Shown here: piece after piece, positions 1 through 57,387 of the stretch
Numbering within the stretch: position 1 is the stretch's first letter
How the letters are laid out: each line of letters starts with the position of its first letter
Source of the DNA: an uncultured Acidimicrobiaceae bacterium
GTDB taxonomy: Bacteria; Actinomycetota; Acidimicrobiia; Spongiisociales; UBA5794
DNA: 57,387 bases
Assembly: GCA_964505525.1 (NCBI GenBank)
Contig: CAZDIQ010000002.1
Location: 1-57,387 of the forward strand
Direction of reading: 5' to 3'
Translations under genes and position numbers: made by a program
The notes under the pieces: model-generated
Told to the model about the DNA's origin: nothing
Seen by the model: only the letters and a program-made list of their open reading frames with translations
Database searches by the model: none

Positions 1-600
1 CAATTAGGAGAACATCATGTTACGAAGACTGGTAGCGCTGTCAGCTGCTGTGGTGATGGTTTCCACGAGATCATCGATCCGCTCATTGCAGCAGGCGACA
101 TCACCATCGGTGGTGACGAGTTCATCGACAACTGGGCACCTGAAGGAGCTCAGACCGCCATGGAGCAGATCCTGACGGCGAATAACAACGACATCGACGG
201 CGTTCTCTCGCAGAACGACGGCATGGCAGGTGGCGTCATTGCCGCACTGGCTTTGCAGGGCATGGACGGTACGACCTCGGTCGGTGGACAGGACGGCGAC
301 CTCGCAGCCCTGAACCGCATCGCCCTTGGAACCCAAGGTGTCAGTGTCTGGAAGGACGCGACCGAGCTCGGTACGGAAGCCGGTATTGCGGCTATCCAAC
401 TCTGTGCGGACCCTGATCCTGCGAACGTTGCGGGCACCGCACCGTTCGAGACTCCAGAAGGCAACACTGTGGTGTCGATCCTTCTGGCGCCGGTTCCGAT
501 TACGAACGAGAACCTGCAGGTTGTCCTCGATGCACACTGGATCGATGAGGCGACGCTGTGCCAGGGAGTTCCATCCGGTTCAGTCGACGGTTGTCCTTAA
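1..600 (+). CDS. Sugar ABC transporter substrate-binding protein (type I periplasmic-binding fold, xylose/ribose-like), 3' part only; 5' end lies outside the window
   Basis: Frame 1 is open from base 1 to the stop at 598-600. The translated tail (GVLSQNDGMAGGVIAALALQGMDG...VWKDATELG) resembles CUT2 sugar SBPs. The cognate permease and ATPase genes follow directly. Confidence 0.75.
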   Translation, partial: QLGEHHVTKTGSAVSCCGDGFHEIIDPLIAAGDITIGGDEFIDNWAPEGAQTAMEQILTANNNDIDGVLSQNDGMAGGVIAALALQGMDGTTSVGGQDGDLAALNRIALGTQGVSVWKDATELGTEAGIAAIQLCADPDPANVAGTAPFETPEGNTVVSILLAPVPITNENLQVVLDAHWIDEATLCQGVPSGSVDGCP

Positions 601-709
601 CCGGTACTGACCAAAAACGCAACAGAAGCCCTGTGGGCATGGTCTCGGCCATGCCCACAGGGCTACCCTGTTCCGAGTTCTGCATGACCCCGATCGAAAT
701 CGTGTGTGA

Positions 710-2029
710 ATGACCGACCGAGACGTCCACCAAGATGCACCAGAGCTGCAGGAGTCGGGAAGGCCCTCGTTCAAGTCGCTTGTCGGTGCTCTCGAGGTCG
801 ACCTACGAATCCTCGGGATGGTCACCGCTCTGGTTGTCATGTGGATCGGATTCGACATCCTCTCGGACGGTCTGTTCCTCACCTCCCGCAACCTGTGGAA
901 CCTGTCCGTTCAGTCAGCAGCGGTGGCAATCCTCGCCACCGGGATGGTTCTCATCATCGTCGCAAGACACATCGACCTGTCCGTCGGTTCGATCGTGGTC
1001 TTTGTCGCGATGTGCATGGGACTTGCCCAAACGGAGTGGATTCCCGTCAAGCTTGGTCTCGGGCTCCAGTGGCCGTACACGTGGATCGTCGTACTCATCT
1101 TCGGCCTCATCCTGGGTGGCCTCATCGGTGGGCTCCAAGGTTGGATCGTCGCCTACGTAGGAGTGCCGTCTTTCATCGTGACCCTCGGCGGTCTTCTCGT
1201 TTTTCGCGCCCTTGCGTTTCAGCTCGCATCAGGACGAACGATTGCTCCGCTTGATCCGACCTTCCAGCTCCTTGGCGGTGGACCGAGTGGATCCCTCGGT
1301 GAATGGAGGAGTTGGCTCGTTGCGGGTATCGCCTGCATAGCGATCATCGCGAGCCTGCTTCTTGGTCGCAGACGGCGTCGCCGTCATGACTTCCCCCTGA
1401 GACCGGTGTGGGCCGAAGTCTTTCTCGGTGTAGTGGGATGTGCCGCGGTTATCGGAGCGGTCCTGGTCGTAAACAGATACATGTGGCCACCCGCCCTCGC
1501 CGAGCGATACGCAAACGAGAACGGCATCCCGATTCCCCCTGGGGGTCTCCAGATACCGACCGGTATCGCGATACCGGTCCTCATCGCGATCGCCGTTGCG
1601 GTGCTCATGACCTTCCTCGCACGGCGACGGAAGTTCGGACGCTACGTCTACTCGATCGGCGGCAACCCCGAGGCAGCAAAGCTCGCTGGTATCAACACGC
1701 GGTTCACCATTCTCAAGACGTTCGCGGTGATGGGAGTGCTTGCCGGTCTGGGCGCGGCGGTCATCTCGGCTCGCCTGAACGCGGCAACGATCGGTTTGGG
1801 CCAAGGTCTCGAGCTGTCGGTGATTGCCGCAGCCGTCATCGGTGGCACCTCGTTTGCGGGTGGTGTCGGCACGATCGCTGGCGCCATGCTTGGTGCCGTC
1901 GTGATGCAATCACTGCAGTCGGGGATGGTGCTGATGCAGGTTTCGACGGCGACCCAGGATGTTGTGGTCGGTGTGCTCCTGGTAGCAGCGGTCGCATTCG
2001 ATACGGTTCTCGCACGACGTCGGGCATAG
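710..2029 (+). CDS. Sugar ABC transporter permease (CUT2, XylH/RbsC-like)
   Basis: 439-aa multi-pass hydrophobic ORF. The C-terminal half ([17 protein letters not shown]...[18 protein letters not shown]) matches the conserved core of CUT2 permeases. It lies between the SBP and ATPase genes. Confidence 0.85.
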
Positions 2030-2034
2030 GAGCG

Positions 2035-2868
2035 ATGGCTATGAGTGACGCCAGTACAACGACGAACGGGCACACGTCGGAGGATTCCGATAGTCGGATC
2101 CCTCTCGTCGAGATGCGCAACATACGCGTGTCGTTCGGGGGCGTGCACGCCGTTGATGATGTGTCTGTCGATGTCCATGCAGGCGAAGTTGTGGGTCTTG
2201 TCGGTGGGAACGGGGCAGGCAAGTCAACGCTCATCAGAGTTCTGTCAGGGGCACACCCTGCAGACGAGGGGGAGATCTTCATCAACGGTGAGAAGGTGTC
2301 GATCGCCAATCCGCGCGACGCGAAAGACCTCGGCATCGAGGCGATCTACCAGACCCTTGCTCTCGCGGACAACACGGACGCCGCTGCAAACCTGTTCCTC
2401 GGCAGGGAACTCACGAACCGGTTCGGCTCGCTCGACGACGTCGCGATGGAGTCAGCGGCCCGCAAGGTCATCGGTCGGCTCAACCCGAGGTTCAAGAACT
2501 TCAAGGACCCGGTTGAGAAGCTCTCCGGAGGGCAGCGTCAATCGGTTGCCATCGCGAGGGCGGTCCAGTTCAACGCCAGGATCCTGATCATGGACGAACC
2601 GACGGCAGCCCTCGGGCCCGCGGAGACGGAGCAGGTCCGTGAGCTTGTCACGCAGTTGAAGGCTGAGGGCATCGGCATCTTCATGATCAGCCACGACATC
2701 CACGACGTGTTTGATCTCTCGGACCGCATCAGCGTCATGCACCAGGGCGAACTCGTCGCGACCGTGGACAAGGACACGGTGACCAAGGACGAGGTCCTCG
2801 CCATGATCATCATGGGCAAACCACGTGAGCAGGTCACAGACGAGGAACTCGCCGATCTCACCGAGTGA
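2035..2868 (+). CDS. Sugar ABC transporter ATP-binding protein (single nucleotide-binding domain)
   Basis: Walker [13 protein letters not shown] signature LSGGQRQ and Walker B ILIMDEPT are present. The long ORF 1408..2868 overlaps the permease, so I moved the start to the in-frame ATG at 2035 (MAMSDAS...), just after the permease stop. Confidence 0.88.
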
Positions 2869-2942
2869 GGGCGTGCCCCTGGGTGCGCGCCATTCAAGTT
2901 CTTCTGCCCGGTTGCCGATACTGACGCCAGGATCGGTGAACC

Positions 2943-4790
2943 ATGCAAACACATCCGGTGCCCACCAGCGCTCGGGTCATAGTTCGACTCTTCGTGATCG
3001 CGGCTTTCGCGCTCGTTTGGCTCGCCGTGTCCGCCACCTCATCGAGCGCCCTCCCACCTGCTGGCAACCCTGACGGTGCGGCACCGGTACCCGCCGCAGC
3101 ACGGGCCGAGAACACTTCCAACCCCGACCGGGTCATCGGAACCGGCACACCGGCGTCATGCACCTCGGCTGCCGTGGTGGCAGCGGTGGCGCAGGGTGGG
3201 GTGATCACCTTCAACTGCGGTCCCGGTCACGTCACCATCGACATGTACGCGACGGCGAAGGTCGTGAACAACGCATCGAACAAGGTCGTCCTCGACGGTG
3301 GCGGCAAGGTGACCCTCAACGGTCGCAACGCGATCCGCATCCTGTACATGAACACGTGCGACAAGGCGCAGGTGTGGACGACAGATCATTGTCAGAATCA
3401 GCCGTATCCCGAACTCACCGTCCAGAATCTGACGTTCATCAACGGCAACGCGAAGAACGAACACACGTATGACGGCGGTGGAGCGATCTGGGTCCGTGGT
3501 GGCCGGTTCAAGATCGTCAACTCACGGTTCTTCAACAATGTATGTGCAACCACCGGTCCCGATGTCGGTGGTGGAGCCGTGCGGGTCTTCAGCCAGTACA
3601 ACACACAGCCGGTGTACGTCACCAACAGCACGTTCGGTGGCGAACCGGGGCTTGGCAACGTGTGCTCGAACGGTGGGGCGCTGTCGAGCATCGGTGTGTC
3701 GTGGACGATCATCAACAGCCTGCTGACCGACAACGACACGACCGGTTGGGGTGCAAACCCCGCAAAGCCTGGGACACCGGGAGGGGGCAACGGTGGAGCC
3801 ATCGCGCTTGACGGGAACACCTACACATTGCGGCTCGACGGCACGCGGATCGAGAGGAACCATGCCAGGGCAGGTGGCGGTGGCGTGTTCTACGTGTCGA
3901 ACAATCGAACCGGCGAGATGTACATCAACGACTCGGTGATCGTTGCGAACCCTTCCGACGACTTCGAGACCAAGGGCTATCCGGGGTTCTTCATCATCGC
4001 CAAAGCCGGATTTCCCAAGGTCACCAACTCGATCATCTCCAAGGTTCCACCGTCGAAGTATTCGGGGGTGCCAGGTGGTGATTCGCCCGGTCTGGTCGAT
4101 CCTTCGACTGGTCGGTGGTGGATCACCGATGTCGAGGGCGATTCGAAATCGTTCTACTTCGGCAATCCCGGGGACATCCCGTTCATGGGCGACTGGAACT
4201 GTGACGGCATCGATACCCCGGGCTTGTACCGCCAGTCCGACGGATATGTGTATCTGAGGAACTCGAACACCCAGGGCATTGCCGACATCAGTTTCTACTT
4301 CGGCAACCCGGGTGACATCCCACTTGCTGGTGACTTCGATGGGGACAACTGTGACACCGTTGGGTTGTATCGCCCATCCGAGGGTCGGTTCTTTGTCATC
4401 GACAAGCTCGGGAGCCGCGACGCGGGTCTTGGGAAGGCCACGACGTCCTATCTGTTCGGGAACCCCGGTGATGTGCCATTCGCCGGTGACTTCGATGGTG
4501 ATGGCAAGGACACGTTCGGTCTGTACCGCACGTCGACGGGGCTTGTGTATCTGCGCAACGTCCACACGCAAGGAACGGCGCATCAGTCGTTCATATACGG
4601 GAACCCGAATGATCGGTTCGTCACCGGCGATTGGAACAATGACGGGCGTGACTCACCCGGTGTGTTCCGACCATCGGTCAGCAAGCTGTACGTCCGCTTC
4701 CACAACTCTGCAGGGAACGCCGACCGCACCATGGATGCCTGGTCTTCGAACCTGATCCCCGTCGCCGGGTACTTCGGCGACCTCCCCTGA
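2943..4790 (+). CDS. Secreted right-handed beta-helix (pectate-lyase-like/Pmp-repeat) protein with a C-terminal FG-GAP/VCBS-like repeat module
   Basis: N-terminal hydrophobic signal/anchor ([21 protein letters not shown]). Gly/Asn-rich helical-coil repeats follow ([38 protein letters not shown]). The C-terminus holds 4-5 copies of a ~47-aa repeat, [14 protein letters not shown](W/F)(D/N)xDGxDTxGLYR. Confidence 0.7.
4055..4790 (+). repeat. Copy A of a ~735-bp duplicated coding module (C-terminal repeat domain), paralogous to 5892..6626
   Basis: The DNA aligns base-for-base with 5892..6626 at high identity. This includes a 113-nt identical tract (4281..4393 = 6117..6229). Confidence 0.85.
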
Positions 4791-4976
4791 CCGACGACCG
4801 GGTCGCGGGCGATTTTCTGAGTCCGCGAATTGATTGCTTCAGGTTTCGCTATAGATGCCGAGAGCTACGCTAGGTGACTATGCGACTCCTCTCAGGATAG
4901 CTAGTCAGAAAGGCGCGGAGCGTGTCGCTCCGCACCGACCACGACGGGTTCACACCCATCGGAGGGAGAGAGAACA

Positions 4977-6626
4977 ATGGCACGACGATTCAAGCTCTTT
5001 GTATTGGTCGCACTGGTCCTTGTAGTCGCGCTCGGATTCGTTCCGACGATCGCACCCACCCCCGCCTCGGCGAGGCCGGGTCCGTGGAGTCCGACACCGG
5101 GCACGACATGGCAATGGCAGCTCACCGGACGGATCGACACATCGGTCGACGTGGATGTCTACAACGTCGACCTGTTCGACACGTCGGAGTCCGTTGTGCG
5201 GACCCTGCACAACGACGGCAAGAGGGTCATCTGCTACATGAGCGCCGGGTCGTACGAGAACTGGCGTGACGATGCGAAGTCGTTCCCATCGTCGGTGTTG
5301 GGGAACTCCAACGGGTGGTCGGGCGAGCGGTGGCTCGACATCCGCCGAATCGACATCCTCGGACCCATCATGGAAGCCCGCATGGATCTGTGTGCCAAGA
5401 AGGGATTCGATGCCGTCGAGGTCGACAATATCGACGGGTACGCGAACAGAGGCACAGGGTTTCCGTTGACCGGTGCGGACCAGCTCGCCTACAACCGCTT
5501 TCTTGCCAAGGCTGCCCATGCCCGCGGGCTGTCGATCGGTATGAAGAACAACCTCGACCAGGTGAGGGCCCTCGTCAACGACTACGACTTCGCCATCAAC
5601 GAGGAATGCGCTGAGTGGAACGAATGCCGCTTGCTGAAGCCATTCATCGACGCAGGTAAGGCCGTGTTCCATGCCGAGTACAAGCTCACCCTCGGTCAGT
5701 TCTGCGAGCAGAGCAAGGCTCTCGGGTTGTCGTCCATAAGGAAGAAGCTCAACCTCGACGCATGGGTCGAGCGGTGCGACACAAGCGCACGGCCACCGGC
5801 TCCTCCTGTAGCCCCGAGGCCACCGGCTCCGGCCCCACCGCCACCGCCACCAGGCCCACCGACCCAGCCGACTCCTCCACCACCGCCCCCGAAGTATGTC
5901 GGGGTGTCCGGTGGGGATTCGCCCGGTCTGGTTGATCCAACCTCTGGCCGGTGGTGGATCACCGACGTCGAGAATGACTCGAAGTCGTTCTACTTCGGGA
6001 ATCCCGGTGACGTCCCGTTCATGGGCGACTGGGATTGTGACGGCATCGACACGCCAGGGTTGTATCGCCAGTCCGATGGCTATGTGTACCTCAGAAACTC
6101 GAACACACAGGGGATCGCCGACATCAGTTTCTACTTCGGCAACCCGGGTGACATCCCACTTGCTGGTGACTTCGATGGGGACAACTGTGACACCGTTGGG
6201 TTGTATCGCCCATCCGAGGGTCGGTTCTTCGTGATCAACCAGCTCGGCAAGGGCGACGCCGGTCTCGGGAAGGCCTCGCAGGACTACCTGTTCGGGAATC
6301 CCGGCGATGTGCCGTTCGCTGGTGACTTCGATGGTGACGGAATCGACACGTTCGGTTTGTATCGCACATCGACGGGTCTTGTGTACATGCGCAACGCCCA
6401 CAGCCAGGGCACGGCGGATGTGTCGTTCATCTACGGCAACCCGAGAGATCGGTTTGTCACGGGTGATTGGAATGCTGACGGTCGTGACTCACCCGGTGTG
6501 TTCCGGCCATCGACAAGCAAGCTCTACATCCGTTATCACAACTCCGCGGGGACAGCCGATGCCGTGTTGGATGCATGGTCATCGAACCTGATCCCCGTGG
6601 CGGGCCACTACGGCAACCTCCCCTGA
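4977..6626 (+). CDS. Secreted GH114-like endo-alpha-1,4-polygalactosaminidase with a Pro-rich linker and the same C-terminal FG-GAP/VCBS-like repeat module
   Basis: Signal peptide (MARRFKLFVLVALVLVVALGF...ASA). The catalytic region (TWQWQLTG...VICYMSAGSYENWRDD...GERWLDIR...GFDAVEVDNIDGY...GMKNN) fits the glycosyl hydrolase 114 pattern. A poly-Pro linker follows (PPAPPVAPRPPAPAPPPPPPGPPTQPTPPPPPP). RBS GGAGGGAGAG lies upstream of the ATG. Confidence 0.8.
   Translation: MARRFKLFVLVALVLVVALGFVPTIAPTPASARPGPWSPTPGTTWQWQLTGRIDTSVDVDVYNVDLFDTSESVVRTLHNDGKRVICYMSAGSYENWRDDAKSFPSSVLGNSNGWSGERWLDIRRIDILGPIMEARMDLCAKKGFDAVEVDNIDGYANRGTGFPLTGADQLAYNRFLAKAAHARGLSIGMKNNLDQVRALVNDYDFAINEECAEWNECRLLKPFIDAGKAVFHAEYKLTLGQFCEQSKALGLSSIRKKLNLDAWVERCDTSARPPAPPVAPRPPAPAPPPPPPGPPTQPTPPPPPPKYVGVSGGDSPGLVDPTSGRWWITDVENDSKSFYFGNPGDVPFMGDWDCDGIDTPGLYRQSDGYVYLRNSNTQGIADISFYFGNPGDIPLAGDFDGDNCDTVGLYRPSEGRFFVINQLGKGDAGLGKASQDYLFGNPGDVPFAGDFDGDGIDTFGLYRTSTGLVYMRNAHSQGTADVSFIYGNPRDRFVTGDWNADGRDSPGVFRPSTSKLYIRYHNSAGTADAVLDAWSSNLIPVAGHYGNLP
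5892..6626 (+). repeat. Copy B of the duplicated C-terminal module (see 4055..4790)
   Basis: Same repeat architecture and near-identical nucleotide sequence as copy A. Confidence 0.85.
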
Positions 6627-6636
6627 CCGACCGCCC

Positions 6637-6668
6637 GGCCTGCGGACGACGACGCGTGTCCGCAGGCC
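6637..6668. terminator. Bidirectional terminator-like hairpin between convergent genes
   Basis: GGCCTGCGGAC-N10-GTCCGCAGGCC forms a perfect 11-bp GC-rich stem. It lies in the 52-bp gap between the stops at 6626 (+) and 6679 (-). Confidence 0.55.
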
Positions 6669-6678
6669 TGAGGGCGAG

Positions 6679-7188
6679 TCAGTCGAGTGGTTTGGCGAAG
6701 CTGTAGGAAAAGATCGTCATGCCGTGGTCGAAGTAGAACTTGTGTGCCCGACCGCGTTGTACCCCTGAGTCAAGCGCGAGGGTGTTCGCCCCGAGGCGTC
6801 GTGCCTCGGATTCGAGCCACGCCATGATTTGCCCGCCGTATCCGCTTCCACGCAGCGATTCATCCGTCACAAGGTCATCTACGTAGAAGCGTCGACCGTG
6901 GAACGTCGTTGTGATGATCCGGTACACCGCAAGCGCCCGTGGCTCGTCGTCCTCGATGAGGACCACGAGTTTCGCACCCTCGTCGAACATCGTGGCAAGG
7001 TACTCGTCATAGGACCGGGGGATCGCCGTTCTCAGCTGGGTGTGCAGCGGTTCACAGACCGCGAGCAGTCGTCCCTGTTCGCTGTCGTCGTCAACCGGAA
7101 GCGTCCGGAACTCCATCGGCATGCGGTCCTCCTCGTCGGTTCGATGCAGGTGCGTCTCCCCGACGATACGACGAGTCGGTGGGCTCAC
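6679..7188 (-). CDS. GNAT-family N-acetyltransferase
   Basis: Acetyl-CoA binding core (FYVDDLVTDESLRGSGYGGQIMAWLESEARRLGANTLALDS) is present. The GTG start at 7188 overlaps the upstream stop as GTGA. An internal ATG at 7122 (MPMEF...) is an alternative start. Confidence 0.8.
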   Translation of the reverse strand: MSPPTRRIVGETHLHRTDEEDRMPMEFRTLPVDDDSEQGRLLAVCEPLHTQLRTAIPRSYDEYLATMFDEGAKLVVLIEDDEPRALAVYRIITTTFHGRRFYVDDLVTDESLRGSGYGGQIMAWLESEARRLGANTLALDSGVQRGRAHKFYFDHGMTIFSYSFAKPLD

Positions 7189-8753
7189 GCTTCGAAGACG
7201 ACTCGCCCTCCGATGAGCGTGGTCTCCGTGCGTACCGACGCGAGGTCCTCGGCGGAGAGTGGGTTGTCCGATGCGACCACGAAGTCAGCGTCCTTCCCGA
7301 CTTCGATGGTCCCCGCCCGTTGCTCATCGTGGTTGATCCATGCCGAACCCGATGTGAATGCCGCGAGCGCCTCCTCGCGGGTCAGCGCCTGTTGCGGGAG
7401 GAGTGGCTCGGGAGCTTGCGCTGTCGACCGGGTGACGGCGACGGCCATCTGGGCGAAGGCGTCCGCCGTCGATACCGACCAGTCCGACCCTGCACCCATG
7501 TGGGCGCCGGCGTCGAGCAGGGAGCGGAACGGGTACTGCCACGTCGAGCGTTCAGCCCCGAGACGCGGGATGGTCAGATCGATCATCGTGTCGTCGTGGC
7601 ACGCCCACAGCGCCTGGGCGTTCGCGGCCACCCCGATCGAGGCGAACCTCGGGATGTCGATCGGGTCGATGACATGGATGTGCGCGATGTGAGGGCGGAC
7701 CCGCCTGACATGGTCCGGATCGCCAGCTTCGACGGCATCGAGTGCAGTTCGGATTGCTCGGTCACCAATGGCGTGGAAGTGCGGTTGGATTCCCGCAGCC
7801 ATGATCTTCGGGACGATCGAGCGAAGGAGATCTTCCCCGAGGAAAGCGATGCCGCGGTCGTCGGTCGATCCTTCGTATGGCATCCCGAGGGCGCCGGTGC
7901 CGTTCTCGATCACACCGTCGACCATGAGCTTGATGCCCGTCGGCTCGTAGCGGGTCGTCGCCTCCTTGGTCATCTCCAACAGGTCGTCGAGTTGTTCCTC
8001 GCCGCGTTCCCTGTCCCACCACAACGAACCGAGCACTCGTGCGAGAAGGCGACCGTCGTTGTCGAGGGTGCGATATGCCCCATGGTCGATCGGTCGCACC
8101 CATGCGTCGTTCCAACCGGTGATCCCGAGGGAAAGCAGGTAGTCCTGACCGGCGAGGATGCCTCGGAGCGCTTCATCGGCCGTGTCCTCGGGAGCAAATC
8201 GTTCGACGAGGTCGATGGCTCCCTCCTGGAGCGTGCCGTTCGGGGTGCCGTCGGCGTCGCGTTCTATGCGTCCGTGCGTGGGATCGGGCGTAGAGCTGTC
8301 GACCCCGGCGATCTCAAGAGCACGTGAGTTGACCCACGCGGCATGCCCCTCGCTCGACAGCAGGAACACGGGACGGTCGGGGACGATCGCGTCAAGAATC
8401 GAACGGTGCGCAATGCCACCGTCGAACGCATTCATGGGCCAGCCACCGCCGAGGATCCATGGTGCGTCGGTGTTGCTCCGAGCATACGAAGCAATCGTGT
8501 CCACGTACGCCTCAGGATCGACTTCGTGGAGATCGCACCTGATGAGGGCGAGGCCACCCATCGGTGGGTGGACATGGGAGTCCTGGAATCCTGGCAACAG
8601 ACATCGGCCGTCGAGGTCGAACGTTTCACCGTCAGGCGCTGGACCCGCACCGACGTCGGTGATACGTGATCCCTCGACCACCACCCAGTCAGGCATCGAT
8701 CCGGTTCCCGTCCAGATCGACCCGTTGACGAACACAGTGCGGTGATGCGTCAC
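7185..8753 (-). CDS. Metal-dependent amidohydrolase (amidohydrolase-3 / YtcJ-like)
   Basis: Sequence shows LPGFQDSHVHP (HxH metal motif) and HAIGDRA, with typical length. I chose the GTG at 8753 because it forms a GTGA overlap with the stop of the upstream cyclase gene. The ORF is open up to 8840, so a longer version is possible. Confidence 0.8.
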   Translation of the reverse strand: MTHHRTVFVNGSIWTGTGSMPDWVVVEGSRITDVGAGPAPDGETFDLDGRCLLPGFQDSHVHPPMGGLALIRCDLHEVDPEAYVDTIASYARSNTDAPWILGGGWPMNAFDGGIAHRSILDAIVPDRPVFLLSSEGHAAWVNSRALEIAGVDSSTPDPTHGRIERDADGTPNGTLQEGAIDLVERFAPEDTADEALRGILAGQDYLLSLGITGWNDAWVRPIDHGAYRTLDNDGRLLARVLGSLWWDRERGEEQLDDLLEMTKEATTRYEPTGIKLMVDGVIENGTGALGMPYEGSTDDRGIAFLGEDLLRSIVPKIMAAGIQPHFHAIGDRAIRTALDAVEAGDPDHVRRVRPHIAHIHVIDPIDIPRFASIGVAANAQALWACHDDTMIDLTIPRLGAERSTWQYPFRSLLDAGAHMGAGSDWSVSTADAFAQMAVAVTRSTAQAPEPLLPQQALTREEALAAFTSGSAWINHDEQRAGTIEVGKDADFVVASDNPLSAEDLASVRTETTLIGGRVVFEA

Positions 8754-10549
8754 GACGGCGCGACCAGTTCGACCTTGCGAAGGTCGTCCTTCCATCGGTT
8801 GCGGATGGCGTCGTCCTTGTACGGATTCCCGTCGATCCACGCCTCGGCATCGAGTGTCGGGAAAGTTTCCCGGATCCGATCAGCAGTCGCCAGCGCCCGC
8901 CGATCCATGCCGAGTTCCACTTGACTTGCCGCAAGCACCAGCATGGCCTCCACATTGGTCGGCTGGTGCTCAAGGACGGCCTCGGCGATGGCTGCTGCTT
9001 GCTCGACCCGTTCGCCGATGAACAGCGAGCACGCCTTGATCGTCGGGTACCACGGATTGCTCACAACGGAGAGGCGCATTGCCACATCCAGCAGATCCAC
9101 TGCCTCTTCCCAATCCCCGAGATACCGTCTCAGACTGCCCTCAAGTGCGTAGGTGACATCGCATGTGGGGCGCACGATGTTGATGCCGTCGATCCGTGCG
9201 GCCGCTTCATCGGTGTGTCCGAGCGATAGGAGCACGGCAGCATCGACGGCTGTTGCGAGACCGGTGGGATCCCCCATTTCCGATGCGATTCGCGCTTGGT
9301 CACGTGCCAGGGCAAGGACTTCGTCGCGGTTGGTCACGAATCCGTCCTCAACGCCCATCCAGTTCGTGAACGCTGATAACACCAAACCGGTCGGCAGCTC
9401 CGGATGCTGGTCGGCGACTCGTTGGAAGAGCCGGTACGCCTCTTCCCACCCCTGTCGTGTGTTCAGCTTCAAGTGGTACCAGCCGAGGTAGACATCGTGG
9501 ATCGACTCTGCATCGCCCAATTCCGCGTAGATGCCCGCTGGCGCTCCGACTATGAGCTCGACCGCCACGGTGTTGGCGACGGCCTCCGCCAGCCGGTCGG
9601 ACAGTGTGAGAAGGTCAGACGCCTTCGACGTCTCCCTGTGGGACTTGACCACGTTCATGGTCGTGAGGTCGAGCAGGTTGGCATAGACGCGCACGTCGTC
9701 CCCGAATTGGAGCACACCGGTTTCGAGTACGTAGCGCGATGGCGCCTTGTCGCGGTAGTCCGATCCGAGTGCCTCGACCATGTCGACACCGGGCACAGCC
9801 GTGAGGCGATGGACGATGTCGGACCTGATGACACCCGCCGCGGATCCGACCTCGGGGCTTGCTCCCTCGATGATTACGGGCAGGACCGCAACCGACGGTC
9901 TGTCGAGCCCGAGGAACGTGTGGCCTGGGACAGCCGCCGCGTCGCTCGGGAGCCCGACGAAGTCATAGACAGGGACCGGCTCGGGAATGTTCTTGAGTCG
10001 GTGTGTACCCATGGTGCGGAATCGAAGCTCCGGTTCGTCCAATGCCCGATACACAGCACCCGACACCGCCAGACCGCCGGGTTGGCACAGGGCTTGGATG
10101 CGGGCAGCGATGTTGAGGACATCTCCTTCATAGTGACCGTCGGTGATCGACACGTACCCTTGGTCGATGCCCAAGCGGAACCTGAGCCACTTGGGTTCGG
10201 GGCGACCGGCGTTGCTGGCTTCGACGGCAGTCGTAATGGCAATGGCGGCTTGGACACTTTCGACCGCGGTCGGCAGCACAGCCATGAAATTGTCACCGAC
10301 AAAGTTGACAAGCGTTCCACCGACCTCGGTGAGGTTGTCCTCCACGATCGTCCTTGCAGAGACCATGGCCTCTGAGGTCGCGTCAAAGTCGTCGGCCAGG
10401 AGGCGTGAGTAGCCGACCACATCGCCATTGATCGCAGCGACGAATACTGCACGATTGCGGGTACTGATCATCGACGCCATCGTAGTCGTGACCCCTATCC
10501 CATCCGATGGCTGTCCGGTCTCACCGTCGCGAGCGAGTCCCATCCGCAT
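8750..10549 (-). CDS. Class III adenylate/guanylate cyclase domain protein with C-terminal TPR-like helical repeats
   Basis: The N-terminal cyclase homology domain carries GDVVGYSRLL, NFVGDNFMAV and LNIAARIQ. A ~350-aa alpha-helical repeat region follows. ATG 10480 is an alternative start. Confidence 0.8.
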   Translation of the reverse strand: MRMGLARDGETGQPSDGIGVTTTMASMISTRNRAVFVAAINGDVVGYSRLLADDFDATSEAMVSARTIVEDNLTEVGGTLVNFVGDNFMAVLPTAVESVQAAIAITTAVEASNAGRPEPKWLRFRLGIDQGYVSITDGHYEGDVLNIAARIQALCQPGGLAVSGAVYRALDEPELRFRTMGTHRLKNIPEPVPVYDFVGLPSDAAAVPGHTFLGLDRPSVAVLPVIIEGASPEVGSAAGVIRSDIVHRLTAVPGVDMVEALGSDYRDKAPSRYVLETGVLQFGDDVRVYANLLDLTTMNVVKSHRETSKASDLLTLSDRLAEAVANTVAVELIVGAPAGIYAELGDAESIHDVYLGWYHLKLNTRQGWEEAYRLFQRVADQHPELPTGLVLSAFTNWMGVEDGFVTNRDEVLALARDQARIASEMGDPTGLATAVDAAVLLSLGHTDEAAARIDGINIVRPTCDVTYALEGSLRRYLGDWEEAVDLLDVAMRLSVVSNPWYPTIKACSLFIGERVEQAAAIAEAVLEHQPTNVEAMLVLAASQVELGMDRRALATADRIRETFPTLDAEAWIDGNPYKDDAIRNRWKDDLRKVELVAPS

Positions 10550-10574
10550 ACCCCCGCAATCCTGCGTAGGATCG

Positions 10575-10589
10575 TTCTGTCATGCGAAA
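10575..10589. promoter_or_regulatory. Candidate operator (TTCT-N6-CGAAA variant) upstream of the IclR gene
   Basis: TTCTGTCATGCGAAA lies 28 nt upstream of the IclR ATG. It is embedded in the quasi-palindrome CGTTCTG-TCATG-CGAAACG and is related to five other intergenic sites (see findings). Confidence 0.45.
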
Positions 10590-10616
10590 CGGTGACGCAA
10601 GAAGAAAAGAGACCGC

Positions 10617-11381
10617 ATGCTCAAATCGGTAAGCAACGCCCTACGTGTGCTCGAGTATCTCGTTGAACACGGTGAGGGTGGGGTGTCGGAGATCGGCCGG
10701 GAGCTGGGCCTCAGTCCGGGCACCGTGTATCGCTTGGTCTCCACGCTCGTTGATGCAGGATTCGCGGATCAGAACAGTGACAACCGCCGGTACGGGCCAG
10801 GGCCGCGGATTATGCAACTCTCGAATGTCATGCGAAATCGAGTCGAGTACCTTGATGTTGCTCGCATTCACCTTGAGCGGCTGACGGAGCGAGCCAACGA
10901 GACAGTGAACCTCGCCGTTATGCGCAACAATGAGGTCGTGTATGTCGATCGCGTTGTGTCGAATCGCACGCTCGCCGTCGAGGTCCGGATCGGTTCTCAC
11001 GTTCCCGCCTTCTGCACTGCACTTGGGAAGGTCCTCCTCGCATTCGGGACAGAGGAGTCTCGAGAGGCGTACCTCGACGCGCTCCCGGATCTGCCCGATG
11101 GAGGGCATGCGAAGCCAGCCGTGGGTGACTTCCGCAAGGAACTCGAGCGGGTATCGACCCAGGGTTATGCGGAGGACAAGGGCGAATTCTCGCCGGACAT
11201 CAGTTGTGTCGCAGTACCCGTTCTCAACTCCAAAGGCAAAGGAATCGCTGCCGTGAGTGTCTCTGCGCCTGCGACCCGCTTCGCAGATCGTCGCGAAGCA
11301 CTGATCCCGATGATCGAAATCACCGGCAAGGAGCTCACTCTGCTCGTCAGTGAGCTCGGGGACGATAACCCGCGGCTCTAG
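10617..11381 (+). CDS. IclR-family transcriptional regulator
   Basis: N-terminal winged HTH (ALRVLEYLVEHGEGGVSEIGRELGLSPGTVYRLVSTL) and a C-terminal IclR effector domain (VNLAVM...VVYVD, GYAEDKGEFSPDISCVAVPV). Confidence 0.9.
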   Translation: MLKSVSNALRVLEYLVEHGEGGVSEIGRELGLSPGTVYRLVSTLVDAGFADQNSDNRRYGPGPRIMQLSNVMRNRVEYLDVARIHLERLTERANETVNLAVMRNNEVVYVDRVVSNRTLAVEVRIGSHVPAFCTALGKVLLAFGTEESREAYLDALPDLPDGGHAKPAVGDFRKELERVSTQGYAEDKGEFSPDISCVAVPVLNSKGKGIAAVSVSAPATRFADRREALIPMIEITGKELTLLVSELGDDNPRL

Positions 11382-11403
11382 AGTGGTGCTCTCCATGGGG
11401 CTC

Positions 11404-11417
11404 TTTCGCTGACAGAA
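11404..11417. promoter_or_regulatory. Candidate operator (TTTCG-N5-AGAA, the reverse form of TTCT-N5-CGAAA) upstream of paralog copy 1
   Basis: TTTCGCTGACAGAA. Its reverse complement TTCTGTCAGCGAAA is nearly identical to the site upstream of iclR. A degenerate second copy (TTCTGCTATGCGG) follows at 11424..11436. Confidence 0.45.
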
Positions 11418-11491
11418 TATCCGTTCTGCTATGCGGTTAGTGTGGGCCGAGCGAGAGGACGCACCGGTACCGCGAACCCATCGGAGGACAC

Positions 11492-13870
11492 GTGACTGTT
11501 GACGCAACGCGACCGTTCACGGTTGTCGATGGAAACCTTTCGGCTGTGAGCGACAACTTGGTGGTCGTGTTCGATGCGGACACGGGTGGAATGCGCGAAA
11601 TCAGGAATCGGATCACGGGCCATGCGGTTTGCGACGCTGTGTCACCGATTCCTTGGAGACTGCAACGGGTCGGCACTCGCTGGAGTGCTTTCCCCAAGAA
11701 CCTCCCGCCATGGCTCCACGGCGACGAGATTGTGCCGGACGAGTTTCATTTCTCGATATCTGAGGACGGGTGGTCGGCCGATCTTGGTTGGTCGACGTCC
11801 ACGTATGGGATCCGGGTCTCGGTCGTCGCCAGTATCTCAAGGCAGACGGGTGACCTGGAGCTTCGGCCCACCGTTCATGTGGATGTCGGAACCGAGACAC
11901 CCGAGTTCCTGACGTATCCGATTCTTGAACATCCGACGATCGATGTCGGCACCGAGGGCGATCTGCAGTTCATCGCCCCGTCGCATTCAGGGATGATGAT
12001 TCGACGACCTCATGATGAGGCCCCGTGGGAGGCTCCATACCCGGATGGGTATGCGGGATGTTCGATGCAATTCATGGCGCTTATCGAATCAGGGTCAGGG
12101 GGGTTCTACCTGGCCTCGCACGATCCGCACTCGACATGGAAGGTGCTGCGGTTCAGCGGTGACGAATGGTCAATCTCGCACTATGCGTGGGACCTGCGAG
12201 AAGGAACGTCAATCGATCTGGAGTATCCCGTTGTGCTGGGCGCTCTGATTGTCGGTGATTGGTTCGAGGCTGCAGAGCGATATAGAAGTTGGGCGCTCAC
12301 AGCACCTTGGAGCAACTCGCACCCATCTGAGTCCATGCCCGGAGTTGACCGAGAACGCCGGCGATGGCTGCAGGAAGAAGTCGGCTTGGCGATTTGGGGT
12401 GCTCCAGCATCGCTTGATTGGTCACCGTGGTATCGCATGTACGGCGAAATAGCGGGGACACCCCTTCACATTTGCCCGATGTGGGATTGGACAAACCCGC
12501 TACCGCAGTCGCGGGGAAGGGAAGGTTGGTTCCCAGCGAGGTTTCACGAATCAAACCTGGACGCGTGGAAGGGCCATTTCGTGACGCCCTACATGAACGA
12601 TCTGTTCGTGTCGTCGTCGGCTGTCGATTTTCACGATCAGTGGGAGCCGAATGCTGTGTACCCATACGCAATATTCCCGTTCACCCGCTTCTCGGAGTTC
12701 GACCCGGGCGTGATTGCAACCGGGACACCATCCTCGGATCCGCTCGTAACGACCGACGTGCCGTTCTACATGTGTCCCGCCACCACTGCACAGACGGAGC
12801 TCCACGCATGGCGTGACCTCGGACTCATGCGCGACCATGACATGGACGGTGTCTGCTACGACATTTCATCTGGAAATCCACTCCAGATCTCTCGGTGTCT
12901 CCGCTGGGAACACGGGCATCCCCCAGGCAGGGGGAGACACATGATTGAGGCTGCGGACCGGATGAACCGCATCTCGAAACAAGTTGTTGATGGAGCAACC
13001 CACCGTTACCTCGTCCAGGGAGTGGAGACGATTGTCGAGAACATCATCGGTTCGGTCGACTTCTATGTCGCTCGCGCTGGGGCTGGACCACTCGCGTATC
13101 ACGAGGCATGGGTCCCGAGCCATGAGCAACCACCTGGAACCGGACGAGAGCTGCTTCCCATGTTCGAAGCCGTGTATCACTCCATCGGTCCTGTGCGCCA
13201 TGACGGCTGGCTCACGATGGCCGAAAATCACGGTGACATCTTCTTCTGGGCCGCGGCACGGATCGTGCTGCAGTGGGGTGGTCTGCTTTCGCTCCACTAC
13301 AGCTACGGCTTCGCATTCAATCCACCCGAACGAATCGACGGAATCGATGAGCTGCCCGAGCACGTCAACTGGGACGGCTCGACAATCCGGTTTGAAGAAC
13401 TCCCGGAACTCGATGTTGCCAAGGCATTGTTTGTCAAACAGCTGGCAACCGCTCGGACTCGGATGGCTGTACCGTACCTGGCCCATGGCACGATGATTCG
13501 ACCCGTGTCCGTCGACGTTGGCGTGACACGAGCTTCGTTCGCTGGTCGTTTCAGCTCGGCACCCACACTCGTGCTGGAAGGCACCTGGGACGTTCCATCC
13601 GTGGTCCATGGCGCGTGGCAGGCACCGAATGGAGCTATTGGGCTCATGTTCGCTGCGGTCGGGACTGAATCCGTTCAGTTCAGCTCGTCGATCGATGCCG
13701 AGAAACTGTGGGGCATTCAACTTGGTGGTTCGACGGTCACGGTTTACGACTCCGACGGCGCATTGGCCGAGTATCGCGTCGGGTCGGACAACCGAGTAGT
13801 GCTTGACTTTGTCCTCGCCTCGAGACGTGTGTACCTGGTCGAGATCGTGCGTGACGAAAAGGCTGATTGA
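11492..13870 (+). CDS. Large uncharacterised cytoplasmic protein, paralog family copy 1 of 4 (792 aa); glycoside-hydrolase-like by architecture and context only
   Basis: GTG start preceded by GGAGGA; no signal peptide. It shares long conserved blocks with 27118..29466, 39860..42154 and 54542..57196. These include YPDGYAGCS, GGFYLASHDP, FYMCPATT...HAWRD, DGVCYDISSGN, RCLRWEHGHPPGRG, QGVETI, VDFYVARAGAGP and HDGW...GDIFF. Confidence 0.85.
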   Translation: MTVDATRPFTVVDGNLSAVSDNLVVVFDADTGGMREIRNRITGHAVCDAVSPIPWRLQRVGTRWSAFPKNLPPWLHGDEIVPDEFHFSISEDGWSADLGWSTSTYGIRVSVVASISRQTGDLELRPTVHVDVGTETPEFLTYPILEHPTIDVGTEGDLQFIAPSHSGMMIRRPHDEAPWEAPYPDGYAGCSMQFMALIESGSGGFYLASHDPHSTWKVLRFSGDEWSISHYAWDLREGTSIDLEYPVVLGALIVGDWFEAAERYRSWALTAPWSNSHPSESMPGVDRERRRWLQEEVGLAIWGAPASLDWSPWYRMYGEIAGTPLHICPMWDWTNPLPQSRGREGWFPARFHESNLDAWKGHFVTPYMNDLFVSSSAVDFHDQWEPNAVYPYAIFPFTRFSEFDPGVIATGTPSSDPLVTTDVPFYMCPATTAQTELHAWRDLGLMRDHDMDGVCYDISSGNPLQISRCLRWEHGHPPGRGRHMIEAADRMNRISKQVVDGATHRYLVQGVETIVENIIGSVDFYVARAGAGPLAYHEAWVPSHEQPPGTGRELLPMFEAVYHSIGPVRHDGWLTMAENHGDIFFWAAARIVLQWGGLLSLHYSYGFAFNPPERIDGIDELPEHVNWDGSTIRFEELPELDVAKALFVKQLATARTRMAVPYLAHGTMIRPVSVDVGVTRASFAGRFSSAPTLVLEGTWDVPSVVHGAWQAPNGAIGLMFAAVGTESVQFSSSIDAEKLWGIQLGGSTVTVYDSDGALAEYRVGSDNRVVLDFVLASRRVYLVEIVRDEKAD

Positions 13871-13875
13871 CGAGA

Positions 13876-16800
13876 TCAGTCGTCGATTCGCACGACCCAG
13901 TAGGGGATGGTGTCCATATCGCCCATACCCGGGGCCATGGTTCCTCGTCCCTCGATGTCAACAACCTCGATGTAGTACATGACATCCCAGACGGGATTGA
14001 CGTATTCGCGGGGAATTTCGGCCAAGTGGCGATTGCCGCCGACCTCAGTCATGGGTATGCATTTCCACTCGTAGTACTGATTGGCGTACCGGAAGTGAAG
14101 GACCACGCGTTCGGTGGCATGCGTGTGCTCGACGGTCGCTTCGACAATGATCGGCGATCGGGCGCGGCTCCGCTCGACCGGTTCGTGATTGACCACGGGA
14201 CCCGGCACCCTGCTGTCGATCGACCGCGCCCTGAAAGCTGGTGGTGTTGCGGAGCCTGTCGGTGCGGGTAGAAACGTCGTTCGCCCAGCCGAGGTTGCGA
14301 TGAAGGAGTAGTCGATTGTGGTCCCGGCGGGCACGGATTCCGCTGGAACCACAATCTCGTAGAACAAGCCTTCCTCGCCAAGGTCCATCGGCAATGGCTC
14401 CGCGCCATCAACGATGATGGCGACCTTGTCGATCGGGTCGGGTCCGGTGGCTGAAAGCTTGAGTACGAGGTCACTTGCTTGGTCGAATGTGTCGATCGGC
14501 GCATGCGCGAGGCTCGGCGCGAGAGGGCGGACGATCAGGGCCGAGCAGAACCAGACGCATCCCGGATCGGGTGTGAAGGTCATGGCCATCAGGCCGCGAC
14601 CGAATGTCCGGCGTGCACGAAGTTCCGAGTGGGTCCCGTACGCGATGTTGCCGATGCTCCCCATGGGTTGACCGTTGAGACTGACATCGAACGGTCCGAA
14701 CGAGCGCGGATCGACGCTGCGATTGGAGAACAATGCGATGACCTCATATTCACCTGCTTCAACTACGCAATTGAACGTTGCTCGTTGGCTGCCAAACACG
14801 AAGTCTCGAAAGAGCGTGTTGGTAAAAGGAACGAGGTTCGAATATCCCGGGTCGTTCATGGTGTCGCGGAACACGGAATCGAGGTGTCGGTCGCAAAACC
14901 GTGCGAGCGGAGACGCTATGGCCTCGACGACTTCCGGGTCTTCCCATCCCCACCTGGTCTGGGTGGGGTGCTTCCACTCGACATCGGCGCCTACCCCTAC
15001 GAACCCTCTCTCCACCATATCGTGGTGCACCGCGAAGCGCGTGTAGCTGTATCCCGCTGGAGCCGCTTCGCCGAAGTCGAACGCCGCGACGGCGCCTCCG
15101 ATCGTGCCTGCGCCATAATCGCCATGGAGTGCAATTCGTTCCTCGATTCGCAACTCGTCCTCGCGAACGAGTAAGAGCTTGTCCTTCCAATGACCGCTGT
15201 CAATGGGACCAGTCACCTGGTGGTCGGTATAGACGCCGTGGGTAATTTCCGCAAGCCTCTCCCAGTGTGGCGTCGCTTGCCTGAGGTAGTTTCGGGCGGA
15301 CACAGCCTCGGCCAGATCACCTGTCTCGTAGTAGGTAGCCAATGCATACGCAGCAAGAATCTTGTGTGAGTGGTACAGAGCGAGTTCCCCCAGGGCTGCA
15401 ATGTCAGTCGCAGTGCTCGCGAGTTCAAGGCCAGCCACATCGTGGGTGGCAGGCACCGTATCGAGAACCATTGCGAGGTCGTGGCATTGTTGCCCGATAT
15501 CACGCAGGTAAGCGGACGCCGCAGGGGGAGACATTTTGGCTGTCCGATGTCCGGTGATCCGCTCCGCCACCGACTCGTCAAAGCTCGCGATCATCGCTGG
15601 GTCACTCGGAGGGACCGACGCGTAGAAATCGAGCAGACCTCCGGTGTCAGCCTCTGGCCAGATATACATGTTCGGATCACTCATGTTGTATCGAATCAAG
15701 AAGCTCACGACCCGAGACGCCCATGTGTACCCCTCTAGGACGTGCTCGGCTGCCTCCCCAAAGCGACACCTGAGGTGCCGTAGCCACGTCTCTTCTCGCG
15801 CGTTCGGGTTGTAGGTGAGACGACCGAACAGCAGGTAGAACAGCCAGTATCGCTGCCATTCCCACTGGTAGTACTCGTGTTCGGATTCGAGAATCCGCCA
15901 TGTACCGGGTTCGTTCCCATAGCCCTTCTGCGCAAGCGGTGGCGAAATCTCGAATCCGATCGAATCCCCGAGGGCGAGTCCGCGTGCGAACGTCCGCACG
16001 AATCGTGGGTCTCCCCACACGAAATGGCGATGGGATCCGAGGGTCCAGACCTGGTACGAAATGTCGTACGGCCGGTCACGGGCGAGGAAGTCGGCATAGC
16101 TGTATGCCGGCTCTTGCTTCGGTGCCGGGTAGGGCGCTCCAAGGTGTTCAGCCCAATGCTTCATCGAAAGGCGCATCGGGATATCTGCATCAATGACCGC
16201 ATCGACGGTTTCCGGGAGCGCGATCCAGCCACGAAGATCCAGAAGAACCTCGCGATCGGCTTCGCGGATTGCCCTGACAATCGAGTTCGCAAAGAAGTCT
16301 GTCTGTTCATCCTGAGGAATCCCGGACTCCCCGTTGACGCGGATCTGGATGCCGGAGATTGCTGGAAACTGTAAGAGCATCTTGCGCGTAGCCTGATATG
16401 TGTAGTCCGTGAGCATGTCGTCGCTCAGTCCCTCTACGAGGCTCCGCTGGACATGGCCTCCGCGAGAGCCTGGCGACCATGCTTTGACTTGCCAGATGCC
16501 AAGGACGAACGCCAGCCCGCGTGCCGCCGCCATCTCTGACACCATTTTGAGACTCTCAGCGTTGCGAGCCTGGTCCGAGGCAGAGAGTCCCGAGACGAAG
16601 ACCTCGGGGTGGTCTTCGACGGATACGAAGTAGGGGAACGGAGGTGCCAAGTAGTTTGTCTGGTGGGCCATCACGATCTGAAAGCTGTTGAATCGACTAC
16701 GAGCCATCAGGTCGAAGTAGGCGGTCCAGTGGGCTTCGGAGTGGAACCACTCAGCGTCGCAGTCAGCGTTGTGCAGGAAGGTGAACACTCCTCGAAATGC

Positions 16801-17142
16801 TGTGTGTGGCGATTCGGAGGTCGCCCGCAGTTCGGAAACCCGCACTCCCTCGAGGTCCAACTGGTCGGCGACTTCAAGCAATCCATACATCAAACCTTGT
16901 TCATCGGCACCAATGAGTAGCGCGGCCGGGCCGACGTGGTTGAGCTCAAACGCTTCCTCGCGTTCGGGCAGTCGCAACCCCGCCTGCAACGCGATGTCAG
17001 CGATTTCGGGATTCGACATGACGCCAGCAATGATGTCTGCCTCGCCCGATGTAACAACCTCGATCCGGGCGGCTGATCCGAGGCGGTCGAGCGCGTACGT
17101 GGTCTTGGTCCCGACCGGTCCGAGTATCCGCACGCGCACCAC
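13876..17142 (-). CDS. Large (1088 aa) putative glycoside hydrolase-like protein, function unknown
   Basis: The N-terminal region (AFELNHVGPAALLIGADEQGLMYGLLEVADQL) resembles the GH20b/GH67-N type domain. A probable TIM-barrel region and C-terminal beta-sandwich-like domains follow. There is no signal peptide. This is a single uninterrupted ORF. Confidence 0.6.
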   Translation of the reverse strand: MVRVRILGPVGTKTTYALDRLGSAARIEVVTSGEADIIAGVMSNPEIADIALQAGLRLPEREEAFELNHVGPAALLIGADEQGLMYGLLEVADQLDLEGVRVSELRATSESPHTAFRGVFTFLHNADCDAEWFHSEAHWTAYFDLMARSRFNSFQIVMAHQTNYLAPPFPYFVSVEDHPEVFVSGLSASDQARNAESLKMVSEMAAARGLAFVLGIWQVKAWSPGSRGGHVQRSLVEGLSDDMLTDYTYQATRKMLLQFPAISGIQIRVNGESGIPQDEQTDFFANSIVRAIREADREVLLDLRGWIALPETVDAVIDADIPMRLSMKHWAEHLGAPYPAPKQEPAYSYADFLARDRPYDISYQVWTLGSHRHFVWGDPRFVRTFARGLALGDSIGFEISPPLAQKGYGNEPGTWRILESEHEYYQWEWQRYWLFYLLFGRLTYNPNAREETWLRHLRCRFGEAAEHVLEGYTWASRVVSFLIRYNMSDPNMYIWPEADTGGLLDFYASVPPSDPAMIASFDESVAERITGHRTAKMSPPAASAYLRDIGQQCHDLAMVLDTVPATHDVAGLELASTATDIAALGELALYHSHKILAAYALATYYETGDLAEAVSARNYLRQATPHWERLAEITHGVYTDHQVTGPIDSGHWKDKLLLVREDELRIEERIALHGDYGAGTIGGAVAAFDFGEAAPAGYSYTRFAVHHDMVERGFVGVGADVEWKHPTQTRWGWEDPEVVEAIASPLARFCDRHLDSVFRDTMNDPGYSNLVPFTNTLFRDFVFGSQRATFNCVVEAGEYEVIALFSNRSVDPRSFGPFDVSLNGQPMGSIGNIAYGTHSELRARRTFGRGLMAMTFTPDPGCVWFCSALIVRPLAPSLAHAPIDTFDQASDLVLKLSATGPDPIDKVAIIVDGAEPLPMDLGEEGLFYEIVVPAESVPAGTTIDYSFIATSAGRTTFLPAPTGSATPPAFRARSIDSRVPGPVVNHEPVERSRARSPIIVEATVEHTHATERVVLHFRYANQYYEWKCIPMTEVGGNRHLAEIPREYVNPVWDVMYYIEVVDIEGRGTMAPGMGDMDTIPYWVVRIDD

Positions 17143-17329
17143 GCCCTATCTCCTTCCGTGCCTTGCTGGTGAGACGTCGCGGATGAATCGATCCCGGGGT
17201 GGCGACAATGCGGATGCATAGTCCGGTGGCACGAGAATCGGTCCGATTCGGCCAGCATCGTTTGGGGGCATTGCTTCGTCTTGCATCTGATACAGACTCG
17301 ACTGTACATCGCGCATAGAAGAAGAGCTA

Positions 17330-17343
17330 TTCTTGATTCGAAA
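17330..17343. promoter_or_regulatory. Candidate operator (TTCT-N5-CGAAA) in the divergent region between 17142(-) and 17374(+)
   Basis: TTCTTGATTCGAAA lies 31 nt upstream of the ATG at 17374. Confidence 0.4.
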
Positions 17344-17373
17344 CAACCGTCTGAAAGGATTCGACACCCGACC

Positions 17374-19479
17374 ATGCGCGAAGCTCGACACGATGTTCTG
17401 TTCGAGCCGATTCAGATCGGTTCGAAGGTGCTCCGCAACAGGTTCTACTCGACGCCGCATGCGTCGTTCGTCGTCGGTCGTCGGATGTCCGACGTCGCGT
17501 TTCGTCGGATGAAAGCCGAGGGTGGTTTCGCCGTTGTCTGCGGTGGTGTCACCTCCATACGACAGGATGCTTGGGGTGGGTTGGTTCCTCGCATTTGGGA
17601 CGAGGACGAACGGGCCATGCTCGGGCGAATGGCCGCCGAGGTGTCGGGCCAAGGCGCGATGGCGGGCATCGAGTTCGGCCACGGCGGAGTGAGCAGCATG
17701 GGTTCCAAGTTCTCCCCGAGCATCGGACCTTCACAGCTCGCGAGCCCTGACCACCCGCAACTCGTGCCCATGGCCATGGATCTGGACGACATTCGTCAGA
17801 TCCAAAGCGATTGGATCGATGCTGCATCAACCGCTGCCGATCTCGGGTTCGAAATCATCTACTCCTATGGGAGTCACGGAACCTTGCCAGCGCAGTTCCT
17901 TTCGCCATTCCTCAACAGGCGGACTGATCAGTACGGGGGCTCGATCGAGAATCGAGCCCGCTTCTGGCTGGAGTTGACCGACGGCATCAGGAATGCGGTC
18001 GGTGACAGGGCCCTGGTGGCCGCCCGGATCGCCGCCGAGTCCTTCAACGAGCAAGGAGTCTCGTTCGATGATTCGATGGCGTTCGTGCGTATGGCGGACG
18101 ACCTTGTGGACTTGTGGGATGTCAACCTTGGGTTCGGATGGAGTCCCGACTCCTCGCCGTCGAGGCTGACGGATGAGGGATCACAACTCGAGTGGACGGG
18201 TCGGCTTCGCGAGTACACGGCCAAACCCATCGTGGGTGTCAGTCGACTCACAAGTCCGGATCGAATGGCCGAGATCGTCAGGTCCGGGGTCTGGGACTTG
18301 ATTGGAGCTGCTCGCCCGGGAATCGCTGATCCGTTCCTACCGAAGAAGATCGAGGAAGGTCGCTACGACGACATTCGTGAATGCACGGGAACAAACTTCT
18401 GCATCGCTGTGGAAACGACGGGAATCGGCCTCGGGTGTGTGCAAAACGCGACGATCGGCGAAGAGTATCGCCGTGGCTGGCATCCAGAGCGGTTCAGTCA
18501 GACGGCGCGTGGCGAAGACGCTGTACTGATTGTTGGTGGCGGGCCAGCTGGGTTGGAGACCGCTAGGGTCTTGGGTGAGCGCGGCTTCGGGTTCGTTCAC
18601 ATAGTGGAAGCCAGACCCGATGTCGGTGGTCATCTCGCTTTGCTCCGACGGTTGCCAAGGCTTGGCGACTGGGGGCGCGTCATCGACTATCGCAAGAGCC
18701 AGTTGGCCAAGCTCGACAATGTTGCAGTCGTCACGGGGAAGCGACTCAGCGCCGACGATATTCTCGACTATGGGGCATCCGTCGTAGTCGTCGCGACCGG
18801 TGCTCGGTGGCTTGATGTGGCTGATCCGTGGCACGATATCGACCCGGTTCGCCATAGCTCAACAGCGATCAGGATCATCGGACCCGACGAAGTGATGTCA
18901 GGCGTGGGACATCCGGATGGCACGGTGCTGGTCTGGGATGCCGAAGGTGGCCCGGTCGGAATCGGCATCGCCGAGACGCTCGCCCGCGGAGGAAACGGTG
19001 TACTCCTTGCGACCCCATTCGACCGCGTATCGCCACTTCTCGACGCCACGTTCGAGGGCGGGGGCGCTCGCCGTGTATTGCGCGAAACCGGTGTGGAAAT
19101 CCTCGTGGGCGTTGAACTCCACTCTGTGGTCGGCGACACGGTTTCTTTGGTTGATGGCTCAGGTGTGCTCCACGAGGTACGTCCCGAAACGGTCGTGCCA
19201 GTGACGCAGCGTGTTTCCGAGGACAGTCTGTTCCACGAACTTCGGGAGAGACCGTCGGATCTGACCCTCGCTGGGATTTCGGACCTATTGCGGGTCGGAG
19301 ACTGCGTGGCACCCCGCCACTTCGGCCTTGCCATCGCAGACGGTCACAGGCTCGGCCGCGAACTGGATAGTGGTCGTCCTGCCGTCCCTATGGACCCGAT
19401 TGTCGAACGCGATCATCACGGCCCCACCGCCGATTTCACATGGAGGGACGAGACCGTGCTGACCGTTTCGGCCCCATGA
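17374..19479 (+). CDS. Trimethylamine/histamine dehydrogenase-family flavoprotein (OYE-like FMN domain fused to an FAD/NAD(P)-binding domain)
   Basis: Sequence shows HDVLFEPIQIGSKVLRNRFY, RTDQYGGSIENRARFWLE, ADPFLPKKIEEGRYDDIREC, QNATIGEEYRRGWHPE and a dinucleotide fold VLIVGGGPAGLE. I moved the start to ATG 17374 (MREARHD); the long ORF begins at 17281. Confidence 0.85.
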   Translation: MREARHDVLFEPIQIGSKVLRNRFYSTPHASFVVGRRMSDVAFRRMKAEGGFAVVCGGVTSIRQDAWGGLVPRIWDEDERAMLGRMAAEVSGQGAMAGIEFGHGGVSSMGSKFSPSIGPSQLASPDHPQLVPMAMDLDDIRQIQSDWIDAASTAADLGFEIIYSYGSHGTLPAQFLSPFLNRRTDQYGGSIENRARFWLELTDGIRNAVGDRALVAARIAAESFNEQGVSFDDSMAFVRMADDLVDLWDVNLGFGWSPDSSPSRLTDEGSQLEWTGRLREYTAKPIVGVSRLTSPDRMAEIVRSGVWDLIGAARPGIADPFLPKKIEEGRYDDIRECTGTNFCIAVETTGIGLGCVQNATIGEEYRRGWHPERFSQTARGEDAVLIVGGGPAGLETARVLGERGFGFVHIVEARPDVGGHLALLRRLPRLGDWGRVIDYRKSQLAKLDNVAVVTGKRLSADDILDYGASVVVVATGARWLDVADPWHDIDPVRHSSTAIRIIGPDEVMSGVGHPDGTVLVWDAEGGPVGIGIAETLARGGNGVLLATPFDRVSPLLDATFEGGGARRVLRETGVEILVGVELHSVVGDTVSLVDGSGVLHEVRPETVVPVTQRVSEDSLFHELRERPSDLTLAGISDLLRVGDCVAPRHFGLAIADGHRLGRELDSGRPAVPMDPIVERDHHGPTADFTWRDETVLTVSAP

Positions 19480-19531
19480 GGACGGAAGAATCTGACGTCC
19501 GCCGAGACCTTGCAGAAGCCAAGGGAGGAAC

Positions 19532-20653
19532 GTGAGCACGATTGAACTTGTCGAGGCCAGGTCCGTGATGGTGCCGCTTGAGCGTACGACATCCTTCTCC
19601 TCCAGGACCGTGGATCACAGATGGTATATGTTGGTGCGGATCCGGGACACCGATGGTGTGGTCGGGACGGGGTTCTGCTACGCGGGCAGCGACGGCGGGA
19701 CGATTCCAGCCATTGCGGTCCGGGACCTTTTCAATGTCGTCCTCATGGGTGCGGATTCGACGAGGACCACCGGCCTGTGGGACCAGATGTACAACCTGGC
19801 TCTTCTCCACGGGCGGGCGGGGTCTGTCATGCGGGCGATCAGCGCCGTCGATATCGCCCTGTGGGATCTCAACTCTCGTCGTGCTCAGCTTCCGCTTTGG
19901 CAATACCTCGGGGCTCATTCATCGGAGTCCGTGCCCGCTTACGCCAGTGGGGGCTACTACTTGGAGGACAAGGGCCTCGACGGCCTAGCCGACGAGATCG
20001 AGTCGTACGTTGCAAGCGGTTATGGGGCCGTGAAGATCAAGGTCGGCAGGGTGACACCGAGTGAGGATGCTGCACGGATTGCCGTCGCCCGGGAGGTTCT
20101 CGGGCCGGATCGAATCCTGATGCTCGATGCCAACAACGCGTGGGCCGACGTCCCCACCGCACTGCGGGCCCTGAGGATGTGGGAGGAGTTCGACCCCTAC
20201 TGGATCGAGGAGCCATTCTCTCCCGATGACATCGCGAGTCACGCCACCCTTTCAAAGCAGACACCCATCACCGTTGCGACTGGGGAAATAGAGGCTGGGC
20301 GGTGGCGCCATCTTGAGCTGTTGACCAAGTCCGCTGTCGCGATTCTTCAGAGCGATGCTGCTGTATGTGGAGGAGTGACGGAGTTCCTGCGCATAGCGCA
20401 CTTGGCCGACGCGTTCGGTGTGCCGATGGCCCCACATTGGTTTCACGATCTCCACTCCCACCTTGTCGCGGCGATCGCCAATGGCATGTGGGTCGAGGTG
20501 TTCCCTGATGCCCGGGTCCTCAATTTCCGCATGCTTATCGACACGCAGTCTGAGATTCAGGACGGACGGATCCTGCTTCCTGATCGCCCAGGTCTCGGCT
20601 TCGGTCTGATCGAGTCACAGGTCGACGCGTTTGCAGTTGAGCCCTGGGCATGA
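19532..20653 (+). CDS. Enolase-superfamily enzyme (mandelate racemase/muconate lactonizing type), probable sugar-acid dehydratase
   Basis: KxK motif (VKIKVG) and metal-ligand positions (MLDAN, WIEEP, ATGE) are present. GTG start with RBS GGGAGGA. Confidence 0.88.
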   Translation: MSTIELVEARSVMVPLERTTSFSSRTVDHRWYMLVRIRDTDGVVGTGFCYAGSDGGTIPAIAVRDLFNVVLMGADSTRTTGLWDQMYNLALLHGRAGSVMRAISAVDIALWDLNSRRAQLPLWQYLGAHSSESVPAYASGGYYLEDKGLDGLADEIESYVASGYGAVKIKVGRVTPSEDAARIAVAREVLGPDRILMLDANNAWADVPTALRALRMWEEFDPYWIEEPFSPDDIASHATLSKQTPITVATGEIEAGRWRHLELLTKSAVAILQSDAAVCGGVTEFLRIAHLADAFGVPMAPHWFHDLHSHLVAAIANGMWVEVFPDARVLNFRMLIDTQSEIQDGRILLPDRPGLGFGLIESQVDAFAVEPWA

Positions 20654-21513
20654 GGTTTGCGACGCTCGCTCTCAACGATGGACGTGAGCAGGTCGCAATC
20701 GGCCTCGAGGGTCGATGGATTCCGCTCGATCATGTAGACGAGTCTCTCGACGGGGACATGTTGTGCCTGATCAACCGTGAGTTCGACCGAGAGCAACTCG
20801 ATGATCTCGGACGACGCGCACAGTCGATGGCCAGCTCTCGGTGGATCCTTGGGGCCAACGCGGAGTTCGCCCCTCCGTACAGGCGCCCGCGGTTGATTTG
20901 GGGGATCGGTTTGAATTATGCGGAACATGCGAGCGATCTGTCCGAGAAGCAGCCCCAAGACCCAGCGAGTTTCGTCAAGGGTGACCACACGGTCATTGGT
21001 CATCATGACGAGATCATGCTTCCGCCCCAGAGTGCCCGGGTCACAACCGAGGCGGAGATCGGACTGATCATCGGTCGACGAAGTCGTGCGGGAACGGACG
21101 CAGTGACGCTTGAGACGGTGTTCGGTTTCGTCCCGATTCTCGACCAGACGGCAGAGGACATTCTCGAGCAGAATCCGAGGTTCCTGACCAGATCGAAGAA
21201 CTTTGCGACGTTCTTCGCCTTCGGCCCGGAAGTCCTCACATTGGATTCACTCCCTGACGACCTTGGAGCCTTGACGGTATCCACGGTGATCAACGGACAG
21301 GTTGTGCGGAGCAATCGTGTGGACAACATGCTGCATTCCCCATCAGACTTGTTGCGATTCCATACCGACATGATGCCGATGTTCCCTGGGGATATCATCT
21401 CGACCGGCACGCCTGGAGCCGGCGTGATTGTCGATGGCGACACTGCAGCAGCGTCGATTGACGGCTTCGAGTCTCTCACCGTGTCTGTTCGCGGTGCAGA
21501 AGCCCGTCAGTGA
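20650..21513 (+). CDS. Fumarylacetoacetate hydrolase (FAH)-family enzyme (2-keto-3-deoxy-pentonate dehydratase / diketo-acid hydrolase type)
   Basis: Sequence shows GIGLNYAEHA, EAEIGLIIG, SKNFATFFAFGP and PGDIISTGTPGAGV. ATGA overlap with the upstream dehydratase. Confidence 0.88.
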   Translation: MRFATLALNDGREQVAIGLEGRWIPLDHVDESLDGDMLCLINREFDREQLDDLGRRAQSMASSRWILGANAEFAPPYRRPRLIWGIGLNYAEHASDLSEKQPQDPASFVKGDHTVIGHHDEIMLPPQSARVTTEAEIGLIIGRRSRAGTDAVTLETVFGFVPILDQTAEDILEQNPRFLTRSKNFATFFAFGPEVLTLDSLPDDLGALTVSTVINGQVVRSNRVDNMLHSPSDLLRFHTDMMPMFPGDIISTGTPGAGVIVDGDTAAASIDGFESLTVSVRGAEARQ

Positions 21514-22397
21514 GGTCCTATCCCCTGTCCACGTTCGGCCGTCTGCCCGACGCGATGCGCCGTAAAGGGAACTCTGCCTGGGCCGCGGGTATCAGGCGGC
21601 CGTCTGATATCCACTCGTTCCTTGAAGGACCTTTGTTGGTCGGCGAATCCATCCTCGTCGCGGACGTTGCGTGGGGTCGCGTGTTCGCACTGGACTCCGG
21701 GGGCCAGTTCGAGGTGGTTCTCGAATATGACGGTGCACCGAACGGACTTGCGGCTTCAGATGATTCGGTAGTCATCGCAGATGCGCGGCACGGCCTCGTC
21801 TGGACAGCCAAGGATGACGGCGGCGTTGACGGTGCACTTGTCGTCGACCGAAGCCTGACCGAGTGGATGGGCGAGCCATTTCGCGGATTGAATGACCTCA
21901 TCGTTTGGGCTGACGGGTCGATTGTTGCAACCGACCAGGGTGCCTCGGGTTTGCATGATCCGTCAGGCAGAATCGTCCACCTGCATCCGAGCGGAACGGA
22001 GAAGGTGCTCCTCGATCGTCTTCCGAGTCCCAACGGTCTCGCACTTGTCCCCGGGAAATTGGAGCTCCTCGTCGCCCTGACTCGGGACAATTCGATCTGG
22101 AGGGTTCCTTTCACTGACGATCTTCAGCCCTTTCGCGTTGGCCGGTTGGTGCAACTATCAGGAGGAATTGGACCCGACGGCATTGCCATGACCCCCGACG
22201 GTTGGCTGTTCGTTGCCCACTTGGGTCTCGGGGTTGTTTGGCTGTTCGACCCGCTAGGTCGGATGGTCGCTGCTTTCGAAGCACCCGATGGAGTTTCCAC
22301 GTCGAACGTCGTCCATGACCCAAGAGCGGACGTGATCTACGTGACGGAGGCAGATACAGGATCTGTTCTGATCGCGGACGTTCCCAAGCACGCGTGA
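21510..22397 (+). CDS. SMP-30/gluconolactonase/LRE-like beta-propeller protein (probable sugar lactonase)
   Basis: ~295 aa with the typical blades (EGPLLVGESILVADV, NDLIVWADGSIVATD, PNGLAL, GPDGIAMTPDGWLFVAH). GTGA overlap with the upstream gene. Confidence 0.8.
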   Translation: MRSYPLSTFGRLPDAMRRKGNSAWAAGIRRPSDIHSFLEGPLLVGESILVADVAWGRVFALDSGGQFEVVLEYDGAPNGLAASDDSVVIADARHGLVWTAKDDGGVDGALVVDRSLTEWMGEPFRGLNDLIVWADGSIVATDQGASGLHDPSGRIVHLHPSGTEKVLLDRLPSPNGLALVPGKLELLVALTRDNSIWRVPFTDDLQPFRVGRLVQLSGGIGPDGIAMTPDGWLFVAHLGLGVVWLFDPLGRMVAAFEAPDGVSTSNVVHDPRADVIYVTEADTGSVLIADVPKHA

Positions 22398-22463
22398 CGT
22401 CCGTGTGCCAGTCGGCTACCTTGGTAGTGTGAAATGTCGTTCTTGTATATGGAAAGGTGATGC

Positions 22464-23069
22464 GTGAGCGCCCCCGCTTCTCCCCAAGACATCGCCAAAC
22501 GCGTGTTGACAGCCGAGTCCGATGCCATCACGGCGGCCTGTGGTCGGATAGGGGTGAGTTTCGACCGCACAGTCGAACTGCTCGTCAACGCGGATACCGT
22601 GATTCTGACGGGCCTCGGGAAGTCCGGTCTCGTCGCCGCGAAGATCGCGGCGACTTTTGCCAGCACAGGCACCAGAGCGCACTTCGTCCACGCAACCGAG
22701 GCACTGCACGGAGATGCTGGGAACCTGAGGGGCGGGGACGTTATCGTGTGCCTGTCGCTGTCGGGTACGACCGGAGAGGTTTGCCGATTTGCATCCATCG
22801 CGCGCCGGCGCGCTGTGCCTGTGATAGCCCTGACAGGTGACGGGGCTTCGCCGCTTGCCGAGATGGCAGATTGTGTTCTCGACATCAGCGTTGTTGCGGA
22901 GGCGGATGCTCACAACCTTGCTCCCACGGCGAGCACCACGGTTTCGATTGCAATCGGCGATGCGTTGGCAGTTGCGCTGATGATCGTGCGCGGCACCTCT
23001 CGAGATGAGTTCCACGAAAACCACCAGGGTGGTGCGCTCGGTGAGCGCCTTTCGACTGGAGGTACATGA
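22464..23069 (+). CDS. SIS-domain sugar-phosphate isomerase, KpsF/GutQ-like (arabinose-5-phosphate isomerase type) but lacking CBS domains
   Basis: Sequence shows GLGKSGLVAAKIAATFASTGTRAHFVHATEALHGDAGN and CLSLSGTTGEV. It is only 201 aa, that is, SIS only. Confidence 0.8.
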   Translation: MSAPASPQDIAKRVLTAESDAITAACGRIGVSFDRTVELLVNADTVILTGLGKSGLVAAKIAATFASTGTRAHFVHATEALHGDAGNLRGGDVIVCLSLSGTTGEVCRFASIARRRAVPVIALTGDGASPLAEMADCVLDISVVAEADAHNLAPTASTTVSIAIGDALAVALMIVRGTSRDEFHENHQGGALGERLSTGGT

Positions 23070-23953
23070 ACCGAGTCGTTGTGTTCGGGATTGCGGTGGT
23101 CGACGTGACCGGCTACGCCATTGACCGACCGAATCCCGGTGAAACAGTCGTCGGCACGGGCTATGCGATCGCGCCAGGGGGCAAGGGCCTGAATCAGGCT
23201 GTTGCCGCGGCCCGCGCCGGTGCTAGCGTCGAGTTCGTCGGATCGGTCGGAGATGATTTATTCGGCGAAATGCTGCTTGCCACTATCGACCAAGAGGGCG
23301 TGGGCCGAGAGTCGCTGGTGGTGGTCGATGACGGCCAGACTGGGGTCGGCCTTCCTGTGGTCACTGCCGATGGTGAGAACTCGATTGTCGTCGTGCCCGG
23401 TGCTTCGGGCCAGATCGGCGCGAATCAGTACCGATGGATCGAAACTCACGCGATACCCGGCACTGTGTTCGTCAGCCAACTCGAGCTGCCAGATGATGTG
23501 GTGCTGCCAGCAATCCGGGCAGCCGCAGGCTCCGGCGCAACAGTCATCCTGAACCCGGCGCCTGCACGCGCGATAGAGTCTTTGGTCGGATTCGCCCACG
23601 TGCTTGTCCCGAACGAGGTCGAGGCGTCGGTCCTGACTGGGACCGCAGACGCTCGCGAGGCTGCCGAAAAGCTCGCAACGACCTATCCCGCGTTGGACGT
23701 GGTCGTGACATGTGGGCCTGCGGGCGCTATCTATGTGGCTGATGGCACCGCGGTCCGGGTCAAGGCGGACGAGGTCGACGCTGTCGACACTGTTGGCGCT
23801 GGGGATGTGTTCTGTGGATACCTCGCGTCCGAACTCGCAATGGGGTCGGATCTCGGGGAGGCTGTGGCATCCGCGGTGGGTGCCGCCACATACTCGGTAC
23901 AAAGAACCGGTGCAGCTGAGTCAGCCCCCTTTCGTCATGGACGGCCCGACTGA
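23066..23953 (+). CDS. PfkB-family carbohydrate kinase (ribokinase-like)
   Basis: Sequence shows GGKGLNQAVAAARAG and the C-terminal DTVGAGDVFCG anion-hole/ATP motif. ATGA overlap with the SIS gene. Confidence 0.88.
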   Translation: MNRVVVFGIAVVDVTGYAIDRPNPGETVVGTGYAIAPGGKGLNQAVAAARAGASVEFVGSVGDDLFGEMLLATIDQEGVGRESLVVVDDGQTGVGLPVVTADGENSIVVVPGASGQIGANQYRWIETHAIPGTVFVSQLELPDDVVLPAIRAAAGSGATVILNPAPARAIESLVGFAHVLVPNEVEASVLTGTADAREAAEKLATTYPALDVVVTCGPAGAIYVADGTAVRVKADEVDAVDTVGAGDVFCGYLASELAMGSDLGEAVASAVGAATYSVQRTGAAESAPFRHGRPD

Positions 23954-23955
23954 CT

Positions 23956-23985
23956 TTGACAGCGTGCGTATGTCACCGCTACGTT
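23956..23985 (+). promoter_or_regulatory. Putative sigma-70-type promoter (TTGACA-N18-TACGTT) for the gene at 24025
   Basis: Exact TTGACA at 23956..23961 and a TAnnnT-type -10 at 23980..23985. The candidate operator overlaps the -10. Confidence 0.4.
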
Positions 23986-23997
23986 TCGTTATAAGAA
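23984..23997. promoter_or_regulatory. Candidate operator (TTTCG-N5-AGAA)
   Basis: TTTCGTTATAAGAA. A perfect small palindrome GAAAT-TCA-ATTTC follows at 23995..24007. Confidence 0.45.
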
Positions 23998-24024
23998 ATT
24001 CAATTTCGAAATGGAGAAAGATCA

Positions 24025-25122
24025 ATGAAAATTGTCGAAGTCGAAACCTTCATCGTGCAGGCCGAGCTTCCGCGGTTTGTCACGGATGCCTTCAACGAGA
24101 CGGTCACGTGGGGCCTGCCCGGTGTCATCTTGAGGACCGACGAAGGAGTCGAAGGTGTCGGATACACCAGCACGCTTGCCCACGGCGACCACGCCATCAA
24201 GGATGTGATCGACCGCATATATTCGCCGTTGTTGATGGGTGAGAATCCGCTGTTCAATCAGCGGATCTGGGAGCGGCTGTACTGGTCCAGCGCCCATTGG
24301 GTCGGACGCACCGGCATCACACAGATGGCCTTGGCAGCCGTGGACATTGCAGTTTGGGACATCAAAGCAAAGGCCGCCGGTCTTCCTCTCTGGCAGCTGG
24401 TCGGTGGACACAAGGAAGGCAAGGTCCCGTCATACAACACCGATGGCGGCTGGCTCAACTTCCCGCTCGAACGACTCGTTGAAGAGATGTCGGTCCTTGT
24501 AGATGCAGGATGGCGACGCGTCAAGATGAAAGTCGGAAAGGACGACCCACGCGAAGACATCGCGAGGGTCGGCGCGGTCAGGGAAGCCCTCGGGTCTGAG
24601 ATCGAACTCATGATCGATGTCAACCAGCGGTGGGATGTCAGCCGAGCCATCACGTGGGCACCGCGATTCGAAGAGTTCCAGATTGCGTGGCTCGAGGAAC
24701 CGATTGACCCTGACGATGTCGCTGGACACGCGCGTCTCGCCAGGGCAACGAGGATTCCCATTGCCCTCGGCGAACACGTGTACACGCGGACGATGTTCAG
24801 GGACTACATCGAACAAGGTATCGTCGGCTACGTGCAGGCGGACGTGACCCGCCTTGGTGGTGTCACTGAATGGCTCGCAGTCGCTGAGATCGCTCTCGCA
24901 CACCACATCCCTGTGGTGCCGCACCATGCCGACATGATGCGGGTTCATCAACATCTCGGCACCGGCCACGCTGCGTCCCCGATGATCGAGTGCATTCCGT
25001 GGCTACAACACTTGTTCGTCGAACCGGCTGACATCCGCGACGGAACGTTCCATGTCAGCGATACGCCCGGGGCTTCGACGACGTTCGATCCCGACCAATT
25101 CGCCAAGCATCGCGTCGCATGA
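24025..25122 (+). CDS. Enolase-superfamily enzyme (mandelate racemase type), probable sugar-acid dehydratase
   Basis: VKMKVG (KxK), MIDVN, WLEEP and ALGEH metal ligands, plus HIPVVPHH. RBS GGAGAAAG. Confidence 0.88.
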   Translation: MKIVEVETFIVQAELPRFVTDAFNETVTWGLPGVILRTDEGVEGVGYTSTLAHGDHAIKDVIDRIYSPLLMGENPLFNQRIWERLYWSSAHWVGRTGITQMALAAVDIAVWDIKAKAAGLPLWQLVGGHKEGKVPSYNTDGGWLNFPLERLVEEMSVLVDAGWRRVKMKVGKDDPREDIARVGAVREALGSEIELMIDVNQRWDVSRAITWAPRFEEFQIAWLEEPIDPDDVAGHARLARATRIPIALGEHVYTRTMFRDYIEQGIVGYVQADVTRLGGVTEWLAVAEIALAHHIPVVPHHADMMRVHQHLGTGHAASPMIECIPWLQHLFVEPADIRDGTFHVSDTPGASTTFDPDQFAKHRVA

Positions 25123-25150
25123 TCGCACGAGGGAATTGCGTCCGAATCGT

Positions 25151-25179
25151 TTGACACGGTTGCGACCCGCTCGTAACGT
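25151..25179 (+). promoter_or_regulatory. Putative sigma-70-type promoter (TTGACA-N17-TAACGT) for the SBP gene at 25281
   Basis: Exact -35 hexamer, 17-nt spacer and a TAnnnT -10. The candidate operator lies 22 nt downstream. Confidence 0.45.
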
Positions 25180-25200
25180 GTGACGGATGTCCCAAAGGCA

Positions 25201-25214
25201 TTTCGTATAGAGAA
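25201..25214. promoter_or_regulatory. Candidate operator (TTTCG-N5-AGAA)
   Basis: TTTCGTATAGAGAA. The wider context TTTCGTATAGAGAAATAACGAAA also forms an inverted repeat TTTCG...CGAAA. Confidence 0.45.
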
Positions 25215-25280
25215 ATAACGAAAGTTTCAATCAGCCGTGACAGTGAGGACACAGTCCGACCTTCGAGGAGGAGCAACCCA

Positions 25281-26963
25281 ATGAATCGATTCCGCATGCG
25301 ACAGGCGAGGATCGTCGTTCTCGTACTCGTACTGATGCTGGTGGCTGCCGCGTGCAGCAGCAGTTCAGACGACACAACGACAACCACCGCCGACGGCGCG
25401 ACTACGACGACTACATCCGGTGGCGGAGGTGGGGAGACCACGACGACCGTTGATCCAGGTGAAGCCAAACAAGGTGGCACCATCGTGATCGGTGTTCAGG
25501 CCGAGACAGAATGTCTTGATGTGCCGAACTGCAACATCCACGTGGACGCGCGGGCTCAGACAAACCTTGCCTACGGGCAGCTCATGTCGGCCAACAGCGA
25601 AGGAGACTATGTCCCCTACATGCTGGAGTCCGCCGTCCCCAATGACGACGCCACGGTTTGGACGCTGAAGATCCGTGAGGGCATCACCTTCCATGACGGC
25701 ACACCGTTGAACGCCGAGTCGCTCAAGATCAACTTTGATCGTGCAGCGCTGTTCAGCTTGAACTCCGCGTCGTTCGACTACTACGAATCGACCGAGATCC
25801 TGGATGATCTGACGGTCGAGGTGCTTCTCAACAAGCCATACGCTGTGTTCCCGCAGGCACTTGCCGATGGGTTTGGTGCGATCGCCTCGCCAGCTGCGCT
25901 GGAGGCTCAAGGTGACGCCTACGCAAGCAGTCAGGACAACCCACCCGTTGGCACGGGTCCGTACAAGCTTGTCGAGTGGGTACGTGACAGCCACCAGATC
26001 TGGGAGAAGTTCGAGGACTATCAGTTCGACAATCGGGCATTTGCCGACAGGATCGAGTTCCGGATTCTTCCCGACGACGCGGCACGTGCAGCGGCACTCC
26101 GCGCCGGAGACATCGACATCGCAGTGACACTGAGTCCATCAACGATCGTCTCGTTCAGGGATGACCCGAATTACACCGTCAATGAGCTCGACTACGGGGC
26201 GACAGGAATCCTGTTCCAGCTCGAGGAGATCCCGGACATCCGGATCCGTCAGGCGGTAGCAATGGCGATCGACAAGGAGACGATGATCGGACTGGTTTGG
26301 GAAGGAGTCGGGGAAGCGATCGAGACGCCATTCCGGGAGGACAACTTCTGGTACGCCGACGTTGACTATCCGCCATTTGACCCTGCAGGTGCCGCAGCGC
26401 TCGTGGCTGAAGTCGAGGCCGAAACCGGCCAGCCGGTGGTCGTGACCTTGACGCCTCGGATCGACGAGACGAGCATCAACTTCGGCACCGTCGTCGTTGA
26501 ACAGCTCAGGGCTGTTGGTATGGATGCGTCCCTTGACATATCGGTCGACACGAACGACTTTGTGAATCGGTACATCGAGGGTCAGTACGAAATGATGGGT
26601 ACCGGTGTGTTCACGGTTCTCGATCCATGGTTCGAGTACACGAGAAGGTACGAGTCGACCAGTGTGCTCAACGGAACCGGCCTCGGGACCGTGTATCCCG
26701 AGGTCCAAGCTGAGATCGACGAGATGCTTGCCATCGGCGCTGGTTCGGCGGATCCGAATGTACGCAAGGAAGCATACGACCGTGTCCAGGAGCTGCTCGC
26801 TGAGTATGTCATTCAGCTGTTCATCCGCTCGGATGTCTACGGTGTGATTGTCTCGAACGACGTGCTCGGATTTCGAACATTGAAGAATCCAGACGGTTCG
26901 AACGGACTGGGTAACTTCTTCACGGCAATTCTGGCCGACGAACTCTGGCTGGACCAGGGCTAG
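25281..26963 (+). CDS. ABC transporter substrate-binding lipoprotein, family 5 (Opp/Dpp-type; peptide or oligosaccharide binding)
   Basis: Lipobox (LVAAAC) followed by a Ser/Thr/Gly linker. The family-5 SBP core carries GGTIVIGV, ITFHDGTPLNAE and GTGPYKLVEW. Confidence 0.88.
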   Translation: MNRFRMRQARIVVLVLVLMLVAAACSSSSDDTTTTTADGATTTTTSGGGGGETTTTVDPGEAKQGGTIVIGVQAETECLDVPNCNIHVDARAQTNLAYGQLMSANSEGDYVPYMLESAVPNDDATVWTLKIREGITFHDGTPLNAESLKINFDRAALFSLNSASFDYYESTEILDDLTVEVLLNKPYAVFPQALADGFGAIASPAALEAQGDAYASSQDNPPVGTGPYKLVEWVRDSHQIWEKFEDYQFDNRAFADRIEFRILPDDAARAAALRAGDIDIAVTLSPSTIVSFRDDPNYTVNELDYGATGILFQLEEIPDIRIRQAVAMAIDKETMIGLVWEGVGEAIETPFREDNFWYADVDYPPFDPAGAAALVAEVEAETGQPVVVTLTPRIDETSINFGTVVVEQLRAVGMDASLDISVDTNDFVNRYIEGQYEMMGTGVFTVLDPWFEYTRRYESTSVLNGTGLGTVYPEVQAEIDEMLAIGAGSADPNVRKEAYDRVQELLAEYVIQLFIRSDVYGVIVSNDVLGFRTLKNPDGSNGLGNFFTAILADELWLDQG

Positions 26964-26992
26964 ACAAAGTACCCCATGGTCAGATGGACATG

Positions 26993-27027
26993 TTGGACCC
27001 GCAGAGCTCCGCGTTCTGCGGGTCCAA
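26993..27027 (+). terminator. Terminator-like hairpin after the SBP gene
   Basis: TTGGACCCGCAGA-N9-TCTGCGGGTCCAA forms a perfect 13-bp stem 30 nt after the stop. There is no obvious U-tract. Confidence 0.5.
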
Positions 27028-27117
27028 CCTTGTCGGGCGCTTGTTGGTCAGATTTCGGGTGGTCGTGATGTGTCCCGCCGTGATTCACCATGATTCTGTG
27101 ATGGAGGGGAGGCAACT

Positions 27118-29466
27118 GTGAAGTTTCAGCTTGCGGATGGGTTCCTCAGATTCGATGACGGTTACCTCGTCGTGCGATTCGGCGAGACGAGCGGGTCGAT
27201 CGAGTTCGTGGAGAACCTCGTTACTGGCCAGATTCTTGTTGATGCGCCGACGCCGGTCCCCTGGCGGATGCGTTCGCAGGGTTCGGGGCACCGTTGGTTT
27301 ACGCCCCGGGCAACATTCACAACACCGAACGATCCGACACCGGCTTCCTTTCAGTACAGCGTGGCTCCCGACGGGGAGTCAGCAAACTTGACGTGGATCA
27401 CCAGCGAGCCGGGTGTTCGGCTCGAGGTTCGTGCCTGTGCAGCGAGTGGGGGTGGCATCGAGTTGTGGCCCAGGGTTGTCGTCGAAGTGGGTGCCAGACC
27501 TCCGGAGGCTCTCACCTATCCGATCCTCGAGGCGCCGAAGGTCTTGTCTCAGGACGGAACATGCGACCGTCTCGTCTTCCCCGGACATTCGGGGTGGTTG
27601 ATTTCATCTCCTCAAGCTGTCGAGGCTCTTGAGGCCAGGTATCCGGATGGCTATGCCGGGGCATCTCTCCAGTTCATGGCGTACTTCACCGACGCGATCG
27701 GGGGCTTCTATGTTGCGACTCACGACCCGTACTCGACTGCCAAGCATTTTCGATTCTCGGCAGACGAGGCAAGCGTCGATCATGAAGCCTTCGACATCCG
27801 ACGCGGTGCAGACCTCGACCTTGACTACCCGGTTGTATTGGCCCCGCTGTCGAGGGGAGATTGGTATGAAGCCGCGGACCGCTACCGGGATTGGGTCCTT
27901 GTCAATGCGCCATGGGTGACGGGACACCAGGGAAACGCGACCGACCCGTCCCGGGACGGTGCGCGCTGGCTCTTCGACGAAGTCGGGTTCTCGATTTGGT
28001 GTACGCCAGCGCGACCGGATTGGAGCCAGTTCTACCAGCACTATGCGGAAGTCGCAGGTACACCGCTGCACATCGTGCCTGCATGGGATTGGCCAGCGAC
28101 ACTTCCACCGTCGCGCGGTGACGTTGGAGTCTTTCCTGCAACGTTTCATCCGGCGAACGTCCAAGCATGGGAGGGACATCGCGTGACGCCGTATCTCAAT
28201 GACCTCTTCGTCTCTGCGCGCGCACCCGAGTTCGAGAAGCGATGGGAACCGAATCTTCTGTTCCCGTATGTGGCGTTCAATTGGGTTCCGTTCGCAGAAC
28301 CGACGACCGGTTGGGTCGACGGTGAACACCCTGGTCCTGATCCCATTACGACGACGAATCAGGACTTCTTCCTGTGTCCGACGACTGAGGTACAGAAGGA
28401 ACTTCACGCATGGCGTGATAGCGTCTTGGTGAGTGAGTACGGGATGGACGGCGTCTTCTACGACATCTCGTCGGGCAACACGTGGCCCTGGTCGCGGTGC
28501 TTGCGGGCCGACCATGGCCATCCTCCTGGCCGAGGGAGAGAGATCGTACAGGCGTACGAGACGCTCAACGCGCTGTCGAAGCAAGCCGTTCTCGCCTCTA
28601 CCGGCCGGTACCTTGTCCAAGGTACGGAGGTGATACAGGAGCCGGTCATGGGTTCGGTGGATTTCTATGTGTCGCGAGCGTGCGCCGGTCCCATGGGTTC
28701 TCTTGAAACCGAGGTATTCGGCCCGGAAACCCAACCGGGTGGGGGCCGAGAGCTCATTCCTCTGTTCCAGGCTGTGTATCACGATGTCGGACCTGTACAC
28801 GAAGACGGCTGGATCACACTTTCGGAGGAGTCGGGCGATCTCTTCTATTTCATAGCGGCTCGAATCGCGCTCGTGTGGGGAGGGATCCTGTCGCTGCAGT
28901 ACTCAACGGAACCACCCGAGGCCTTCTCCGGCATGGACCTCGGCACTCCCACCGAAACGATCCTGTGGGATGCGGCGCGGGTCACATGGGACACGTTTCC
29001 CGTGTCCTCCCCCGGAAAGGAAGCCTTCGTAAAGGAGCTTGCAATCGCAAGAACCACCTTCGGTCAACCGTATCTTGCATATGGGAAGATGCTGCAACCT
29101 CCAACCGTGGAGTCGGCAGCGATCGAGTTGGACTTCCATCAGACGTTCTATGGCTGGGGTTCCGAGGGATGGAGCAACGATGGATCCTGGATGGTCCCCA
29201 GTGTCATGACCTCGGCGTGGCGAGGCCCGGCAGGTGAGATCGGGATCGTGTTACTCAACCTTGCCGCGCAGGGTCCGGTTCAGGTCGCTCTTCGGACGGA
29301 TCTCGGCCAGATGTGGTCTCTCGAGAGAGCTGGGTGCGCCGTCGAAGTAATGAAGAGCGAAGGATCGGAGTCACGCGGAGCCGTTTCTCCAGAGAACCGT
29401 CTCGAGGTCGATGTCGCACTGGAGCCACGCAAGGTGACCATCGTTACGATCGCTCCGCCTGCGTGA
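27118..29466 (+). CDS. Large uncharacterised cytoplasmic protein, paralog family copy 2 of 4 (782 aa)
   Basis: GTG start with RBS GGAGGGGAGG. It carries the same conserved blocks as copy 1: YPDGYAGAS, GGFYVATHDP, FFLCPTTE...HAWRD, DGVFYDISSGN, RCLRADHGHPPGRG, QGTEVI and VDFYVSRACAGP. Confidence 0.85.
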   Translation: MKFQLADGFLRFDDGYLVVRFGETSGSIEFVENLVTGQILVDAPTPVPWRMRSQGSGHRWFTPRATFTTPNDPTPASFQYSVAPDGESANLTWITSEPGVRLEVRACAASGGGIELWPRVVVEVGARPPEALTYPILEAPKVLSQDGTCDRLVFPGHSGWLISSPQAVEALEARYPDGYAGASLQFMAYFTDAIGGFYVATHDPYSTAKHFRFSADEASVDHEAFDIRRGADLDLDYPVVLAPLSRGDWYEAADRYRDWVLVNAPWVTGHQGNATDPSRDGARWLFDEVGFSIWCTPARPDWSQFYQHYAEVAGTPLHIVPAWDWPATLPPSRGDVGVFPATFHPANVQAWEGHRVTPYLNDLFVSARAPEFEKRWEPNLLFPYVAFNWVPFAEPTTGWVDGEHPGPDPITTTNQDFFLCPTTEVQKELHAWRDSVLVSEYGMDGVFYDISSGNTWPWSRCLRADHGHPPGRGREIVQAYETLNALSKQAVLASTGRYLVQGTEVIQEPVMGSVDFYVSRACAGPMGSLETEVFGPETQPGGGRELIPLFQAVYHDVGPVHEDGWITLSEESGDLFYFIAARIALVWGGILSLQYSTEPPEAFSGMDLGTPTETILWDAARVTWDTFPVSSPGKEAFVKELAIARTTFGQPYLAYGKMLQPPTVESAAIELDFHQTFYGWGSEGWSNDGSWMVPSVMTSAWRGPAGEIGIVLLNLAAQGPVQVALRTDLGQMWSLERAGCAVEVMKSEGSESRGAVSPENRLEVDVALEPRKVTIVTIAPPA

Positions 29467-30496
29467 AGCGTGAGGCAGCCGCCGTTGTCGGTGTCGCTAG
29501 TGGCACTTCGGTGTGAATCGGGTGGTGACACGCGACGAAGTGATCAGGACCGATGCGGTGCATTGGTGGTTCCTCCGTCATGCACACCTCGGTCGCGGCC
29601 GGACATCGGGTGCGGAACCTGCATCCGCTCGGAGGATCGATCGGTGACGGGACTTCGCCACTGAGTGGATTTGGCATCGCCTCGTGGGCACCCAACCTTG
29701 GTACCGAGTCGAGCAATGCCTTGGTGTAGTGATGACTCGGGTGGCTGTATACGGAGTCGGAATCCCCGATTTCACAGAGCTTGCCAAGATACATGACGGC
29801 CAGCCTGTCGCTCACATTCTTGATCACGGCAAGGTCGTGGGCGATGAATAGCATGGTCAGACCGTATCGTTCCTTCATCGATGCCAAGAGATTGAGAATC
29901 TGACCCTGTACGGACACGTCAAGGGATGCGACCGGTTCGTCACAGACCAGGAGCGTCGGCTCCAGAATCAATGCTCGTGCTATGGCGATGCGCTGTGCTT
30001 GACCACCTGAGAATGCCCTGGGTTTCTTGTCTCCCATCAGATCTGCATCGAGACCGACTGCCTCAAGCATGGTTGCAACCAAGTCCTCAGGTGCGTCCTG
30101 AAAACGCTGCGGCCAGATCGCCAGCGGCTCAGCTACGACATCTCGGATCCGTCGCCGGGGGTTCAAGGACGCCAAAGGGTCTTGAAAAATCATCTGGAAG
30201 TCGGGTCGGAGCTGTCTCAGTCCTTCCCGCTTCATCGAGGCGAGGTCGCTACCTTCGAGAAGGATGCTCCCCGACTTCGGTCGGACCAGCTGCATGATTG
30301 CATGCCCTGTAGTTGATTTTCCACAGCCAGACTCCCCAACAAGACCGAGCGTCTCACCACGAGCGAGATCAAAACTGACACCGGAAACGGCGTGCACGGT
30401 TTCCCCGGCGTCTGCGGGGAATTCCACGACAAGGTCCCGCACCTCGAGGAGGACGTCGACATCGGGTCGGAGGTGTTCGGGTCGGTCAGGTTGCAT
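29444..30496 (-). CDS. Opp/Dpp-type ABC transporter ATP-binding protein (OppF/DppF-like)
   Basis: Walker A GESGCGKST, signature FSGGQAQR and Walker B LLVCDEPV, plus the C-terminal oligopeptide-type extension. The start is set at ATG 30496 (MQPDRPE...), overlapping the upstream ATPase gene by 11 nt. The ORF is open to 30628. Confidence 0.85.
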   Translation of the reverse strand: MQPDRPEHLRPDVDVLLEVRDLVVEFPADAGETVHAVSGVSFDLARGETLGLVGESGCGKSTTGHAIMQLVRPKSGSILLEGSDLASMKREGLRQLRPDFQMIFQDPLASLNPRRRIRDVVAEPLAIWPQRFQDAPEDLVATMLEAVGLDADLMGDKKPRAFSGGQAQRIAIARALILEPTLLVCDEPVASLDVSVQGQILNLLASMKERYGLTMLFIAHDLAVIKNVSDRLAVMYLGKLCEIGDSDSVYSHPSHHYTKALLDSVPRLGAHEAMPNPLSGEVPSPIDPPSGCRFRTRCPAATEVCMTEEPPMHRIGPDHFVACHHPIHTEVPLATPTTAAASRFTQAERS

Positions 30497-31463
30497 CGTA
30501 TTCCACCGGATGCCAACACGCGTAGACGTGTTCGTTCGAACCCACGAGGGGAGGACGTTCCGTGTCGCACCGATCAGCTGCGCGCGTACACCGCGGGAAA
30601 AATGGACACGATGGCGTGACATTGACAAGGTCTGGTGGTCTGCCCGGAATCACTGGCAGCTTGTGGTGGCGTTGGTGATCGAGCTGCGGAATCGAGGTGA
30701 TGAGCGCTTCGGTGTATGGCATCCGGGGGCGTGAGAGCACGACCTCGGCGCCACTTCTCTCGACGATGCGCCCGGCATACATCACAGCGATCTCGTCAGC
30801 CATGGCCGACACGACGGCGAGATCATGGCTGACGAAGATCATCGCCATTTGGCGATCTGCCTGCAAAGACCGCAAGAGAGCGAGTATCTGTGCCTGGATC
30901 GTGACATCGAGTGCGGTCGTCGGTTCGTCGGCGATGAGCAGACTCGGTTCGCCCGCAAGTGCCATCGCGATGACCACTCGCTGGCGCATTCCTCCCGATA
31001 GTTGGTGCGGGTATTGTTTGAGACGCCGAGCAGGGGACGGAATGCCAACCGAGGCCAGAAGCTCCACGGCTTTGGCATCGGCGGCCGAACGTGACATACC
31101 CAGTCGCCTAGTGAGAATCTCTGTGACCTGCCGTCCGATCCTGACCACTGGGTTCAAAGAAGACAGCGGGTTCTGGGGGACGATGGCAATGCTCGTCCCC
31201 CATCGTTCGCGCAATGCATCCTTGGACAGTGACCGGAGGTCGACCCCGTCAAGCCAGACCTCGCCGGAGGAGCGGGCAACGTGGCTTCCCGTCTGGATAC
31301 CCATGATCGAGCGCGTGAGGACGCTCTTGCCCGATCCGGATTCGCCGACCAGACCGAGGGTCTTGCCACGCTCGAGTTCGAACGAGACATCATTCACTGC
31401 CTTGAGGACGCCACGACCGGTGTGGAACCATGTCGTGAGATCGTCGACGCGCAGCAACGTCAT
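30486..31463 (-). CDS. Opp/Dpp-type ABC transporter ATP-binding protein (OppD/DppD-like)
   Basis: Walker A GESGSGKS, signature LSGGMRQR and Walker B LLIADEPTTALD. ATGA overlap with the upstream permease gene. Confidence 0.88.
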   Translation of the reverse strand: MTLLRVDDLTTWFHTGRGVLKAVNDVSFELERGKTLGLVGESGSGKSVLTRSIMGIQTGSHVARSSGEVWLDGVDLRSLSKDALRERWGTSIAIVPQNPLSSLNPVVRIGRQVTEILTRRLGMSRSAADAKAVELLASVGIPSPARRLKQYPHQLSGGMRQRVVIAMALAGEPSLLIADEPTTALDVTIQAQILALLRSLQADRQMAMIFVSHDLAVVSAMADEIAVMYAGRIVERSGAEVVLSRPRMPYTEALITSIPQLDHQRHHKLPVIPGRPPDLVNVTPSCPFFPRCTRAADRCDTERPPLVGSNEHVYACWHPVEYDAT

Positions 31464-32362
31464 GCTTGGATTCCGCCTCTGAGGTCATCGCTGTGCCGGA
31501 GCTTGTCGCCAATGGTGTTGAGCGCAAGAACCGTGAGGAAGAGAATGGCAGCGGGGAAGAGGCTGATGTGCGGGTGTGCTTCCAGCTGTGCTCGCCCGTG
31601 GGAGATCATGCCTCCCCATGTCGGGATATCGGGAGGCACTCCGAGCCCCAGGAAGCTGAGCGAGGCCTCGATGACGATCGCCACGGCCACGATGACGAAG
31701 GCGTATGCGACCATCGTCGGCAGGATGTTGGGGCTTACCTCGCGCAGTATCACCCTGGAATGCCGAGCGCCGAGAGTTCGAGCAGCGTGGACGAACTCCC
31801 GTTCGGAGTAAGCAAGCGTCTCCGCCCGTGCGATCCTGGCGAACGCAGGGAGGGCAAGAATCGCAATGGCCACGACGACGTTCCCGGTGCCTGCGCCGAG
31901 CACGGCGGCGAGCGCAATCGCCAGCACGAGGGCGGGGAATGACAAGAGGATATCCATAGCACCCATTGAGAGCGTTTCGGACATGCCGCGGAAATAGCCA
32001 GCCAGAAGGCCAAGGACCATGCCGACGAAACCGGACAAGAATGTCGCAAGCAGCCCGACAACCAGCGATGTGCGTGCACCGTAGATCATCCGCGACAGCA
32101 TGTCGCGACCAAGGCTGTCGGCGCCAAGCCAATGCGCAGCGGTAGGCCCCTGCCTCCCTGCACCACCGTCGAGAGTGTTTGGGGGTATCAGGGGTAGGAG
32201 GTCGGCGAACACTGCAACGAAAACAATGAGGCCGAACCAAACGACGGCAATCGTGAGAGGAATATCCCTCCGCCGCCGCCGATGCGCACCGTCGTCGATT
32301 TCCTCGATTGCGACAATGGTGTCGGATACGGTTGCCGTCTGTTCGATGTCAGGACTTGCCAT
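31460..32362 (-). CDS. Opp/Dpp-type ABC transporter permease (DppC/OppC-like)
   Basis: Multi-pass protein with the binding-protein-dependent transport signature region (SEREFVHAARTLGARHSRVILREVSPN). The start is uncertain: ATG 32362 chosen, ORF open to 32401. Confidence 0.8.
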   Translation of the reverse strand: MASPDIEQTATVSDTIVAIEEIDDGAHRRRRRDIPLTIAVVWFGLIVFVAVFADLLPLIPPNTLDGGAGRQGPTAAHWLGADSLGRDMLSRMIYGARTSLVVGLLATFLSGFVGMVLGLLAGYFRGMSETLSMGAMDILLSFPALVLAIALAAVLGAGTGNVVVAIAILALPAFARIARAETLAYSEREFVHAARTLGARHSRVILREVSPNILPTMVAYAFVIVAVAIVIEASLSFLGLGVPPDIPTWGGMISHGRAQLEAHPHISLFPAAILFLTVLALNTIGDKLRHSDDLRGGIQA

Positions 32363-33380
32363 ACCGGATCCTCGGATCAGCCACCAGATATGCGATGTCA
32401 ACGATGTAGTTGATGATGACGTATGTCACTGCAATCAACCCGACCAATGCCTGGACGGTGATGATGTCGCGCGTGTTGATCGAGTCCACCACGAGGCGGC
32501 CGATTCCGGGGAGACCAAAGATTGTTTCGATGATCACGGAACCTCCGATGAGAGCACCGGTACTGAGGCCGACCAACGTGAGCAGTGGCAGCGAAGCCGG
32601 TCGCAGCGCATGTCGCATCACGATCACCCTCGTGCTGAGTCCTTTGGCGCGGGCCATCATGATGTAGTCCTCATTGAGCGATGCCACCATCCCGGCGCGA
32701 AGGACCCTCGTGTAGATGCCCGCTTCTGCCGCCGCGAGTGCCAAGGCAGGAAGGGCAATGGACTTGAGATTCGGGATGATTCCGTCACTGAGGGGTCGGT
32801 ACCCGGTTGACGGGAGGACTCCGAATCGGACGGCAAAGATCTGGATCAGAACGATGGCGCCGATGAATGTCGGTATGGACACGAGAGCGAACGAAACGGT
32901 GTTCACGCTTCGGTCAAACGACTTCCCGCTATTGAGCGCTGCAATCGGCGCGAAAATCAAAGCGAAACTGAGCGCGAGGAACTGCGATAGCAACATCACC
33001 TGGATCGTGACCGGTATTCGCGGGACGATGAGATCCGTCACCGGCTGCCTGATTCGATACGAGGTCCCGAGATCCCCTTGAAGGGCATTTCCGGCCCATC
33101 TGCCATAGCGTACGAGTACGTTCTGATCGAGACCCAGATCGGCGCGGATCTGGTCAATGAGTTCCTGTGAGAGGTTGAATGTGTCGCCGCCAGCGATGGC
33201 CACCGCAGGGTCCCCTGGTAGGAGATCCAGCATGAGGGCTGTCAAGAAGGTGACGAGAACGAGGGTGATGGCAAGCCGAACGGTCCTGCGGAATATCGGT
33301 CCGCCGCGATAGCGCAACGGACGTCGCTTGGGTGCCGGAGCCGCCGAGGGGTCGACTTCCGCTTTGGTGTCGGCCACCAT
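32349..33380 (-). CDS. Opp/Dpp-type ABC transporter permease (DppB/OppB-like)
   Basis: N-terminal FRRTVRLAITLVLVTFLTALMLDLLPGDP and the EAA-like region (NEDYIMMARAKGLSTRVIVMRHALR). RBS AGGAG. Confidence 0.85.
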   Translation of the reverse strand: MVADTKAEVDPSAAPAPKRRPLRYRGGPIFRRTVRLAITLVLVTFLTALMLDLLPGDPAVAIAGGDTFNLSQELIDQIRADLGLDQNVLVRYGRWAGNALQGDLGTSYRIRQPVTDLIVPRIPVTIQVMLLSQFLALSFALIFAPIAALNSGKSFDRSVNTVSFALVSIPTFIGAIVLIQIFAVRFGVLPSTGYRPLSDGIIPNLKSIALPALALAAAEAGIYTRVLRAGMVASLNEDYIMMARAKGLSTRVIVMRHALRPASLPLLTLVGLSTGALIGGSVIIETIFGLPGIGRLVVDSINTRDIITVQALVGLIAVTYVIINYIVDIAYLVADPRIRYGKS

Positions 33381-33547
33381 GTCGGTTTTCTCCTATCCGT
33401 GCACTCATGACGCTATGGCGCAAGACTACCGACCTCGTGCGAATTCCACAACAGGTCTGGAGAGCAGGCGTGACCTCGGTGGTTTCGTGGGTGAGCGGCA
33501 GTGTTTCGCCTACCATACGCCGCGGTCGAGAGGTTCATGTGAGCAGA

Positions 33548-34321
33548 ATGAGAACGATCCTGATTACGGGCGCTGCCGGACAGATCGGGACGGTCCTCTC
33601 CGAGAACCTGGAGATCGACGGTTGGTCCCTGCGGCTGCTCGACCGGGTGCCTACACCAAGCACGAAGTGGCCCGACTCCGTCGCATGTGATCTCAACGAT
33701 GCAGCCGCTATCCGCAGCGCGATGGAGGGCGTCGATTGCGTGATCCACCTCGCAGGTATCCCTCAGGAAGCTCCGTTTGATGAGCTCCTCGAGGACAACA
33801 TCCGTGGGACCTACAACGTCTTTGAGGCTGCGCGCTCTTCCGGCGTGAAGCGGGTTGTATTCGCGAGTACCAATCACGTCGTGGGTTTCCATCCCACAGC
33901 GATTGCACTCGACGAGCATGTCGAATCCCGACCCGACACACTCTACGGTGCGAGCAAGGTGTTCGGTGAGGCGCTAGGTCGACTCTTCCACGACAAGTAC
34001 GGGTTGGAGGTGTTATCCATCCGCATCGGGAGCTTCCGTCAGCGGCCGACGTCTCTCAGGGAGTTGAGCACATGGCTCAGCCCAGGTGATGCAGTGCGGC
34101 TCTTCGAGGCGTGTGTCACGGCTCACGATGTCGGATATCGGGTGGTCTACGGAGTGTCAGCGAACACACGTGTCAAGTGGACGGACCGTACTGCGCGGCT
34201 GATTGGGTACGTCCCAATCAATGACGCCGAAACGTTCGCCTCCGAAATCGACCAACACGCACCAAGCGATGAGTTTCACGGAGGTGCGTACACCGAACCC
34301 GATCACACTGGGGGCTTCTAG
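33548..34321 (+). CDS. NAD-dependent epimerase/dehydratase-family enzyme, uronate dehydrogenase (Udh)-like
   Basis: Rossmann motif ILITGAAGQIG and catalytic YGASK. The overall pattern (CDLNDAAAI...HLAGIP...FASTNHVVGF...IRIGS...STWLS) closely follows Agrobacterium/Pseudomonas Udh as I recall it. GTG 33539 is an alternative start. Confidence 0.7.
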   Translation: MRTILITGAAGQIGTVLSENLEIDGWSLRLLDRVPTPSTKWPDSVACDLNDAAAIRSAMEGVDCVIHLAGIPQEAPFDELLEDNIRGTYNVFEAARSSGVKRVVFASTNHVVGFHPTAIALDEHVESRPDTLYGASKVFGEALGRLFHDKYGLEVLSIRIGSFRQRPTSLRELSTWLSPGDAVRLFEACVTAHDVGYRVVYGVSANTRVKWTDRTARLIGYVPINDAETFASEIDQHAPSDEFHGGAYTEPDHTGGF

Positions 34322-34351
34322 GCGGCCCGCTTCAATGGCGCGAACGCGCTG

Positions 34352-34564
34352 TCAGGATGACTCTGATCGTTCGGAGATGGCGAGGGCTCCCGATGGGCAG
34401 ATCCGCACAGCCTCGAGAATCGCCCCCCAGTTGTCGAGGTCTGCGTCCTGTCGCAAGACGACCCTCGCATCGATATCGTTCTGATCGAAGATGCCCGGTG
34501 CCGCAACGACACACATGCCGGCTCCAACACAGGTCTCCAAGTCGATCTCCAATGCGGGTGCCAT
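34352..34564 (-). CDS. Small ferredoxin (3Fe-4S/4Fe-4S type), P450 redox partner
   Basis: 70 aa carrying CVGAGMCV...CPSGAL, placed immediately downstream of the P450 (TAAATG junction). Confidence 0.8.
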   Translation of the reverse strand: MAPALEIDLETCVGAGMCVVAAPGIFDQNDIDARVVLRQDADLDNWGAILEAVRICPSGALAISERSESS

Positions 34565-35794
34565 TTACCAGACCACCGGGAGTTCCTGTGGGCCAGCTTG
34601 GCTTTCGAAGTCAGGGTGCATCGGCACATCATCGATCGGTACGGCGAGGTCGAGGCTGGGGAATCGTTTAGCGATTGCCCTCAGACTGACCTCGAGTTCC
34701 AGACGCGCGAGATGTTGACCGAGGCAGACATGGATGCCGTGGCCGAACGCCACGTGGCCCGCTGCGCCGCGGAGAAAGTCGAGTTCGTTTGGCCTCTCGA
34801 ACATCGCGGGATCGCGATTGGCTGCGACGAGGGAAACCGTGATGCTTTCGCCAGCTCGAATCGTGGCATCACCGACGTCGATGTCCTCAGTCGCAGTGCG
34901 CGTCAGTGCTCCGATCTGGAATGTCGTCAGAAATCGGAGCAATTCCTCGACGACCGGCAAAGTAGCGTTCGAGTCCTCTCGCAGATGGTCCCATCGGCTC
35001 CGGTCGGCCAGCAGTGCGTACAACCCGAACCCGATCATGTTCGCGACAGTTTGGTGTCCGGCGGCCACCAAGAGAACCGCAACACCGACAAGCTCATCCT
35101 CGGAGAGACTTCCCTCGATTGCAAGGCGAGGTATCAATGCCTCCTGCGGGAGGCTCGCGGCATTGTGTGCGAGGTTGTACATGAACTCGGTGAATTCCCC
35201 ATACGCATCAGCGAGGTCGTCAGGCTCCGTGCGAGGGTCCTCGAGGATGGTGCTCCACGCCTGGAAGTGGTCGCGCACATCATGTGGGACTCCGAGAATT
35301 TCACAGATCACGAGCGATGGAATGGGCAGGGCGTAGAGTTCGACCAGGTCAGCTGGGGCCCCGTGCTGCTCGAGGACGTCGAGCTGGTGGGCGACGATGG
35401 ATTTGACCGACGGCCGCATGTGCTCGATCTTGCCGGGAGTGAACTCGCTCGCCAACATTCTTCGGAAGCGCGTGTGATCGGGCGGGTCCATGTTGAGGAA
35501 GTTGCCCGCGTAGCCAGAGGCCACACGTCTGTTGCCCTCGGCGGCAAGACGCGCGAACGCAATCTGCCGTACCGGGTTGTCTACGGGAGCTCGGTACATC
35601 GAATCGCGGATTGAGATTCGCTTGTCCGCGAGGATTGCTCGGGCGAGCGAATGGTTCGTGACGAGCCAGCCGAGATGTCCGTCCGGGTACAGGAGTCTTC
35701 TCAGCGGGGCGTTGGTTCGAAACTCGTCCAACTCCGAGGGTGGATCGAGCGGGTACGGGCGCGCCGTTGGCAGAATCACGTCTGTATCTGTCAT
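34565..35794 (-). CDS. Cytochrome P450
   Basis: Heme-thiolate motif FGHGIHVCLGQHLAR, EELLR (ExxR) and I-helix LLVAAGHQTV. The start is moved to ATG 35794 (MTDTDVILP...). Confidence 0.88.
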   Translation of the reverse strand: MTDTDVILPTARPYPLDPPSELDEFRTNAPLRRLLYPDGHLGWLVTNHSLARAILADKRISIRDSMYRAPVDNPVRQIAFARLAAEGNRRVASGYAGNFLNMDPPDHTRFRRMLASEFTPGKIEHMRPSVKSIVAHQLDVLEQHGAPADLVELYALPIPSLVICEILGVPHDVRDHFQAWSTILEDPRTEPDDLADAYGEFTEFMYNLAHNAASLPQEALIPRLAIEGSLSEDELVGVAVLLVAAGHQTVANMIGFGLYALLADRSRWDHLREDSNATLPVVEELLRFLTTFQIGALTRTATEDIDVGDATIRAGESITVSLVAANRDPAMFERPNELDFLRGAAGHVAFGHGIHVCLGQHLARLELEVSLRAIAKRFPSLDLAVPIDDVPMHPDFESQAGPQELPVVW

Positions 35795-35966
35795 TGTCAG
35801 CCTTCGGTCAATGTTGCGAACCGGGAAAGCCATCAAGTAGCATTTCACTGGATGGAATACCGTTTCAAAGTTAGTGCTGCCCGTGTCCCCTGTCAATGTG
35901 GACGGGGCGCTGCGTCGTCCACGGCATCGACCTGATGGGCTACCCGCCGATGACCATGCCAGAACC

Positions 35967-37271
35967 ATGAACGTTCACGAGCCCAGTGCGTTGCGCGATC
36001 TCGTGAGGCACGAGATAGCGCAACGCCGCGAGACTGGCTACCTCACCTCAGGGGTCGAGCAGCGGTTCTCGGAGCTGGGTCTGGGCGACACCGATGGATT
36101 GCGCACCATGTATGAGGAGGTACTCAACCTTGATCCTCCCGTGGACGTCCACTATGAGGAGCCGTCTGATCTGGATTCGATTGTCGGGCTGCTTCCATCG
36201 TCGACGGAGCGGGTCAGCATCCCGACCGACCTGGGTGATCGGATTCACGGAGCGTGGTTGGGGAGGGTCGCGGGGTGCATGCTTGGCAAGCCGGTCGAGG
36301 CTGAACGATGGACTTCGACGTTGTTACGTGAGTATCTAGAACTTGCGGGTGCGTACCCGATCACCGACTACATACCAGCTCTGGATCCGATGCCTGAAGG
36401 GTTCGAATTCCGCGAGAGCTGGCCGCTCACGACGCTCGGGCGTGTTGATGGAAGCGCCCGCGATGACGATATCGATTATACGATCCTTGCATTGCACCTT
36501 CTTGAGTGTCATGGAGCGGACCTCACCACAGCTGATATTGCTCGCTCGTGGCTTGAACTGCTCCCGTATCATCAGGTCTATACCGCCGAGCGAGCGACGT
36601 ATCGGAATCTCGTTCTCGGCGTGGCCGTGTCTGAAGCTGCTGACCACGAGAATCCCTACCGCGAGTGGATCGGTGCACAGATTCGCGGTGACATGTTCGG
36701 TTGGGTCAATCCCGGGTTTCCGCGTAAAGCCGCCATCGATTCCTATCGGGATGCGGCGCTGTCTCATCGTGGGAATGGCATATACGGCGAAATGTGGGTC
36801 GCGGCCCTTTGCGCAGCTGCATTCGTCGAGACGAGTATCCCTGATGCGATCGCGGTATCTCTCCAACACATTCCAGCCCGGTCGCGCCTCTTCGAAGCGG
36901 TTGCCGATGTCATGGAGTTGCACGCTCGAGGTGTCACGTGGGATCGAGCGCTTGCTCATATCCAGGCTCGCTATGGGCACTATTTCATCGTGCACACGGT
37001 CAACAATGCTGCGATTGTGACCGCGGGGCTCCTGTGGGGCGACCACGACTTTGGTAGGACCGTGGGGCTGACGGTCCAAGGGGCATGGGACACCGACTCG
37101 AATGGAGCAACGGCTGGTTCCGTTGCCGGTGCCTTTCTGGGAGCAGCCGGTATTCCGACCCACTTTTCCGGTCCCCTCAACGACACCGTCCGTTCCGCAG
37201 TGTTGGGATTCGATGGATCAAGCATCGCCGATCTTGCCGAGCGGACGTTTCGCTTGGCTGTCGGCCGGTAA
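35967..37271 (+). CDS. ADP-ribosylglycohydrolase-family protein
   Basis: Sequence shows IHGAWLGRVAGCMLGKPVE, DDDIDYT and WDTDSNGATAGSVAGAFLG (di-metal site motifs). The start is set at ATG 35967. Confidence 0.8.
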   Translation: MNVHEPSALRDLVRHEIAQRRETGYLTSGVEQRFSELGLGDTDGLRTMYEEVLNLDPPVDVHYEEPSDLDSIVGLLPSSTERVSIPTDLGDRIHGAWLGRVAGCMLGKPVEAERWTSTLLREYLELAGAYPITDYIPALDPMPEGFEFRESWPLTTLGRVDGSARDDDIDYTILALHLLECHGADLTTADIARSWLELLPYHQVYTAERATYRNLVLGVAVSEAADHENPYREWIGAQIRGDMFGWVNPGFPRKAAIDSYRDAALSHRGNGIYGEMWVAALCAAAFVETSIPDAIAVSLQHIPARSRLFEAVADVMELHARGVTWDRALAHIQARYGHYFIVHTVNNAAIVTAGLLWGDHDFGRTVGLTVQGAWDTDSNGATAGSVAGAFLGAAGIPTHFSGPLNDTVRSAVLGFDGSSIADLAERTFRLAVGR

Positions 37272-37339
37272 GGGCATGGGTAGTGTTTGACGCGCGCCCA
37301 TTGAAATGGCAAGCTGCTATGTGAAATGGTGACCAACCG

Positions 37340-38428
37340 ATGACCCTCGATATCCCATCCGACCTCGCAACGGATTCGCTCCTTGAGGCAATGGCGCAGG
37401 GACGGGCGTTGCCATCGAGGTGGTACACCGACGAGACTGTCTTCCGAATCGAACAGGAACGCATTCTTCGCAAGTCCTGGCAGTTCGCCGCACATAGCGA
37501 GCAGCTCAATGAACCGGGCGATGTTGTCCTGACGGACGTAGGTGGCGTCCCGATTGTCCTCACTCGATCCTCCGACGGTATCCACGGGTTCATAAACATC
37601 TGCCGGCATCGTGCCCACCCAGTAGTCGTGGAGGAGGGTCGCCGGGTCCGAGAAACCCTCCAGTGCATGTACCACGGATGGACGTACGGATTCGACGGGA
37701 CGCTGCTTCGCGCTCCCAGAGCGGAGAGCGAGTCGATGCAGATCGAGCCAGCCGACTGCTCATTGATGCCGGTCCAAACCCATATCTGGGGACCCACGAT
37801 CTGGGTCAACGTGGACATGACCGGTCCCACATTCTCAGAGTGGGCGCCTGGGTTGGCCGAATCGGTGGAGTCCAATGGTATTGATGTTGACGATCATGTG
37901 TTTGCGTTTGAACGCACGTTCGAAGTGCACTCGAACTGGAAGGTGTTCCTGGACAACGCAATCGAGTGCTATCACTGCCCGACATGTCATAGCCAACTCA
38001 GCTCTGTGCTCGTGATGAACCCACATCGACAGAAGCTCACGATTGGGGGACGGTTCTGGAGCACGCACCAAATCCCGTTCCGCGACGACGAACGGCAATA
38101 CTTTTTCCACTGGATTTTCCCCACCACCTACTTCCAGTACGCCGGCGCCGGCTTTGACATCGGAGCAATAGAGATTGTCGGCGTCGACAGCATCATCTTT
38201 CGCTCGGTCACGTTCGTCCCCTCGGGAACGACCGAGTCCGCAATCAATGACCTTGCGCTCAAGCTTGACGCGAGTCCGACGATCCACGAGGACGTTGCAA
38301 TCTGTGAACGGGTTCAGAAAGCACACGCCGTGGATGTAGCGCCGCCGGGTCGCTTGCTGCCAGGTAGTGAGCAGTTGGTTCTGCACTATCAGAAGGCGAT
38401 TCTCGAGATGATCGGTTCTGGCCGCTGA
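37340..38428 (+). CDS. Rieske [2Fe-2S] non-heme iron oxygenase, alpha-subunit type
   Basis: Rieske motif CRHRAHP-x16-CMYHGWTY and a mononuclear-iron region NAIECYHCPTCH. Confidence 0.85.
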   Translation: MTLDIPSDLATDSLLEAMAQGRALPSRWYTDETVFRIEQERILRKSWQFAAHSEQLNEPGDVVLTDVGGVPIVLTRSSDGIHGFINICRHRAHPVVVEEGRRVRETLQCMYHGWTYGFDGTLLRAPRAESESMQIEPADCSLMPVQTHIWGPTIWVNVDMTGPTFSEWAPGLAESVESNGIDVDDHVFAFERTFEVHSNWKVFLDNAIECYHCPTCHSQLSSVLVMNPHRQKLTIGGRFWSTHQIPFRDDERQYFFHWIFPTTYFQYAGAGFDIGAIEIVGVDSIIFRSVTFVPSGTTESAINDLALKLDASPTIHEDVAICERVQKAHAVDVAPPGRLLPGSEQLVLHYQKAILEMIGSGR

Positions 38429-38470
38429 GGTGATCCTCCGCATCGACGACCGCGACGACACACCGGGTGC

Positions 38471-39766
38471 GTGGTGACTCCTGACACTGTCGATGTGGTC
38501 GTGGTGGGCGGAGGAATCGTTGGGGTTGCCTCTGCTTACTACCTCGCCAAGAGGGGTGTCAGCGTTGCTTTGGTGGAACGTGGCCACATCGGGTGCGAAC
38601 AGTCGAGTCGCAACTGGGGTTTTGTCAGGCAGCAGGGCAGGCACCCGATTGAAATTCCGCTCGTGATGGAGTCCAACAGGATGTGGCGGACACTTGGCGA
38701 GGAACTCAGGGCCGACATTGAATGGGTCCAAGGGGGCAATCTGGCGTTGGCATCGGACGAGGGTCGCTTGGCAGCCTTTGAGGGATGGGCCCGGCTTGCC
38801 GGAACCTTCGGACTCGATACGGTGATCCTCTCACGGTCCGAATTGGCGACTGAGTTCGCCTCGATTCGGGGCGAGTTCGTTGGTGCGATGTTCACACCGA
38901 GCGATGGCCATGCCAATCCGCGCGCCGTTTCACCGGCTTTCGCCGCCGCGGCTCAACGGCTGGGAGCACACATCATCACCGCCCAAGCCGCTGAGCGGAT
39001 CCTTGTTGAGGACTCGACCGTCGTCGGCATCGCTACGGAAGACTCCACGATCCGAGCTCGCTGGGTGATATGTGCGGCAGGCGCGTTGTCGTCGAAGTTG
39101 CTGCGTACTGTCGGTCTGAACCTGCCCCAGCGAGTGGTGAGGGCGACGGTAGCCGAGACCGAGAGCGTGGAGACAGTCACTCGGTCGGCGGTGTGGGCAG
39201 ATGAGGTTTCGATGAGCCAACGACGTGACGGTCGAATCGTCTTCGCGGCAGGTGCCAGTGCCGACTACGACCTGACCCTTGATGTGTTCCGCAATCTGGG
39301 GTTCTTCATGCCGAACTATCGCAAGAATCGTGCTCTGTTTCGTTTCAACATCGGTACAGCGTTCGGCGATGCCGTCCACGAGATGATTCCCTGGTCGGAT
39401 CGTTCGAAGCACCCGTTCAGCTTCAGGCACGCAATCGAGCCATTGCCGAATGTCAAACGCGTGGAACGTGGGGTTGTAGCGCTAGAACGGTTGTTCCCAG
39501 CCATTGCACCCGTGAGGGTTGCACGTCAGTGGGCAGGCAACGTTGATGCCACCCCCGATGCTGTGCCGGTGATTGACGCACTCGACGCACCGCGCGGGCT
39601 CGTGATCGCCACCGGATTCTCGGGTCACGGTTTCGCCCTGGGCCCCGTGGCAGGACGCGTGGTGTCCGAACTCGTCGTCGATGGTGAGGCATCGCTCGAC
39701 ATTTCCGGGTTCCGATTCTCTCGCTTTGTCGAGCGCGACCTGGTGCCGGCACGCTCGGTGTTGTGA
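38471..39766 (+). CDS. FAD-dependent oxidoreductase (DAO family; sarcosine/opine/D-amino-acid oxidase-like)
   Basis: N-terminal VVVVGGGIVGVASAYYLAKRG dinucleotide fold and a DAO-family layout. GTG start. Confidence 0.82.
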   Translation: MVTPDTVDVVVVGGGIVGVASAYYLAKRGVSVALVERGHIGCEQSSRNWGFVRQQGRHPIEIPLVMESNRMWRTLGEELRADIEWVQGGNLALASDEGRLAAFEGWARLAGTFGLDTVILSRSELATEFASIRGEFVGAMFTPSDGHANPRAVSPAFAAAAQRLGAHIITAQAAERILVEDSTVVGIATEDSTIRARWVICAAGALSSKLLRTVGLNLPQRVVRATVAETESVETVTRSAVWADEVSMSQRRDGRIVFAAGASADYDLTLDVFRNLGFFMPNYRKNRALFRFNIGTAFGDAVHEMIPWSDRSKHPFSFRHAIEPLPNVKRVERGVVALERLFPAIAPVRVARQWAGNVDATPDAVPVIDALDAPRGLVIATGFSGHGFALGPVAGRVVSELVVDGEASLDISGFRFSRFVERDLVPARSVL

Positions 39767-39859
39767 CGGCCGAGACACGTCAATGGACTTCTGCGCACCG
39801 CGGTATGTCAGTGGTGCAGTCGAGTTCCCGTGCGCTGACGAGATTCGCCCCGGTTCAGC

Positions 39860-42154
39860 TCACTCTGGTGGCGTGATGACCAGCGTCACTGGGTGTCGGG
39901 GCGGAAGTGATACGTCGATCGCAAGCGCACCGTTTGTGAATGTGGCCGTACCGATCCCTGAGGCCGTCTCTACAACCCCGTCACGGACCCCCCAACCAGC
40001 GGGATGGGTCGTGCTTGTCAATTGCGTCACTGTTTCACCGAGATTCAAGAGGAAGACGCCGATGGTTCCATCCTTTGCCATCCACGCGCTCGACAGAATC
40101 TGGGGTACATCCCAGGCGCCTGAGCGTGTCACTCCGGTAACCACCGGATTCTTCCGCTGATAGTCGAGACTGATCGACGGCGAGTCGATTTCAGGCGGAG
40201 GAATCATTCGACCGTAGGCGAGGTACTTGTTTCCTTCACCCGTTCGCAGTGCACTCACAATCCGCACAAAATCGAGATGACCGGGCTCGACGGGGCGAAG
40301 GTCGTCGAATGTGTGTAGTCCGCCGTCCCAAGAAATGACTGCACTCGTGTCGGATGTCGGAATCAGTTCCGGTGGATTGTTTGCGTAGTGCATTGAGAAC
40401 ACACCACCCCACAAGAGCGCGATTCGACCCACAACCCAGTAGAACAGGTCACCGAACGTTTCGTCCAGCGTGAGCCAGCCATCCTCGTGGACCGGACCGA
40501 CGTCGTGATAGATGGCTTGGAACAGTGGGACGAGGTCGCGGCCAGTCCCTGGCGGCAGTTCGGGTCCAAGCGTGAGGGCCTCAAGACCTCCGAGGGGCCC
40601 CGCACCTGCGCGCGAGACATAGAAGTCGATGTCCTGGATCACATGCTCGACGATTGTCTCGACACCCTGCGCGGGGATCCGCCCGGTCGCATCCGTCATT
40701 GCGGCACGCGAGATTCTGTTGTTCTCGGCGTAGGCACGCAGAACATCTCGGCTCCAGCCCGGTGTGTGGCCGTGCTCATCACGGAGACACCTCGCGGCGA
40801 AGGGATTGCCTGACGAAATGTCATAGAACACACCGGCCAAGTCATGGTCACCCACGAGGCGGGAGTCCCGCCAAGCGTGAAAATCACGCTGGATCTCCGT
40901 CGATGGACACACAAAGAAGTCGATGTCCGACATGACCTTGGGATCTCCCGGACTCGAGCGCTTGTCGATGTAGGCGGGTGATCGTTCGGCAAACACCGTG
41001 AATGCGAACGTCTTGTAAGGGAAGACCAGATTCGGCTCCCAGTTCTCAAGGAAGTCGGGAGCCTGAACGGAAATGAATAGGTCGTTCAGGTATGGAGTGA
41101 CATAGTGGTCGGCCCATGCTTGAAGGTTGGCTTTGTGGAAGTTCGCGGGGAACCAACCTTCCTTGCCGACGTAGTGGGGGCGGGTCCGTGGCCAGTCCCA
41201 ACCAGAAACGATGTGCAGTGTGCTGTTGGTCGCTTCAGCGAGGTACCGATACCGATCAGACCAGTCCAACGATGACGGTGTACCCCAAATCGAGAGGCCG
41301 ATCTCTTCGAAGAGCCACTTCGGGCGGTCGATGCCGACACGTCCAAGGTTTTCGCCCGCCGAGGACCACGGTGCTGTCAAGGCCCACTTGCGATAGATTT
41401 CTGCGGCTTCGTACCAATCACCGCGTTCGAGGAGGGAAACGACGACAGGGTAGTCGAGATGTAGGTCCGTGCCCCTCCTCAAATCCCATGCGTCGTGCCG
41501 GACGGACCACTCCTCTGGTCCGAACATGAGCTGTTTGTGTGTCACATGCGGGTCGTGGCATGCCAAAGACAGCCCACCCGCGGCTGGTGAGTAATACGCC
41601 ATCATCTGCACTGAGCATCCGTGATAGCCGTCGGGATATGGCGCTTCAGTGACCGTGGCGAGCGGGTCCGACACAAGCCAGCCGGAGTGTGCTGGGAACA
41701 AGAGTCGGTCGTCGGACCCGAGCGGATTGGGATGAAGCACGGGGTACACGAAGTGTGCTGGTGGGCTGACTGACTCCGAGACATGCACATGGGGCCAAAA
41801 CATCAGGTCACCATCGTCATTGAACGTCAATCGAACGGTCACGTGGACGCCCTCGTGTGATGTTGTCCACTTGAGACTGACGCCCGTTGCGTCAAGATCC
41901 CACGTGAATTCCGCCGGTACGATCTCGGCGAGATGGAGATCGGGAGCGCTCGCCGCGTTCGCCCATGTGCTCAAGGTTGTGCCTTGTTGGATGAGACGCC
42001 ACGGTATGGACTGGCCGCCGTTGGCAAAGATGATGCCGCTGGCCACGCTTTCGATTCTGGTGATCGCGCCGGTGGTGGTGTCGAGCGCAACGATTAACCG
42101 GTCGCTCGAGCACACGAGGTGGTTCCCCTGATGGACGACGGTTGGTGGTGTCAT
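39860..42154 (-). CDS. Large uncharacterised cytoplasmic protein, paralog family copy 3 of 4 (764 aa)
   Basis: Same conserved blocks: YPDGYHGCS, GGLSLACHDP, FFVCPSTE...HAWRD, GVFYDISSGN, RCLRDEHGHTPG, QGVETI and IDFYVSRAGAGP. The ATG overlaps the stop of the upstream acyl-CoA synthetase gene (ATGA). Confidence 0.85.
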   Translation of the reverse strand: MTPPTVVHQGNHLVCSSDRLIVALDTTTGAITRIESVASGIIFANGGQSIPWRLIQQGTTLSTWANAASAPDLHLAEIVPAEFTWDLDATGVSLKWTTSHEGVHVTVRLTFNDDGDLMFWPHVHVSESVSPPAHFVYPVLHPNPLGSDDRLLFPAHSGWLVSDPLATVTEAPYPDGYHGCSVQMMAYYSPAAGGLSLACHDPHVTHKQLMFGPEEWSVRHDAWDLRRGTDLHLDYPVVVSLLERGDWYEAAEIYRKWALTAPWSSAGENLGRVGIDRPKWLFEEIGLSIWGTPSSLDWSDRYRYLAEATNSTLHIVSGWDWPRTRPHYVGKEGWFPANFHKANLQAWADHYVTPYLNDLFISVQAPDFLENWEPNLVFPYKTFAFTVFAERSPAYIDKRSSPGDPKVMSDIDFFVCPSTEIQRDFHAWRDSRLVGDHDLAGVFYDISSGNPFAARCLRDEHGHTPGWSRDVLRAYAENNRISRAAMTDATGRIPAQGVETIVEHVIQDIDFYVSRAGAGPLGGLEALTLGPELPPGTGRDLVPLFQAIYHDVGPVHEDGWLTLDETFGDLFYWVVGRIALLWGGVFSMHYANNPPELIPTSDTSAVISWDGGLHTFDDLRPVEPGHLDFVRIVSALRTGEGNKYLAYGRMIPPPEIDSPSISLDYQRKNPVVTGVTRSGAWDVPQILSSAWMAKDGTIGVFLLNLGETVTQLTSTTHPAGWGVRDGVVETASGIGTATFTNGALAIDVSLPPRHPVTLVITPPE

Positions 42155-43764
42155 GTCTGCTTCAACGCCCTTCTGAGATACTTGCCGGTCGGTGTCTTTG
42201 GAAGCTCGTCGAGGATTTCGACCTGGCGCGGGTACTTGTACGCGGCAAGCCGCTCGCGACAGAACGCGATGAGGTCCTCCGGTGTGGAGGTGGCTTGAGG
42301 TCTGAGCACCACGTACGCCTTTACCGTCTCACCCCGATATTCGTCCGGAACTCCCACGACGATTGCTTCTGCCACGTCGGCGTGCTCGTACAGGACGTCC
42401 TCGACTTCGCGGGGCCATATCTTGAACCCAGACGCATTGATCTGGTCCTTTGCCCGATCAATGACGTAGAACCAGCCACCGTCGTCCATCACACCGATAT
42501 CGCCTGTGAACAGTGATCCTCCCGGGATGGCTCGAGACGATTCATCCGGCCTTTCCCAGTATCCGGGAACTACTCCAGGTCCTTCGATGACGATTTCACC
42601 CTCGGTGCCAGGAGGTGCAGCTTCCCCGGTGTCGAGGTCGCGGATCCATGAATTGACAGATGGCATCGGGATACCGACGCTTATGGCGCCACTTGCGTCC
42701 ACGGGCGCCCGGCTGTGGAGCGGCACGCCGTGGCTGGGTGATGTTGTCTCCGTGAGGCCGTACACATTGTGGATGTACCGACCCGTGGCACGCTCCATCC
42801 TCGCAAGCGTTGCGTTGGCAATCGGTGCACCACCCGATGCGAGTTTCTGCAACGTGGGAGCCCTGTCGTGACTCAACCCACCCTTGTCGATCATCGCGGA
42901 ATACACCGTTATGGAACCAACAGTGAATGTCGCGCCGTACTGCTCCGCTCTCATGACCGCATCAACTGGATCGAATCGATGCAGAAGAACCAATTGTGCG
43001 GAGGCGTACCAGCTCACAGCGGTGTGAAGAACTAGGCCCGTGATATGGAACAACGGTGCAACTGCAAGAATCACGTCGTTGTCGTCAAGCTCGTACCAGA
43101 CCGAAGCCATGGCGGCGTTCCAGGCGATGTTCCCATGGGTGTTCATTGCCCCCTTGGGCGTTCCCGTTGTGCCAGATGTGTAGGTGAGCACCGCCACGTC
43201 CGACGGTTTCGGGTCAACCGGTGGCGGTTTGGCGGTGGCTTGTGCCGTGATTGTTTCGGTGTAGCCGAATGTCCGCACTCCCACCAGTGCGTCGACTGCC
43301 TCGCCATTCGTCAGGACGATGGTTGACACCCGAGAACCGTCGAATGCTGTGGGACCGAGATTCCGAATGATGTCTGCATCCCCCACCAGCGCCGTGATAC
43401 CCGAATCGAGCGCGTGGTAACCGATTTCGCGGTCCTTGAACATCGGGTTGAGGGTTACCGCGATTGCTCCCGCTTTCCAAATCGCAAGCAGCGCGACAAT
43501 CCACTCGGGGTCGTTCTGTAGGAGGATGCCAACCCGGTCACCGGTTGTTACCCCGAAGTCCCTCAGCCCACAAGCAAGGGCATCGGAATCCTTGTCGATC
43601 TCGACCCACGAGGTCCCACCGCTCGGCGAGTGAATGTACAGGCCCGTGGAGCCTCGAGCGACGGCTCGTCTCCACAGCTGCAGGGCTGTCTGGGTCCGAT
43701 CGGTCGGCCACGGTGCATCCGGGCGGTAGTGGCGCTGCCACGGGTGAACGGCGTGGGAACTCAT
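42151..43764 (-). CDS. AMP-dependent synthetase/ligase (acyl-CoA synthetase family)
   Basis: AMP-binding motif LTYTSGTTGTPKGAM, then GEIVIEGPGVVPGYW, FTGDIG and the C-terminal PKTPTGK. Confidence 0.88.
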   Translation of the reverse strand: MSSHAVHPWQRHYRPDAPWPTDRTQTALQLWRRAVARGSTGLYIHSPSGGTSWVEIDKDSDALACGLRDFGVTTGDRVGILLQNDPEWIVALLAIWKAGAIAVTLNPMFKDREIGYHALDSGITALVGDADIIRNLGPTAFDGSRVSTIVLTNGEAVDALVGVRTFGYTETITAQATAKPPPVDPKPSDVAVLTYTSGTTGTPKGAMNTHGNIAWNAAMASVWYELDDNDVILAVAPLFHITGLVLHTAVSWYASAQLVLLHRFDPVDAVMRAEQYGATFTVGSITVYSAMIDKGGLSHDRAPTLQKLASGGAPIANATLARMERATGRYIHNVYGLTETTSPSHGVPLHSRAPVDASGAISVGIPMPSVNSWIRDLDTGEAAPPGTEGEIVIEGPGVVPGYWERPDESSRAIPGGSLFTGDIGVMDDGGWFYVIDRAKDQINASGFKIWPREVEDVLYEHADVAEAIVVGVPDEYRGETVKAYVVLRPQATSTPEDLIAFCRERLAAYKYPRQVEILDELPKTPTGKYLRRALKQT

Positions 43765-44537
43765 CCGCGCTGCGCGCTCGGGCCTTTGGGATCCAGAGCG
43801 CGGTATGCATCTCGAAACGCATCGAGAATCATTGCTGAGTCAGCCGAGAACGCGACGATTGTGGCACCGAGGTCGAACCAATGGTTTGCACGTCTTGCGG
43901 TTGGCGCATAGACGCCAGCAGCGACGCCAGCCGCAGCGCACGCAACAAAGACTTCCTCTATCTTGGCCACGACCTCGGGGTGGTCGGGTTGTCCGGGATG
44001 GCCCATCTCGCCCGACAGGTCTACAGGTCCGACGAAGAGAGCGTCGAGTCCTTCGGTCTCAAGAATTCCCGGAAGGTCGTTGATCGCGTTGGTTCCCTCG
44101 AGCATCCCGATGACGGCCGCTCGTGCATCCACGGATGCAAGATCCCCGACTCTCGATGCGTCGTACGAGGCACCGCGAACGTATGGATTGAGTGATCGCG
44201 TCCCTGCGGTGGGGTACCGCGCTGCACTCACGACGGATCGGGCCGCCGAGGCAGAAGAGACATGCGGGACCATGACTCCGTCAAGCCCTGCGTCGAGCAC
44301 TGAACCGATCAGACTCGATCGCGGCTCGGCGATACGCGCAATCGAGTAGATCCCCGACGCTTTGGCAAAGGCCGCCAGATTCGGGAGATCCGACGTGTCG
44401 GCAGGCCCGTGCTCCATGTCGATGATCACCGCGTCGCATCCGGCAAGTGCAAGCATCTCGATGATCTCGACCCGTGGAATCATGACGAACGAAGCAACAA
44501 TGGGTTCGCCGAGGCCGAGTGCCGATCGCAGGTTCAT
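43761..44537 (-). CDS. HpcH/HpaI-family aldolase (2-keto-3-deoxy-acid aldolase)
   Basis: Sequence shows CDAVIIDMEHGP and GVMVPHV, with typical ~257 aa length. ATGA overlap with the downstream ligase. Confidence 0.85.
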   Translation of the reverse strand: MNLRSALGLGEPIVASFVMIPRVEIIEMLALAGCDAVIIDMEHGPADTSDLPNLAAFAKASGIYSIARIAEPRSSLIGSVLDAGLDGVMVPHVSSASAARSVVSAARYPTAGTRSLNPYVRGASYDASRVGDLASVDARAAVIGMLEGTNAINDLPGILETEGLDALFVGPVDLSGEMGHPGQPDHPEVVAKIEEVFVACAAAGVAAGVYAPTARRANHWFDLGATIVAFSADSAMILDAFRDAYRALDPKGPSAQRG

Positions 44538-44781
44538 TCTCGACTCACTGATTCATCGCTCCCGGTGCGTGCATAGTTGTATCTTCGTATCAGAGTAGCG
44601 TGTCGGCTGCATAGAAGAAAATCGTTTCGTTATACGTATGTTGCGAACCAACTCCGGCAATTCTCAACCCGCTCCTGTCTGGATCTGCCTGCTGGCCTTG
44701 ACCCCCTTGCCACGGCGCCGACCGGGCAGCGGCCTTGCAGTTGGCGTTGCGACGGGCTAATTTCACAACAGCGAATAAGGT

Positions 44782-44795
44782 TTCACTGAGCGAAA
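44782..44795. promoter_or_regulatory. Candidate operator (TTCA-N5-CGAAA variant) upstream of the 44858 operon
   Basis: TTCACTGAGCGAAA lies 63 nt upstream of ATG 44858. It matches the reverse complement of the site at 11404 (TTCTGTCAGCGAAA) at 11 of 14 positions. The same 320-bp divergent region also holds partial copies at 44583..44596 and 44625..44638. Confidence 0.4.
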
Positions 44796-44857
44796 GATTG
44801 ATAGACCTCTCGGTGGCGTCAGCTTGACGGCCCGGTGGAGTTCGGAAGCGAGGAACG

Positions 44858-45706
44858 ATGTCCCCACAATCAAAAGGTCTTCAGTCGAGCAACGACATGG
44901 ATACGTCGATTCTCGTCGGCTTGGGTCGCGATCTGTACGACGCGGAGCAAACGCATTCTGTCCTGAAACCACTCACCGATCTCTACCCCGACATGACGCT
45001 GGAGGATGCTTACGCCATCCAACAGGAGTATGCACGATTGCGGATGGACGCGGGTGCGACTCTGGTCGGCCACAAGATTGGCGCCACAAGCCAAGCGATC
45101 CAGAACCTCTTCTCGATTGACACTCCGGACTTCGGTCACCTCTTCGACGACATGCAGAGGTCGGAATTTGAGGCGATCAGTCTCGACGACCTGATTCAGC
45201 CACTCGTCGAGCCGGAGATCGCCTTCGTCCTCGGTGAGGACATAACAGGGCCGGGCATCGAATGGGGCGACATCATCGACGCCGCGGCGGGCGTAGTGCC
45301 GTGCCTTGAGATCATCGATAGCCGTATCACCGAGTGGAAGATTCGACTCGCCGACACCGTCGCCGACAATGGATCGAGTTCCCTGTTCGTTGTCGGGTCA
45401 ACGATGGTTTCTGCCTCTGAAACCGACCTTGGATCCGAGGCCGTGTCCTTCGAACGATCAGGAGAAGTTGTGGGTAGTGGAACCGGAGCTGACGTCTTCG
45501 GCCATCCTGCGAAAGCAGCTGCATGGCTTGTCAACGCGCTGGGTGGGTTCGGCATCACCGTGGAGAAAGGCGCTTTGGTGCTTTCTGGATCCATCACCAC
45601 CGCGGTGGCCGCCAGACCAGGCGACCGGTTCAGGGCAACTTTCTCCTCGATAGGTACTGTTGAGTGTCGGTTCTCAGATCGACCTGATTCCAAGGAGTTG
45701 ACGTAG
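44858..45706 (+). CDS. 2-keto-4-pentenoate hydratase / 2-oxohepta-3-ene-1,7-dioate hydratase-family enzyme (MhpD/HpcG-like)
   Basis: Sequence shows AYAIQQEY...GHKIGATS and EPEIAF, with an FAH-fold hydratase pattern. RBS GAGGAA. Confidence 0.82.
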   Translation: MSPQSKGLQSSNDMDTSILVGLGRDLYDAEQTHSVLKPLTDLYPDMTLEDAYAIQQEYARLRMDAGATLVGHKIGATSQAIQNLFSIDTPDFGHLFDDMQRSEFEAISLDDLIQPLVEPEIAFVLGEDITGPGIEWGDIIDAAAGVVPCLEIIDSRITEWKIRLADTVADNGSSSLFVVGSTMVSASETDLGSEAVSFERSGEVVGSGTGADVFGHPAKAAAWLVNALGGFGITVEKGALVLSGSITTAVAARPGDRFRATFSSIGTVECRFSDRPDSKELT

Positions 45707-45708
45707 AT

Positions 45709-46176
45709 ATGCCAATGACACATGAGGCGATGGAGCAAGCAATCCGGGGCTACTTTGATGCGTGCAACAGGGGAGACGCCGACGCGATAGCCGCGTTCTT
45801 CACGGATGACGCCGTCCACTATTTTCCACCAGGCATGTACGAGGGCCCGTTCAGAACCGCCACAACAATCGGGGATCGATGGCGGCAGGCAGTCGAGGGT
45901 CTGGGGTCGATGTGGACCATCGACCAACTGATCACCGACGCCGAAACCGGTCGTGCGGTCATTGAGTGGACGCACTTCAAGACAGCAAAAGGGACCGTGC
46001 TCCGCGGTGATGAGTGGTACATCTTCGATCCTGACTCCGGTTTGATCGCGGAGATTCGGGCCTACTACGCGTCCCCACAGGCCGAGAACCTCCAGACACT
46101 CGAGCTCGAAGGGTTCGACTACGCGGGGAGGGGATACACAACCGATCCTCCGTTTACCCGCGAAATCGCCGAATGA
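45709..46176 (+). CDS. SnoaL-like / NTF2-fold protein
   Basis: 155 aa carrying YFDACNRGDADAIAAFFTDDAVHYFP, typical of SnoaL-like polyketide cyclase/NTF2 domains. Confidence 0.7.
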   Translation: MPMTHEAMEQAIRGYFDACNRGDADAIAAFFTDDAVHYFPPGMYEGPFRTATTIGDRWRQAVEGLGSMWTIDQLITDAETGRAVIEWTHFKTAKGTVLRGDEWYIFDPDSGLIAEIRAYYASPQAENLQTLELEGFDYAGRGYTTDPPFTREIAE

Positions 46177-47417
46177 CGCATCCGCTAGGGCTTGTGGACC
46201 AGTCCTCGTGGTTTGCCGGTGGTGGCGGGACGCACAGCCACAGAGCCTCGTCGTGGGATCGGACCGGGGCAAACCGAGACTTCATCAATCTCGACGCTGG
46301 CGACACCGCGGTTCTGCTCGAGGCGGACGGACCTGGGTGTGTCACGCACACATACCTCGCGATGGTCCTTCCCGACATCGCCGACTACAGAAACGCAATT
46401 CTGAGGTGCTATTGGGACGGGTCTGATCGACCGTCGGTGGAGGTTCCGCTGGGCGACTTCTTCGGAGTGACAAACGGGCGCGTGCGCGAGTATCAGAGTC
46501 AGATGACCGCTGTCAATGGCGGCCTTGGTGCCTCGCATGGTCTCAATGCGTACTTTCCCATGCCTTTCTCGTCCGGTGGGCGGATCACGCTCGAAAACCG
46601 TGGTAGCGAAAGACTCGGTGGGGCTCTTGGCAACCTTTGGTACCACATCGACTACGAGTTGTACGACAATCCGATCCCTGAGGACACACATCGGTTCCAT
46701 GCGTCGTATGCCCAGGAGGTTCCGACCACTGTCGTGGGTGCAGAACCGAATGTCACGCTTCATGACGCCGAAAACGGCGACGGAACCGAGAACTATGTCG
46801 CCCTCCAAACCACGGGGGCCGGTCGGATGGTCGGTCTTGTTCTTGGAATCGAGAATCTCCAAGGCACGAGCTGGTACGGCGAAGGTGATGACATGGTCTT
46901 CATCGACGGCGAGTCTTGGCCACCAGCAATCCACGGGACCGGGACCGAGGAGATTTTTGGTGGCGGAGCCTGCCCGAGTTGGGAATATGCCGGACCATAT
47001 ACAGGGTTCCACCTGGTCGAGTCTCCAGAGTATGAAGGCCTCATCGGGATGTACCGGTGGTATGTCCACGACCCGATTCACTTTGCGTCATCACTCAAAT
47101 GGACAATCGAGCACGGCCATGCGAACAACTTTGCGAACAACTACTCATCGGTTGCGTATTGGTATCAGACGCCACGGGGGGTGCTGCCACCGCTTCCCGC
47201 CCCCTCCGAGATGCTCCCGCCACTCGGGGACGGCTACGAGGAGGCGAAGACGTATCTCTTCGCGACAACCGAACGGCTTCGTCGGGCCGTTGGAGAGGGC
47301 GGCCAGCTCATCGACTTTCTTCGAGCTTGTCGGGCCGGAGAACCGTTCTACCGCGGTGACTGGGCGGCCACCATCGAGGCGCTCGATCGCTACCGGTCGG
47401 AGACGAGGTTGGGGTAG
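46173..47417 (+). CDS. DUF2961 / glycoside hydrolase family 172 protein (copy 1 of 3)
   Basis: Sequence shows SSWDRTGANRD, GPGCVTHTY, CYWDGSDRPSVEVPLGDFFG, NAYFPMPF and WYGEGDDMVFIDGESWPPAIHGTGTEEIFGG. No signal peptide. ATGA overlap with the upstream gene. Confidence 0.85.
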   Translation: MTHPLGLVDQSSWFAGGGGTHSHRASSWDRTGANRDFINLDAGDTAVLLEADGPGCVTHTYLAMVLPDIADYRNAILRCYWDGSDRPSVEVPLGDFFGVTNGRVREYQSQMTAVNGGLGASHGLNAYFPMPFSSGGRITLENRGSERLGGALGNLWYHIDYELYDNPIPEDTHRFHASYAQEVPTTVVGAEPNVTLHDAENGDGTENYVALQTTGAGRMVGLVLGIENLQGTSWYGEGDDMVFIDGESWPPAIHGTGTEEIFGGGACPSWEYAGPYTGFHLVESPEYEGLIGMYRWYVHDPIHFASSLKWTIEHGHANNFANNYSSVAYWYQTPRGVLPPLPAPSEMLPPLGDGYEEAKTYLFATTERLRRAVGEGGQLIDFLRACRAGEPFYRGDWAATIEALDRYRSETRLG

Positions 47418-49027
47418 TGGCTTCGGCGATTCCGGTCCTTGTTGGCGGCGTCTGGCGTGAATCGTCAGGTTCAGCTACGTTCGAGTCCGTCAACCCTGCC
47501 ACTGGCGAGGCGCTCGTTGCTTATCCGATCTCAGAATGGGATGAGATCGACGCGGCGCTCAGCGCAGGCCACTCGGCGTACGAGGAACTTCGCGACATTG
47601 ATCCAAAGTCCGTCGCGTCGATGCTCGCGGGATTCGCCGACCGGATCGAGCGCAACACTGCGGAACTGGCCGCCGTCGCCGCGAAAGAGACCGGGTTGCC
47701 CGCAGCGCCCCGCCTGTCGGATGTCGAGATTCCACGAACGGTGAATCAGCTGCGCATGGCTGGCGCAGCGGCGCAAGCCCGCGACTGGGTGGAACCGATT
47801 CTTTCGCCCGGAGCACGTCTCGCGTCGTGGTTGGCACCAACCCCCGGGGTTGTTCCTGTGTTCGGCCCGAACAACTTCCCCTTTGCATTCAACGGAGTCG
47901 GCGGTGGCGACTTTGCGGCTGCCATCGCTACGGGACATCCCGTCCTCGCCAAGGCGAATCCCGGTCACCCCGAGACCACGAGGTTGCTCGCATCAGAGGC
48001 CTTGCAAGCCGCTGATGCCGCTGGTCTCCCAGAAGCGACCATCCAAATGGTGTACCGCACCTCCCACGATGACGGTGCACGCATCGTTGCCGATCCGCGC
48101 GTCGCCGCCACAGCGTACACGGGGTCGAGGTCCGCGGGCCTTGCTCTCAAGCGGAGTGCGGACGCTTCCGGGAAGCCGATCTACCTCGAGATGTCGAGCG
48201 TGAACCCCGTCGTCGTGTTACCGGGAGTTCTGTCCGAAACGCCGGATGTCGTGGCTTCGACCCTCGTGGCGAGCGTGCTGTTGGGGGCAGGGCAATTCTG
48301 TACAAGTCCAGGAATCGTCTTTGTCACGGAGTCCGCCGGTTTCGACCAGTTCATGGAGACCCTTGCAGCCGGTTTCCGACATGCACCGGTTGCCACCCTG
48401 TTGACTGAAGGCGTGGCAACCGGCTTGTCGGCAGCCCGCGCCCAGTGGGTATCCGCGGGTGCGAAAGTGGTCGCGAGCGGACAAATCGCAGACGCCGACG
48501 GTCCGACGTTCTCGTACCCTGCAACCCTGCTTTGGACGTCGGCCGCGGACTTCTTGTTGCGATCCGAGGAGCTACAGACGGAGGCATTCGGTTCGATGAT
48601 GCTGGTAGTGAGGGCCCCAAGTGTCGCCGAGTTGGTCCGGTGCGTCGACCGCCTCGAAGGCAACCTGACTGGGACGGTATTCGTCTCGGTCTCGGGGTCT
48701 GACGACGGGATATATCCCGAGGTGGCAGGGCGGCTTCGGGAGAAGGTCGGGCGACTGGTCAATAACAAGGCCCCGACCGGCGTTGCTGTTGACCAAGCGA
48801 TGAACCATGGCGGACCGTATCCGTCGACGGGGCACGCAGGATTCACCGCGGTTGGGGTCCCGACGAGTTTTCGTCGTTTCGCAAACCTGCAGAGTTTTGA
48901 CAACGTGGCCGACAGTCGTCTCCCCCCGGAATTGCAGGCGGCAAACCCGTTGGGCTTGATGCGAAGGGTCGACGATGAGTGGACTCGTAGTTCGATCGAG
49001 TGGGCGCGTCCGAGCGAGCCCGACTGA
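47417..49027 (+). CDS. Aldehyde dehydrogenase, alpha-ketoglutaric semialdehyde (2,5-dioxovalerate) dehydrogenase-like
   Basis: ALDH fold with length (~536 aa) and N-terminus (VGGVWRESSGSATFESVNPATGE) typical of the KGSADH-type group. It carries a catalytic-Cys region GAGQFCTSPG and FGPNNFPFAF. GTG start overlaps the upstream TAG by 1 nt. Confidence 0.8.
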   Translation: MASAIPVLVGGVWRESSGSATFESVNPATGEALVAYPISEWDEIDAALSAGHSAYEELRDIDPKSVASMLAGFADRIERNTAELAAVAAKETGLPAAPRLSDVEIPRTVNQLRMAGAAAQARDWVEPILSPGARLASWLAPTPGVVPVFGPNNFPFAFNGVGGGDFAAAIATGHPVLAKANPGHPETTRLLASEALQAADAAGLPEATIQMVYRTSHDDGARIVADPRVAATAYTGSRSAGLALKRSADASGKPIYLEMSSVNPVVVLPGVLSETPDVVASTLVASVLLGAGQFCTSPGIVFVTESAGFDQFMETLAAGFRHAPVATLLTEGVATGLSAARAQWVSAGAKVVASGQIADADGPTFSYPATLLWTSAADFLLRSEELQTEAFGSMMLVVRAPSVAELVRCVDRLEGNLTGTVFVSVSGSDDGIYPEVAGRLREKVGRLVNNKAPTGVAVDQAMNHGGPYPSTGHAGFTAVGVPTSFRRFANLQSFDNVADSRLPPELQAANPLGLMRRVDDEWTRSSIEWARPSEPD

Positions 49028-49044
49028 CAGGAGGGGTGAGACCC

Positions 49045-50259
49045 ATGCAAGGATTTGAGCACTTAACCGGTCCGGTGTCCGGTGTGTCGAGGCGTGCGTC
49101 CTCTTGGGACAGGACCGGAGCCAACGCAGATTGGATCGAGGTTGACCCGGGGGAGACTGTGACCCTCATGGAGCACCAGGGTCCCGGAGCAATCACGCAT
49201 CTGTATGCAGCCATGATGTATCCCGAACTGGCAGACTATCGGGACGCGATCATCAGATGCTATTGGGACGGTGCTGATGTGCCTTCGGTGGAAGTACCCC
49301 TCGGAGACTTCTTCACGGTCGTACACGGCCGCGTACGAGAAATCAAGAGCGCCATGGTCACCATCAATCCCGGGTTTGGCGTTTCTCATGGAATGAGTGC
49401 GTACTTTCGCATGCCGTTCGCACAGGGAGCGGTGATCACGCTCGAGAATCGCGGTCCGTCGCGCCTTGGTGGGCGCATCGGGAATCTGTGGTACCACGTG
49501 GACTACGACGTTCTCGACGAGGCTGCTCACGCCGAACCCATGCGATTCCACGCCCAATACCGTCAGGAACGCCCTGCGATTCCGGTTGGTCCTGAGCCCG
49601 GGAAGCAGCTGCATGGAGCGTCCAATCTCACCGGGGAAGAGAACTACGTCGTCGTGGATACCCAAGGCGAGGGTCGAATGGTCGGACTGGTCCTGGAGGT
49701 CGACAATCACGTTGGCGGATGGTGGGGTGAGGGCGACGATATGGTGTTCGTCGACGGCCATTCATGGCCACCCGCGATCCATGGAACAGGCACGGAGGAA
49801 ATCTTCTCAGGCGGTGCCTCGCCGGGATGGGAGTATGCAGGTCCATACACGGGGACCCATCTCATCGAATCGCCCGACTACGCAGGGTTGACGGGAATGT
49901 ATCGGTGGTACCTCCATGACCCAATCAGTTTCCACAACTCTCTTCTGTGGACCATCGAGCACGGGCACGCCAACAATTTCGCGAACGACTACTCATCGGT
50001 TGGGTATTGGTATCAGACGCCAGCCGTGTCGGTCGTGGGGACGCTTCCTGCCCGGCAGGACATGTTGCCTCGTCTCGGAGAGGATCACGACACAGCCCGC
50101 GCCCTCCTTGAAGATACGGTCGTGCAGGCCCGCGAGTTGGGTGGCGAGGCATATGTCACGGCCGCGCGATCAGTCGCACCATTCTATGAGGGTAGGTTTG
50201 CCGAAGCGATCGACTCCATGAATGCCGTCAGGGCCGAGCTCGGTCTGGAGTCCGACTAG
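49045..50259 (+). CDS. DUF2961 / glycoside hydrolase family 172 protein (copy 2 of 3)
   Basis: Close paralog of 46173..47417 with the same motif set, for example WWGEGDDMVFVDGHSWPPAIHGTGTEEIFSGG. The start is set at ATG 49045 behind RBS AGGAGGGG. Confidence 0.85.
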   Translation: MQGFEHLTGPVSGVSRRASSWDRTGANADWIEVDPGETVTLMEHQGPGAITHLYAAMMYPELADYRDAIIRCYWDGADVPSVEVPLGDFFTVVHGRVREIKSAMVTINPGFGVSHGMSAYFRMPFAQGAVITLENRGPSRLGGRIGNLWYHVDYDVLDEAAHAEPMRFHAQYRQERPAIPVGPEPGKQLHGASNLTGEENYVVVDTQGEGRMVGLVLEVDNHVGGWWGEGDDMVFVDGHSWPPAIHGTGTEEIFSGGASPGWEYAGPYTGTHLIESPDYAGLTGMYRWYLHDPISFHNSLLWTIEHGHANNFANDYSSVGYWYQTPAVSVVGTLPARQDMLPRLGEDHDTARALLEDTVVQARELGGEAYVTAARSVAPFYEGRFAEAIDSMNAVRAELGLESD

Positions 50260-51233
50260 AGCGGCGTGGGTGCCTGTGGGTCGATGAGATTCTCGGTGGC
50301 AAGCTCGGCCCACAGATCCGAAGGAATGTCGACCGACATCAACGCGGCATTGGTGCGGATTTCGTCGGGGGATCGGGCACCTGTGATTACCGTTGCCACA
50401 GCTGGGTGTGCGAGAGGGAACTGCACCGCTGCCGCGATGGGGTCGACTCCGTGGCGATGGCACACTTCGCGAATCCTGACAGCCTTCGAGACCACGGCGT
50501 CAGGGGCAGCCTCATAGTTGTACTTGGCATCTCCGTCGGGGTCGACCATCACGCCACTGTTGAAGACGCCGCCGGCAATGATCGAGAACTGTCGCTCAAT
50601 CGCCAACGGGAGCAGCTCGACGAGAGCTGTTTGTTCGAGGAGCGTGTATCGACCAGCCAGTAGCACGCAGTCGAATTCTGCTCGCGAGGCGAGGTATACA
50701 AGGGGTTCGACCCAATTCATTCCGGCACCGATCGCCCCGACGATCCCTTCACTCCGCATGTCATGGAGTGCCCTGTACGTGCCATCAAGCGCTTCGTCGA
50801 GTGCGTCGTCGGGGTCGTGGATCAGCGCGACATCGACGCGATCGAGACCGAGCCGCTCAAGGCTCTCTTCAAGGGATCGGCGGGCTCCGTCGTACGAAAA
50901 GTCGAATTCGGCGGTGTGCGAATGGTCTCCTTCGAAGAGTCCGGGGTCCGACTCCGTCTCGACCAGCAATCGCCCCATCTTCGTCGATAACGTGTATCCA
51001 GTGCGTGGGTGTGCTGCGAGAACCGAGCCGAGCCACCGTTCTGATTGGCCATATCCATAGAACGGAGCGGTGTCGAAGTAGCGCAATCCGAGGTCCCATG
51101 CCGCCTGCACCGTAGCAAGTCCGGTCTCCTCGTCGATTGCTGCCGGCCATCCCCCGAGTGGGGCGGTACCCAACCCGAGCCTTGTAACCGGGACCGTGCT
51201 TGCCCCGAGGGTGGTTCTTTCGGTCGGATCCAT
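50256..51233 (-). CDS. Aldo/keto reductase (D-threo-aldose/L-fucose 1-dehydrogenase-like subgroup)
   Basis: Sequence shows LGLGTAPLGG and YFDTAPFYGYGQSERWLG. The start is moved to ATG 51233 (MDPTERT...) behind RBS AGGAGG. Confidence 0.8.
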   Translation of the reverse strand: MDPTERTTLGASTVPVTRLGLGTAPLGGWPAAIDEETGLATVQAAWDLGLRYFDTAPFYGYGQSERWLGSVLAAHPRTGYTLSTKMGRLLVETESDPGLFEGDHSHTAEFDFSYDGARRSLEESLERLGLDRVDVALIHDPDDALDEALDGTYRALHDMRSEGIVGAIGAGMNWVEPLVYLASRAEFDCVLLAGRYTLLEQTALVELLPLAIERQFSIIAGGVFNSGVMVDPDGDAKYNYEAAPDAVVSKAVRIREVCHRHGVDPIAAAVQFPLAHPAVATVITGARSPDEIRTNAALMSVDIPSDLWAELATENLIDPQAPTPL

Positions 51234-51246
51234 TGGCGGCCTCCTG

Positions 51247-52185
51247 TCAGACGATTGCGATTGGTCGAAGAGCGAATCCAGCAGTGGCTCCTCGGACGGG
51301 AGGAACAAGTGCGATATAGGTGAATTCGTAGCGCCCATCCCGCGCAAGGTCCTCGAGATTGTGGAGTTCTCCCATGTGGACGCCTTGATCGACCAACAAG
51401 TACTCGTGGACGGGCGAGGGTGATGGTGCTCCGTCGATCGGAGGGATTACCTCGAGCGTCGACGTGTCACCGCCGATCAACATGGCGCCACACTCTTCGA
51501 CGAGCCATCGCGCAGCGCCAAGAGTTATCCCTGCAGAATCGGGACCAGCAATTGCCGCATGGTCGTGCCCGGCAACACCCCAGTGACGCATCGCCCCGGA
51601 TCTCACCATGACGACTGACCCGGGTGCTATTTCGATTCCCTGGTGGTCCAGAACTGCCCGGAGCTCGTCGGCCGTGATGGCATAGGACGGTTGAAGTTCG
51701 TCGATCCCCAGATATCTGGGTATGTCGAGCAGAACTCCGCGAGCGATGATTGGTGGGATCGACGCGGCGCTCGCCTTCGTTGCACCGAAGTCCGACGACC
51801 ACTCGGCTGCGGTGAACCCGTTGTACCAGTGATTGTCCGCACCCTTGGTAGCGTGGCACAAACCGTCCAGCTGGGTACCTGCGTGATCGGACAACGTGAT
51901 CATGGAAGTGAAGAAGCTCATCCCTTCGTCCGGCTCCCCGAAGTCCCCACTTCGTTTGATACCTTCTGCGGTCCGGAACGTCAGCACCTCGGTACCGACG
52001 TGACCAGGCCATAGAAACGACCCGCGATCAAGGGCGACGCCGAGGTCATACACAGCGCCATGCTTCGGAGCACTGAGAGCCGCCAGAGTGGTTTCGGCAG
52101 TCATCGCGTTCAGGGCACCGATTTCATCTTCATCACCCCAAATCCAACCCCAGCCTTCTCCGCGTTGCCATCCCGGTTTACCCAT
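51247..52185 (-). CDS. Putative cyclase-family protein (kynurenine formamidase fold, PF04199-like)
   Basis: Sequence shows YDLGVAL, LSDHAGTQLDGLCH and RGVLLDIP. The start is moved to ATG 52185 (MGKPGW...) behind RBS GGAGGA. Confidence 0.7.
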   Translation of the reverse strand: MGKPGWQRGEGWGWIWGDEDEIGALNAMTAETTLAALSAPKHGAVYDLGVALDRGSFLWPGHVGTEVLTFRTAEGIKRSGDFGEPDEGMSFFTSMITLSDHAGTQLDGLCHATKGADNHWYNGFTAAEWSSDFGATKASAASIPPIIARGVLLDIPRYLGIDELQPSYAITADELRAVLDHQGIEIAPGSVVMVRSGAMRHWGVAGHDHAAIAGPDSAGITLGAARWLVEECGAMLIGGDTSTLEVIPPIDGAPSPSPVHEYLLVDQGVHMGELHNLEDLARDGRYEFTYIALVPPVRGATAGFALRPIAIV

Positions 52186-52302
52186 GGTCTCCTCCACTTG
52201 CGAACTCCGCTTGGATCTGATCCGCACTCGCGATCAGTGTAGGCTGATGATTCCTCATGACGGAAAGGTGTTTCCCAAGATGAACGATAGGGTGGTGGTC
52301 AG

Positions 52303-53373
52303 ATGACAGGCCTCGATTCGCTTCCTCGACTGCTCAACGTCGAATCGCGCTCGATCAGCGCCGAGAATCCGAGCGGCGAGCGCGGTGGCGGTGGCAAAGC
52401 TACCGAAGGAACCGGCGCCATCGCGTCGCGGGATCTCGGGCGGGGATGGAAGGTGTCGCCGAGCATCGTCATCCCACCAGGCGACACCGCCGTTCTGGCG
52501 GACATCAACGGCTGCGGGATGATCCGTCACATCTGGATCACATCCGCCGCTGATCGATGGCGCGATTTCATCCTTCGAATGTCATGGGATGGGAGTCCGG
52601 AGCCGGCCGTCGAAGTACCCCTGGGTGACTTCTTCTGCAACGGTTGGAAGTCCTTCAGTCAGGTCGACTCGGTTCCGATTGCTGCGAATCCCAACGGTGG
52701 CTTCAACTCGTACTGGCCCATGCCATTTCGGTCTGGTGCTGTCATCACGATCGAGAATCGGGCTGAGGTCGAAGGCAAGTGTTACTTCCAGATCGACTAC
52801 ACACTCGGGGATGAGCAGGAGGATTCGTTCGGATACTTTCATGCCCAGTGGCGGCGGAGCAATCCTCTTCCATACATGGCGACACATGAGCTCCTCGAGC
52901 TTCCCGCGGGCTCGGGTCACGGTCACTATGTGGGGACGTACATTGCCTGGGGTGTCAACAATTCCGGGTGGTGGGGGGAGGGCGAAGTCAAGATGTATCT
53001 CGACGGTGACGATGAGTTTCCCACGATCTGCGGCACCGGCACAGAAGACTACTTCGGCGGAGCTTGGAACTTTGATCTCCCCGGCAAAGGCTACACACCG
53101 TTCACGACGCCGTATCTCGGACTCAATCAAGTCACTCCGACGGACGGCCTGTATGCGAGTCAACAGCGGTTCGGCATGTACAGATGGCACATTCCCGACC
53201 CGGTCGTGTTCCGCGACTCACTTCGCGTCGACATCCAGGCGCTCGGGTGGAGATCGGGCCATCGATACCTGCCGCTGCAGGATGACATTGCTTCAACCGT
53301 CTTCTTCTACCTCGATTCAGCATCGGCAAGACGTCCGGAGCTTGCATCGTCCGACCATCTGGAGGTGATCTGA
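52303..53373 (+). CDS. DUF2961 / glycoside hydrolase family 172 protein (copy 3 of 3, divergent and shorter)
   Basis: Sequence shows GMIRHIWIT, WDGSPEPAVEVPLGDFFCNGW, NSYWPMPF and WWGEGEVKMYLDGDDEFPTICGTGTEDYFGGAWNF. Confidence 0.85.
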   Translation: MTGLDSLPRLLNVESRSISAENPSGERGGGGKATEGTGAIASRDLGRGWKVSPSIVIPPGDTAVLADINGCGMIRHIWITSAADRWRDFILRMSWDGSPEPAVEVPLGDFFCNGWKSFSQVDSVPIAANPNGGFNSYWPMPFRSGAVITIENRAEVEGKCYFQIDYTLGDEQEDSFGYFHAQWRRSNPLPYMATHELLELPAGSGHGHYVGTYIAWGVNNSGWWGEGEVKMYLDGDDEFPTICGTGTEDYFGGAWNFDLPGKGYTPFTTPYLGLNQVTPTDGLYASQQRFGMYRWHIPDPVVFRDSLRVDIQALGWRSGHRYLPLQDDIASTVFFYLDSASARRPELASSDHLEVI

Positions 53374-53374
53374 C

Positions 53375-54541
53375 ATGGCCACGATCGTTGGTGTGAGGAC
53401 GGTGCCGTACAACTACACCATGACTCGCAGGATTGGTGATGTTCATCTCCCCGACGGCACGGATTCGGGCTCAGACATGGCCGTATTTGTCGATACCGAC
53501 GAAGGAATCTCGGGTGTGGCAATCGGGTACGGTCAAGGCTCAAGCGACGTCCAACGGTTCGCAAAACTCGTGATCGGCGAAGACCCGCGAGCGACTCGGG
53601 CACTGTGGGAACGGATGGTGGCGCTCAGCTTCAAGATGGGACTCGCCGGGGGTACGAAGATTGCAGTCTCAGCGATTGACGCTGCCTTGTGGGATCTCAA
53701 GGCGAAGCTGAATGGTGTGCCACTGTGGAAGGAGGTCGGCGCCGTTGAAGGATCCGCGGCAGGGTATGCAAGCGGTCTCGACACGCCATTGTCCGATTCA
53801 GAGCTTGACTCGTTCTACCGGAGGATGGCAGCCAGGGGATTCAATGCAGGGAAACTGAAGGTAGGCGCTGATCAGGACGCAGACCTTCGTCGGTTGGGCA
53901 TCATGAAGGAAGCCCTTGCTTCGAGTGGTAAGCACCCGGTTTTGATGGTCGATTCCAACGAGTACTGGACCCCCAAGCAGTCGATCGCACGAATTCGTGA
54001 GATGGAACGGGAGTTCGACCTTCTCTGGGCAGAAGAGCCAGCAGGCAGGCGGGATGTGGTAGGACTTCGCACCGTTTCTCGAGCAATAACCGCCGCAGTG
54101 GCAACCGGAGAGAACCTCGACAGCAGCGCGGATTTCGCAGCCCTGATACGTGCCGAAGCAGTCGACGTCATCCAAATCGGGGCCTTGACATCGGGGATCA
54201 CGGGAGCACTGCAGGTGGCCGATATGGCATACGCCAACGGCATTCCGGTCGCCATGATGAATTGTCCCGGGCGCCACATGGCCCATGTCGCCGCCGCGCT
54301 CCCTCATCATCTCATGATGGAGATTTTGGACTGCGGACGTGACCAAGCCTTCTCGCACGAAGCTGAGCTCGTGGACGGTCGTGTGCAATTGGGGAATGCA
54401 CCGGGATCCGGGATCGTGATTCGTGCCGAAGTCCTTGAGGGAACCGATGTCGTCGAACCGTCCCCTTCGTCGCTGAGGGCGATCTATCGCAAGTCGCCCG
54501 GTTCGTGGATCAACGAATCACGGTCGCCCGGACGCGAGTGA
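53375..54541 (+). CDS. Enolase-superfamily enzyme (mandelate racemase type), probable sugar-acid dehydratase
   Basis: GKLKVG (KxK), MVDSN, WAEEP and ATGEN metal ligands. RBS GGAGGTGA. It starts 1 nt after the GH172 stop. Confidence 0.85.
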   Translation: MATIVGVRTVPYNYTMTRRIGDVHLPDGTDSGSDMAVFVDTDEGISGVAIGYGQGSSDVQRFAKLVIGEDPRATRALWERMVALSFKMGLAGGTKIAVSAIDAALWDLKAKLNGVPLWKEVGAVEGSAAGYASGLDTPLSDSELDSFYRRMAARGFNAGKLKVGADQDADLRRLGIMKEALASSGKHPVLMVDSNEYWTPKQSIARIREMEREFDLLWAEEPAGRRDVVGLRTVSRAITAAVATGENLDSSADFAALIRAEAVDVIQIGALTSGITGALQVADMAYANGIPVAMMNCPGRHMAHVAAALPHHLMMEILDCGRDQAFSHEAELVDGRVQLGNAPGSGIVIRAEVLEGTDVVEPSPSSLRAIYRKSPGSWINESRSPGRE

Positions 54542-57196
54542 CTATTTCAGCGGGACAGGTGTGAACTCCACCAGTATCACAGCCCGCGGTGGCAACGAAA
54601 CGGTCACGGCTTCGCCGGGGGCAAATGACCCGAGCTGCGTGCTACCTCTCGTGCCCACAGCGACAGCGTCGGAGTATGCGACAATGCTCGGAACGAACGC
54701 AATCTCCTGGTTGGTCGCCGATAGCAGATTGACGAACAGGTGGCCCGTTTGGCCAGAATCGCAAGTCCATGCGACTTGGACGATGGAACCAGTGCGCAGC
54801 GTGCCGTCCTCAAGCCGAAGCCGGTGGACGGAATTGAAGTGACTCCAGTCAAGCGCGATGTCAGGAATGTCACTGAGAATCCTGCCTGACGGAATCATGC
54901 GGCCGTATGCCAGATACTTTGTGGCGAAGTCGGTTCGTGCTGCCGCAAGCTCACGGATGAACGCAATCTTTGCTGGATCCACCACGGGCGGGTCCAACTC
55001 CTCGTATATCTGATTGGTGTAGACAAGCTGATACGACGAGCCACTCATGCCAGGAAACAGTTCGAGGGGTGAGAACTCGTAGTTCAGCTGGAGCAAACCA
55101 CCCTCGAGCGATACGCGAGCACCGATCTCGTAGAAGATGTCGCCGAATTCGGGGGACAGCTTTGCCCATCCGTCGAGCATGACGGGGCCGTATTCGTGGT
55201 AGACATACGAGAACATGGGAATCTTTCGTGCCCGCCCGGTCTTCTGCCATTCGACGAATTCCTCGCCCTCCATCGTCGCCTGTACGCCAGCCCCCGCCCG
55301 GCATTGAGCGAAGTCGATCTCACCGATCAGATTCTCGATGATTACCTCGGTACCGATCGGTAGGTATGCACCGTGCGTCGCGCTTTTTTGGGCCGTTGCC
55401 CGTGACGTCGCAAGGACATCTGCGTAGGCATCAATCATGTATCGACCGAATCCTGTGGGGTGGTCATGCTTGTCGTTCATGCAGATTGTCGGCGTCGCAC
55501 AACTGGCACTGACGTCGTAGTAGATGCCATCCACCCCCTCCCGTGCGAGCTCCGTATCGACATCGGCATGCCATTGACGCCAGTAGTCGGTCGTTGGGCA
55601 CATGAACGCTGTGGTGAAGGGCGTGATCGGGACGTGGCAACCGTAGGCCTCAGTGTCGTGTCCGTACCCGATGAAGTCGCGCCACAGGAACGGCACGAGA
55701 TAGTCGCCGTTGCGCTTGAACGCCTCTCGATTCTGCTCGTCCCACACGACCGGAAGCCGCAACGGCTTGACGTTGAACGAGTCCCAAAGGTTCATCCGGA
55801 ATCTGACAAGGACATCTCGCAGTTCGTCTATGTTCTCTTCCGTGGCTGGGACACCGAGCACAGCCCCGAGTTCCTGAAGTGATGGCGTTGTGTTGTGCGG
55901 TGCCAACAGGTCCGCGAGCGCTCTCCATCGCTGTGGAGCGATATGAATCGCACCTCCTTCCCAATCGTGCCCGACGATATGCAGCACTGGTCCCCCCGTG
56001 ATTTCGTGGAAGGCGTCGAACCATTTGCTGATGTCAAAGGTGGCAGGTAGCCCGAAGGTATTGAATCCGACCTCTTCAACGAGCCACCGGCTCGCATCGC
56101 CGCCGTCGATGCGCTGTTTCAACGTGCCACGTCTTACCCAGTCGGGATGGCCATTTCCGCTGCCGGTGGCCCAGTCGCGGTACCGGTCGGCCGCCTCGAA
56201 CCAAGCCCCGTCCGTGGTCACACCGACAAGCGTCGGATACGAGATTTCCAAGTCTGAGCCTGTTGTCCAGTCCCAGGCGTAGTGCACGACGCTGGTGGTG
56301 AGTCCGTCGGTGCCGTCTGTCGAGTAGAAGTGGAACATCTTCTCGGTGGCGTGTGGGTCGTGGGTGGCAAAGTAGAAGCCCCCGATGTTCTCCTTGTAGA
56401 AGGTCCAGAACTGAGTGGGAGCCCCCTCGAAGCCGCTCGGGTACCCCCGGACCCGAAACAGACCGCCGTGGCCGTTGCCTTCGTCGGGATGTCCACTCGG
56501 ATCCGTGGTGGCAATGATCCGTCGCGCTCTCCACCCTTCCAGAATCTCTGGATCCTTGAACAACGTGTGCGGGTCATCGAATTGGAATCCGCCGTCCACA
56601 CTGTGGGCCAGACGATTGTCCGTGGACGATTCTCCCAGTGGGCGGATTCCATCGATGATCGGATACTCGATAGCCAGGACGGAGGCATCGGTACCGTTGA
56701 TGATGCGACTGGTGAACTCTGCGTCGGTCGCACCGTCACGGAGCTCGATACGTGCCTCGACCGTTATGCCGTCTGAACGCGTCCATTGGAGCGTGACGGC
56801 GGTTCCTTCATGAAACTCGCTGTCGAGCGATGCTTCGAAGTCGCCGAACTGATCCGACCAGCTTCCGCCGATGGTGTCCTTGAGAAAGTGAAGGAACATC
56901 TCGGTCTTGCCGGTGACCTGTCCGCGGAATGTTCCGCGGCGGTCGAAGACCCTCGGATCGATCTTCGCGAGCTGAATGCGGAAAGGTACTCGAGACCGCC
57001 ATTCCGGATTGACCATTTCGAGGTTTGCATCAAGATTGACCATGGATCGGATGGTCCCATCGGTGCCATCCACCTCTATGTGGAGGTGTTCGTTCTCTAC
57101 GACGATTGCACCTCGGTTCCCGACGGCCTCGTGACGAATGGTCGCGCGTCGTCTTGTGTCGACGGTGCCTGTGCGCACTCCCGAATGTTCTGTCAT
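54542..57196 (-). CDS. Large uncharacterised cytoplasmic protein, paralog family copy 4 of 4 (884 aa, most divergent)
   Basis: The family blocks are retained: GGFYFATHDP, AFMCPTTD, DGIYYDVSAS, ICMNDKHDHPTGFG, IGTEVI, IDFAQCRAGAG and LDGW...GDIFY. There are extra N-terminal sequence and a ~60-aa insertion after LHIVGHDW. The start is set at ATG 57196; the ORF is open to 57295. Confidence 0.8.
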   Translation of the reverse strand: MTEHSGVRTGTVDTRRRATIRHEAVGNRGAIVVENEHLHIEVDGTDGTIRSMVNLDANLEMVNPEWRSRVPFRIQLAKIDPRVFDRRGTFRGQVTGKTEMFLHFLKDTIGGSWSDQFGDFEASLDSEFHEGTAVTLQWTRSDGITVEARIELRDGATDAEFTSRIINGTDASVLAIEYPIIDGIRPLGESSTDNRLAHSVDGGFQFDDPHTLFKDPEILEGWRARRIIATTDPSGHPDEGNGHGGLFRVRGYPSGFEGAPTQFWTFYKENIGGFYFATHDPHATEKMFHFYSTDGTDGLTTSVVHYAWDWTTGSDLEISYPTLVGVTTDGAWFEAADRYRDWATGSGNGHPDWVRRGTLKQRIDGGDASRWLVEEVGFNTFGLPATFDISKWFDAFHEITGGPVLHIVGHDWEGGAIHIAPQRWRALADLLAPHNTTPSLQELGAVLGVPATEENIDELRDVLVRFRMNLWDSFNVKPLRLPVVWDEQNREAFKRNGDYLVPFLWRDFIGYGHDTEAYGCHVPITPFTTAFMCPTTDYWRQWHADVDTELAREGVDGIYYDVSASCATPTICMNDKHDHPTGFGRYMIDAYADVLATSRATAQKSATHGAYLPIGTEVIIENLIGEIDFAQCRAGAGVQATMEGEEFVEWQKTGRARKIPMFSYVYHEYGPVMLDGWAKLSPEFGDIFYEIGARVSLEGGLLQLNYEFSPLELFPGMSGSSYQLVYTNQIYEELDPPVVDPAKIAFIRELAAARTDFATKYLAYGRMIPSGRILSDIPDIALDWSHFNSVHRLRLEDGTLRTGSIVQVAWTCDSGQTGHLFVNLLSATNQEIAFVPSIVAYSDAVAVGTRGSTQLGSFAPGEAVTVSLPPRAVILVEFTPVPLK

Positions 57197-57277
57197 AAGG
57201 CATGCCTTTTCGAAGTGCGCAAAGGCTACTCGAATCGGAGCCACTTGGCACTCGGTTCGACCCGTCCCGGCGTGGTT

Positions 57278-57317
57278 GGCAGGCAGCAGGCACACTACGT
57301 CCTGCCCACTGCCTGCC
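57278..57317 (-). terminator. Terminator-like hairpin between the truncated upstream gene and paralog copy 4
   Basis: GGCAGGCAG-CAGG...CCTG-CCCA-CTGCCTGCC forms 9-bp and 4-bp stems. On the minus strand it begins 12 nt after the putative stop at 57329. Confidence 0.4.
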
Positions 57318-57328
57318 GGTAGTCACCT

Positions 57329-57387
57329 CTAACCCGGGAAGGCTGCGTCGTACATGGCCTGGAGCTCGGGGGTTGCCTCGCCGCTCA
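57329..57387 (-). CDS. 3' end of an unidentified gene running off the right edge
   Basis: The minus-strand frame reads ...SGEATPELQAMYDAAFPG-stop. Only 19 codons are visible, so this is a weak call. Confidence 0.3.
   Translation of the reverse strand, partial: SGEATPELQAMYDAAFPG

Follow-up and report, generated by a model that had tools for sequence, protein, structure and literature searches.

A conserved multi-operon locus of an uncultured Acidimicrobiaceae bacterium that may use imported D-arabinofuranose-type oligosaccharides

Oxidative, non-phosphorylative routes for D-arabinose or L-fucose have been described in Sulfolobus (AraDH, AraD, KdaD and α-KGSA dehydrogenase) and in Xanthomonas (an aldo-keto reductase (AKR) acting as L-fucose dehydrogenase, a lactonase, FucD and an FAH hydrolase). 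The closest described glycan loci are the D-arabinan (LAM/arabinogalactan) locus of Microbacterium arabinogalactanolyticum, in which ABC import precedes cytoplasmic exo-hydrolysis of D-arabino-oligosaccharides by ExoMA1, an intracellular GH172 exo-α-D-arabinofuranosidase (Shimokawa et al. 2023, PMC10509167), and PUL42 of Dysgonomonas gadei, with three GH172 paralogs in one locus (Al-Jourani et al. 2023, PMC10115798; Ross et al. 2026 preprint) that have distinct linkage preferences (bioRxiv 10.64898/2026.08.13.744632).

Here we describe a ~47-kb block within the window (the whole 57,387-nucleotide stretch analysed) that resembles both. Like the Microbacterium locus, it belongs to an actinobacterial host, here an uncultured Acidimicrobiia-like soil bacterium, and combines ABC import genes, an intracellular GH172 protein and adjoining candidate genes for D-arabinose metabolism; like PUL42, it encodes three GH172 paralogs. 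It differs from the Microbacterium locus in its binding protein (family 5, Opp-type, instead of family 8), in its additional genes (four DUF6259 proteins, a GH138-like protein and several oxygenases) and in having a ribokinase-like kinase, an arabinose-5-phosphate isomerase-like protein and a putative oxidative acid-sugar pathway in place of an isomerase and a kinase. PUL42, in turn, is a Bacteroidota Sus-type locus that includes GH183 and whose enzymes are periplasmic or at the surface, whereas the enzymes here are predicted to be cytoplasmic. Because a Pfam scan of the ORFs in the window revealed neither the GH183 endo-arabinanases nor the GH116 exo-β-D-arabinofuranosidase of Microbacterium, the window falls short of a complete, canonical D-arabinan locus; it also contains no homolog of a ~700-aa protein found in Firmicute clusters. 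We give an even chance to the reading that this is a multi-operon locus for using imported α/β-D-arabinofuranose-type oligosaccharides and that DUF6259 represents a candidate glycosidase family.

Annotation with Pfam and NCBIfam confirmed the gene content of a conserved block, encoding an importer and cytoplasmic enzymes, that comprises ~12 transcription units on both strands and not a single operon. The original prediction of a glycan catabolism island agreed with Pfam in its gene inventory: four large paralogs, three GH172 proteins, a 1088-aa protein, three enolase-superfamily enzymes, two FAH enzymes, an SGL lactonase, an AKR, an ALDH, an HpcH aldolase, SIS and PfkB proteins and an Opp-type ABC system were each found in place. 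As also predicted, the window contained no tRNAs, and no ORF scanned had an integrase or transposase domain. The prediction left unlisted, or lumped as 'oxidoreductases', a P450, an ADP-ribosylglycohydrolase (ARH), a Rieske oxygenase, a DAO-type FAD oxidase, an acyl-CoA ligase, a SnoaL protein, a cyclase-family hydrolase and an OYE/FadH-like flavoenzyme; for approximately one-quarter of the genes, a place among carbohydrate enzymes is not obvious, and to that extent the description as a glycan island holds only in part. Since the right edge of the block is the end of the contig, the island may extend further.

The block is conserved in related metagenomic contigs, and its homologs were thus not scattered. 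Three contigs of the Acidimicrobiia metagenome-assembled genome SMAG_U16116 match its three parts at 65–87% identity, a 38-kb contig (loci L001 and L070) is a rearranged version that includes a GH172-DUF6259-1087-aa operon, and the same families occur in other gene orders in L003, L005, L006 and L011. The cyclase-family hydrolase and AKR recur in L005, L006, L011 and L020, and an AKR-GH172 pair adjoins DUF6259 in L003.

Among the GH172 proteins, GH172c (52303..53373, + strand) aligns end to end with ExoMA1 at ~70% identity (PDB 8IC8; phmmer E = 1.6e-157, residues 2-355 on 2-353), which supports the proposal of a furanosidic glycan. The other two DUF2961/GH172 proteins, GH172a (46173-47417, +) and GH172b (49000-50259, +), lie in a Pfam-annotated operon of FAH2, SnoaL, GH172a, ALDH and GH172b (44858..50259, +) that is syntenic in L020. 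Their best solved relative is the α-D-fructofuranosidase αFFase1 (E = 5e-62 and 8e-60), and fructokinase models also match the PfkB kinase, as expected if the locus degraded α-D-fructofuranosides or difructose dianhydrides from inulin, levan or caramel-type sources with αFFase1-like GH172 enzymes and a fructokinase. We consider this very improbable: GH172a and GH172b score nearly as well against Bacteroides and D. gadei-type GH172 (E = 5e-61 to 2e-55), the PfkB protein scores 243 bits on the ribokinase model against 75 on fructokinase, GH32 and GH91 are absent, GH172c is ExoMA1-like and DUF6259 co-occurs with GH183, an enzyme with no fructan role. The equal closeness of GH172a and GH172b to αFFase1 and to D-arabinofuranosidases nevertheless counts against the D-arabinofuranose reading as well.

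The four "unknown" paralogs all pass the threshold of Pfam DUF6259 (PF19773, cutoff 28.7 bits): A (11492..13870, +; 41.5 bits), B (27118..29466, +; 53.8 bits), C (39860..42154, −; 46.7 bits) and D (54542..57295, −; 79.8 bits), the last likely starting at M34, near 57196. A, B and C share ~45% identity, and D is 29-34% identical to them; C has a 69% identical ortholog in L010. D represents the type common to Firmicutes and Chloroflexota: almost all homologs from outside the actinobacteria match it best, and it is 33-35% identical to proteins of Paenibacillus, Cohnella and Virgibacillus. An AlphaFold2 (AF2) model of paralog B (pLDDT 94.3, pTM 0.94) has, as do GH129, GH36, GH101 and GH31, an N-terminal β-sandwich, a (β/α)8 barrel and a C-terminal β-sandwich. 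Its top Foldseek matches were the GH36-type galactosaminidase 8x1b (E = 2e-21) and GH129 structures 5opq and 5wzn; the nearest structures (FpGalactosaminidase, ZgGH129, NagBb GH129, GH36, GH101 and GH31) spanned E = 2e-21 to 1e-13 with TM ≤0.68. DUF6259 differs from its GH129 relatives (the α-N-acetylgalactosaminidase NagBb and the 3,6-anhydro-D-galactosidase ZgGH129) in that identity is only ~10-13%, with no significant sequence match; a marginal profile match to ZgGH129 (E = 0.027) aligned the family's GTE motif to GTEHG. It also carries an invariant Cys2His2 cluster, unlike GH129, GH36, GH101 and GH31, and its genomic partners are GH172 and GH183 instead of mucin or carrageenan genes. D449, E504, E508, D515 and D563 are invariant across the four paralogs and the Paenibacillus, Cohnella and Virgibacillus homologs; from the alignment, catalysis may involve the invariant Asp and Glu. 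On the modelled fold, DUF6259, which is not mentioned in the literature searched, is a candidate new, uncharacterised glycosidase-like family.

Homologs in other genomes point in the same direction. Among all 63 loci with DUF6259 homologs, GH172 lay within 10 kb in 24, GH183 in 20 and both in 16; restricting the set to the 41 loci that span 12 kb or more gave 22, 19 (GH183 endo-D-arabinanase) and 16. Neither gene was that close in 16 of the 41, which weighs against a D-arabinan role. Linked loci include those of Paenibacillus, Cohnella, Chloroflexota and Gaiellaceae: in Paenibacillus timonensis the gene order is a lipoprotein GH183, a sugar ABC system, a cytoplasmic DUF6259 and an ExoMA1-like GH172, and Cohnella has GH172, an FGGY kinase, GH172, GH183, an ABC system and DUF6259. 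A sulfatase and FGE accompany DUF6259 and GH172 in a Virgibacillus locus, so the family is not restricted to a single glycan. Co-occurrence was thus seen with GH172 and GH183 near many homologs, and neither GH183 nor GH116 was present in the window itself. A glycosidase fold, together with homologs beside GH172/GH183 D-arabinan enzymes across phyla, supports the earlier suggestion that the paralogs add glycosidic specificities.

The 1088-aa protein (13876..17142, −) is GH138-like by fold: its AF2 model (pLDDT 89) matched GH138 structure 6hzf (Foldseek E = 8e-34, TM 0.64-0.76), and phmmer detected weak similarity to the GH138 α-galacturonidase BPa0997 over ~385 residues (E = 4.6e-10). It is only ~15% identical to BT0997/BPa0997 (PDB 6HZE-6HZG), has ~300 extra C-terminal residues as β-sandwich domains and, unlike them, is predicted to be cytoplasmic and has a homolog in L070, a relative, whose gene shares an operon with those of GH172 and DUF6259. 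Its fold neighbours, GH138 α-galacturonidase and GH67 α-glucuronidases, act on α-uronic acids, which counts against D-arabinan and suits a uronic acid-containing glycan such as a pectic RG-II-like or microbial acidic polysaccharide, from which the GH138-like protein would remove an α-linked uronic acid. The extended SDR would then be a uronate dehydrogenase, and the enolase-superfamily enzymes would serve as galactarate/talarate-type dehydratases, with an aldolase or ALDH acting next; indeed, L-talarate/galactarate dehydratase is the top NCBIfam match of all three of the latter, and the HpcH protein resembles 2-dehydro-3-deoxyglucarate aldolase. These matches fall far under family cutoffs (such as 156-285 bits where the cutoff is 500), the 1088-aa protein is distant from GH138, and the three GH172 proteins, the ExoMA1 ortholog, the isomerase-like/ribokinase-like pair and the DUF6259-GH183 linkage are left unexplained, making a uronic-acid target improbable.

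The D-arabinofuranose reading draws on the sugar-metabolism enzymes, although every one scored far below NCBIfam equivalog cutoffs, which counts against it. MR1 (19532-20653, +), FAH1 (20650-21513, +) and the SGL lactonase form a translationally coupled unit (19532..22397, +; Pfam), with a 4-bp overlap at each junction, that is syntenic in L007; the best matches of MR1, a Pfam MR/MLE acid-sugar dehydratase, were talarate/galactarate and arabinonate dehydratases, all below cutoff. Next come a single-domain SIS protein (22464..23069, +), a KpsF/GutQ-like arabinose-5-phosphate isomerase candidate (kpsF 161.7 and GutQ 159 bits, below cutoffs; CBS domains absent), and, overlapping it by 4 bp, the ribokinase-like PfkB kinase (23066..23953, +; 243 bits on TIGR02152, cutoff 299.65). 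In the Virgibacillus locus (L023), a SIS gene is likewise directly upstream of GH172. Two further enolase-superfamily members are MR2, a dehydratase (24025..25122, +; best solved relative 3tj4/4h19, E = 9e-106; orthologs 74-87% identical in L001, L006, L007 and L011), and MR3 (53375..54541, +; a 74% identical ortholog in the same position in L020). The 2-oxopent-4-enoate hydratase-like FAH2 (44858-45706, +) opens the operon containing ALDH between GH172a and GH172b; an acyl-CoA ligase (42151-43764, −) and the HpcH/HpaI aldolase are in an operon with DUF6259-C (ligase and aldolase 42151..44537, −; 4-bp overlap junctions); and a cyclase-family metal hydrolase (51247-52227, −) accompanies the AKR (50256..52227, −, for the pair). 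The extended-SDR NAD-dependent dehydrogenase (33332..34321, +; Pfam Epimerase; Azf-like, 166 bits, below cutoff) probably starts near 33540. The window thus shares an AKR, a lactonase, an enolase-superfamily dehydratase, an FAH-fold enzyme, an ALDH and a class II aldolase with the oxidative D-arabinose/L-fucose pathways, and differs from them in its below-cutoff scores, its multiple paralogous copies and its conditional assignment of steps.

The remaining genes bear on whether there is a common substrate. They comprise the OYE/FadH-type FMN and FAD oxidoreductase (17281..19479, +; Pfam Oxidored_FMN and Pyr_redox_2), whose ortholog adjoins the GH172-DUF6259 operon in L070; a cytochrome P450 (34565..35968, −; orthologs linked to DUF6259 in L005, L010 and L070); ARH (35874-37271, +) and a GbcA-like Rieske oxygenase (37340-38428, +), syntenic with DUF6259-C in L010, with ARH also linked in L005; a DAO-type FAD oxidase (38471-39766, +); and SnoaL (45709-46176, +). 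An unlikely but appreciable alternative is that the block is a mosaic of independent catabolic modules, in which DUF6259 and GH172 deglycosylate assorted small furanosyl or other glycoconjugates (for example, glycosylated natural products, ribosyl/ADP-ribosyl-type conjugates or N-methylated compounds) and the P450, Rieske, DAO, acyl-CoA ligase, OYE and hydratase/aldolase pair then degrade the aglycones. The number and two-strand arrangement of transcription units would fit, as would the quarter of genes atypical for carbohydrates (P450, ARH, the Rieske oxygenase, the sarcosine-oxidase-like DAO, the AMP-ligase, the OYE and the HpaH/HpaI-like hydratase and aldolase), the recurrence of these families with DUF6259 and GH172 in L005, L010 and L070 alongside PhyH dioxygenases and ferredoxin, and the typical use of family-5 binding proteins for peptides, opines and conjugates. 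Against it, the block is dominated by eight glycosidase candidates, three acid-sugar dehydratases, a lactonase, an AKR and a kinase/isomerase pair, GH172c is an ExoMA1 ortholog, and in cultured Firmicutes DUF6259 belongs to clusters of the polysaccharide type, alongside a sugar ABC system and a secreted, endo-acting GH183. Were the substrate instead D-arabinofuranose-type, the P450, Rieske, DAO, ARH, acyl-CoA ligase and OYE, whose genes accompany the set in relatives, would probably handle non-sugar substituents or a second furanosyl-conjugate class.

Uptake is represented by a family-5 solute-binding lipoprotein (25281..26963, +; Pfam SBP_bac_5; lipobox LVAAAC) and an Opp/Dpp-type ABC importer with two oligo_HPY ATPases and two permeases (29444..33380, −; Pfam), syntenic in L001 at 73-77% identity. 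No N-terminal hydrophobic segment was found in any DUF6259, GH172 or 1088-aa protein, whereas the import system's binding protein carries a lipoprotein signal, a pattern that fits the proposed import followed by intracellular breakdown; two left-flank proteins, GH114 and a 615-aa protein, have signal peptides. Binding proteins of family 1/8 serve the characterised D-arabinan loci and those of Firmicutes, which counts against the D-arabinofuranose reading.

An IclR-family regulator (10617..11381, +; Pfam HTH_IclR and IclR_C) begins the block, and an ortholog (50-51% identical) adjoins the cluster in L006 and L011. The 11-mer GCATAG[A/C]AGAA occurs three times, each in a promoter region (0.26 copies expected; 0 of 100 shuffles reached three): in a candidate operator upstream of DUF6259-A (11414..11434), where a palindrome AGAA-N6-TTCT overlaps GCATAGCAGAA; in another at the divergent GH138-like/OYE promoter (17313..17333; GCATAGAAGAA and AGAAGAGCTATTCT); and as a third GCATAGAAGAA motif copy at the divergent HpcH/FAH2 promoter (44609..44619). 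The motif was looked for and not found in relatives, which again weighs against the D-arabinofuranose reading. The label 'IclR-headed' accordingly extends as far as position, the ortholog in two other genomes and a short shared motif; the IclR protein encoded here is the probable regulator of at least the three motif-sharing promoter regions.

Together, the furanosidic idea, the role given to the paralogs, the conserved clustering and the cytoplasmic model held up, and the locus proved incomplete by canonical standards; we infer its substrate and all of its enzyme activities. Under the D-arabinofuranose reading, the family-5 lipoprotein and Opp-type ABC system would import oligosaccharides, and the eight cytoplasmic candidates (three GH172, four DUF6259 and one GH138-like) would disassemble them; DUF6259, with its GH129/GH36-like (β/α)8 fold and invariant D449 and E504, is presumed to use a retaining mechanism. 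D-arabinose could then reach ribulose-5-phosphate via the ribokinase-like kinase and arabinose-5-phosphate isomerase, or enter an oxidative Weimberg/Dahms/fucose-like route through the AKR as aldose dehydrogenase, a lactonase (SGL/cyclase family) and an enolase-superfamily dehydratase, whose product would pass to an FAH enzyme and ALDH, or to the HpcH aldolase. The oligosaccharides would most likely derive from Corynebacteriales cell walls, as arabinogalactan or lipoarabinomannan fragments that other enzymes or other organisms set free extracellularly.

Comparative genomics supplied the decisive evidence for reading this island as a furanoside utilisation locus. Among 63 loci with a DUF6259 homologue, GH172 lay within 10 kb in 24, GH183 in 20 and both in 16; restricting the set to loci no shorter than 12 kb (n = 41) gave 22, 19 and 16, and 16 of these long loci had neither family within 10 kb. 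By rough estimate rather than computation, a random 20-kb window would hold GH172 or GH183 ~1% of the time, given the few such genes per genome. Two examples come from cultured Firmicutes. The Paenibacillus timonensis (DSM 16943) cluster encodes, in order, an AXE1 esterase, AraC, a lipoprotein GH183, a family-1 substrate-binding protein (SBP) with permeases, a cytoplasmic DUF6259 protein (L029:9674-11944), an ExoMA1-like GH172 and a 728-aa protein, and the Cohnella cluster encodes GH172, an FGGY kinase, a second GH172, GH183, an SBP, permeases, DUF6259 and a 703-aa protein. Both share the published D-arabinan architecture of an extracellular endo-enzyme, ABC import and intracellular exo-enzymes (PMC10509167), with DUF6259 among the intracellular enzymes. 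Proteins of ~700 aa follow GH172 or DUF6259 in ten D-arabinan-type clusters (L029:13540-15726, L039:11943-14054 and eight further Firmicute loci); with no Pfam match and no PDB sequence match, they are a second uncharacterised candidate enzyme, and were rejected as members of the island because the window holds no homologue. A Virgibacillus ndiopensis locus (L023, 2964-20649) places DUF6259 with a sulfatase, a formylglycine-generating enzyme, an AXE1 esterase, a SIS protein, GH172 and GH42, and lacks GH183, which suggests a further role for the DUF6259/GH172 pair on another glycan that may be sulfated; given this sulfatase-bearing locus, the DUF6259 family is probably not confined to a single glycan.

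The four large paralogues in the island (A, 11492-13870, +; B, 27118-29466, +; C, 39860-42154, −; D, 54542-57295, −) all scored above the Pfam DUF6259 (PF19773) gathering cutoff of 28.7 bits (41.5, 53.8, 46.7 and 79.8 bits, respectively). A, B and C share ~45% identity with one another and 29-34% with D. Members of the family occur widely but at low frequency: of 1.84 billion proteins, 3,426 representatives matched the profile at E ≤ 1e-3 and 606 at E ≤ 1e-30. A full-text literature search found no paper naming DUF6259, and no work on it was found in the D-arabinofuranosidase literature from 2023 to 2026. An AlphaFold2 model of paralogue B, built on 40 homologues (pLDDT 94.3, pTM 0.94), comprises an N-terminal β-sandwich, a (β/α)8 barrel and a C-terminal β-sandwich, that is, the three-domain GH129/GH36-like fold class with a central barrel. 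Its Foldseek neighbours, at ~10-13% identity, were the Flavonifractor α-galactosaminidase, ZgGH129, NagBb, GH36 α-galactosidases, GH101 and GH31 (E = 2e-21 to 1e-17 against 8x1b, 5opq and 5wzn; TM up to 0.68 for NagBb, a GH129 α-N-acetylgalactosaminidase). At the sequence level, GH129 membership was not found: phmmer returned no match to paralogue B among PDB structures, and the profile match to ZgGH129 was marginal (E = 0.027), with a weak second segment of that alignment placing the family's invariant GTE (E504) on ZgGH129 GTEHG. Residues D449 (motif YYDIS), E504, E508, D515 and D563 are invariant in the four paralogues and in Paenibacillus, Cohnella and Virgibacillus homologues, as is, from Acidimicrobiia to Firmicutes, a Cys2His2 cluster (C420, C461, H466 and H468; C...C-x4-H-x-H in B numbering, window 27118-29466) that may form a metal site in the barrel domain. 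D449 and E504 are candidates for the catalytic nucleophile and acid/base. From the predicted fold, the invariant residues and the marginal ZgGH129 match, we read DUF6259 as an uncharacterised glycosidase family of GH129/GH36-like fold, outside GH129.

The island's three GH172 proteins (GH172a, 46173-47417; GH172b, 49000-50259; GH172c, 52303-53373) scored 234, 237 and 302 bits against a DUF2961 cutoff of 27. GH172c aligned end to end with PDB 8IC8 (E = 1.6e-157, ~70% identity), a close full-length likeness that makes it a predicted ExoMA1-type exo-α-D-arabinofuranosidase, whereas GH172a and GH172b reached just E = 2e-29 and 1e-31 and are equidistant from αFFase1 and Bacteroidota GH172 structures. 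ExoMA1 of Microbacterium arabinogalactanolyticum, the protein in 8IC8, has no signal sequence and acts on imported D-arabino-oligosaccharides (PMC10509167), and linkage preference varies among the three GH172 paralogues in the D-arabinan locus of D. gadei (bioRxiv 10.64898/2026.08.13.744632). The best match of homologues from outside Actinomycetota is paralogue D, which adjoins GH172c; D and GH172c look like an old core, with A-C a lineage-specific expansion. The 1,088-aa protein (13876-17142, −), which has 408 homologues, none of them named, matched GH138 BPa0997 weakly by sequence (E = 4.6e-10), and its model (pLDDT 89.3) matched GH138 best (Foldseek E = 8e-34, TM 0.64-0.76), followed by GH67 and GH84; at ~15% identity it is at best a distant relative of GH138.

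How far the window itself resembles a canonical D-arabinan locus differs by component. On the intracellular side, an N-terminal hydrophobic segment is absent from all eight glycosidase candidates (three GH172, four DUF6259 and the GH138-like protein), in agreement with the cytoplasmic breakdown proposed originally, and the Opp/Dpp-type ABC importer is complete (SBP_bac_5, two BPD_transp_1 permeases and two ATPases with oligo_HPY), with a lipobox on the binding protein. The window thus has the predicted importer and intracellular exo-enzymes of such loci, with an SBP family that differs from theirs. On the other side, Pfam found neither GH183 (DUF4185) nor a GH116 domain (subfamily-4 exo-β-D-arabinofuranosidase) in any window ORF, and tblastn with two GH183 proteins returned nothing from the window. 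With both families absent, the window is an incomplete canonical locus, and the organism may rely on neighbours for endo-enzymes or encode them elsewhere. Pfam likewise found no GH116 domain in the P. timonensis or Cohnella cluster. On a speculative and, on balance, doubtful reading, one possible DUF6259 target is 1,2-cis β-D-Araf caps, which would make the family a non-orthologous replacement of GH116.

The gene complement around these glycosidases was as originally described: Pfam and NCBIfam scans of all large ORFs recovered every gene class listed. Classes absent from that original list were a P450, an ADP-ribosylglycohydrolase (ARH), a Rieske oxygenase (GbcA-like), a DAO enzyme resembling sarcosine oxidase, a SnoaL protein, an acyl-CoA ligase, a metal hydrolase of the cyclase family and a flavoenzyme of FadH/OYE type. 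Judged by spacing and strand, the genes of the block fall into ~12 transcription units, with 4-bp overlaps at the MR1-FAH1-SGL (enolase-superfamily enzyme, FAH-fold enzyme and lactonase), SIS-PfkB, HpcH-ligase-DUF6259C and SnoaL-GH172a junctions; its right end is the contig end. The left flank (a TPR/cyclase protein, an amidohydrolase, a secreted GH114, a secreted 615-aa protein and a branched-chain ABC system) looks unrelated to the island. The 615-aa protein (2943-4790; Gly-rich repeats, no Pfam match) and the GH114 (4977-6626; endo-α-1,4-polygalactosaminidase family, E = 1e-87) lie just left of the island; each carries a signal peptide, they are the sole extracellular glycan-related proteins of the window, and neither was linked to the island in any relative examined. 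A mobile-island reading was rejected, in line with the original view that recent mobilisation is not apparent: the window contains no tRNA genes, its ORFs no integrase or transposase domains, and its GC content is flat (0.585-0.632).

Homologues scattered through related genomes would have spoken against the island as a unit; instead, its families stay clustered in related contigs, in conserved or reshuffled order. The window proteins' closest relatives are almost exclusively metagenomic, the named ones being Acidimicrobiia or Actinomycetota metagenome-assembled genomes (MAGs). Three contigs of one Acidimicrobiia MAG reproduce parts of the island at 65-87% identity (MR1-SGL-SIS-MR2-SBP5-DUF6259B; ligase-DUF6259C-Rieske-ARH-P450; and DUF6259D-GH172-MR3-GH172c-cyclase-AKR-GH172b-ALDH-GH172a-SnoaL, AKR being the aldo-keto reductase), and a 38-kb related contig carries a rearranged version in two blocks (SGL-SIS-PfkB-MR-SBP5-DUF6259-GGT-AKR-DUF6259, adjoining ABC genes; and a GH172-DUF6259-1087aa operon adjoining an OYE gene, P450 and ferredoxin). 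Further contigs reshuffle the same families (IclR, SnoaL, FAH, MR, cyclase, HpcH, AKR, SBP5-ABC, GH172, ARH and P450), and the oxygenase, oxidase and ligase genes travel with the set. The operon at 35874-39766 (ARH, GbcA-like Rieske oxygenase and DAO-type oxidase) looks more like N-demethylation/amine-oxidation modules than like sugar catabolism; even so, DUF6259-C has ARH and Rieske genes as neighbours in one relative (L010), and another (L005) carries ARH close to DUF6259 and GH172.

For the released sugar, two gene sets come into view. The SIS protein is closest to KpsF/GutQ arabinose-5-phosphate isomerases (161.7 bits against a cutoff of 203.7), matching over the SIS domain alone with no CBS domains; single-domain arabinose-5-phosphate isomerases exist. 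Its gene overlaps by 4 bp that of a PfkB kinase, which is ribokinase-like but below the ribokinase equivalog cutoff (TIGR02152; 243.4 against 299.65 bits), and a SIS gene lies directly upstream of GH172 in Virgibacillus too. Together, these features suggest a possible route from D-arabinose through arabinose-5-phosphate to ribulose-5-phosphate. A fructosamine (FrlB/FrlD) reading of the SIS/PfkB pair was rejected, since the SIS protein is of KpsF/GutQ type and the fructoselysine kinase model scored 40 bits, where the ribokinase model scored 243. The second set (AKR, SGL lactonase, cyclase-family hydrolase, three enolase-superfamily dehydratases, two FAH-fold enzymes, ALDH and HpcH aldolase) matches oxidative D-arabinose/L-fucose pathways in the enzyme families it contains. 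The arabinonate dehydratase model was the second-best NCBIfam match for MR1, MR2 and MR3; all NCBIfam matches of the metabolic enzymes fell far below equivalog cutoffs, and specific names were rejected on that ground. No PDB relative of the AKR was found at E = 1e-30, and an AKR-GH172 pair adjoins DUF6259 in an otherwise unrelated context (L003), which would fit an aldose dehydrogenase acting on the GH172-released sugar. MR2 (24025-25122) is the best-conserved island protein across relatives (74-87% identity) and is close (E = 9e-106) to a structural-genomics enolase, 3tj4/4h19, whose only name is 'mandelate racemase'; knowing what MR2 acts on would identify the pathway.

The IclR-family regulator has both HTH_IclR and IclR_C domains, and its orthologue flanks the cluster in two relatives (L006 and L011). 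An 11-mer, GCATAG[A/C]AGAA, occurs three times in the window, always in a promoter region (the GCATAGAAGAA promoters: that of DUF6259A and the two divergent promoters GH138-like/OYE and HpcH/FAH2), where 0.26 occurrences were expected and 0 of 100 shuffles reached three; two of the three copies carry an AGAA-N6-TTCT palindrome. This single 11-mer stands out from a modest excess of shared 13-mers across 13 promoter regions (80, against 30-74 in shuffles). Because the 11-mer was not found in the 69 loci searched and the palindrome is sporadic in relatives, IclR control of several units is plausible but weakly supported, and co-regulation stays a suggestion. A near-palindrome, AGAAATCGATTTCA, is identical at two promoter regions of a related DUF6259/GH172 cluster with a LacI regulator (L005, 9926-9939 and 17956-17969), and its half-sites resemble the AGAA-N6-TTCT palindromes of the window.

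Based throughout on sequence, predicted structure and gene context, these assignments point to a conserved cytoplasmic furanoside utilisation island, most likely one for D-arabinan fragments. The furanosidic-glycan interpretation offered originally is largely supported by the ExoMA1-like GH172c and the DUF6259-GH172/GH183 linkage, but the canonical GH183 and GH116 are missing in the window; the accompanying idea that the paralogues add glycosidic specificities draws support from their glycosidase-type predicted fold and the same linkage, which make DUF6259 a candidate for a new family of glycosidases associated with GH172 and GH183. More speculatively, and on balance doubtfully, DUF6259 could be a new cytoplasmic family working with GH172 on D-arabinan oligosaccharides and cleaving a linkage or decoration beyond GH172 and GH183, with the Acidimicrobiia lineage having expanded to four specificities coupled to an undescribed D-arabinose to arabinose-5-phosphate to ribulose-5-phosphate route (ribokinase-like kinase and single-domain isomerase).

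To our knowledge, no enzymes cutting mycobacterial D-arabinan were known until 2023, and those described so far are confined to GH172, GH183 and a GH116 subfamily. A further, uncharacterised glycosidase-like family would extend a toolbox for dissecting arabinogalactan and lipoarabinomannan (LAM), whose uses include cell-wall biology, diagnostics and the mapping of LAM epitopes. The linkage occurs in many uncultured lineages and also in cultured hosts (Paenibacillus and Cohnella), which makes the hypothesis directly testable. If true, the kinase and arabinose-5-phosphate isomerase route would be a new way of D-arabinose catabolism, and the island suggests that soil Acidimicrobiia recycle the cell walls of Corynebacteriales.

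What the first reader, a model, noticed from the sequence alone, without database searches (positions are those of the whole stretch)
11492..13870. Four-member paralogous family of large cytoplasmic proteins with an invariant Cys/His/Asp/Glu signature and no family assignment I can make
Seen in sequence: four ORFs are clearly homologous over almost their whole length. They are 11492..13870 (+, 792 aa), 27118..29466 (+, 782 aa), 39860..42154 (-, 764 aa) and 54542..57196 (-, 884 aa). The shared blocks are as follows.
- (V/I)P(W/F)R near the N-terminus.
- YPDGY(A/H)G in copies 1-3.
- GG(F/L)(Y/S)(L/V/F)A(S/T/C)HDP.
- W(F/Y)EAA(E/D)(R/I)YR.
- (F/A)(Y/F)(M/L/V)CP(A/T/S)T.
- G(V/I)xYD(I/V)S.
- C(L/M)xxxH(G/D)H(P/T)(P/T)G.
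- G(V/T)E(T/V)I.
- (V/I)DF(Y/A)...(R)A(G/C)AG.
- (H/E/L)DGW...GD(I/L)F(F/Y).
In copy 1 the core signature is Cys428, the YDIS Asp, Cys469, His474 and His476 (nt 12764..12930). None of the four has a signal peptide. Inference: the layout is N-terminal beta-sandwich-like, then a central barrel-like region with an invariant Asp after a hydrophobic strand and an invariant Glu, then a C-terminal beta region. That layout, together with the genomic company (GH172, sugar-acid enzymes, oligosaccharide-type importer), suggests a new glycan-active enzyme family. The two Cys and two His could form a metal site or a Cys-based catalytic centre, by analogy with the Zn/Cys chemistry of GH127 beta-L-arabinofuranosidases. 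The family may correspond to a Pfam DUF, which I cannot verify here. Four copies within 46 kb is highly unusual for any single family.
Basis: partly seen in the sequence, partly recalled or inferred. Interest (0 to 1): 0.88.

Follow-up and report, generated by a model that had tools for sequence, protein, structure and literature searches.

The report
Uncharacterised glycosidase family tied to D-arabinan breakdown
The four large paralogous proteins belong to Pfam family DUF6259, which has no known function; they are predicted to fold like GH129/GH36-type sugar-cleaving enzymes, and in several bacterial phyla their relatives sit next to the enzymes that digest D-arabinan, the unusual sugar polymer of mycobacterial cell walls, so they are good candidates for an undescribed glycosidase family.

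Summary
Four full-length paralogues (30-46% identity, BLASTP E 1e-73 or lower) lie at the stated coordinates and carry the listed motifs.

- **Family:** All four pass the gathering threshold of Pfam PF19773 (DUF6259). The wider family spans about 3,400 clusters at 50% identity. I found no name, solved structure or paper for it.
- **Fold:** AlphaFold2 (pLDDT 93.9) gives an N-terminal beta-sandwich, a (beta/alpha)8 barrel and a C-terminal beta-sandwich. The closest solved folds are GH129 (NagBb, ZgGH129), the FpGalNase galactosaminidase, and GH36 and GH31, at 8-14% identity.
- **Conserved residues:** D457, E512 and E516 (copy 1) are at least 98% conserved in 214 relatives (D457 in all 193 aligned). 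C428/C469/H474/H476 are present in about 88%. C428 is sometimes Asp or His and some subclades lose the site, which fits an accessory metal site, not a GH127-like Cys nucleophile.
- **Context:** 15 of 17 long DUF6259 loci carry GH172. Bacillota, Chloroflexota and Gaiellaceae share an operon of secreted GH183 endo-D-arabinanase, ABC importer, DUF6259 and GH172. Copy 4 lies near an ExoMA1 orthologue (E 1.6e-157).
- **Best reading:** a cytoplasmic retaining exo-glycosidase that works with GH172 on imported D-arabinofuranose-containing oligosaccharides. It may remove the beta-1,2 cap, as GH116 does in Microbacterium.

The substrate is untested.

The parts
11492..13870 (+). DUF6259 copy 1 (792-aa ORF; database gene call is 774 aa). 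Actinomycetota-only clade A. Downstream of an IclR regulator gene.
   Evidence: ORF. PF19773 hit, E 1.1e-10, above gathering. AF2 model pLDDT 93.9. Tree placement.
12122..13039 (+). Stretch of copy 1 that holds the family-invariant residues: D211, K217, W257 and Y264 (N-domain/linker); C428; D457 (proposed nucleophile); C469, H474 and H476 (proposed metal site together with C428); E512 (proposed acid/base); E516.
   Evidence: Codon positions. Conservation across 214 relatives.
27118..29466 (+). DUF6259 copy 2 (782 aa), clade A. Directly downstream of the SBP_bac_5 gene and convergent with the Opp-type ABC genes.
   Evidence: Orthologue with the same neighbours in L009.
39860..42154 (-). DUF6259 copy 3 (764 aa), clade A. 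Its start overlaps the stop of the AMP-binding gene 42151-43764 by 4 nt, placing it in one operon with that gene and the HpcH aldolase gene.
   Evidence: Orthologue with AMP-binding, Rieske, ADP-ribosylglycohydrolase and P450 neighbours in L010.
54542..57295 (-). DUF6259 copy 4 (917-aa ORF; 884 aa from the ATG at 57196). It has two insertions. It is the copy closest to the D-arabinan-operon type of Bacillota and Chloroflexota.
   Evidence: PF19773 hit, E 2.5e-22. Best window match of the Paenibacillus operon protein, 335 bits. Tree placement.
52303..53373 (+). GH172 gene, orthologue of the characterised exo-alpha-D-arabinofuranosidase ExoMA1.
   Evidence: DUF2961 hit, E 3.5e-90. phmmer to PDB 8ic8, E 1.6e-157 over the full length.
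46173..47417 (+). GH172 gene of the alphaFFase1 / DgGH172c type.
   Evidence: PDB hits 7v1v (E 5e-62), 4kq7 and 8ah3.
49000..50259 (+). Third GH172 gene.
   Evidence: DUF2961 hit, E 2.2e-70.
25281..26963 (+). SBP_bac_5 solute-binding protein of the presumed oligosaccharide importer.
   Evidence: The same family sits next to DUF6259 in L001, L003, L008 and L009.
29444..33380 (-). Opp/Dpp-type ABC transporter: two ATPases and two permeases.
50256..54541 (.). AKR (50256-51347, -), PF04199 cyclase-family hydrolase (51247-52227, -) and an MR_MLE acid-sugar-dehydratase-like gene (53375-54541, +) around the ExoMA1-type GH172. These families recur beside clade-A DUF6259 genes and probably handle oxidative catabolism of the released sugar.
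   Evidence: Recurrence in L001, L003, L004, L008 and L021. All are below NCBIfam equivalog cut-offs.

Best explanation
The four genes encode cytoplasmic members of Pfam DUF6259, an uncharacterised glycoside-hydrolase-like family.

Structure (predicted): each protein has an N-terminal beta-sandwich, a (beta/alpha)8 catalytic barrel and a C-terminal beta-sandwich. This is the architecture of GH129, GH36 and GH31.

Mechanism (inferred by analogy): these families are retaining glycosidases, so I propose double-displacement hydrolysis. Asp457 (copy 1), at the end of the 'GVxYD' strand, would be the nucleophile. Glu512, at the end of the next strand, would be the acid/base. Glu516 and the N-domain Asp211 and Lys217 would help bind the sugar. 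Cys428, Cys469, His474 and His476 would hold a metal, probably zinc, that shapes the loop just after the nucleophile. They would not do the chemistry themselves.

Biological role (inferred from gene neighbourhood): a secreted GH183 endo-D-arabinanase, where present, cuts the polymer. An ABC importer takes up the oligosaccharides. Inside the cell GH172 removes alpha-D-arabinofuranose, and DUF6259 removes whatever GH172 cannot. The leading candidate is the beta-1,2-linked D-arabinofuranose cap, the job GH116 subfamily 4 does in Microbacterium. Copy 4 is the operon-type enzyme. Copies 1-3 are an Actinomycetota-specific expansion that probably has shifted substrate preferences.
For: - Family: all four pass the PF19773 gathering threshold.
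- Fold: full-length model pLDDT 93.9, pTM 0.94. Foldseek top hits are FpGalNase 8x1b (E 2.5e-20), GH129 NagBb 5wzp (TM 0.66 on target), ZgGH129, GH36 AgaA and GH31. The barrel-only model also puts GH129 first (E 2.9e-9).
- Residues: D457 is Asp in 193/193, E512 is Glu in 196/198 and E516 is Glu in 195/198 relatives; D211, K217, Y264 and R655 are also near-invariant. The ligand quartet is C-C-H-H in 163 proteins and D-C-H-H in 7, and is lost in about 16 that keep the carboxylates.
- Nucleophile strand: 'DGVCYD' resembles the 'G(V/I)DxxxxD' nucleophile strand of GH27/31/36 (my knowledge). A colinear but non-significant hhalign places it on the YihQ 'GWMAD405' strand.
- Context: GH172 lies within 10 kb in 15 of 17 DUF6259 loci that have at least 8 kb on both sides, across Actinomycetota, Bacillota, Chloroflexota and Bifidobacteriaceae.
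- Operon: GH183, SBP, two permeases, DUF6259 and GH172 are conserved together. In Chloroflexia the LacI-regulated operon has only these three enzymes. The GH183 proteins carry signal or lipoprotein leaders, whereas DUF6259 and GH172 do not. This matches the published model of extracellular endo-enzyme, import and intracellular exo-enzymes (PMC10509167).
- No GH116-sized family recurs in these loci.
- The window's GH172 at 52303 is an ExoMA1 orthologue.
Against: - No biochemical data exist, so substrate and stereochemistry are inferred only.
- Sequence identity to any solved glycosidase is 8-14% and barrel TM-scores are only about 0.5. No sequence or profile method links the family to GH129, GH36 or GH31.
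- I could not obtain model coordinates or structural alignments. The nucleophile and acid/base assignment and the clustering of the Cys/His residues in space are therefore untested.
- The association is one-directional. Only 1 of 31 long metagenome loci centred on ExoMA1-like GH172 has a DUF6259 gene.
- The window has no GH183. Clade-A copies sit among P450, Rieske, AMP-binding, ADP-ribosylglycohydrolase and FAD-oxidase genes, which points to substrates other than plain D-arabinan.
- Paenibacillus-type operons also carry a second unknown protein ('unk675') with faint six-hairpin (GH127 / GlcNAc-2-epimerase-like) hits. It could be the beta-arabinofuranosidase instead.
- The structural neighbours are alpha-pyranosidases, not furanosidases.
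Confidence: 0.6

Rival explanations
1. DUF6259 is a glycosidase of the same operons, but it removes a 1,2-cis alpha-pyranosyl decoration or another non-arabinofuranose residue. Candidates are alpha-D-galactosamine on the arabinan of arabinogalactan, alpha-mannose caps, or in clade A an alpha-D-fructofuranose- or fructopyranose-type linkage in anhydride sugars. The beta-D-arabinofuranose cap would then be handled by another enzyme, such as the six-hairpin-like 'unk675'.
For: - The best structural matches are alpha-galactosaminidase, alpha-N-acetylgalactosaminidase, alpha-3,6-anhydrogalactosidase, alpha-galactosidases and alpha-glucosidases.
- unk675 lies next to GH172 in 8 loci and gives faint hits to six-hairpin families, including the GH127 catalytic domain.
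- Two of the window's three GH172 genes are of the alphaFFase1 / DgGH172c type.
Against: - The compact Chloroflexia operons contain only GH183, GH172 and DUF6259, so a general accessory step is needed there.
- Galactosamine substitution is restricted to some mycobacteria (my knowledge), which fits poorly with a family this widespread in soil bacteria.
- unk675 is absent from most DUF6259 loci.
Confidence: 0.25
2. One reading: the conserved Cys/His cluster is the catalytic centre. This would be a zinc-bound cysteine nucleophile as in GH127 beta-L-arabinofuranosidase, and the Asp/Glu pair would be secondary.
For: - C428, C469, H474 and H476 are conserved in about 88% of 214 relatives and lie in the strands and loops flanking the invariant Asp.
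- The enzymes are linked to arabinofuranoside metabolism, where Cys/Zn chemistry is known from GH127 (my knowledge).
Against: - C428 is replaced by Asp (17 proteins) or His (4). The whole quartet is lost in subclades that keep D457, E512 and E516.
- The fold is a (beta/alpha)8 barrel of the GH129/GH36/GH31 kind, not the (alpha/alpha)6 barrel of GH127.
- There is no Pfam GH127 hit.
Confidence: 0.07
3. DUF6259 proteins have a glycosidase-like fold but are not hydrolases. They could be a transglycosylase or cycloisomerase, a lyase (as in GH31 alpha-glucan lyases), or a non-catalytic sugar-binding protein.
For: - GH31 and GH172 both include non-hydrolytic or synthase-type activities (PMC8605356; my knowledge for GH31 lyases).
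- Clade-A neighbourhoods are rich in oxidoreductases.
Against: - Three carboxylates at strand ends are at least 98% conserved (D457 in all 193 aligned), and the protein has a full three-domain exo-glycosidase architecture.
- It holds an operon position between the importer and GH172.
Confidence: 0.08

Closest known systems
GH129 (NagBb alpha-N-acetylgalactosaminidase of Bifidobacterium bifidum; ZgGH129 alpha-1,3-(3,6-anhydro)-D-galactosidase)
   Same: - Best structural match for the whole protein (TM 0.61-0.67 on target) and for the barrel alone.
- Same three-domain layout; NagBb likewise lacks a signal peptide and is taken to act in the cytosol on imported substrate (PMC7232152).
- Asp nucleophile and Glu acid/base about 45-55 residues apart (NagBb D435/E478 from my memory of Sato et al. 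2017; here D457/E512).
   Different: - 11-14% identity; no sequence or profile match.
- Barrel TM normalised to the query is only about 0.53.
- NagBb uses Ca2+ in GalNAc recognition (PMC8106489), whereas DUF6259 has a Cys2His2-type site.
- The genomic context is D-arabinan/GH172, not mucin or carrageenan.
Clan GH-D and relatives: GH36 (AgaA, SpAga; FpGalNase, which I recall is also assigned to GH36), GH31 (YihQ, GAA), GH27, GH66, GH13
   Same: - N-terminal beta-sandwich, (beta/alpha)8 barrel and C-terminal beta-sandwich.
- Foldseek E-values from 1e-20 to 1e-12.
- A 'G-hydrophobic-x-x-D' strand that resembles their nucleophile strand.
   Different: - No detectable sequence homology (hhalign against E. 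coli YihQ gives 0.2-1.8% probability).
- The acid/base appears to sit on the strand right after the nucleophile, not two strands later.
- DUF6259 has an extra metal site.
GH116 subfamily 4 exo-beta-D-arabinofuranosidase (ExoMA2, Microbacterium arabinogalactanolyticum)
   Same: - Occupies the same place in the system: an intracellular enzyme without a signal peptide, encoded with GH183, an ABC importer and GH172 (PMC10509167, compared).
- A possible functional equivalent.
   Different: - Unrelated fold: ExoMA2 is a beta-sandwich plus an (alpha/alpha)6 barrel, while DUF6259 has a (beta/alpha)8 barrel.
- Functional equivalence is only an inference from gene neighbourhood.
   Same: Conserved cysteines, a probable zinc site, and a link to arabinofuranoside metabolism.
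   Different: - Different fold.
- In DUF6259 the cysteines are replaceable while the Asp and Glu are not.
- No Pfam GH127 hit.
Pfam PF19773 (DUF6259)
   Same: All four proteins are members above the curated threshold. Relatives are named 'DUF6259 domain-containing protein' or 'hypothetical protein'.
   Different: - The Pfam model covers only about 300 residues of the barrel.
- No function, structure or literature is attached to it.
- The copies here are full three-domain proteins.

Membership tests
Pfam PF19773 (DUF6259) | Score above the curated gathering threshold (28.7 bits). | tested here: met
   The four copies score 41.5, 53.8, 46.7 and 79.8 bits. All 68 close homologues carry a precomputed PF19773 hit.
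GH129 | Sequence similarity to characterised GH129 members (CAZy families are defined by sequence). | tested here: not met
   phmmer and profile hmmsearch against PDB sequences, which include NagBb and ZgGH129, gave no hit. No Pfam hit other than DUF6259 at E up to 10.
GH129 | Three-domain fold with a (beta/alpha)8 catalytic barrel. | tested here: met
   AF2 model. Foldseek to 5wzp/5wzn/5wzr: E 2e-16 to 2e-15 and TM 0.64-0.67 on target for the full length. GH129 is also the top hit for the barrel alone.
GH129 | Catalytic Asp nucleophile and Glu acid/base at structurally equivalent positions. | tested here: inconclusive
   D457 and E512 are invariant and lie at the ends of consecutive strands. 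No residue-level structural alignment could be obtained.
Clan GH-D (GH27/GH31/GH36) | Detectable sequence or profile relationship, with the nucleophile Asp on beta4 and the acid/base Asp on beta6. | tested here: inconclusive
   Fold match is E 1e-15 to 1e-12. hhalign against YihQ gives 0.2-1.8% probability. That low-confidence alignment puts D457 within one residue of YihQ D405. The candidate acid/base is a Glu on the next strand.
   No PF07944 hit. The model is a (beta/alpha)8 barrel. The Cys positions vary (C to D, H or S) while the Asp and Glu are fixed.
GH116 subfamily 4 (exo-beta-D-arabinofuranosidase) | Homology to ExoMA2; beta-sandwich plus (alpha/alpha)6 barrel. | tested here: not met
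   No PDB sequence hit and a different fold (one search compared with PMC10509167).
D-arabinan utilisation locus (GH183 + ABC importer + GH172 + a third exo-enzyme) | Co-location with a GH183 endo-D-arabinanase, a sugar ABC importer and a GH172 exo-alpha-D-arabinofuranosidase. | tested here: met
   Met for the clade-B homologues of Paenibacillus, Bacillaceae, Clostridia, Chloroflexota and Gaiellaceae. In this window it is only partly met: the ExoMA1-type GH172 and an importer are present but GH183 is absent.
D-arabinan utilisation locus | Demonstrated activity on D-arabinan or D-arabino-oligosaccharides. | not testable with these tools
   Needs enzyme assays.
Zinc (Cys2His2-type) metalloprotein site | Four ligands close in space and metal bound. 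| not testable with these tools
   Only the sequence pattern is available: C-C-H-H in 163 proteins, D-C-H-H in 7.

The most novel reading that the evidence does not exclude
DUF6259 is a new CAZy glycoside hydrolase family of intracellular exo-beta-D-arabinofuranosidases. It would be a non-homologous replacement for GH116 subfamily 4, built on a GH129-like (beta/alpha)8 barrel with an Asp/Glu pair and an adjacent Cys2His2 zinc site. It would complete D-arabinan (arabinogalactan and lipoarabinomannan) breakdown in Bacillota, Chloroflexota and many Actinomycetota. The four window copies would be a specificity-diversified set.
Probability: 0.25. Interest if true: 0.75.

Novelty: new variant of a known kind. 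Interest (0 to 1): 0.62.

Why it matters
- **Mycobacterial cell wall:** D-arabinan is the core of arabinogalactan and lipoarabinomannan. Enzymes that cut it were identified only in 2021-2023 (GH172, GH183, GH116 subfamily 4), and they are used as tools for cell-wall analysis and LAM diagnostics.
- **Gap in the model:** a widespread, conserved third enzyme in D-arabinan operons that belongs to none of these families would mean the published degradation scheme is incomplete for most Gram-positive and Chloroflexota degraders.
- **CAZy:** if activity is shown, the family would probably be given a new glycoside hydrolase family number.
- **Testability:** the claim can be tested directly, because cultured Paenibacillus and Virgibacillus species carry the operon.
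- **Soil ecology:** the expansion in Acidimicrobiia (four DUF6259 and three GH172 genes in 46 kb) suggests that soil Actinomycetota invest heavily in recycling D-arabinofuranose-containing material, possibly actinobacterial necromass.

Tried and rejected
- **Sequence links to solved structures.** phmmer with copy 1 and a 66-sequence profile against PDB sequences gave only noise: eIF5B at E 0.027 and Juno at E 2.
- **NCBIfam.** No family for any copy.
- **Pfam at E up to 10.** Nothing but DUF6259 plus noise.
- **hhalign.** The family profile against E. coli YihQ (GH31) and the window's own GH114 gave 0.2-1.8% probability. I used this only as a weak hint for the nucleophile strand.
- **'FYMC428P' motif.** I first thought it matched the Asp of the 'VDLTNP' motif of GH31/GH13. 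The low-confidence alignment does not place them in register, so I dropped the idea.
- **Literature.** 'DUF6259' and 'PF19773' returned 0 papers. Searches on GH172, D-arabinan, GH183, arabinofuranosidase and fructopyranosidase found no mention of the family. The NagBb structure paper could not be fetched by DOI.
- **Reverse neighbourhood test.** Only 1 of 31 long loci centred on ExoMA1-like GH172 has DUF6259. I therefore rejected the idea that DUF6259 is an obligatory partner of GH172.
- **A specific D-arabinose oxidative pathway.** The AKR, cyclase, MR_MLE, FAH, aldolase and aldehyde-dehydrogenase genes all score far below NCBIfam equivalog cut-offs. The assignment stays generic: acid-sugar catabolism.
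- **'unk675' as a GH116 homologue.** It has no PDB sequence hit and only faint six-hairpin Pfam hits.
- **Recent tandem duplication or assembly artefact.** Rejected, because the copies are 30-46% identical and have separate orthologues elsewhere.


Full report
**1. Observation**

The ORFs are present as described: 11492-13870 (+, 792 aa), 27118-29466 (+, 782 aa) and 39860-42154 (-, 764 aa).

A four-way MAFFT alignment shows 46, 44 and 30% identity to copy 1 along the whole length, and every listed motif is there. BLASTP gives E = 0.0 among copies 1-3 and 1e-73 to 3e-91 against copy 4. The residue numbers given for copy 1 are correct: C428, D457, C469, H474, H476 and E512 lie at nt 12773, 12860, 12896, 12911, 12917 and 13025. 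The window is about 60% G+C throughout.

**2. Family**

All four proteins score above the gathering threshold of Pfam PF19773, 'DUF6259' (E 1e-10 to 2.5e-22). The hit covers only the central 300 residues or so.

- NCBIfam has no model for it.
- PDB sequences give nothing, either with one protein or with a 66-sequence profile.
- Full-text searches for DUF6259 and PF19773 return no paper.
- The 68 close homologues are all unnamed or 'DUF6259 domain-containing'. Those with a source name come from Acidimicrobiia or Actinomycetota MAGs.
- A profile search of 1.84 billion representatives finds 3,389 clusters at E <= 1e-3 and 567 at E <= 1e-30. The family is large.

**3. Fold**

AlphaFold2 with the 66-sequence alignment gives a confident model (pLDDT 93.9, pTM 0.94). 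It has an N-terminal beta-sandwich (about residues 1-235 of the 774-aa gene call), a (beta/alpha)8-type barrel (about 236-650) and a C-terminal beta-sandwich.

Foldseek against the PDB ranks these first:
- FpGalNase, the A-antigen galactosaminidase (E 2.5e-20)
- GH129 NagBb (TM 0.64-0.67 on target)
- ZgGH129
- GH36 alpha-galactosidases
- GH31 alpha-glucosidases and sulfoquinovosidase

All share 8-13% identity with the query. A separate model of the barrel alone (pLDDT 89) again puts GH129 first, followed by FpGalNase, GH66, GH31, GH13 and GH36, with TM about 0.5.

The family therefore belongs structurally to the alpha-galactosidase/alpha-glucosidase-type barrel superfamily and is nearest to GH129. 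It is far from every solved member, and no sequence or profile method bridges the gap.

**4. Conserved residues**

I aligned 214 relatives to the family HMM. In the 792-aa numbering of copy 1:
- D457 is Asp in 193/193.
- E512 is Glu in 196/198 and E516 in 195/198.
- D211 is Asp in 187/187.
- K217, W257, Y264, Y562 and R655 are 93-100% conserved.

The Cys/His positions behave differently:
- C428 is Cys 165, Asp 17, His 4.
- C469 is Cys 179, Ser 9.
- H474 and H476 are each His in 185/194.

Taken as a quartet, C-C-H-H occurs 163 times and D-C-H-H 7 times. About 16 proteins have lost the site (for example 'SDRxD' replaces 'C....H.H') while keeping the three carboxylates.

Cys-to-Asp or Cys-to-His exchange is what metal ligands do. 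Losing the site while the carboxylates stay argues against a Cys-based catalytic centre. D457 ends the strand 'GVCYD', which follows a long helix. E512 ends the very next strand.

The 'G-hydrophobic-x-x-D' strand resembles the nucleophile strand of GH27/31/36 (my knowledge). A colinear but statistically insignificant hhalign against E. coli YihQ lands it on 'GWMAD405' with a one-residue offset. An Asp-to-Glu spacing of 55 residues on consecutive strands resembles GH129 (D435/E478, from memory) more than GH36 or GH31.

I therefore propose D457 as nucleophile and E512 as acid/base in a retaining mechanism. This is inference, because I could not get residue-level structural alignments or model coordinates.

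**5. Genomic context beyond the window**

*Actinomycetota.* Contigs carrying close homologues repeat the window's company: SBP_bac_5 and Opp-type ABC genes, GH172, AKR, PF04199 cyclase, MR_MLE, FAA-hydrolase, HpcH aldolase, SnoaL, IclR, P450 and ADP-ribosylglycohydrolase.

*Other phyla.* A scan of one genome per species found 39 loci. They come from:
- Actinomycetota: Acidimicrobiia, Gaiellaceae, Baekduia, Bifidobacteriaceae
- Chloroflexota
- Bacillota: five named Paenibacillus species, Virgibacillus, Pseudalkalibacillus, Clostridia

*D-arabinan operon.* In Paenibacillus brevis the gene lies in the order AraC, DUF4185 (= GH183 endo-D-arabinanase), SBP_bac_1, two permeases, DUF6259, DUF2961 (= GH172), an unknown 675-aa protein and a two-component system. 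The core of GH183, SBP, permeases, DUF6259 and GH172 recurs in Paenibacillus, Bacillaceae, Clostridia, several Chloroflexota and Gaiellaceae.

*Minimal operon.* In a Chloroflexia genome the LacI-regulated operon contains only three enzymes: DUF6259, GH183 and GH172. Unrelated genes flank it.

*Localisation.* The GH183 proteins carry Tat-, lipoprotein- or Sec-like leaders, whereas DUF6259 and GH172 do not (by eye).

*Frequency.* Of 17 DUF6259 loci with at least 8 kb on both sides, 15 have GH172 within 10 kb (two of the 17 are the same contig). All-against-all clustering of neighbouring ORFs found no recurrent GH116-sized family.

[quoted passage not shown] Here DUF6259 sits where GH116 would be.

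**6. The window itself**

- The GH172 at 52303-53373 is a full-length orthologue of the characterised exo-alpha-D-arabinofuranosidase ExoMA1 (PDB 8ic8, E 1.6e-157). It lies one gene away from copy 4.
- The GH172 at 46173 is closer to alphaFFase1, BACUNI_00161 and the D. gadei 8ah3 protein (DG02479).
- Copy 4 is the best window match of the Paenibacillus operon protein. In a neighbour-joining tree it sits at the base of the operon-type clade.
- Copies 1-3 form an Actinomycetota-only clade. Copies 2, 3 and 4 each have an orthologue in another Acidimicrobiia MAG that keeps the same neighbours.
- The window has no GH183.
- Copy 3 is translationally coupled to an AMP-binding enzyme gene.

**7. Caveats**

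- The association is one-directional. Among 31 long metagenome loci centred on ExoMA1-like GH172, only one has DUF6259 and three have GH183.
- The sugar-acid genes cannot be assigned to a specific sugar. All fall far below NCBIfam equivalog cut-offs.
- Paenibacillus-type operons carry a second unknown protein (unk675). It gives faint hits to six-hairpin families, including the GH127 catalytic domain, and is a rival candidate for the beta-arabinofuranosidase role.
- The structural neighbours of DUF6259 are alpha-pyranosidases.
- Signal-peptide statements rest on inspection only.

**8. Verdict**

It is wrong on two points: the family already has a Pfam entry, and the chemistry is most likely Asp/Glu with an accessory metal site, not GH127-like Cys/Zn.

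The most useful new result is the conserved placement of DUF6259 in D-arabinan utilisation operons of at least three phyla. I found this nowhere in the accessible literature. It gives a concrete, testable hypothesis for a probable new GH family.

Confidence:
- About 0.6 that DUF6259 is a retaining exo-glycosidase working with GH172 on D-arabinofuranose-containing oligosaccharides.
- About 0.25 that its specific bond is the beta-1,2-D-arabinofuranosyl cap.

Noticed in passing
window 13876-17142 (-): A 1088-aa ORF with no Pfam hit even at E up to 10. Residues 60-445 match the GH138 alpha-galacturonidase-family protein BPa0997 (PDB 6hze, E 4.6e-10). It is a distant GH138-like protein, convergent with DUF6259 copy 1.
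   Followed up: partly
L015:13107-15134 (Paenibacillus brevis); also L022, L023, L028, L040, L041, L092, and partial in L020 and L035: 'unk675' is a protein of about 675 aa conserved just downstream of GH172 in D-arabinan-type operons. It has no significant Pfam hit and no PDB sequence hit, only faint hits to six-hairpin families (GH127 catalytic domain E 0.16; GlcNAc 2-epimerase E 0.006). It is a second uncharacterised candidate enzyme of these loci.
   Followed up: partly
window 2943-4790 (+): A 615-aa ORF with no Pfam and no PDB sequence match, lying between an ABC transporter and a GH114 gene.
   Followed up: partly
window 4977-6626 (+): A GH114 (endo-alpha-1,4-polygalactosaminidase family) domain at residues 44-263, followed by a long proline-rich, repeat-like C-terminal half.
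   Followed up: no
window 46173-53373: Three GH172 paralogues lie within 7 kb. Two are alphaFFase1 / DgGH172c-like and one is an ExoMA1 orthologue. They are interleaved with an aldehyde dehydrogenase, an AKR and a PF04199 cyclase-family gene.
   Followed up: partly
window 39860-44537 (-): DUF6259 copy 3 overlaps the stop of an AMP-binding (acyl/aryl-CoA ligase-like) gene by 4 nt, and that gene follows an HpcH-family aldolase. This is an unusual operon partner for a glycosidase. The AMP-binding adjacency is conserved in a related MAG (L010).
   Followed up: partly
window 34565-39766: Cytochrome P450, ADP-ribosylglycohydrolase, Rieske oxygenase alpha subunit and FAD-dependent (DAO) oxidoreductase genes lie together. 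The P450 and ADP-ribosylglycohydrolase pair recurs beside DUF6259 in L001 and L010. This hints that clade-A enzymes act on a glycoconjugate rather than a plain oligosaccharide.
   Followed up: no
L036:8636-12265 (Bifidobacteriaceae MAG): Here the DUF6259 homologue is part of a 1209-aa ORF with roughly 450 extra N-terminal residues. It lies next to an SBP_bac_1 ABC importer and GH172.
   Followed up: no
window 8750-10549 (-): A 599-aa protein with a weak adenylate/guanylate cyclase domain hit and C-terminal TPR repeats, lying just upstream of the IclR regulator that precedes copy 1.
   Followed up: no

Follow-up and report, generated by a model that had tools for sequence, protein, structure and literature searches.

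A coupled KpsF-type isomerase and ribokinase-like kinase as a candidate D-arabinose salvage module in an uncultured Acidimicrobiaceae bacterium

Which sugar is handled by a KpsF-type isomerase that consists of a SIS domain only and whose gene overlaps that of a ribokinase-like kinase? This question is raised by a locus in a stretch of 57,387 nucleotides (called the window below; contig CAZDIQ010000002.1 of assembly GCA_964505525.1) from an uncultured Acidimicrobiaceae bacterium. D-arabinose is the sugar that marks the cell walls of mycobacteria and corynebacteria, and we know of no demonstration of the catabolic fate of the D-arabinose that is freed by D-arabinan-digesting bacteria. Judging from the sequences, the two genes probably form a translationally coupled D-arabinose salvage module leading into the pentose phosphate pathway, a reading in which we place moderate confidence. 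The genes and their junction are as follows.

22464-23069, + strand: SIS-only KpsF/KdsD-type isomerase gene, 201 aa, GTG start; predicted D-arabinose-5-phosphate isomerase
23066-23953, + strand: ribokinase-like PfkB kinase gene, 295 aa, ATG start; predicted D-arabinofuranose 5-kinase
23058-23069, + strand: coupling junction, GGAGG ribosome-binding site in the last codons of the SIS gene, followed by ATGA; read from the sequence

The coupled pair and the route described before

The first-pass annotation of this DNA had described a 201-aa SIS-only protein with the motifs GLGKSG, HATEALHGD and SLSGTTGE, whose gene overlaps that of a PfkB kinase by 4 nt. Its coordinates were confirmed, Pfam assigned the SIS domain alone, all three motifs are present in the protein, and the ATGA was read at 23066-23069, where the kinase ATG (23066-23068) shares two letters with the SIS stop codon TGA (23067-23069). 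The RBS-like GGAGG of the kinase occupies 23058-23062, while GGAAAGG precedes the GTG of the SIS gene at a distance of 6 nt, in a window with a G+C content of 60%. Scans for promoters, terminators and palindromes around the pair found nothing above chance. The same order, SIS gene then kinase gene, was found at 13 other loci, and start-stop overlaps of 1-8 nt between the two genes occur in 9 of the 11 related junctions that could be read, so the pairing is not due to chance.

The two-step phosphorylative route itself is not new. D-arabinokinase (EC 2.7.1.54) and phosphoarabinoisomerase (EC 5.3.1.13) were reportedly purified from Propionibacterium pentosaceum by Volk in about 1959-1962, and the NCBI taxonomy treats this species as Acidipropionibacterium acidipropionici. 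This enzymology contradicts the first-pass view that the route is not an established catabolic one, and two papers do so as well. EC 2.7.1.54 has been counted among the orphan activities, for which there is no reference sequence (PMC1940265). For D-arabinan loci, Shimokawa et al. 2023 (PMC10509167) proposed that an isomerase and a kinase turn D-arabinose into ribulose 5-phosphate; both enzymes are putative in that paper, and their gene families are not named in the text or supplements. The same study defined the families of GH183 endo-, GH172 exo-alpha- and GH116 exo-beta-D-arabinofuranosidases (PMC10509167). Our literature search turned up no characterisation of either enzyme of the route and no assignment of genes to it.

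The isomerase and the sugar pocket of the kinase

The SIS protein was compared with family models and solved structures. The NCBIfam model kpsF (TIGR00393) matched it with 161.7 bits (E 2.4e-47), below the cut-off of 203.7, and the alignment took in positions 3-153 of the 268 in the profile and thus no CBS part; nothing follows the SIS domain, and the two C-terminal CBS domains are absent. The GutQ and KdsD equivalog models matched over the SIS part with E values of 1e-46 and 8e-44. These profiles, together with PDB 5uqi, 2xhz and 3etn, identify the domain as the KpsF-type SIS domain of the EC 5.3.1.13 family. The nearest solved relatives are 5uqi (E 2.3e-32), 3etn (E 1.1e-26) and 2xhz (E 5.9e-31), the last being the SIS domain of E. 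coli KdsD. We take 5uqi and 5vhu to be E. coli CFT073 c3406, a single-domain arabinose-5-phosphate isomerase, and 3etn presumably is the single-domain arabinose-5-phosphate isomerase of Bacteroides fragilis. Active arabinose-5-phosphate isomerases without CBS domains exist, so the missing domains are not evidence against activity.

Counted on the 2xhz alignment, K53, H82, E105, E146 and H187 of the protein correspond to K59, H88, E111, E152 and H193 of E. coli KdsD. All five catalytic residues expected of a KpsF/GutQ/KdsD isomerase (EC 5.3.1.13) are therefore in place, and they are invariant in an alignment of 20 sequences as well as in every kinase-linked SIS partner that was collected. The SLSGT motif had at first suggested a loss of KdsD E111; this was rejected, since the 2xhz alignment puts E111 at the conserved E105. 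Identity to ordinary two-domain proteobacterial KdsD proteins is 50-56%, and in the tree the SIS-only proteins are split from the CBS-bearing ones with support 81/94. Because the isomerase is coupled to a kinase, we predict that it works catabolically and makes ribulose 5-phosphate out of arabinose 5-phosphate.

The isomerase clade is not exclusive to D-arabinose loci, as SIS-only relatives with 51-56% identity are also found in FrlB-like clusters that lack a kinase of the clade described below, and the KpsF-like single-SIS protein of Listeria (3fxa) presumably is a glucose-6-phosphate isomerase. These FrlB-like clusters, together with the Opp-type importer that adjoins the pair, would suit a module for Amadori compounds of the FrlB/FrlD kind, which the first-pass annotation had kept as an alternative. 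However, FrlB has two GlmS-type SIS domains, against one KpsF-type domain here, and the FrlD model PRK09813 reaches 39.9 bits with the kinase, against a cut-off of 247, so that suggestion found no support. As for a biosynthetic supply of arabinose 5-phosphate, the neighbourhood of the pair showed neither Kdo nor capsule genes, and synthesis starting from ribulose 5-phosphate needs no kinase. We give an Amadori or biosynthetic role the slightest chance.

The kinase is ribokinase-type, as had been proposed before, though its scores stay under the curated cut-offs. The PfkB profile matched the 295-aa protein with 187.8 bits; the best model was the ribokinase TIGR02152, with 243.4 bits against a cut-off of 299.65, and PRK11142 gave 200 against 341. 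The protein thus falls short of both curated ribokinase equivalogs (EC 2.7.1.15), although the PfkB fold is complete in its motifs: G38-G39 (GG), N183-E186 (NXXE), G244-A-G-D247 (GAGD) and the catalytic Asp, D247, which equals D255 of E. coli ribokinase. In the alignment with the E. coli enzyme, D13, G39, K40, N43, E140 and D247 are kept (D16, G42, K43, N46, E143 and D255), while V11 stands for N14, G95 for A98 and P97 for I100. From the full set of ribose contacts plus the lid residues A98, I100 and I110, the positions N14, A98 and I100 are changed and the others are kept.

What these positions do is known for the E. coli enzyme. There the 2-OH of D-arabinose runs into the surface of the lid, which is made up of A98, I100 and I110, N14 forms no hydrogen bond with arabinose, and engineered A98G alone gives a 15-fold higher kcat on D-arabinose (PMC9604405). 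The KM of E. coli ribokinase for D-arabinose is 470 mM, and this poor activity limits the enzymatic synthesis of arabinoside drugs (PMC9604405). The same Ala-to-Gly difference is seen between the Thermus ribokinase structures 6znx and 8cqx.

Among the 207 kinase homologs listed, 151 carry G and P at the second and third positions with M, V or I at the first, which in part of the 151 was unreadable by the search pattern; 39 have the canonical combination N/A/I, and hybrids are rare. The three pocket changes travel together. In the tree, the signature-bearing kinases form one clade (support 97/95) with the kinase of the window inside it, and within this clade the subclade of the window (100/100) stands beside a larger sister branch. 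The branch of the window subclade is long, and V takes the place of M at its N14 position, so the specificity of this subclade could differ from that of the subclade found in D-arabinan loci.

Such a difference would fit a kinase that acts on a furanose other than D-arabinofuranose, for example D-ribose, 2-deoxy-D-ribose, or a pentose with lyxo or xylo configuration or with a modification, freed by DUF6259 proteins or an atypical GH172, with the SIS protein isomerising the matching phosphate. Besides the divergence of the subclade, only one of the three GH172 proteins of the window is close to a characterised enzyme, the other two being uncharacterised like its four DUF6259 proteins, several clade members bear the UniRef name deoxyribokinase, and DeoK of Salmonella presumably has Met at the N14 position. 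However, 2-deoxyribose 5-phosphate is incapable of aldose-ketose isomerisation, which would make a conserved coupled isomerase pointless, and ribose 5-phosphate requires Rpi, not a KpsF enzyme. Within the pocket, D13, which binds O3, is invariant, and G95 matches the change that favours the arabino 2-OH, while the sister subclade is located in D-arabinan loci. Another furanose therefore seems unlikely as the substrate, and D-arabinofuranose is the reading we favour.

Gene neighbourhoods and the supply of the sugar

To see the pair in its setting, we annotated the remainder of the island in the window and compared it with loci of related kinases. The features that matter here are given below.

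19532-22397, + strand: enolase-superfamily dehydratase, FAH-family enzyme and SMP-30/gluconolactonase-type lactonase (Pfam, NCBIfam); upstream oxidative sugar-acid module
24025-26963, + strand: second enolase-superfamily dehydratase and substrate-binding protein of an Opp/Dpp-type ABC importer; downstream conserved partners
46173-50259, + strand: two further GH172 genes with an aldehyde dehydrogenase gene between them (Pfam DUF2961, 233.9 and 237.2 bits)
52303-53373, + strand: GH172 glycosidase, ExoMA1-type (PDB 8ic8, 527.7 bits, E 1.6e-157, full length)

Generally, the kinase clade is tied to the isomerase. Of the 14 informative loci, 13 have a SIS-only gene directly upstream of the clade kinase; only Frankia torreyi departs from this, with a transaldolase/FSA-family gene following the kinase instead. 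In comparison, no SIS neighbour was seen at canonical ribokinase loci (0 of 63 in a metagenome sample) or at the actinobacterial ribokinase loci that were examined (0 of 22). The close relatives of the window kinase, 51-72% identical, are found on four metagenome contigs, all four with an adjoining SIS-only gene. Three of them show the full order of the window (enolase-type dehydratase, FAH, lactonase, SIS, kinase, second dehydratase, Opp-type binding protein), and the fourth lacks the FAH and lactonase genes. The related contigs sometimes add DUF6259, GH172 and an OYE-type flavoprotein, and on one contig of the window's subclade GH172 and DUF6259 adjoin the operon.

In the sister branch, glycosidases of D-arabinan accompany the pair. 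For example, the locus of Acidipropionibacterium acidipropionici reads SIS-kinase-GH172-ABC-GH116-LacI, a metagenome contig (L099) reads RbsD-SIS-kinase-GH183-ABC-GH172-GH116, and Solicola gregarius has LacI-GH172-GH32-SIS-kinase. Another locus (L002) has GH172-LacI-PhyH-SIS-kinase, with three PhyH dioxygenases. Other settings of the pair in this branch include RbsD alone, a ribose-type ABC importer, or LacI.

Because the pair lies between a lactonase and an enolase-superfamily dehydratase, both in the window and on three of the four subclade contigs, the kinase might be thought to be a 2-keto-3-deoxy-acid kinase of the surrounding sugar-acid pathway, with the SIS protein as an accessory or regulatory binder of sugar phosphates. 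Against this, KDG-kinase models match only the C-terminal third of the kinase, with about 65 bits, and the clade keeps the sugar-binding residues of ribokinase and is widespread without any sugar-acid genes. We regard a role as 2-keto-3-deoxy-acid kinase as highly improbable, and return to phosphorylation of D-arabinofuranose.

The likely source of D-arabinofuranose, to judge by its sequence, is the ExoMA1-type GH172 enzyme at 52303-53373, closely related to the exo-alpha-D-arabinofuranosidase ExoMA1. The GH172 genes lie 22-29 kb from the SIS-kinase pair, which is embedded in the sugar-acid operon. The window also encodes four DUF6259 proteins. The first of the two further GH172 proteins has alphaFFase1 (7v1v) as its best solved relative, and both are nearer to alphaFFase1 than to ExoMA1.

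As alphaFFase1 is a GH172 enzyme that cleaves both alpha-D-Fruf and alpha-D-Araf, this likeness could point to fructose, with GH172 as an alpha-D-fructofuranosidase that attacks fructans or difructose anhydrides, the kinase as a fructokinase and the SIS protein as a hexose-phosphate isomerase. The pair of Solicola, which adjoins GH172 and GH32 as in a fructan operon, would agree with it. However, fructose 6-phosphate makes a dedicated isomerase unnecessary, the DFA operon of B. dentium lacks such a pair, the kinase scores 243 bits with the ribokinase model against 75.5 with fructokinase models, and the GH183 and GH116 partners are D-arabinan-specific. A fructose module is thus very unlikely, and the D-arabinose module is the reading followed from here on.

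The first-pass annotation had combined the kinase, the isomerase and a sugar supply by GH172, and this core proposal gains support from the catalytic residues, the pocket signature, the SIS-tied clade and the linkage to GH172, GH116 and GH183. From the architecture, residues, signature, clades and linkage that were observed, we infer which substrate is used, what is made from it and which way the flux runs. Oligosaccharides, with fragments of bacterial cell walls as the sugar source, would be imported, and a cytoplasmic GH172 of the same island would free D-arabinofuranose from them. The kinase would then phosphorylate O5 of D-arabinofuranose to give D-arabinose 5-phosphate, which the CBS-less KpsF-type isomerase would convert to D-ribulose 5-phosphate for the pentose phosphate pathway. 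Ribulose-phosphate 3-epimerase (Rpe) is present in the genome. The only KpsF-type gene, the only kinase of this clade and the only three GH172 genes of the genome are all on this island, and a canonical-type ribokinase paralog is found elsewhere. In the 2.59-Mb assembly, which is 88.8% complete, GH183, GH116, RbsD and a FucI-type isomerase were not found.

Without a pyranase, the pyranose form of the sugar is closed to a furanose-specific kinase. Since no RbsD-type pyranase was found in the genome, we speculate that the pyranose share may be oxidised alongside by way of the lactonase, dehydratase and FAH genes that surround the pair. On the other hand, the oxidative route around the pair could also take D-arabinose, and a second route then looks redundant, which counts against the salvage reading, as do the 22-29 kb between the pair and the GH172 genes and the failure to find GH183, GH116 or RbsD in the genome. 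The divergence of the window subclade and its sugar-acid context are the main residual doubt.

How common is the pair? A KpsF-type gene occurred in none of the 40 relatives of the window genome, which marks the island as accessory, and in 11 of 400 genomes of the phylum. The same 400 genomes held no kinase of this clade, and their strong matches were canonical ribokinases without a SIS neighbour. With none in the 40 relatives and none in the 400 genomes, the pair is a rare accessory trait in this sample. A scan of the genome collection with the SIS protein found only ordinary two-domain KdsD genes of Gram-negatives, none of them beside a kinase, and so told nothing about the pair.

Significance and comparison with known systems

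What is new here is the sequence signature of the kinase pocket and the divergent subclade embedded in a sugar-acid operon. Taken further, the pair and its several hundred relatives could supply the genes that EC 2.7.1.54 and its partner isomerase have lacked, the signature of three residues could be how nature achieves arabino-specificity, and the window subclade could join a phosphorylative and an oxidative route that are split by ring form, with the furanose phosphorylated and the pyranose oxidised; we put this wider proposal at about an even chance. If it is true, sequences for EC 2.7.1.54 would close an orphan-enzyme gap, the presence of KdsD-like genes in LPS-free Gram-positive bacteria would be explained, and hundreds of annotations as "ribokinase" or "deoxyribokinase" would be corrected. 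A natural D-arabinose 5-kinase would, besides, be a ready catalyst for the synthesis of arabinoside drugs.

Compared with RbsK (1rkd/1gqt; 4x8f from V. cholerae), the window kinase has the PfkB fold, the GG, NXXE and GAGD motifs, the catalytic Asp and five sugar ligands in common, whereas it differs at N14, A98 and I100, scores under the cut-off and belongs to a separate clade. With the engineered E. coli ribokinase A98G (PMC9604405) it shares the lid Gly opposite the arabino 2-OH, but in the window clade this Gly is natural, is joined by two more pocket changes and is conserved across hundreds of proteins. For the isomerase, the single-domain enzymes 5uqi/5vhu and 3etn and the KdsD SIS domain 2xhz likewise have the KpsF-type SIS fold without CBS. 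In contrast to KdsD, the SIS-only group has HGD[A/S]G in place of HGDLG and mostly EADP in place of EACP.

At the level of the locus, the D-arabinan locus of Microbacterium arabinogalactanolyticum (PMC10509167) resembles the window in its ExoMA1-type GH172. The genome of the window differs in having no detectable GH183 or GH116, and the window itself in having an Opp-type and not a sugar-type importer, as well as DUF6259 and the sugar-acid module. The enzymes of P. pentosaceum have the same two-step chemistry that is predicted here; A. acidipropionici carries the SIS-kinase-GH172-ABC-GH116 operon, and its proteins share 42% (kinase) and 50% (isomerase) identity with the pair of the window.

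Different partners of the kinase and of the isomerase

In Frankia torreyi (L097:8911-11690), a kinase with the pocket signature (V or M for N14, G for A98 and P for I100 in E. coli ribokinase numbering) is followed by a transaldolase/FSA-family gene, which takes the place of the SIS isomerase. Since FSA-type aldolases split arabinose 5-phosphate, the predicted kinase product, into glycolaldehyde and glyceraldehyde 3-phosphate, this gene could offer that product a second way out.

KpsF-like SIS-only proteins sharing 51-56% identity with that of the window were found at two loci where the partner kinase is absent (L001:3224-9765 and L065:3993-9273). Both carry a conserved cluster, which consists in order of a double-SIS (FrlB-like) gene, a PfkB gene, another double-SIS gene, a gene for a 460-530-aa protein and finally the KpsF-like SIS gene. 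These double-SIS clusters are adjoined by Opp-type importers, and in one of the two loci an arginase gene comes after the cluster. Such clusters may serve the breakdown of pentose-derived Amadori compounds.

The SIS-kinase pair is kept in the metagenome locus L002:7237-12303, where its neighbours on both sides include genes for three PhyH-type dioxygenases and one that resembles ketopantoate hydroxymethyltransferase; GH172 and LacI genes adjoin this group.

Other genes and a palindrome of the window

Three further genes were annotated in the window:
4977-6626, GH114 (endo-alpha-1,4-polygalactosaminidase family) gene, on the left side of the island
8750-10549, TPR and cyclase-like protein
17281-19479, flavoprotein (OYE/FMN and FAD/NAD) of the 2,4-dienoyl-CoA reductase or amine dehydrogenase type, first in the operon

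The GH114 gene is a hint of amino-sugar polymers as further targets. The TPR/cyclase-like protein has a homolog with 55% identity in an unrelated actinobacterial genome, G356 (L064:4402-6126), where a SIS-only gene lies within a few kb of it, and the two proteins may represent a shared regulator. The flavoprotein that heads the operon is found again on one related contig, beside the gene cluster of this operon.

The kinase gene is separated from the dehydratase gene that follows it by 71 nt of AT-rich sequence, which contains the perfect palindrome GAAATTcAATTTC (23995-24007). It has one copy in the whole window, which is not above chance (at least one match in 49 of 100 shuffles).

Solved Thermus ribokinases

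Over the aligned region, the deposited Thermus ribokinase sequences of PDB 8cqx versus 6znx show an Ala to Gly difference at the equivalent of E. coli A98. The best solved match of the window kinase is the Gly form of this Thermus ribokinase.

Follow-up and report, generated by a model that had tools for sequence, protein, structure and literature searches.

Three GH172 (DUF2961) genes lie close together in the DNA of an uncultured actinobacterium, probably one of the Acidimicrobiia, and they raise the question of which sugar their products release and what becomes of it in the cell. The window, i.e., the whole 57-kb stretch that was analyzed, contains exactly three GH172 open reading frames, the number given by the sequence-only reading (Table 1). 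All three match the Pfam family far above the gathering score and contain the family motifs listed in that reading, and three metagenome contigs carrying the same genes yielded independent gene calls with matching coordinates. The catalytic Glu pair of αFFase1 (E270 and E291), whose absence would have spoken against the family assignment, aligns in GH172_A, GH172_B, and GH172_C. Their N-termini have no hydrophobic segment: the highest 12-residue Kyte–Doolittle means are 0.4–1.0, whereas three secreted proteins encoded in the window reach 2.9–3.7. By this hydropathy measure, the three proteins are predicted to be cytoplasmic and to have no signal peptide, as already suggested. The window, which is part of a genome, contains no GH183 endo-arabinanase, and no GH116 match was found among its ORFs scanned with Pfam.

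Table 1. Positions, assignments, and supporting matches of the features discussed
Feature	Position	Strand	Length (aa)	Assignment	Match
SIS/PfkB pair	22464..23953	+		SIS-domain arabinose-5-phosphate-isomerase-like gene (22464-23069) overlapping ribokinase-like PfkB kinase gene (23066-23953)	Profile scores
ENO2	24025..25122	+	365	Enolase superfamily; window orthologue of EE-clade operon dehydratase	72.3% identity to Kribbella operon MR_MLE
HpcH aldolase	43761..44537	-	258	HpcH/HpaI-family class II aldolase; proposed 2-keto-3-deoxy-acid aldolase giving pyruvate + aldehyde	Pfam HpcH_HpaI, E 1.9e-31
FAH2	44858..45706	+	282	MhpD/HpcG-type FAH-family hydratase; proposed 2-keto-3-deoxy-acid dehydratase or hydratase	TIGR03220, 279 bits
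SnoaL	45709..46176	+	155	SnoaL_2 (NTF2-like); possibly tautomerase or isomerase	Pfam SnoaL_2, E 4.4e-12
GH172_A	46173..47417	+	414	Predicted cytoplasmic; EE clade (GTGTEE, GGGACP, LWYH); C-terminal helical extension	Pfam DUF2961, E 2.3e-69
ALDH	47417..49027	+	536	V. harveyi-ALDH type; proposed 2,5-dioxopentanoate (α-KGSA) and/or glycolaldehyde dehydrogenase	Pfam Aldedh, E 1.4e-48
GH172_B	49045..50259	+	404	Predicted cytoplasmic; EE-clade paralogue (GTGTEE, GGASP)	Pfam DUF2961, E 2.2e-70
AKR	50256..51233	-	325	Proposed NAD(P)+-dependent aldose 1-dehydrogenase, D-arabinose/L-fucose/L-galactose type	Pfam Aldo_ket_red
Cyclase-family protein	51247..52185	-	312	PF04199 metal hydrolase, co-transcribed with AKR; proposed aldonolactonase	Pfam Cyclase, E 2.7e-21
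GH172_C	52303..53373	+	356	Predicted cytoplasmic; ExoMA1-type	Pfam DUF2961, E 3.5e-90; PDB 8IC8, 528 bits, E 1.6e-157
ENO3	53375..54541	+	388	Enolase superfamily (mandelate racemase subgroup); proposed acid-sugar dehydratase, lineage-specific	Pfam MR_MLE_C/N
DUF6259_4	54542..57196	-	884-917	Predicted GH-like enzyme, convergent with ENO3	Pfam DUF6259
Other DUF6259 paralogues (four in total)	11492-13870; 27118-29466; 39860-42154	+; +; -			Pfam DUF6259

An ExoMA1-type enzyme and two members of an uncharacterized clade

A phylogenetic placement, which had been proposed as a check, separated the three proteins into two types. GH172_C is of the ExoMA1 type, with 64.6% identity over 353 residues (an orthologue-level match) to PDB 8IC8. 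This structure is ExoMA1, a characterized exo-α-D-arabinofuranosidase of Microbacterium arabinogalactanolyticum that is intracellular in the published model (PMC10509167). The equivalent of Asn253, the residue that excludes Fruf, is retained in GH172_C (AWNFD). We infer that GH172_C is an exo-α-D-arabinofuranosidase of the same type.

GH172_A and GH172_B fall in a monophyletic group, the EE clade, which contains no characterized enzyme. The closest solved relatives of GH172_A are αFFase1 (7V1V, 213 bits), BACUNI_00161 (4KQ7, 210 bits), and Dg79 (8AH3, 198 bits), and the identity of both proteins to αFFase1 and BACUNI_00161 is 37–40%. An AF2 model of GH172_A (pLDDT 80) gave TM scores of 0.66–0.80 against GH172 structures. 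The two proteins had been described as close paralogs; paralogs they are, but "close" was generous. They share 59.8% identity and lie on different sub-branches, and other genomes contain separate orthologues of each, which indicates an old duplication. The sub-branch of GH172_B also holds an enzyme from a Kribbella operon described below.

Among 53 EE-clade sequences from many phyla, both catalytic Glu residues and Trp267 are invariant, and three positions of subsite −1 are exchanged: Tyr187′ to Trp (52 of 53), Asp292 to Glu (all), and Trp298 to Ala (49 of 53). All three alignable solved enzymes (αFFase1, ExoMA1, and the uncharacterized BACUNI_00161) have Tyr, Asp, and Trp here. Asp292 is essential in αFFase1, with D292A and D292N retaining about 1% of the activity. 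The change of Asp to Glu together with the aromatic swap may mean that GH172_A and GH172_B act on a sugar other than D-Araf. Since the −1 pocket was rebuilt around a preserved Glu pair, the substrate of the EE clade probably has a different linkage or is a modified furanoside of D-arabino configuration. Gly299 of αFFase1 is replaced by Cys in GH172_A and Ser in GH172_B, and the loop bearing its +1 residue Lys147 is deleted in both. Because αFFase1 needs these two features for fructosides, the product of GH172_A and GH172_B is expected to be of the D-arabinose type and not fructose.

Neighboring genes and their conservation

The genes are ordered FAH2–SnoaL–GH172_A–ALDH–GH172_B. Among the first four, genes overlap by 1–4 nt (4 nt between SnoaL and GH172_A, 1 nt between GH172_A and ALDH), indicating one transcription unit, and a 17-nt gap separates ALDH from GH172_B. 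Thus, GH172_A and GH172_B do bracket the ALDH gene as described, and likewise ENO3 follows GH172_C after a 1-nt gap. The HpcH aldolase gene is divergent from this operon.

The best PDB matches of ALDH are 1EYY (227 bits) and 3V4C (200 bits). Its nearest annotated relative (51.3% identity) is encoded in a Weimberg-type operon, with the order FAH–ALDH–YjhG/YagF pentonate dehydratase, on a Deinococcus peraridilitoris plasmid. The earlier label "KGSADH-like" is plausible but has no backing from curated models, as no NCBIfam equivalog, including the KGSADH model, reached its cut-off. No similarity was detected between FAH2 and the KDP-dehydratase-like FAH beside the Deinococcus ALDH, and KdaD is absent among the PDB matches of FAH2, of which HpcG (2EB4) and MhpD rank highest (170–176 bits); the TIGR03220 score of FAH2 is below the cut-off of 409 bits. 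FAH2 and the SnoaL protein, which is encoded beside FAH2 or GH172 throughout the related loci, are 50% and 66% identical to their Kribbella operon counterparts, and their roles given here are putative. The HpcH aldolase scored 115–140 bits against the NCBIfam models for HpaI, GarL, and 2-keto-3-deoxy-L-rhamnonate aldolase, each under its cut-off.

The five best PDB matches of AKR (56.5% identical to the Kribbella AKR) are all L-galactose dehydrogenases, at 92–100 bits. A bacterial AKR induced by D-arabinose oxidizes D-arabinose, L-fucose, and L-galactose (PMC6336799). The AKR, dehydratase, and aldolase would suit L-fucose or L-galactose equally well. The cyclase-family protein has 59% identity to its Kribbella counterpart and a single good PDB match, the uncharacterized 5IBZ. 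Its gene adjoins AKR in the window and in locus L011 and forms one operon with it in L013, L025, L036, and L018. No documented lactonase of the cyclase family was found in the literature, and this protein might conceivably serve as the aldonolactonase. As for the enolase-superfamily proteins, the Kribbella operon MR_MLE is far closer to ENO2 than to ENO3 (29.5% identity). ENO2 most closely resembles 3TJ4/4H19 (357 bits), and its score for the NCBIfam archaeal arabinonate dehydratase (183 bits) is under the cut-off. The top matches of ENO3 are 2OZ8 and the TalrD/GalrD 2PP0 (121 bits); in L004/L006 its orthologues lie 3′ of a C-type GH172, and in L018 the cyclase and AKR genes flank the orthologue.

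In Kribbella jiaozuonensis and K. pittospori, a single operon comprises ABC transporter–AKR–GH172(EE)–HpcH–MR_MLE–FAH–SnoaL–cyclase, and Jiangella asiatica, five metagenome contigs, and a gammaproteobacterial MAG carry the same genes. All enzymes of this module occur in the window, with ALDH in addition. Four or more module genes occur at 9 of 39 EE loci and at none of 47 other loci (Fisher p = 4.6e-4); the oxidative module is missing from the other 30 EE-clade loci, whose contexts vary. Judging from these gene orders, the coupling of GH172 with oxidation genes is evolutionarily conserved rather than a chance juxtaposition. The coupling proposed earlier therefore stands, with one correction: the two genes then named, ALDH and the dehydratase beside GH172_C, are lineage-specific additions. 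The deep partners of the GH172_A/GH172_B clade are AKR, the cyclase-family protein, an MR_MLE of the ENO2 type, the HpcH aldolase, the MhpD-like FAH, and SnoaL.

Two further sets of genes are independent pointers to D-arabinose. The SIS gene scored 162 bits against the KpsF/GutQ family (cut-off 204) and the kinase gene 243 bits against the ribokinase model (cut-off 300). Ten other loci have such a pair beside GH172, in most cases immediately upstream (Pfam-confirmed in L077). A phosphorylative D-arabinose route probably exists alongside the oxidative one. The AF2 model of the third DUF6259 paralogue (pLDDT 90.8) fits a GH36/GH129/GH31/GH101 architecture. In Bacillota, DUF6259 co-occurs with GH172 and GH183, and in Bacillus yapensis and relatives it lies between GH183 endo-D-arabinanases and GH172s.

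Proposed pathway and alternatives

Here, we propose that this segment of the window forms the center of an island for cytoplasmic salvage of D-arabinofuranosides, coupled to sugar oxidation, a reading that we consider probable. Most likely, the rare sugar D-arabinose is released from imported bacterial cell-wall fragments and then broken down oxidatively. ABC transporters would import the oligosaccharides, most plausibly from Mycobacteriales cell-wall D-arabinan or other D-Araf glycans, and retaining exo-furanosidases (GH172_C, with GH172_A and GH172_B) would trim them to the monosaccharide. AKR would oxidize the free aldose at C1, the cyclase-family hydrolase would open the lactone, and ENO2 and/or ENO3 would dehydrate the aldonate to a 2-keto-3-deoxy acid. 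This acid could be cleaved by the HpcH aldolase to pyruvate and glycolaldehyde. Alternatively, FAH2, perhaps with the SnoaL protein, could dehydrate it to 2,5-dioxopentanoate, which ALDH would convert to 2-oxoglutarate. The kinase and arabinose-5-phosphate isomerase would provide a parallel entry to the pentose phosphate pathway. A D-arabinose-type aldose is favored because the products of the adjacent aldose-oxidation genes could not use a ketose. The preference of the sequence-only reading for such a product over fructose thus gains support from the likeness of GH172_C to ExoMA1, the loss of fructoside features in GH172_A and GH172_B, and the conserved oxidative coupling.

The substrate of the EE-clade enzymes leaves the most room for another view. 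GH172_C could be a D-arabinofuranosidase while GH172_A and GH172_B cleave a related furanoside (L-fucofuranosides, L-galactofuranosides, or C5-modified D-Araf), with the module catabolizing that sugar through an L-fuconate- or L-galactonate-type route to pyruvate and lactaldehyde or glyceraldehyde. The three correlated −1 substitutions fixed in the clade and the L-galactose dehydrogenase likeness of AKR agree with it, and the published AKR and dehydratases of such pathways take D-arabino and L-fuco/L-galacto substrates alike. Moreover, the Kribbella operon includes a transporter of its own, with no GH183 or DUF6259 nearby, and in the module HpcH, not ALDH, is the outlet found throughout. However, glycosides of L-Fucf and L-Galf are seldom found in nature, EE enzymes adjoin an ExoMA1-type enzyme both in the window and in Jiangella, and every GH172 activity demonstrated to date is on α-D-Araf or α-D-Fruf; we regard this reading as rather unlikely. 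FAH2, the HpcH aldolase, and ALDH could instead form a lower meta-cleavage pathway (HpcG/HpcH/semialdehyde dehydrogenase-like) for an aromatic or other nonsugar compound, the adjacency of GH172 being incidental. The top matches of FAH2 (HpcG, MhpD, and NahK), the HpaI and GarL models leading for the aldolase, and the Rieske oxygenase, P450, and CoA-ligase genes upstream within the window fit such a pathway. It is nevertheless improbable: in Kribbella, Jiangella, and L009, FAH, SnoaL, and HpcH share an operon with AKR, GH172, MR_MLE, and a sugar ABC transporter, no ring-cleavage enzyme is among the listed neighbors at these loci, and in the window the overlapping genes tie FAH2 and ALDH to GH172_A.

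Two other possibilities concern the reaction itself. The EE-clade proteins might not be glycosidases in vivo but binding or scaffold proteins, or catalysts of another furanose reaction such as transglycosylation or anhydro-sugar interconversion. A residue essential at the −1 subsite of αFFase1 is altered in them, αFFase1 itself performs a reversible intramolecular transfer, and AF2 confidence is low for the loop past the nucleophile. The invariance of the Glu pair and Trp267, substitutions that are fixed rather than random, and a place in sugar-uptake operons, which suits a hydrolase, make this highly improbable. We give the least credence to GH172_A and GH172_B being α-D-fructofuranosidases or DFA I synthase/hydrolases like αFFase1, their joint-best solved relative, even though αFFase1 tops both the sequence and the fold matches of GH172_A and shares the IEHGHAN and SWD(R/Q)xGxN motifs with them. 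The identity is a mere 37–40%, Asp292 is replaced, the Lys147 loop is missing, and Gly299, by which αFFase1 accommodates the C1 hydroxymethyl of Fruf, has given way to other residues, as in enzymes judged not to bind Fruf. Besides, neither a GH32 nor a fructokinase partner was observed, and the conserved neighbors function in aldose oxidation.

Comparison with known systems

GH172_C resembles ExoMA1 over its full length, in size, in the Glu pair, in the Fruf-blocking Asn, and in having no signal peptide, as well as in its proposed role of trimming imported D-arabino-oligosaccharides inside the cell. Unlike that of ExoMA1, its gene is in an operon with an enolase-superfamily dehydratase, amid aldose-oxidation genes and DUF6259 proteins, with no GH183 or GH116 found in the window. 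αFFase1 (B. dentium), Dg79/DgGH172c (D. gadei), and BACUNI_00161 are hexameric GH172 proteins with a C-terminal helix. GH172_A and GH172_B have in common with them the double jelly-roll fold, the C-terminal helical extension, E270/E291, and Trp267, but differ at three positions, where Tyr187′, Asp292, and Trp298 are replaced by Trp, Glu, and Ala, respectively. They also form a separate clade and, unlike αFFase1, lack Gly299 and the Lys147 loop required for DFA I and inulobiose.

Nonphosphorylative D-arabinose pathways are known from Sulfolobus (AraDH/AraD/KdaD/DopDH) and from bacteria (AKR, UxaA-type dehydratase, and KDP dehydratase; PMC6336799). The pathway proposed for the window shares their reaction logic: aldose 1-dehydrogenase, lactonase, aldonate dehydratase, and then aldolase or a second dehydratase with α-KGSA dehydrogenase. 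There are precedents for an AKR acting as D-arabinose dehydrogenase and for enolase-type dehydratases. In contrast, the candidate lactonase of the window is a cyclase-family protein, the candidate second dehydratase is of the MhpD type and not of the KdaD/XylX type, SnoaL is a fixed member, and the genes of the proposed pathway are firmly linked to those for a glycoside hydrolase and a transporter, an arrangement undescribed for GH172. PUL42 of D. gadei and Bacillota loci such as L077 of B. yapensis are similar to the window in having multiple GH172 subtypes per locus and ABC or Sus transport, and the Bacillota loci also share the SIS–kinase pair and DUF6259. Unlike the window, they combine GH183 endo-enzymes and D-type GH172 (Asp292/Trp298) with isomerase/kinase routes, without the oxidative module.

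The three GH172 genes

With the PF11175 family model, the three ORFs GH172_A, GH172_B, and GH172_C (hereafter A, B, and C) scored 234, 237, and 302 bits (cut-off 27), and phmmer over all ORFs of the window found no fourth copy, which bears out the number and places of GH172 genes in the sequence-only reading. Precomputed matches to GH172_1st, GH172_dom, and GH172_2nd exist for all three, and gene calls of three metagenome contigs encoding identical proteins agree on the boundaries, so that the window derives from an uncultured organism. Identity is 59.8% between A and B and 34–35% between either of them and C. As that reading had described, A and B bracket an aldehyde dehydrogenase gene (ALDH), which overlaps A by 1 nt and ends 17 nt before B, and a 1-nt gap separates C from the downstream ENO3, which encodes an enolase-superfamily (MR_MLE) protein. 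Its claim that secretion signals are absent also agrees with the hydropathy profiles: the 12-residue Kyte–Doolittle maximum at the N termini is 0.4–1.0 for the GH172 proteins versus 2.9–3.7 for the solute-binding protein (SBP), the GH114 protein, and the β-helix-like protein of the window, and a hydrophobic N-terminal segment is missing from A, B, and C. The coordinates of the features are listed in the table.

Coordinates of the genes in the window and of selected genes in related loci
Feature	Position	Strand	Size	Remark
615-aa protein	2943–4790		615 aa	Secreted
GH114 protein	4977–6626			Secreted
DUF6259_1	11492–13870	+		Cytoplasmic
1088-aa ORF	13876–17142	−	1088 aa	Between DUF6259_1 and OYE/FadH-type flavoenzyme gene
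Six-gene operon	19532–25122	+		MR_MLE (ENO1), FAH (FAH1, HpcE/FAHD1-type), SGL lactonase, SIS, PfkB, MR_MLE (ENO2)
FAH1	20650–21513
SGL lactonase	21510–22397
SIS–kinase pair	22464–23953
ENO2	24025–25122
DUF6259_2	27118–29466	+		Cytoplasmic
P450 to DAO genes	34565–39766			Between ABC transporter and DUF6259_3
DUF6259_3	39860–42154	−		Cytoplasmic
CoA ligase (AMP-binding)	42151–43764			Between HpcH and DUF6259
HpcH aldolase	43761–44537	−
FAH2	44858–45706
SnoaL	45709–46176
GH172_A	46173–47417		414 aa	ORF listing and Pfam
ALDH	47417–49027
GH172_B	49045–50259		404 aa	ORF listing and Pfam
AKR	50256–51233	−
Cyclase (PF04199)	51247–52185	−
GH172_C	52303–53373		356 aa	ORF listing and Pfam
ENO3	53375–54541
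DUF6259_4	54542–57196/57295	−		Cytoplasmic
L004, fourth GH172	16238–17206
L006, fourth GH172	16242–17137
L004, CoA-ligase remnants	4316–4803
L005, CoA-ligase remnants	3552–4039
L014 (Binatia MAG), NamZ and EE-clade GH172	8045–11203			GH172 two genes downstream of NamZ
L077 (Bacillus yapensis), DUF6259	14663–16888

The acid/base and nucleophile glutamates, E270 and E291 in αFFase1 (PMC8605356 and a 2026 preprint), align in A, B, and C within the GEG and GTGTE motifs, and the pair is invariant in 107 of 107 aligned GH172 sequences. The residues whose absence would have refuted the sequence-only reading are present in all three proteins. By the family model and this catalytic pair, A, B, and C belong to GH172, and retaining α-d-furanosidase activity is predicted for them.

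In a neighbor-joining tree, C groups in the clade of ExoMA1 and A and B in a clade without a characterized enzyme (EE clade, after GTGTEE), which bears on the phylogenetic question raised earlier. For C, the match to ExoMA1 (PDB 8IC8) scored 528 bits (E = 1.6e-157), with 64.6% identity across 353 of 356 residues. ExoMA1 is the intracellular, dodecameric exo-α-d-arabinofuranosidase of Microbacterium arabinogalactanolyticum (PMC10509167); its Asn253, a published specificity determinant, replaces Gly299 of αFFase1 and blocks the C1 hydroxymethyl group of fructofuranose. The equivalent residue is retained in C (AWNFD) and is Asn in seven of the eight C-type sequences. Because of this residue and the high identity, C is assigned to the known type as a new member with predicted ExoMA1-like activity. 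No GH183 was found by phmmer with two GH183 proteins of the B. yapensis locus, and no window ORF scanned with Pfam matched GH116, both within 57 kb of the genome; this is a trait of the locus and not of the C enzyme.

Active-site residues of the EE clade

The nearest solved relatives of A and B are αFFase1 (7V1V), BACUNI_00161 (4KQ7), and Dg79/DgGH172c (8AH3) at about 200–213 bits, with 37–40% identity to the first two. The AlphaFold (AF2) model of A (pLDDT 80, pTM 0.86; loop 263–277 poorly defined) resembled 4KQ7, 8AH3, 7V1V, and 8IC8 (TM about 0.6–0.8; 0.66–0.80 for the first three), followed by viral DJR capsid proteins. A, modeled alone, is thus predicted to have the double jelly-roll fold, and the model has a C-terminal helical extension, as in hexameric GH172 members. 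W267 is conserved in A and B, and the −1 subsite is changed at three positions: Tyr187′ to Trp, Asp292 to Glu, and Trp298 to Ala. Among the 107 aligned sequences, 53 have Glu292, and these carry Trp187′ (52/53) and Ala298 (49/53); the other 51 genomic sequences, outside the EE clade, overwhelmingly have Tyr, Asp, and an aromatic residue, and the references ExoMA1, BACUNI_00161, and αFFase1 have Tyr, Asp, and Trp. The published D292A/N mutants of αFFase1 retain about 1% activity.

The EE motif together with GGGA(C/S)P was found in all of the best 120 database homologues of A, and GTGHEE variants also occur. The clade is monophyletic in the tree. B branches with the enzymes of Kribbella and L009, and A with those of Jiangella, L012, L008, and L011; since the two lie on different sub-branches, their duplication is old. 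Hosts are Actinomycetota, Chloroflexota, Binatia, Acidobacteriota, Hydrogenedentota, Planctomycetota, Gammaproteobacteria, and some archaeal MAGs, and the best match of A is a protein of an uncultured Actinomycetes MAG (66% identity). A tblastn search of plasmids with A gave only D-type GH172 (≤37% identity) and no EE-clade member.

The residues that would accommodate a fructoside are replaced or missing. In place of Gly299, A has Cys and B has Ser (38 Cys, 11 Ser, and 3 Gly in the EE clade), and BACUNI Cys304 and ExoMA1 Asn253 have both been judged to clash with Fruf. None of the 53 EE-clade sequences retains the loop carrying Lys147 of the +1 subsite, a comparison that covers Lys147 in a partial 7V1V sequence with Glu85 outside the alignment, and Glu replaces Asp292 in the same 53. 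The GH172 enzymes of D. gadei, including Dg79, are reportedly inactive on DFA I in published work. An αFFase1-type DFA I synthase/hydrolase activity is very unlikely for A and B, in which none of Gly299, Lys147, and Asp292 is kept. A fructoside role is also disfavored because a ketose is unable to enter an aldose-1-dehydrogenase pathway. The earlier inference that a d-arabinose-type product is oxidized, rather than fructose, is supported, with C ExoMA1-like and A and B lacking the fructoside residues. With this triad fixed, the behavior of Dg79 or ExoMA1 cannot be transferred to A and B as a matter of course; a different linkage, a substituted d-Araf, or an l-fuco- or l-galacto-configured furanoside may be preferred, and the product sugar in any of these cases would suit the downstream enzymes.

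Gene neighborhood and candidate oxidative pathway

Contigs with a GH172 gene 72–74% identical to A keep the gene order of the window exactly: DUF6259, CoA ligase, HpcH aldolase, (IclR) FAH, SnoaL, GH172, ALDH, GH172, aldo-keto reductase (AKR), cyclase, GH172 (C), and MR_MLE. EE-clade genes 58–63% identical to A have the same neighbor families in other orders. In the cultured Kribbella jiaozuonensis and K. pittospori, one tight operon encodes two ABC permeases, SBP, AKR, GH172, HpcH, MR_MLE, FAH, SnoaL, and cyclase, with 46–72% identity to the window counterparts, and in Jiangella asiatica the module is divergent from the EE gene, with a C-type GH172 at a distance of 8 kb. The single EE-clade gene of K. 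jiaozuonensis is at 9923–11152 of L036. Within 10 kb, four or more of the six module families were counted at 9 of 39 non-redundant EE loci versus none of 47 other GH172 loci (p = 4.6e-4; the 39 being an undercount from a motif pattern without GTGHEE variants). The module is therefore specific to the EE clade and not universal within it. Elsewhere in the clade the neighbors vary and include NamZ, Zn-ADH, GFO oxidoreductase, and a PASTA kinase. The NamZ-type exo-β-N-acetylmuramidase gene in L014 hints at a cell-wall-salvage context for EE members without the oxidative module.

The Kribbella MR_MLE is the orthologue of ENO2 (72% identity, versus 30% to ENO3). ENO3 orthologues occur only in the window lineage and in L018, there between cyclase and AKR, and ALDH only in the window lineage among the loci compared. 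Of the two candidate outlets, either of which may dominate, the aldolase is universal in the module, and FAH2 plus ALDH belongs to the window lineage. The slot convergent with ENO3 holds DUF6259 in the window (54542–57295) and a fourth, very divergent GH172 (62–65 bits to C) in L004 and L006, so that the two families appear interchangeable there. The CoA-ligase gene is intact in the window and L006; it is probably dispensable for the module, because remnants of 53 and 108 aa are left in L004 and L005.

Here, the pathway enzymes are placed at the family level, from which we infer every substrate, and no NCBIfam name at equivalog level was obtained for any of them. The five best solved relatives of AKR are all l-galactose dehydrogenases. 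l-Galactose, l-fucose, and d-arabinose share their C2–C4 stereochemistry. A bacterial AKR induced by d-arabinose oxidizes all three sugars (PMC6336799), and the window AKR is a candidate aldose 1-dehydrogenase on d-arabinose. The cyclase is always coupled to AKR, the usual position of a lactonase, and may be an aldonolactonase; its sole solved relative is uncharacterized, and a literature search found no lactonase precedent for the family. The window also has a classical SGL lactonase.

ENO2 and ENO3, candidate d-arabinonate dehydratases, belong to the mandelate racemase subgroup. Among named enzymes they come nearest to l-talarate/galactarate, l-fuconate, and archaeal arabinonate dehydratases, far below the equivalog cut-offs; the archaeal AraD model gave 91–210 bits (cut-off 650) on the three enolase-superfamily genes of the window. 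KxK motifs that agree with this subgroup are visible in ENO3 and in the orthologue of ENO2 from Kribbella. The structure most similar to ENO2, 4H19, which we take to be a d-ribonohydroxamate co-crystal, was not used as evidence; a literature search for "ribonohydroxamate" returned no paper, and the neighborhood of the best plasmid match of ENO2 (Bosea) was uninformative. The aldolase, a candidate KDP aldolase, resembles HpcH, HpaI, GarL, and 2-keto-3-deoxy-l-rhamnonate aldolase. FAH2 is an MhpD/HpcG-type hydratase that, on chemical grounds only, might act in the dehydration direction, from a 4,5-dihydroxy-2-oxo acid to 2,5-dioxopentanoate. ALDH, a candidate α-KGSA dehydrogenase, falls in the branch of V. 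harveyi ALDH (approximately 510–530 aa), which presumably contains the Azospirillum KGSADH-II/III. The annotated protein most similar to ALDH (51% identity) is encoded in a Deinococcus peraridilitoris operon of FAH, ALDH, and YjhG/YagF pentonate dehydratase, a Weimberg-type arrangement. Direct comparison of FAH1 and FAH2 with the FAH of this operon gave no useful similarity. Since the PDB matches of FAH1 were generic (HpcE/FAHD1-type) without KdaD, neither FAH is tied to a known KDP dehydratase.

DUF6259, d-arabinan context, and comparison with known systems

The four DUF6259 paralogues share 29–45% identity. The best matches for DUF6259 are Acidimicrobiia MAG proteins (69% identity), and the taxonomic placement of the window is based on these and on the best match of A. 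No PDB entry was matched by sequence, and the fold search alone was informative: the confident AF2 model of DUF6259_3 (pLDDT 90.8), a (β/α)8 barrel between two β-sandwiches, resembles GH36, GH129, GH31, and GH101 glycosidases at 9–14% identity. No paper on DUF6259 was found by literature search. In B. yapensis, the order is GH183 (DUF4185), SIS, GH172, SBP/permeases, DUF6259, GH183, and ExoMA1-like GH172, where GH183 are published endo-d-arabinanases, and DUF6259 is paired with GH172 in five further Bacillota loci. We regard DUF6259 as a possible new family of glycosidases in d-arabinan loci. A 3,6-anhydro-galactose-type pathway, suggested by an ALDH together with enolase-superfamily "cycloisomerase" matches and by the GH129-like DUF6259 fold, was dropped because the similarity is at the fold or family level (9–14% identity) and the loci are terrestrial d-arabinan loci.

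Other genes of the window were also inspected. The 615-aa secreted protein had no Pfam match and by eye looks β-helix-like with FG-GAP-like "FGNPGDxP" repeats; it and its neighbor of GH114 (endo-α-1,4-polygalactosaminidase family) may act as a pair in exopolysaccharide degradation, without relation to the GH172 genes. The 1088-aa ORF had no Pfam or NCBIfam match and no obvious signal peptide. Genes for a P450, an ADP-ribosylglycohydrolase, a Rieske oxygenase α-subunit, and a DAO-type FAD oxidoreductase lie between the ABC transporter and DUF6259_3, and a DAO gene is likewise ahead of the cluster in L004.

Literature searches returned no report of the EE clade or of GH172 being coupled to oxidative sugar catabolism. 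d-Arabinofuranose is the arabinan building block of mycobacterial arabinogalactan and lipoarabinomannan; enzymes cutting it were discovered only in 2021–2023, and chemical probes for GH172 have just begun to emerge. We consider it possible, though somewhat doubtful, that the EE clade represents a GH172 subfamily of new function, whose Trp187′/Glu292/Ala298 pocket takes a substrate new to the family, and that with AKR, a cyclase-family lactonase, MR_MLE, the MhpD-like FAH, SnoaL, and HpcH it forms an undescribed, self-contained uptake-and-oxidation operon; in parallel, DUF6259 might be a glycoside hydrolase family outside the present classification that acts on d-arabinan fragments, such as by taking off β-d-Araf caps where other loci have GH116. 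The locus adds to GH172 a large, uncharacterized cross-phylum subfamily with a different sugar pocket, and DUF6259 as a lead to a further glycosidase of d-arabinan loci. The cyclase-family and SnoaL proteins would be unprecedented members of such an oxidative pathway. The predictions are directly testable because the compact operon occurs in cultured Kribbella and Jiangella, and new exo-enzymes are potential tools for dissecting mycobacterial cell-wall glycans.

Published GH172 work covers αFFase1, ExoMA1, DgGH172a–c, NocGH172, and MycGH172, with isomerase/kinase catabolism proposed for the released d-arabinose, and a published survey of DUF2961 neighborhoods mentions no dehydrogenase or aldolase partners. 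The present locus would be the first genomic evidence for GH172 products entering a non-phosphorylative oxidative pathway instead of isomerase/kinase routes. Genes for an Opp-type ABC transporter and an SBP5 lipoprotein lie beside DUF6259_2, in line with import of oligosaccharides and their subsequent exo-hydrolysis in the cytoplasm, the scheme proposed for Microbacterium (PMC10509167). The six-gene operon, at a distance of 20 kb from the GH172 genes, constitutes another sugar-acid module and contains the true orthologue of the Kribbella dehydratase. It includes a SIS protein of the KpsF/GutQ arabinose-5-phosphate isomerase type, short and without CBS domains, whose gene overlaps that of a ribokinase-like kinase. 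Homologues of this pair adjoin GH172, mostly directly upstream, in ten other loci (L057, L058, L066, L067, L072, L077, L082, L087, L088, and L089) from Paenibacillus, Bacillus, Virgibacillus, Lederbergia, Lentibacillus, and Kribbella. Along with the DUF6259 genes and the Opp-type transporter, the pair points independently to d-arabinofuranosides as what this region processes. The pair suggests a route from d-arabinose via d-arabinose-5-P to d-ribulose-5-P, which differs from the Microbacterium scheme, where the isomerase acts before the kinase.
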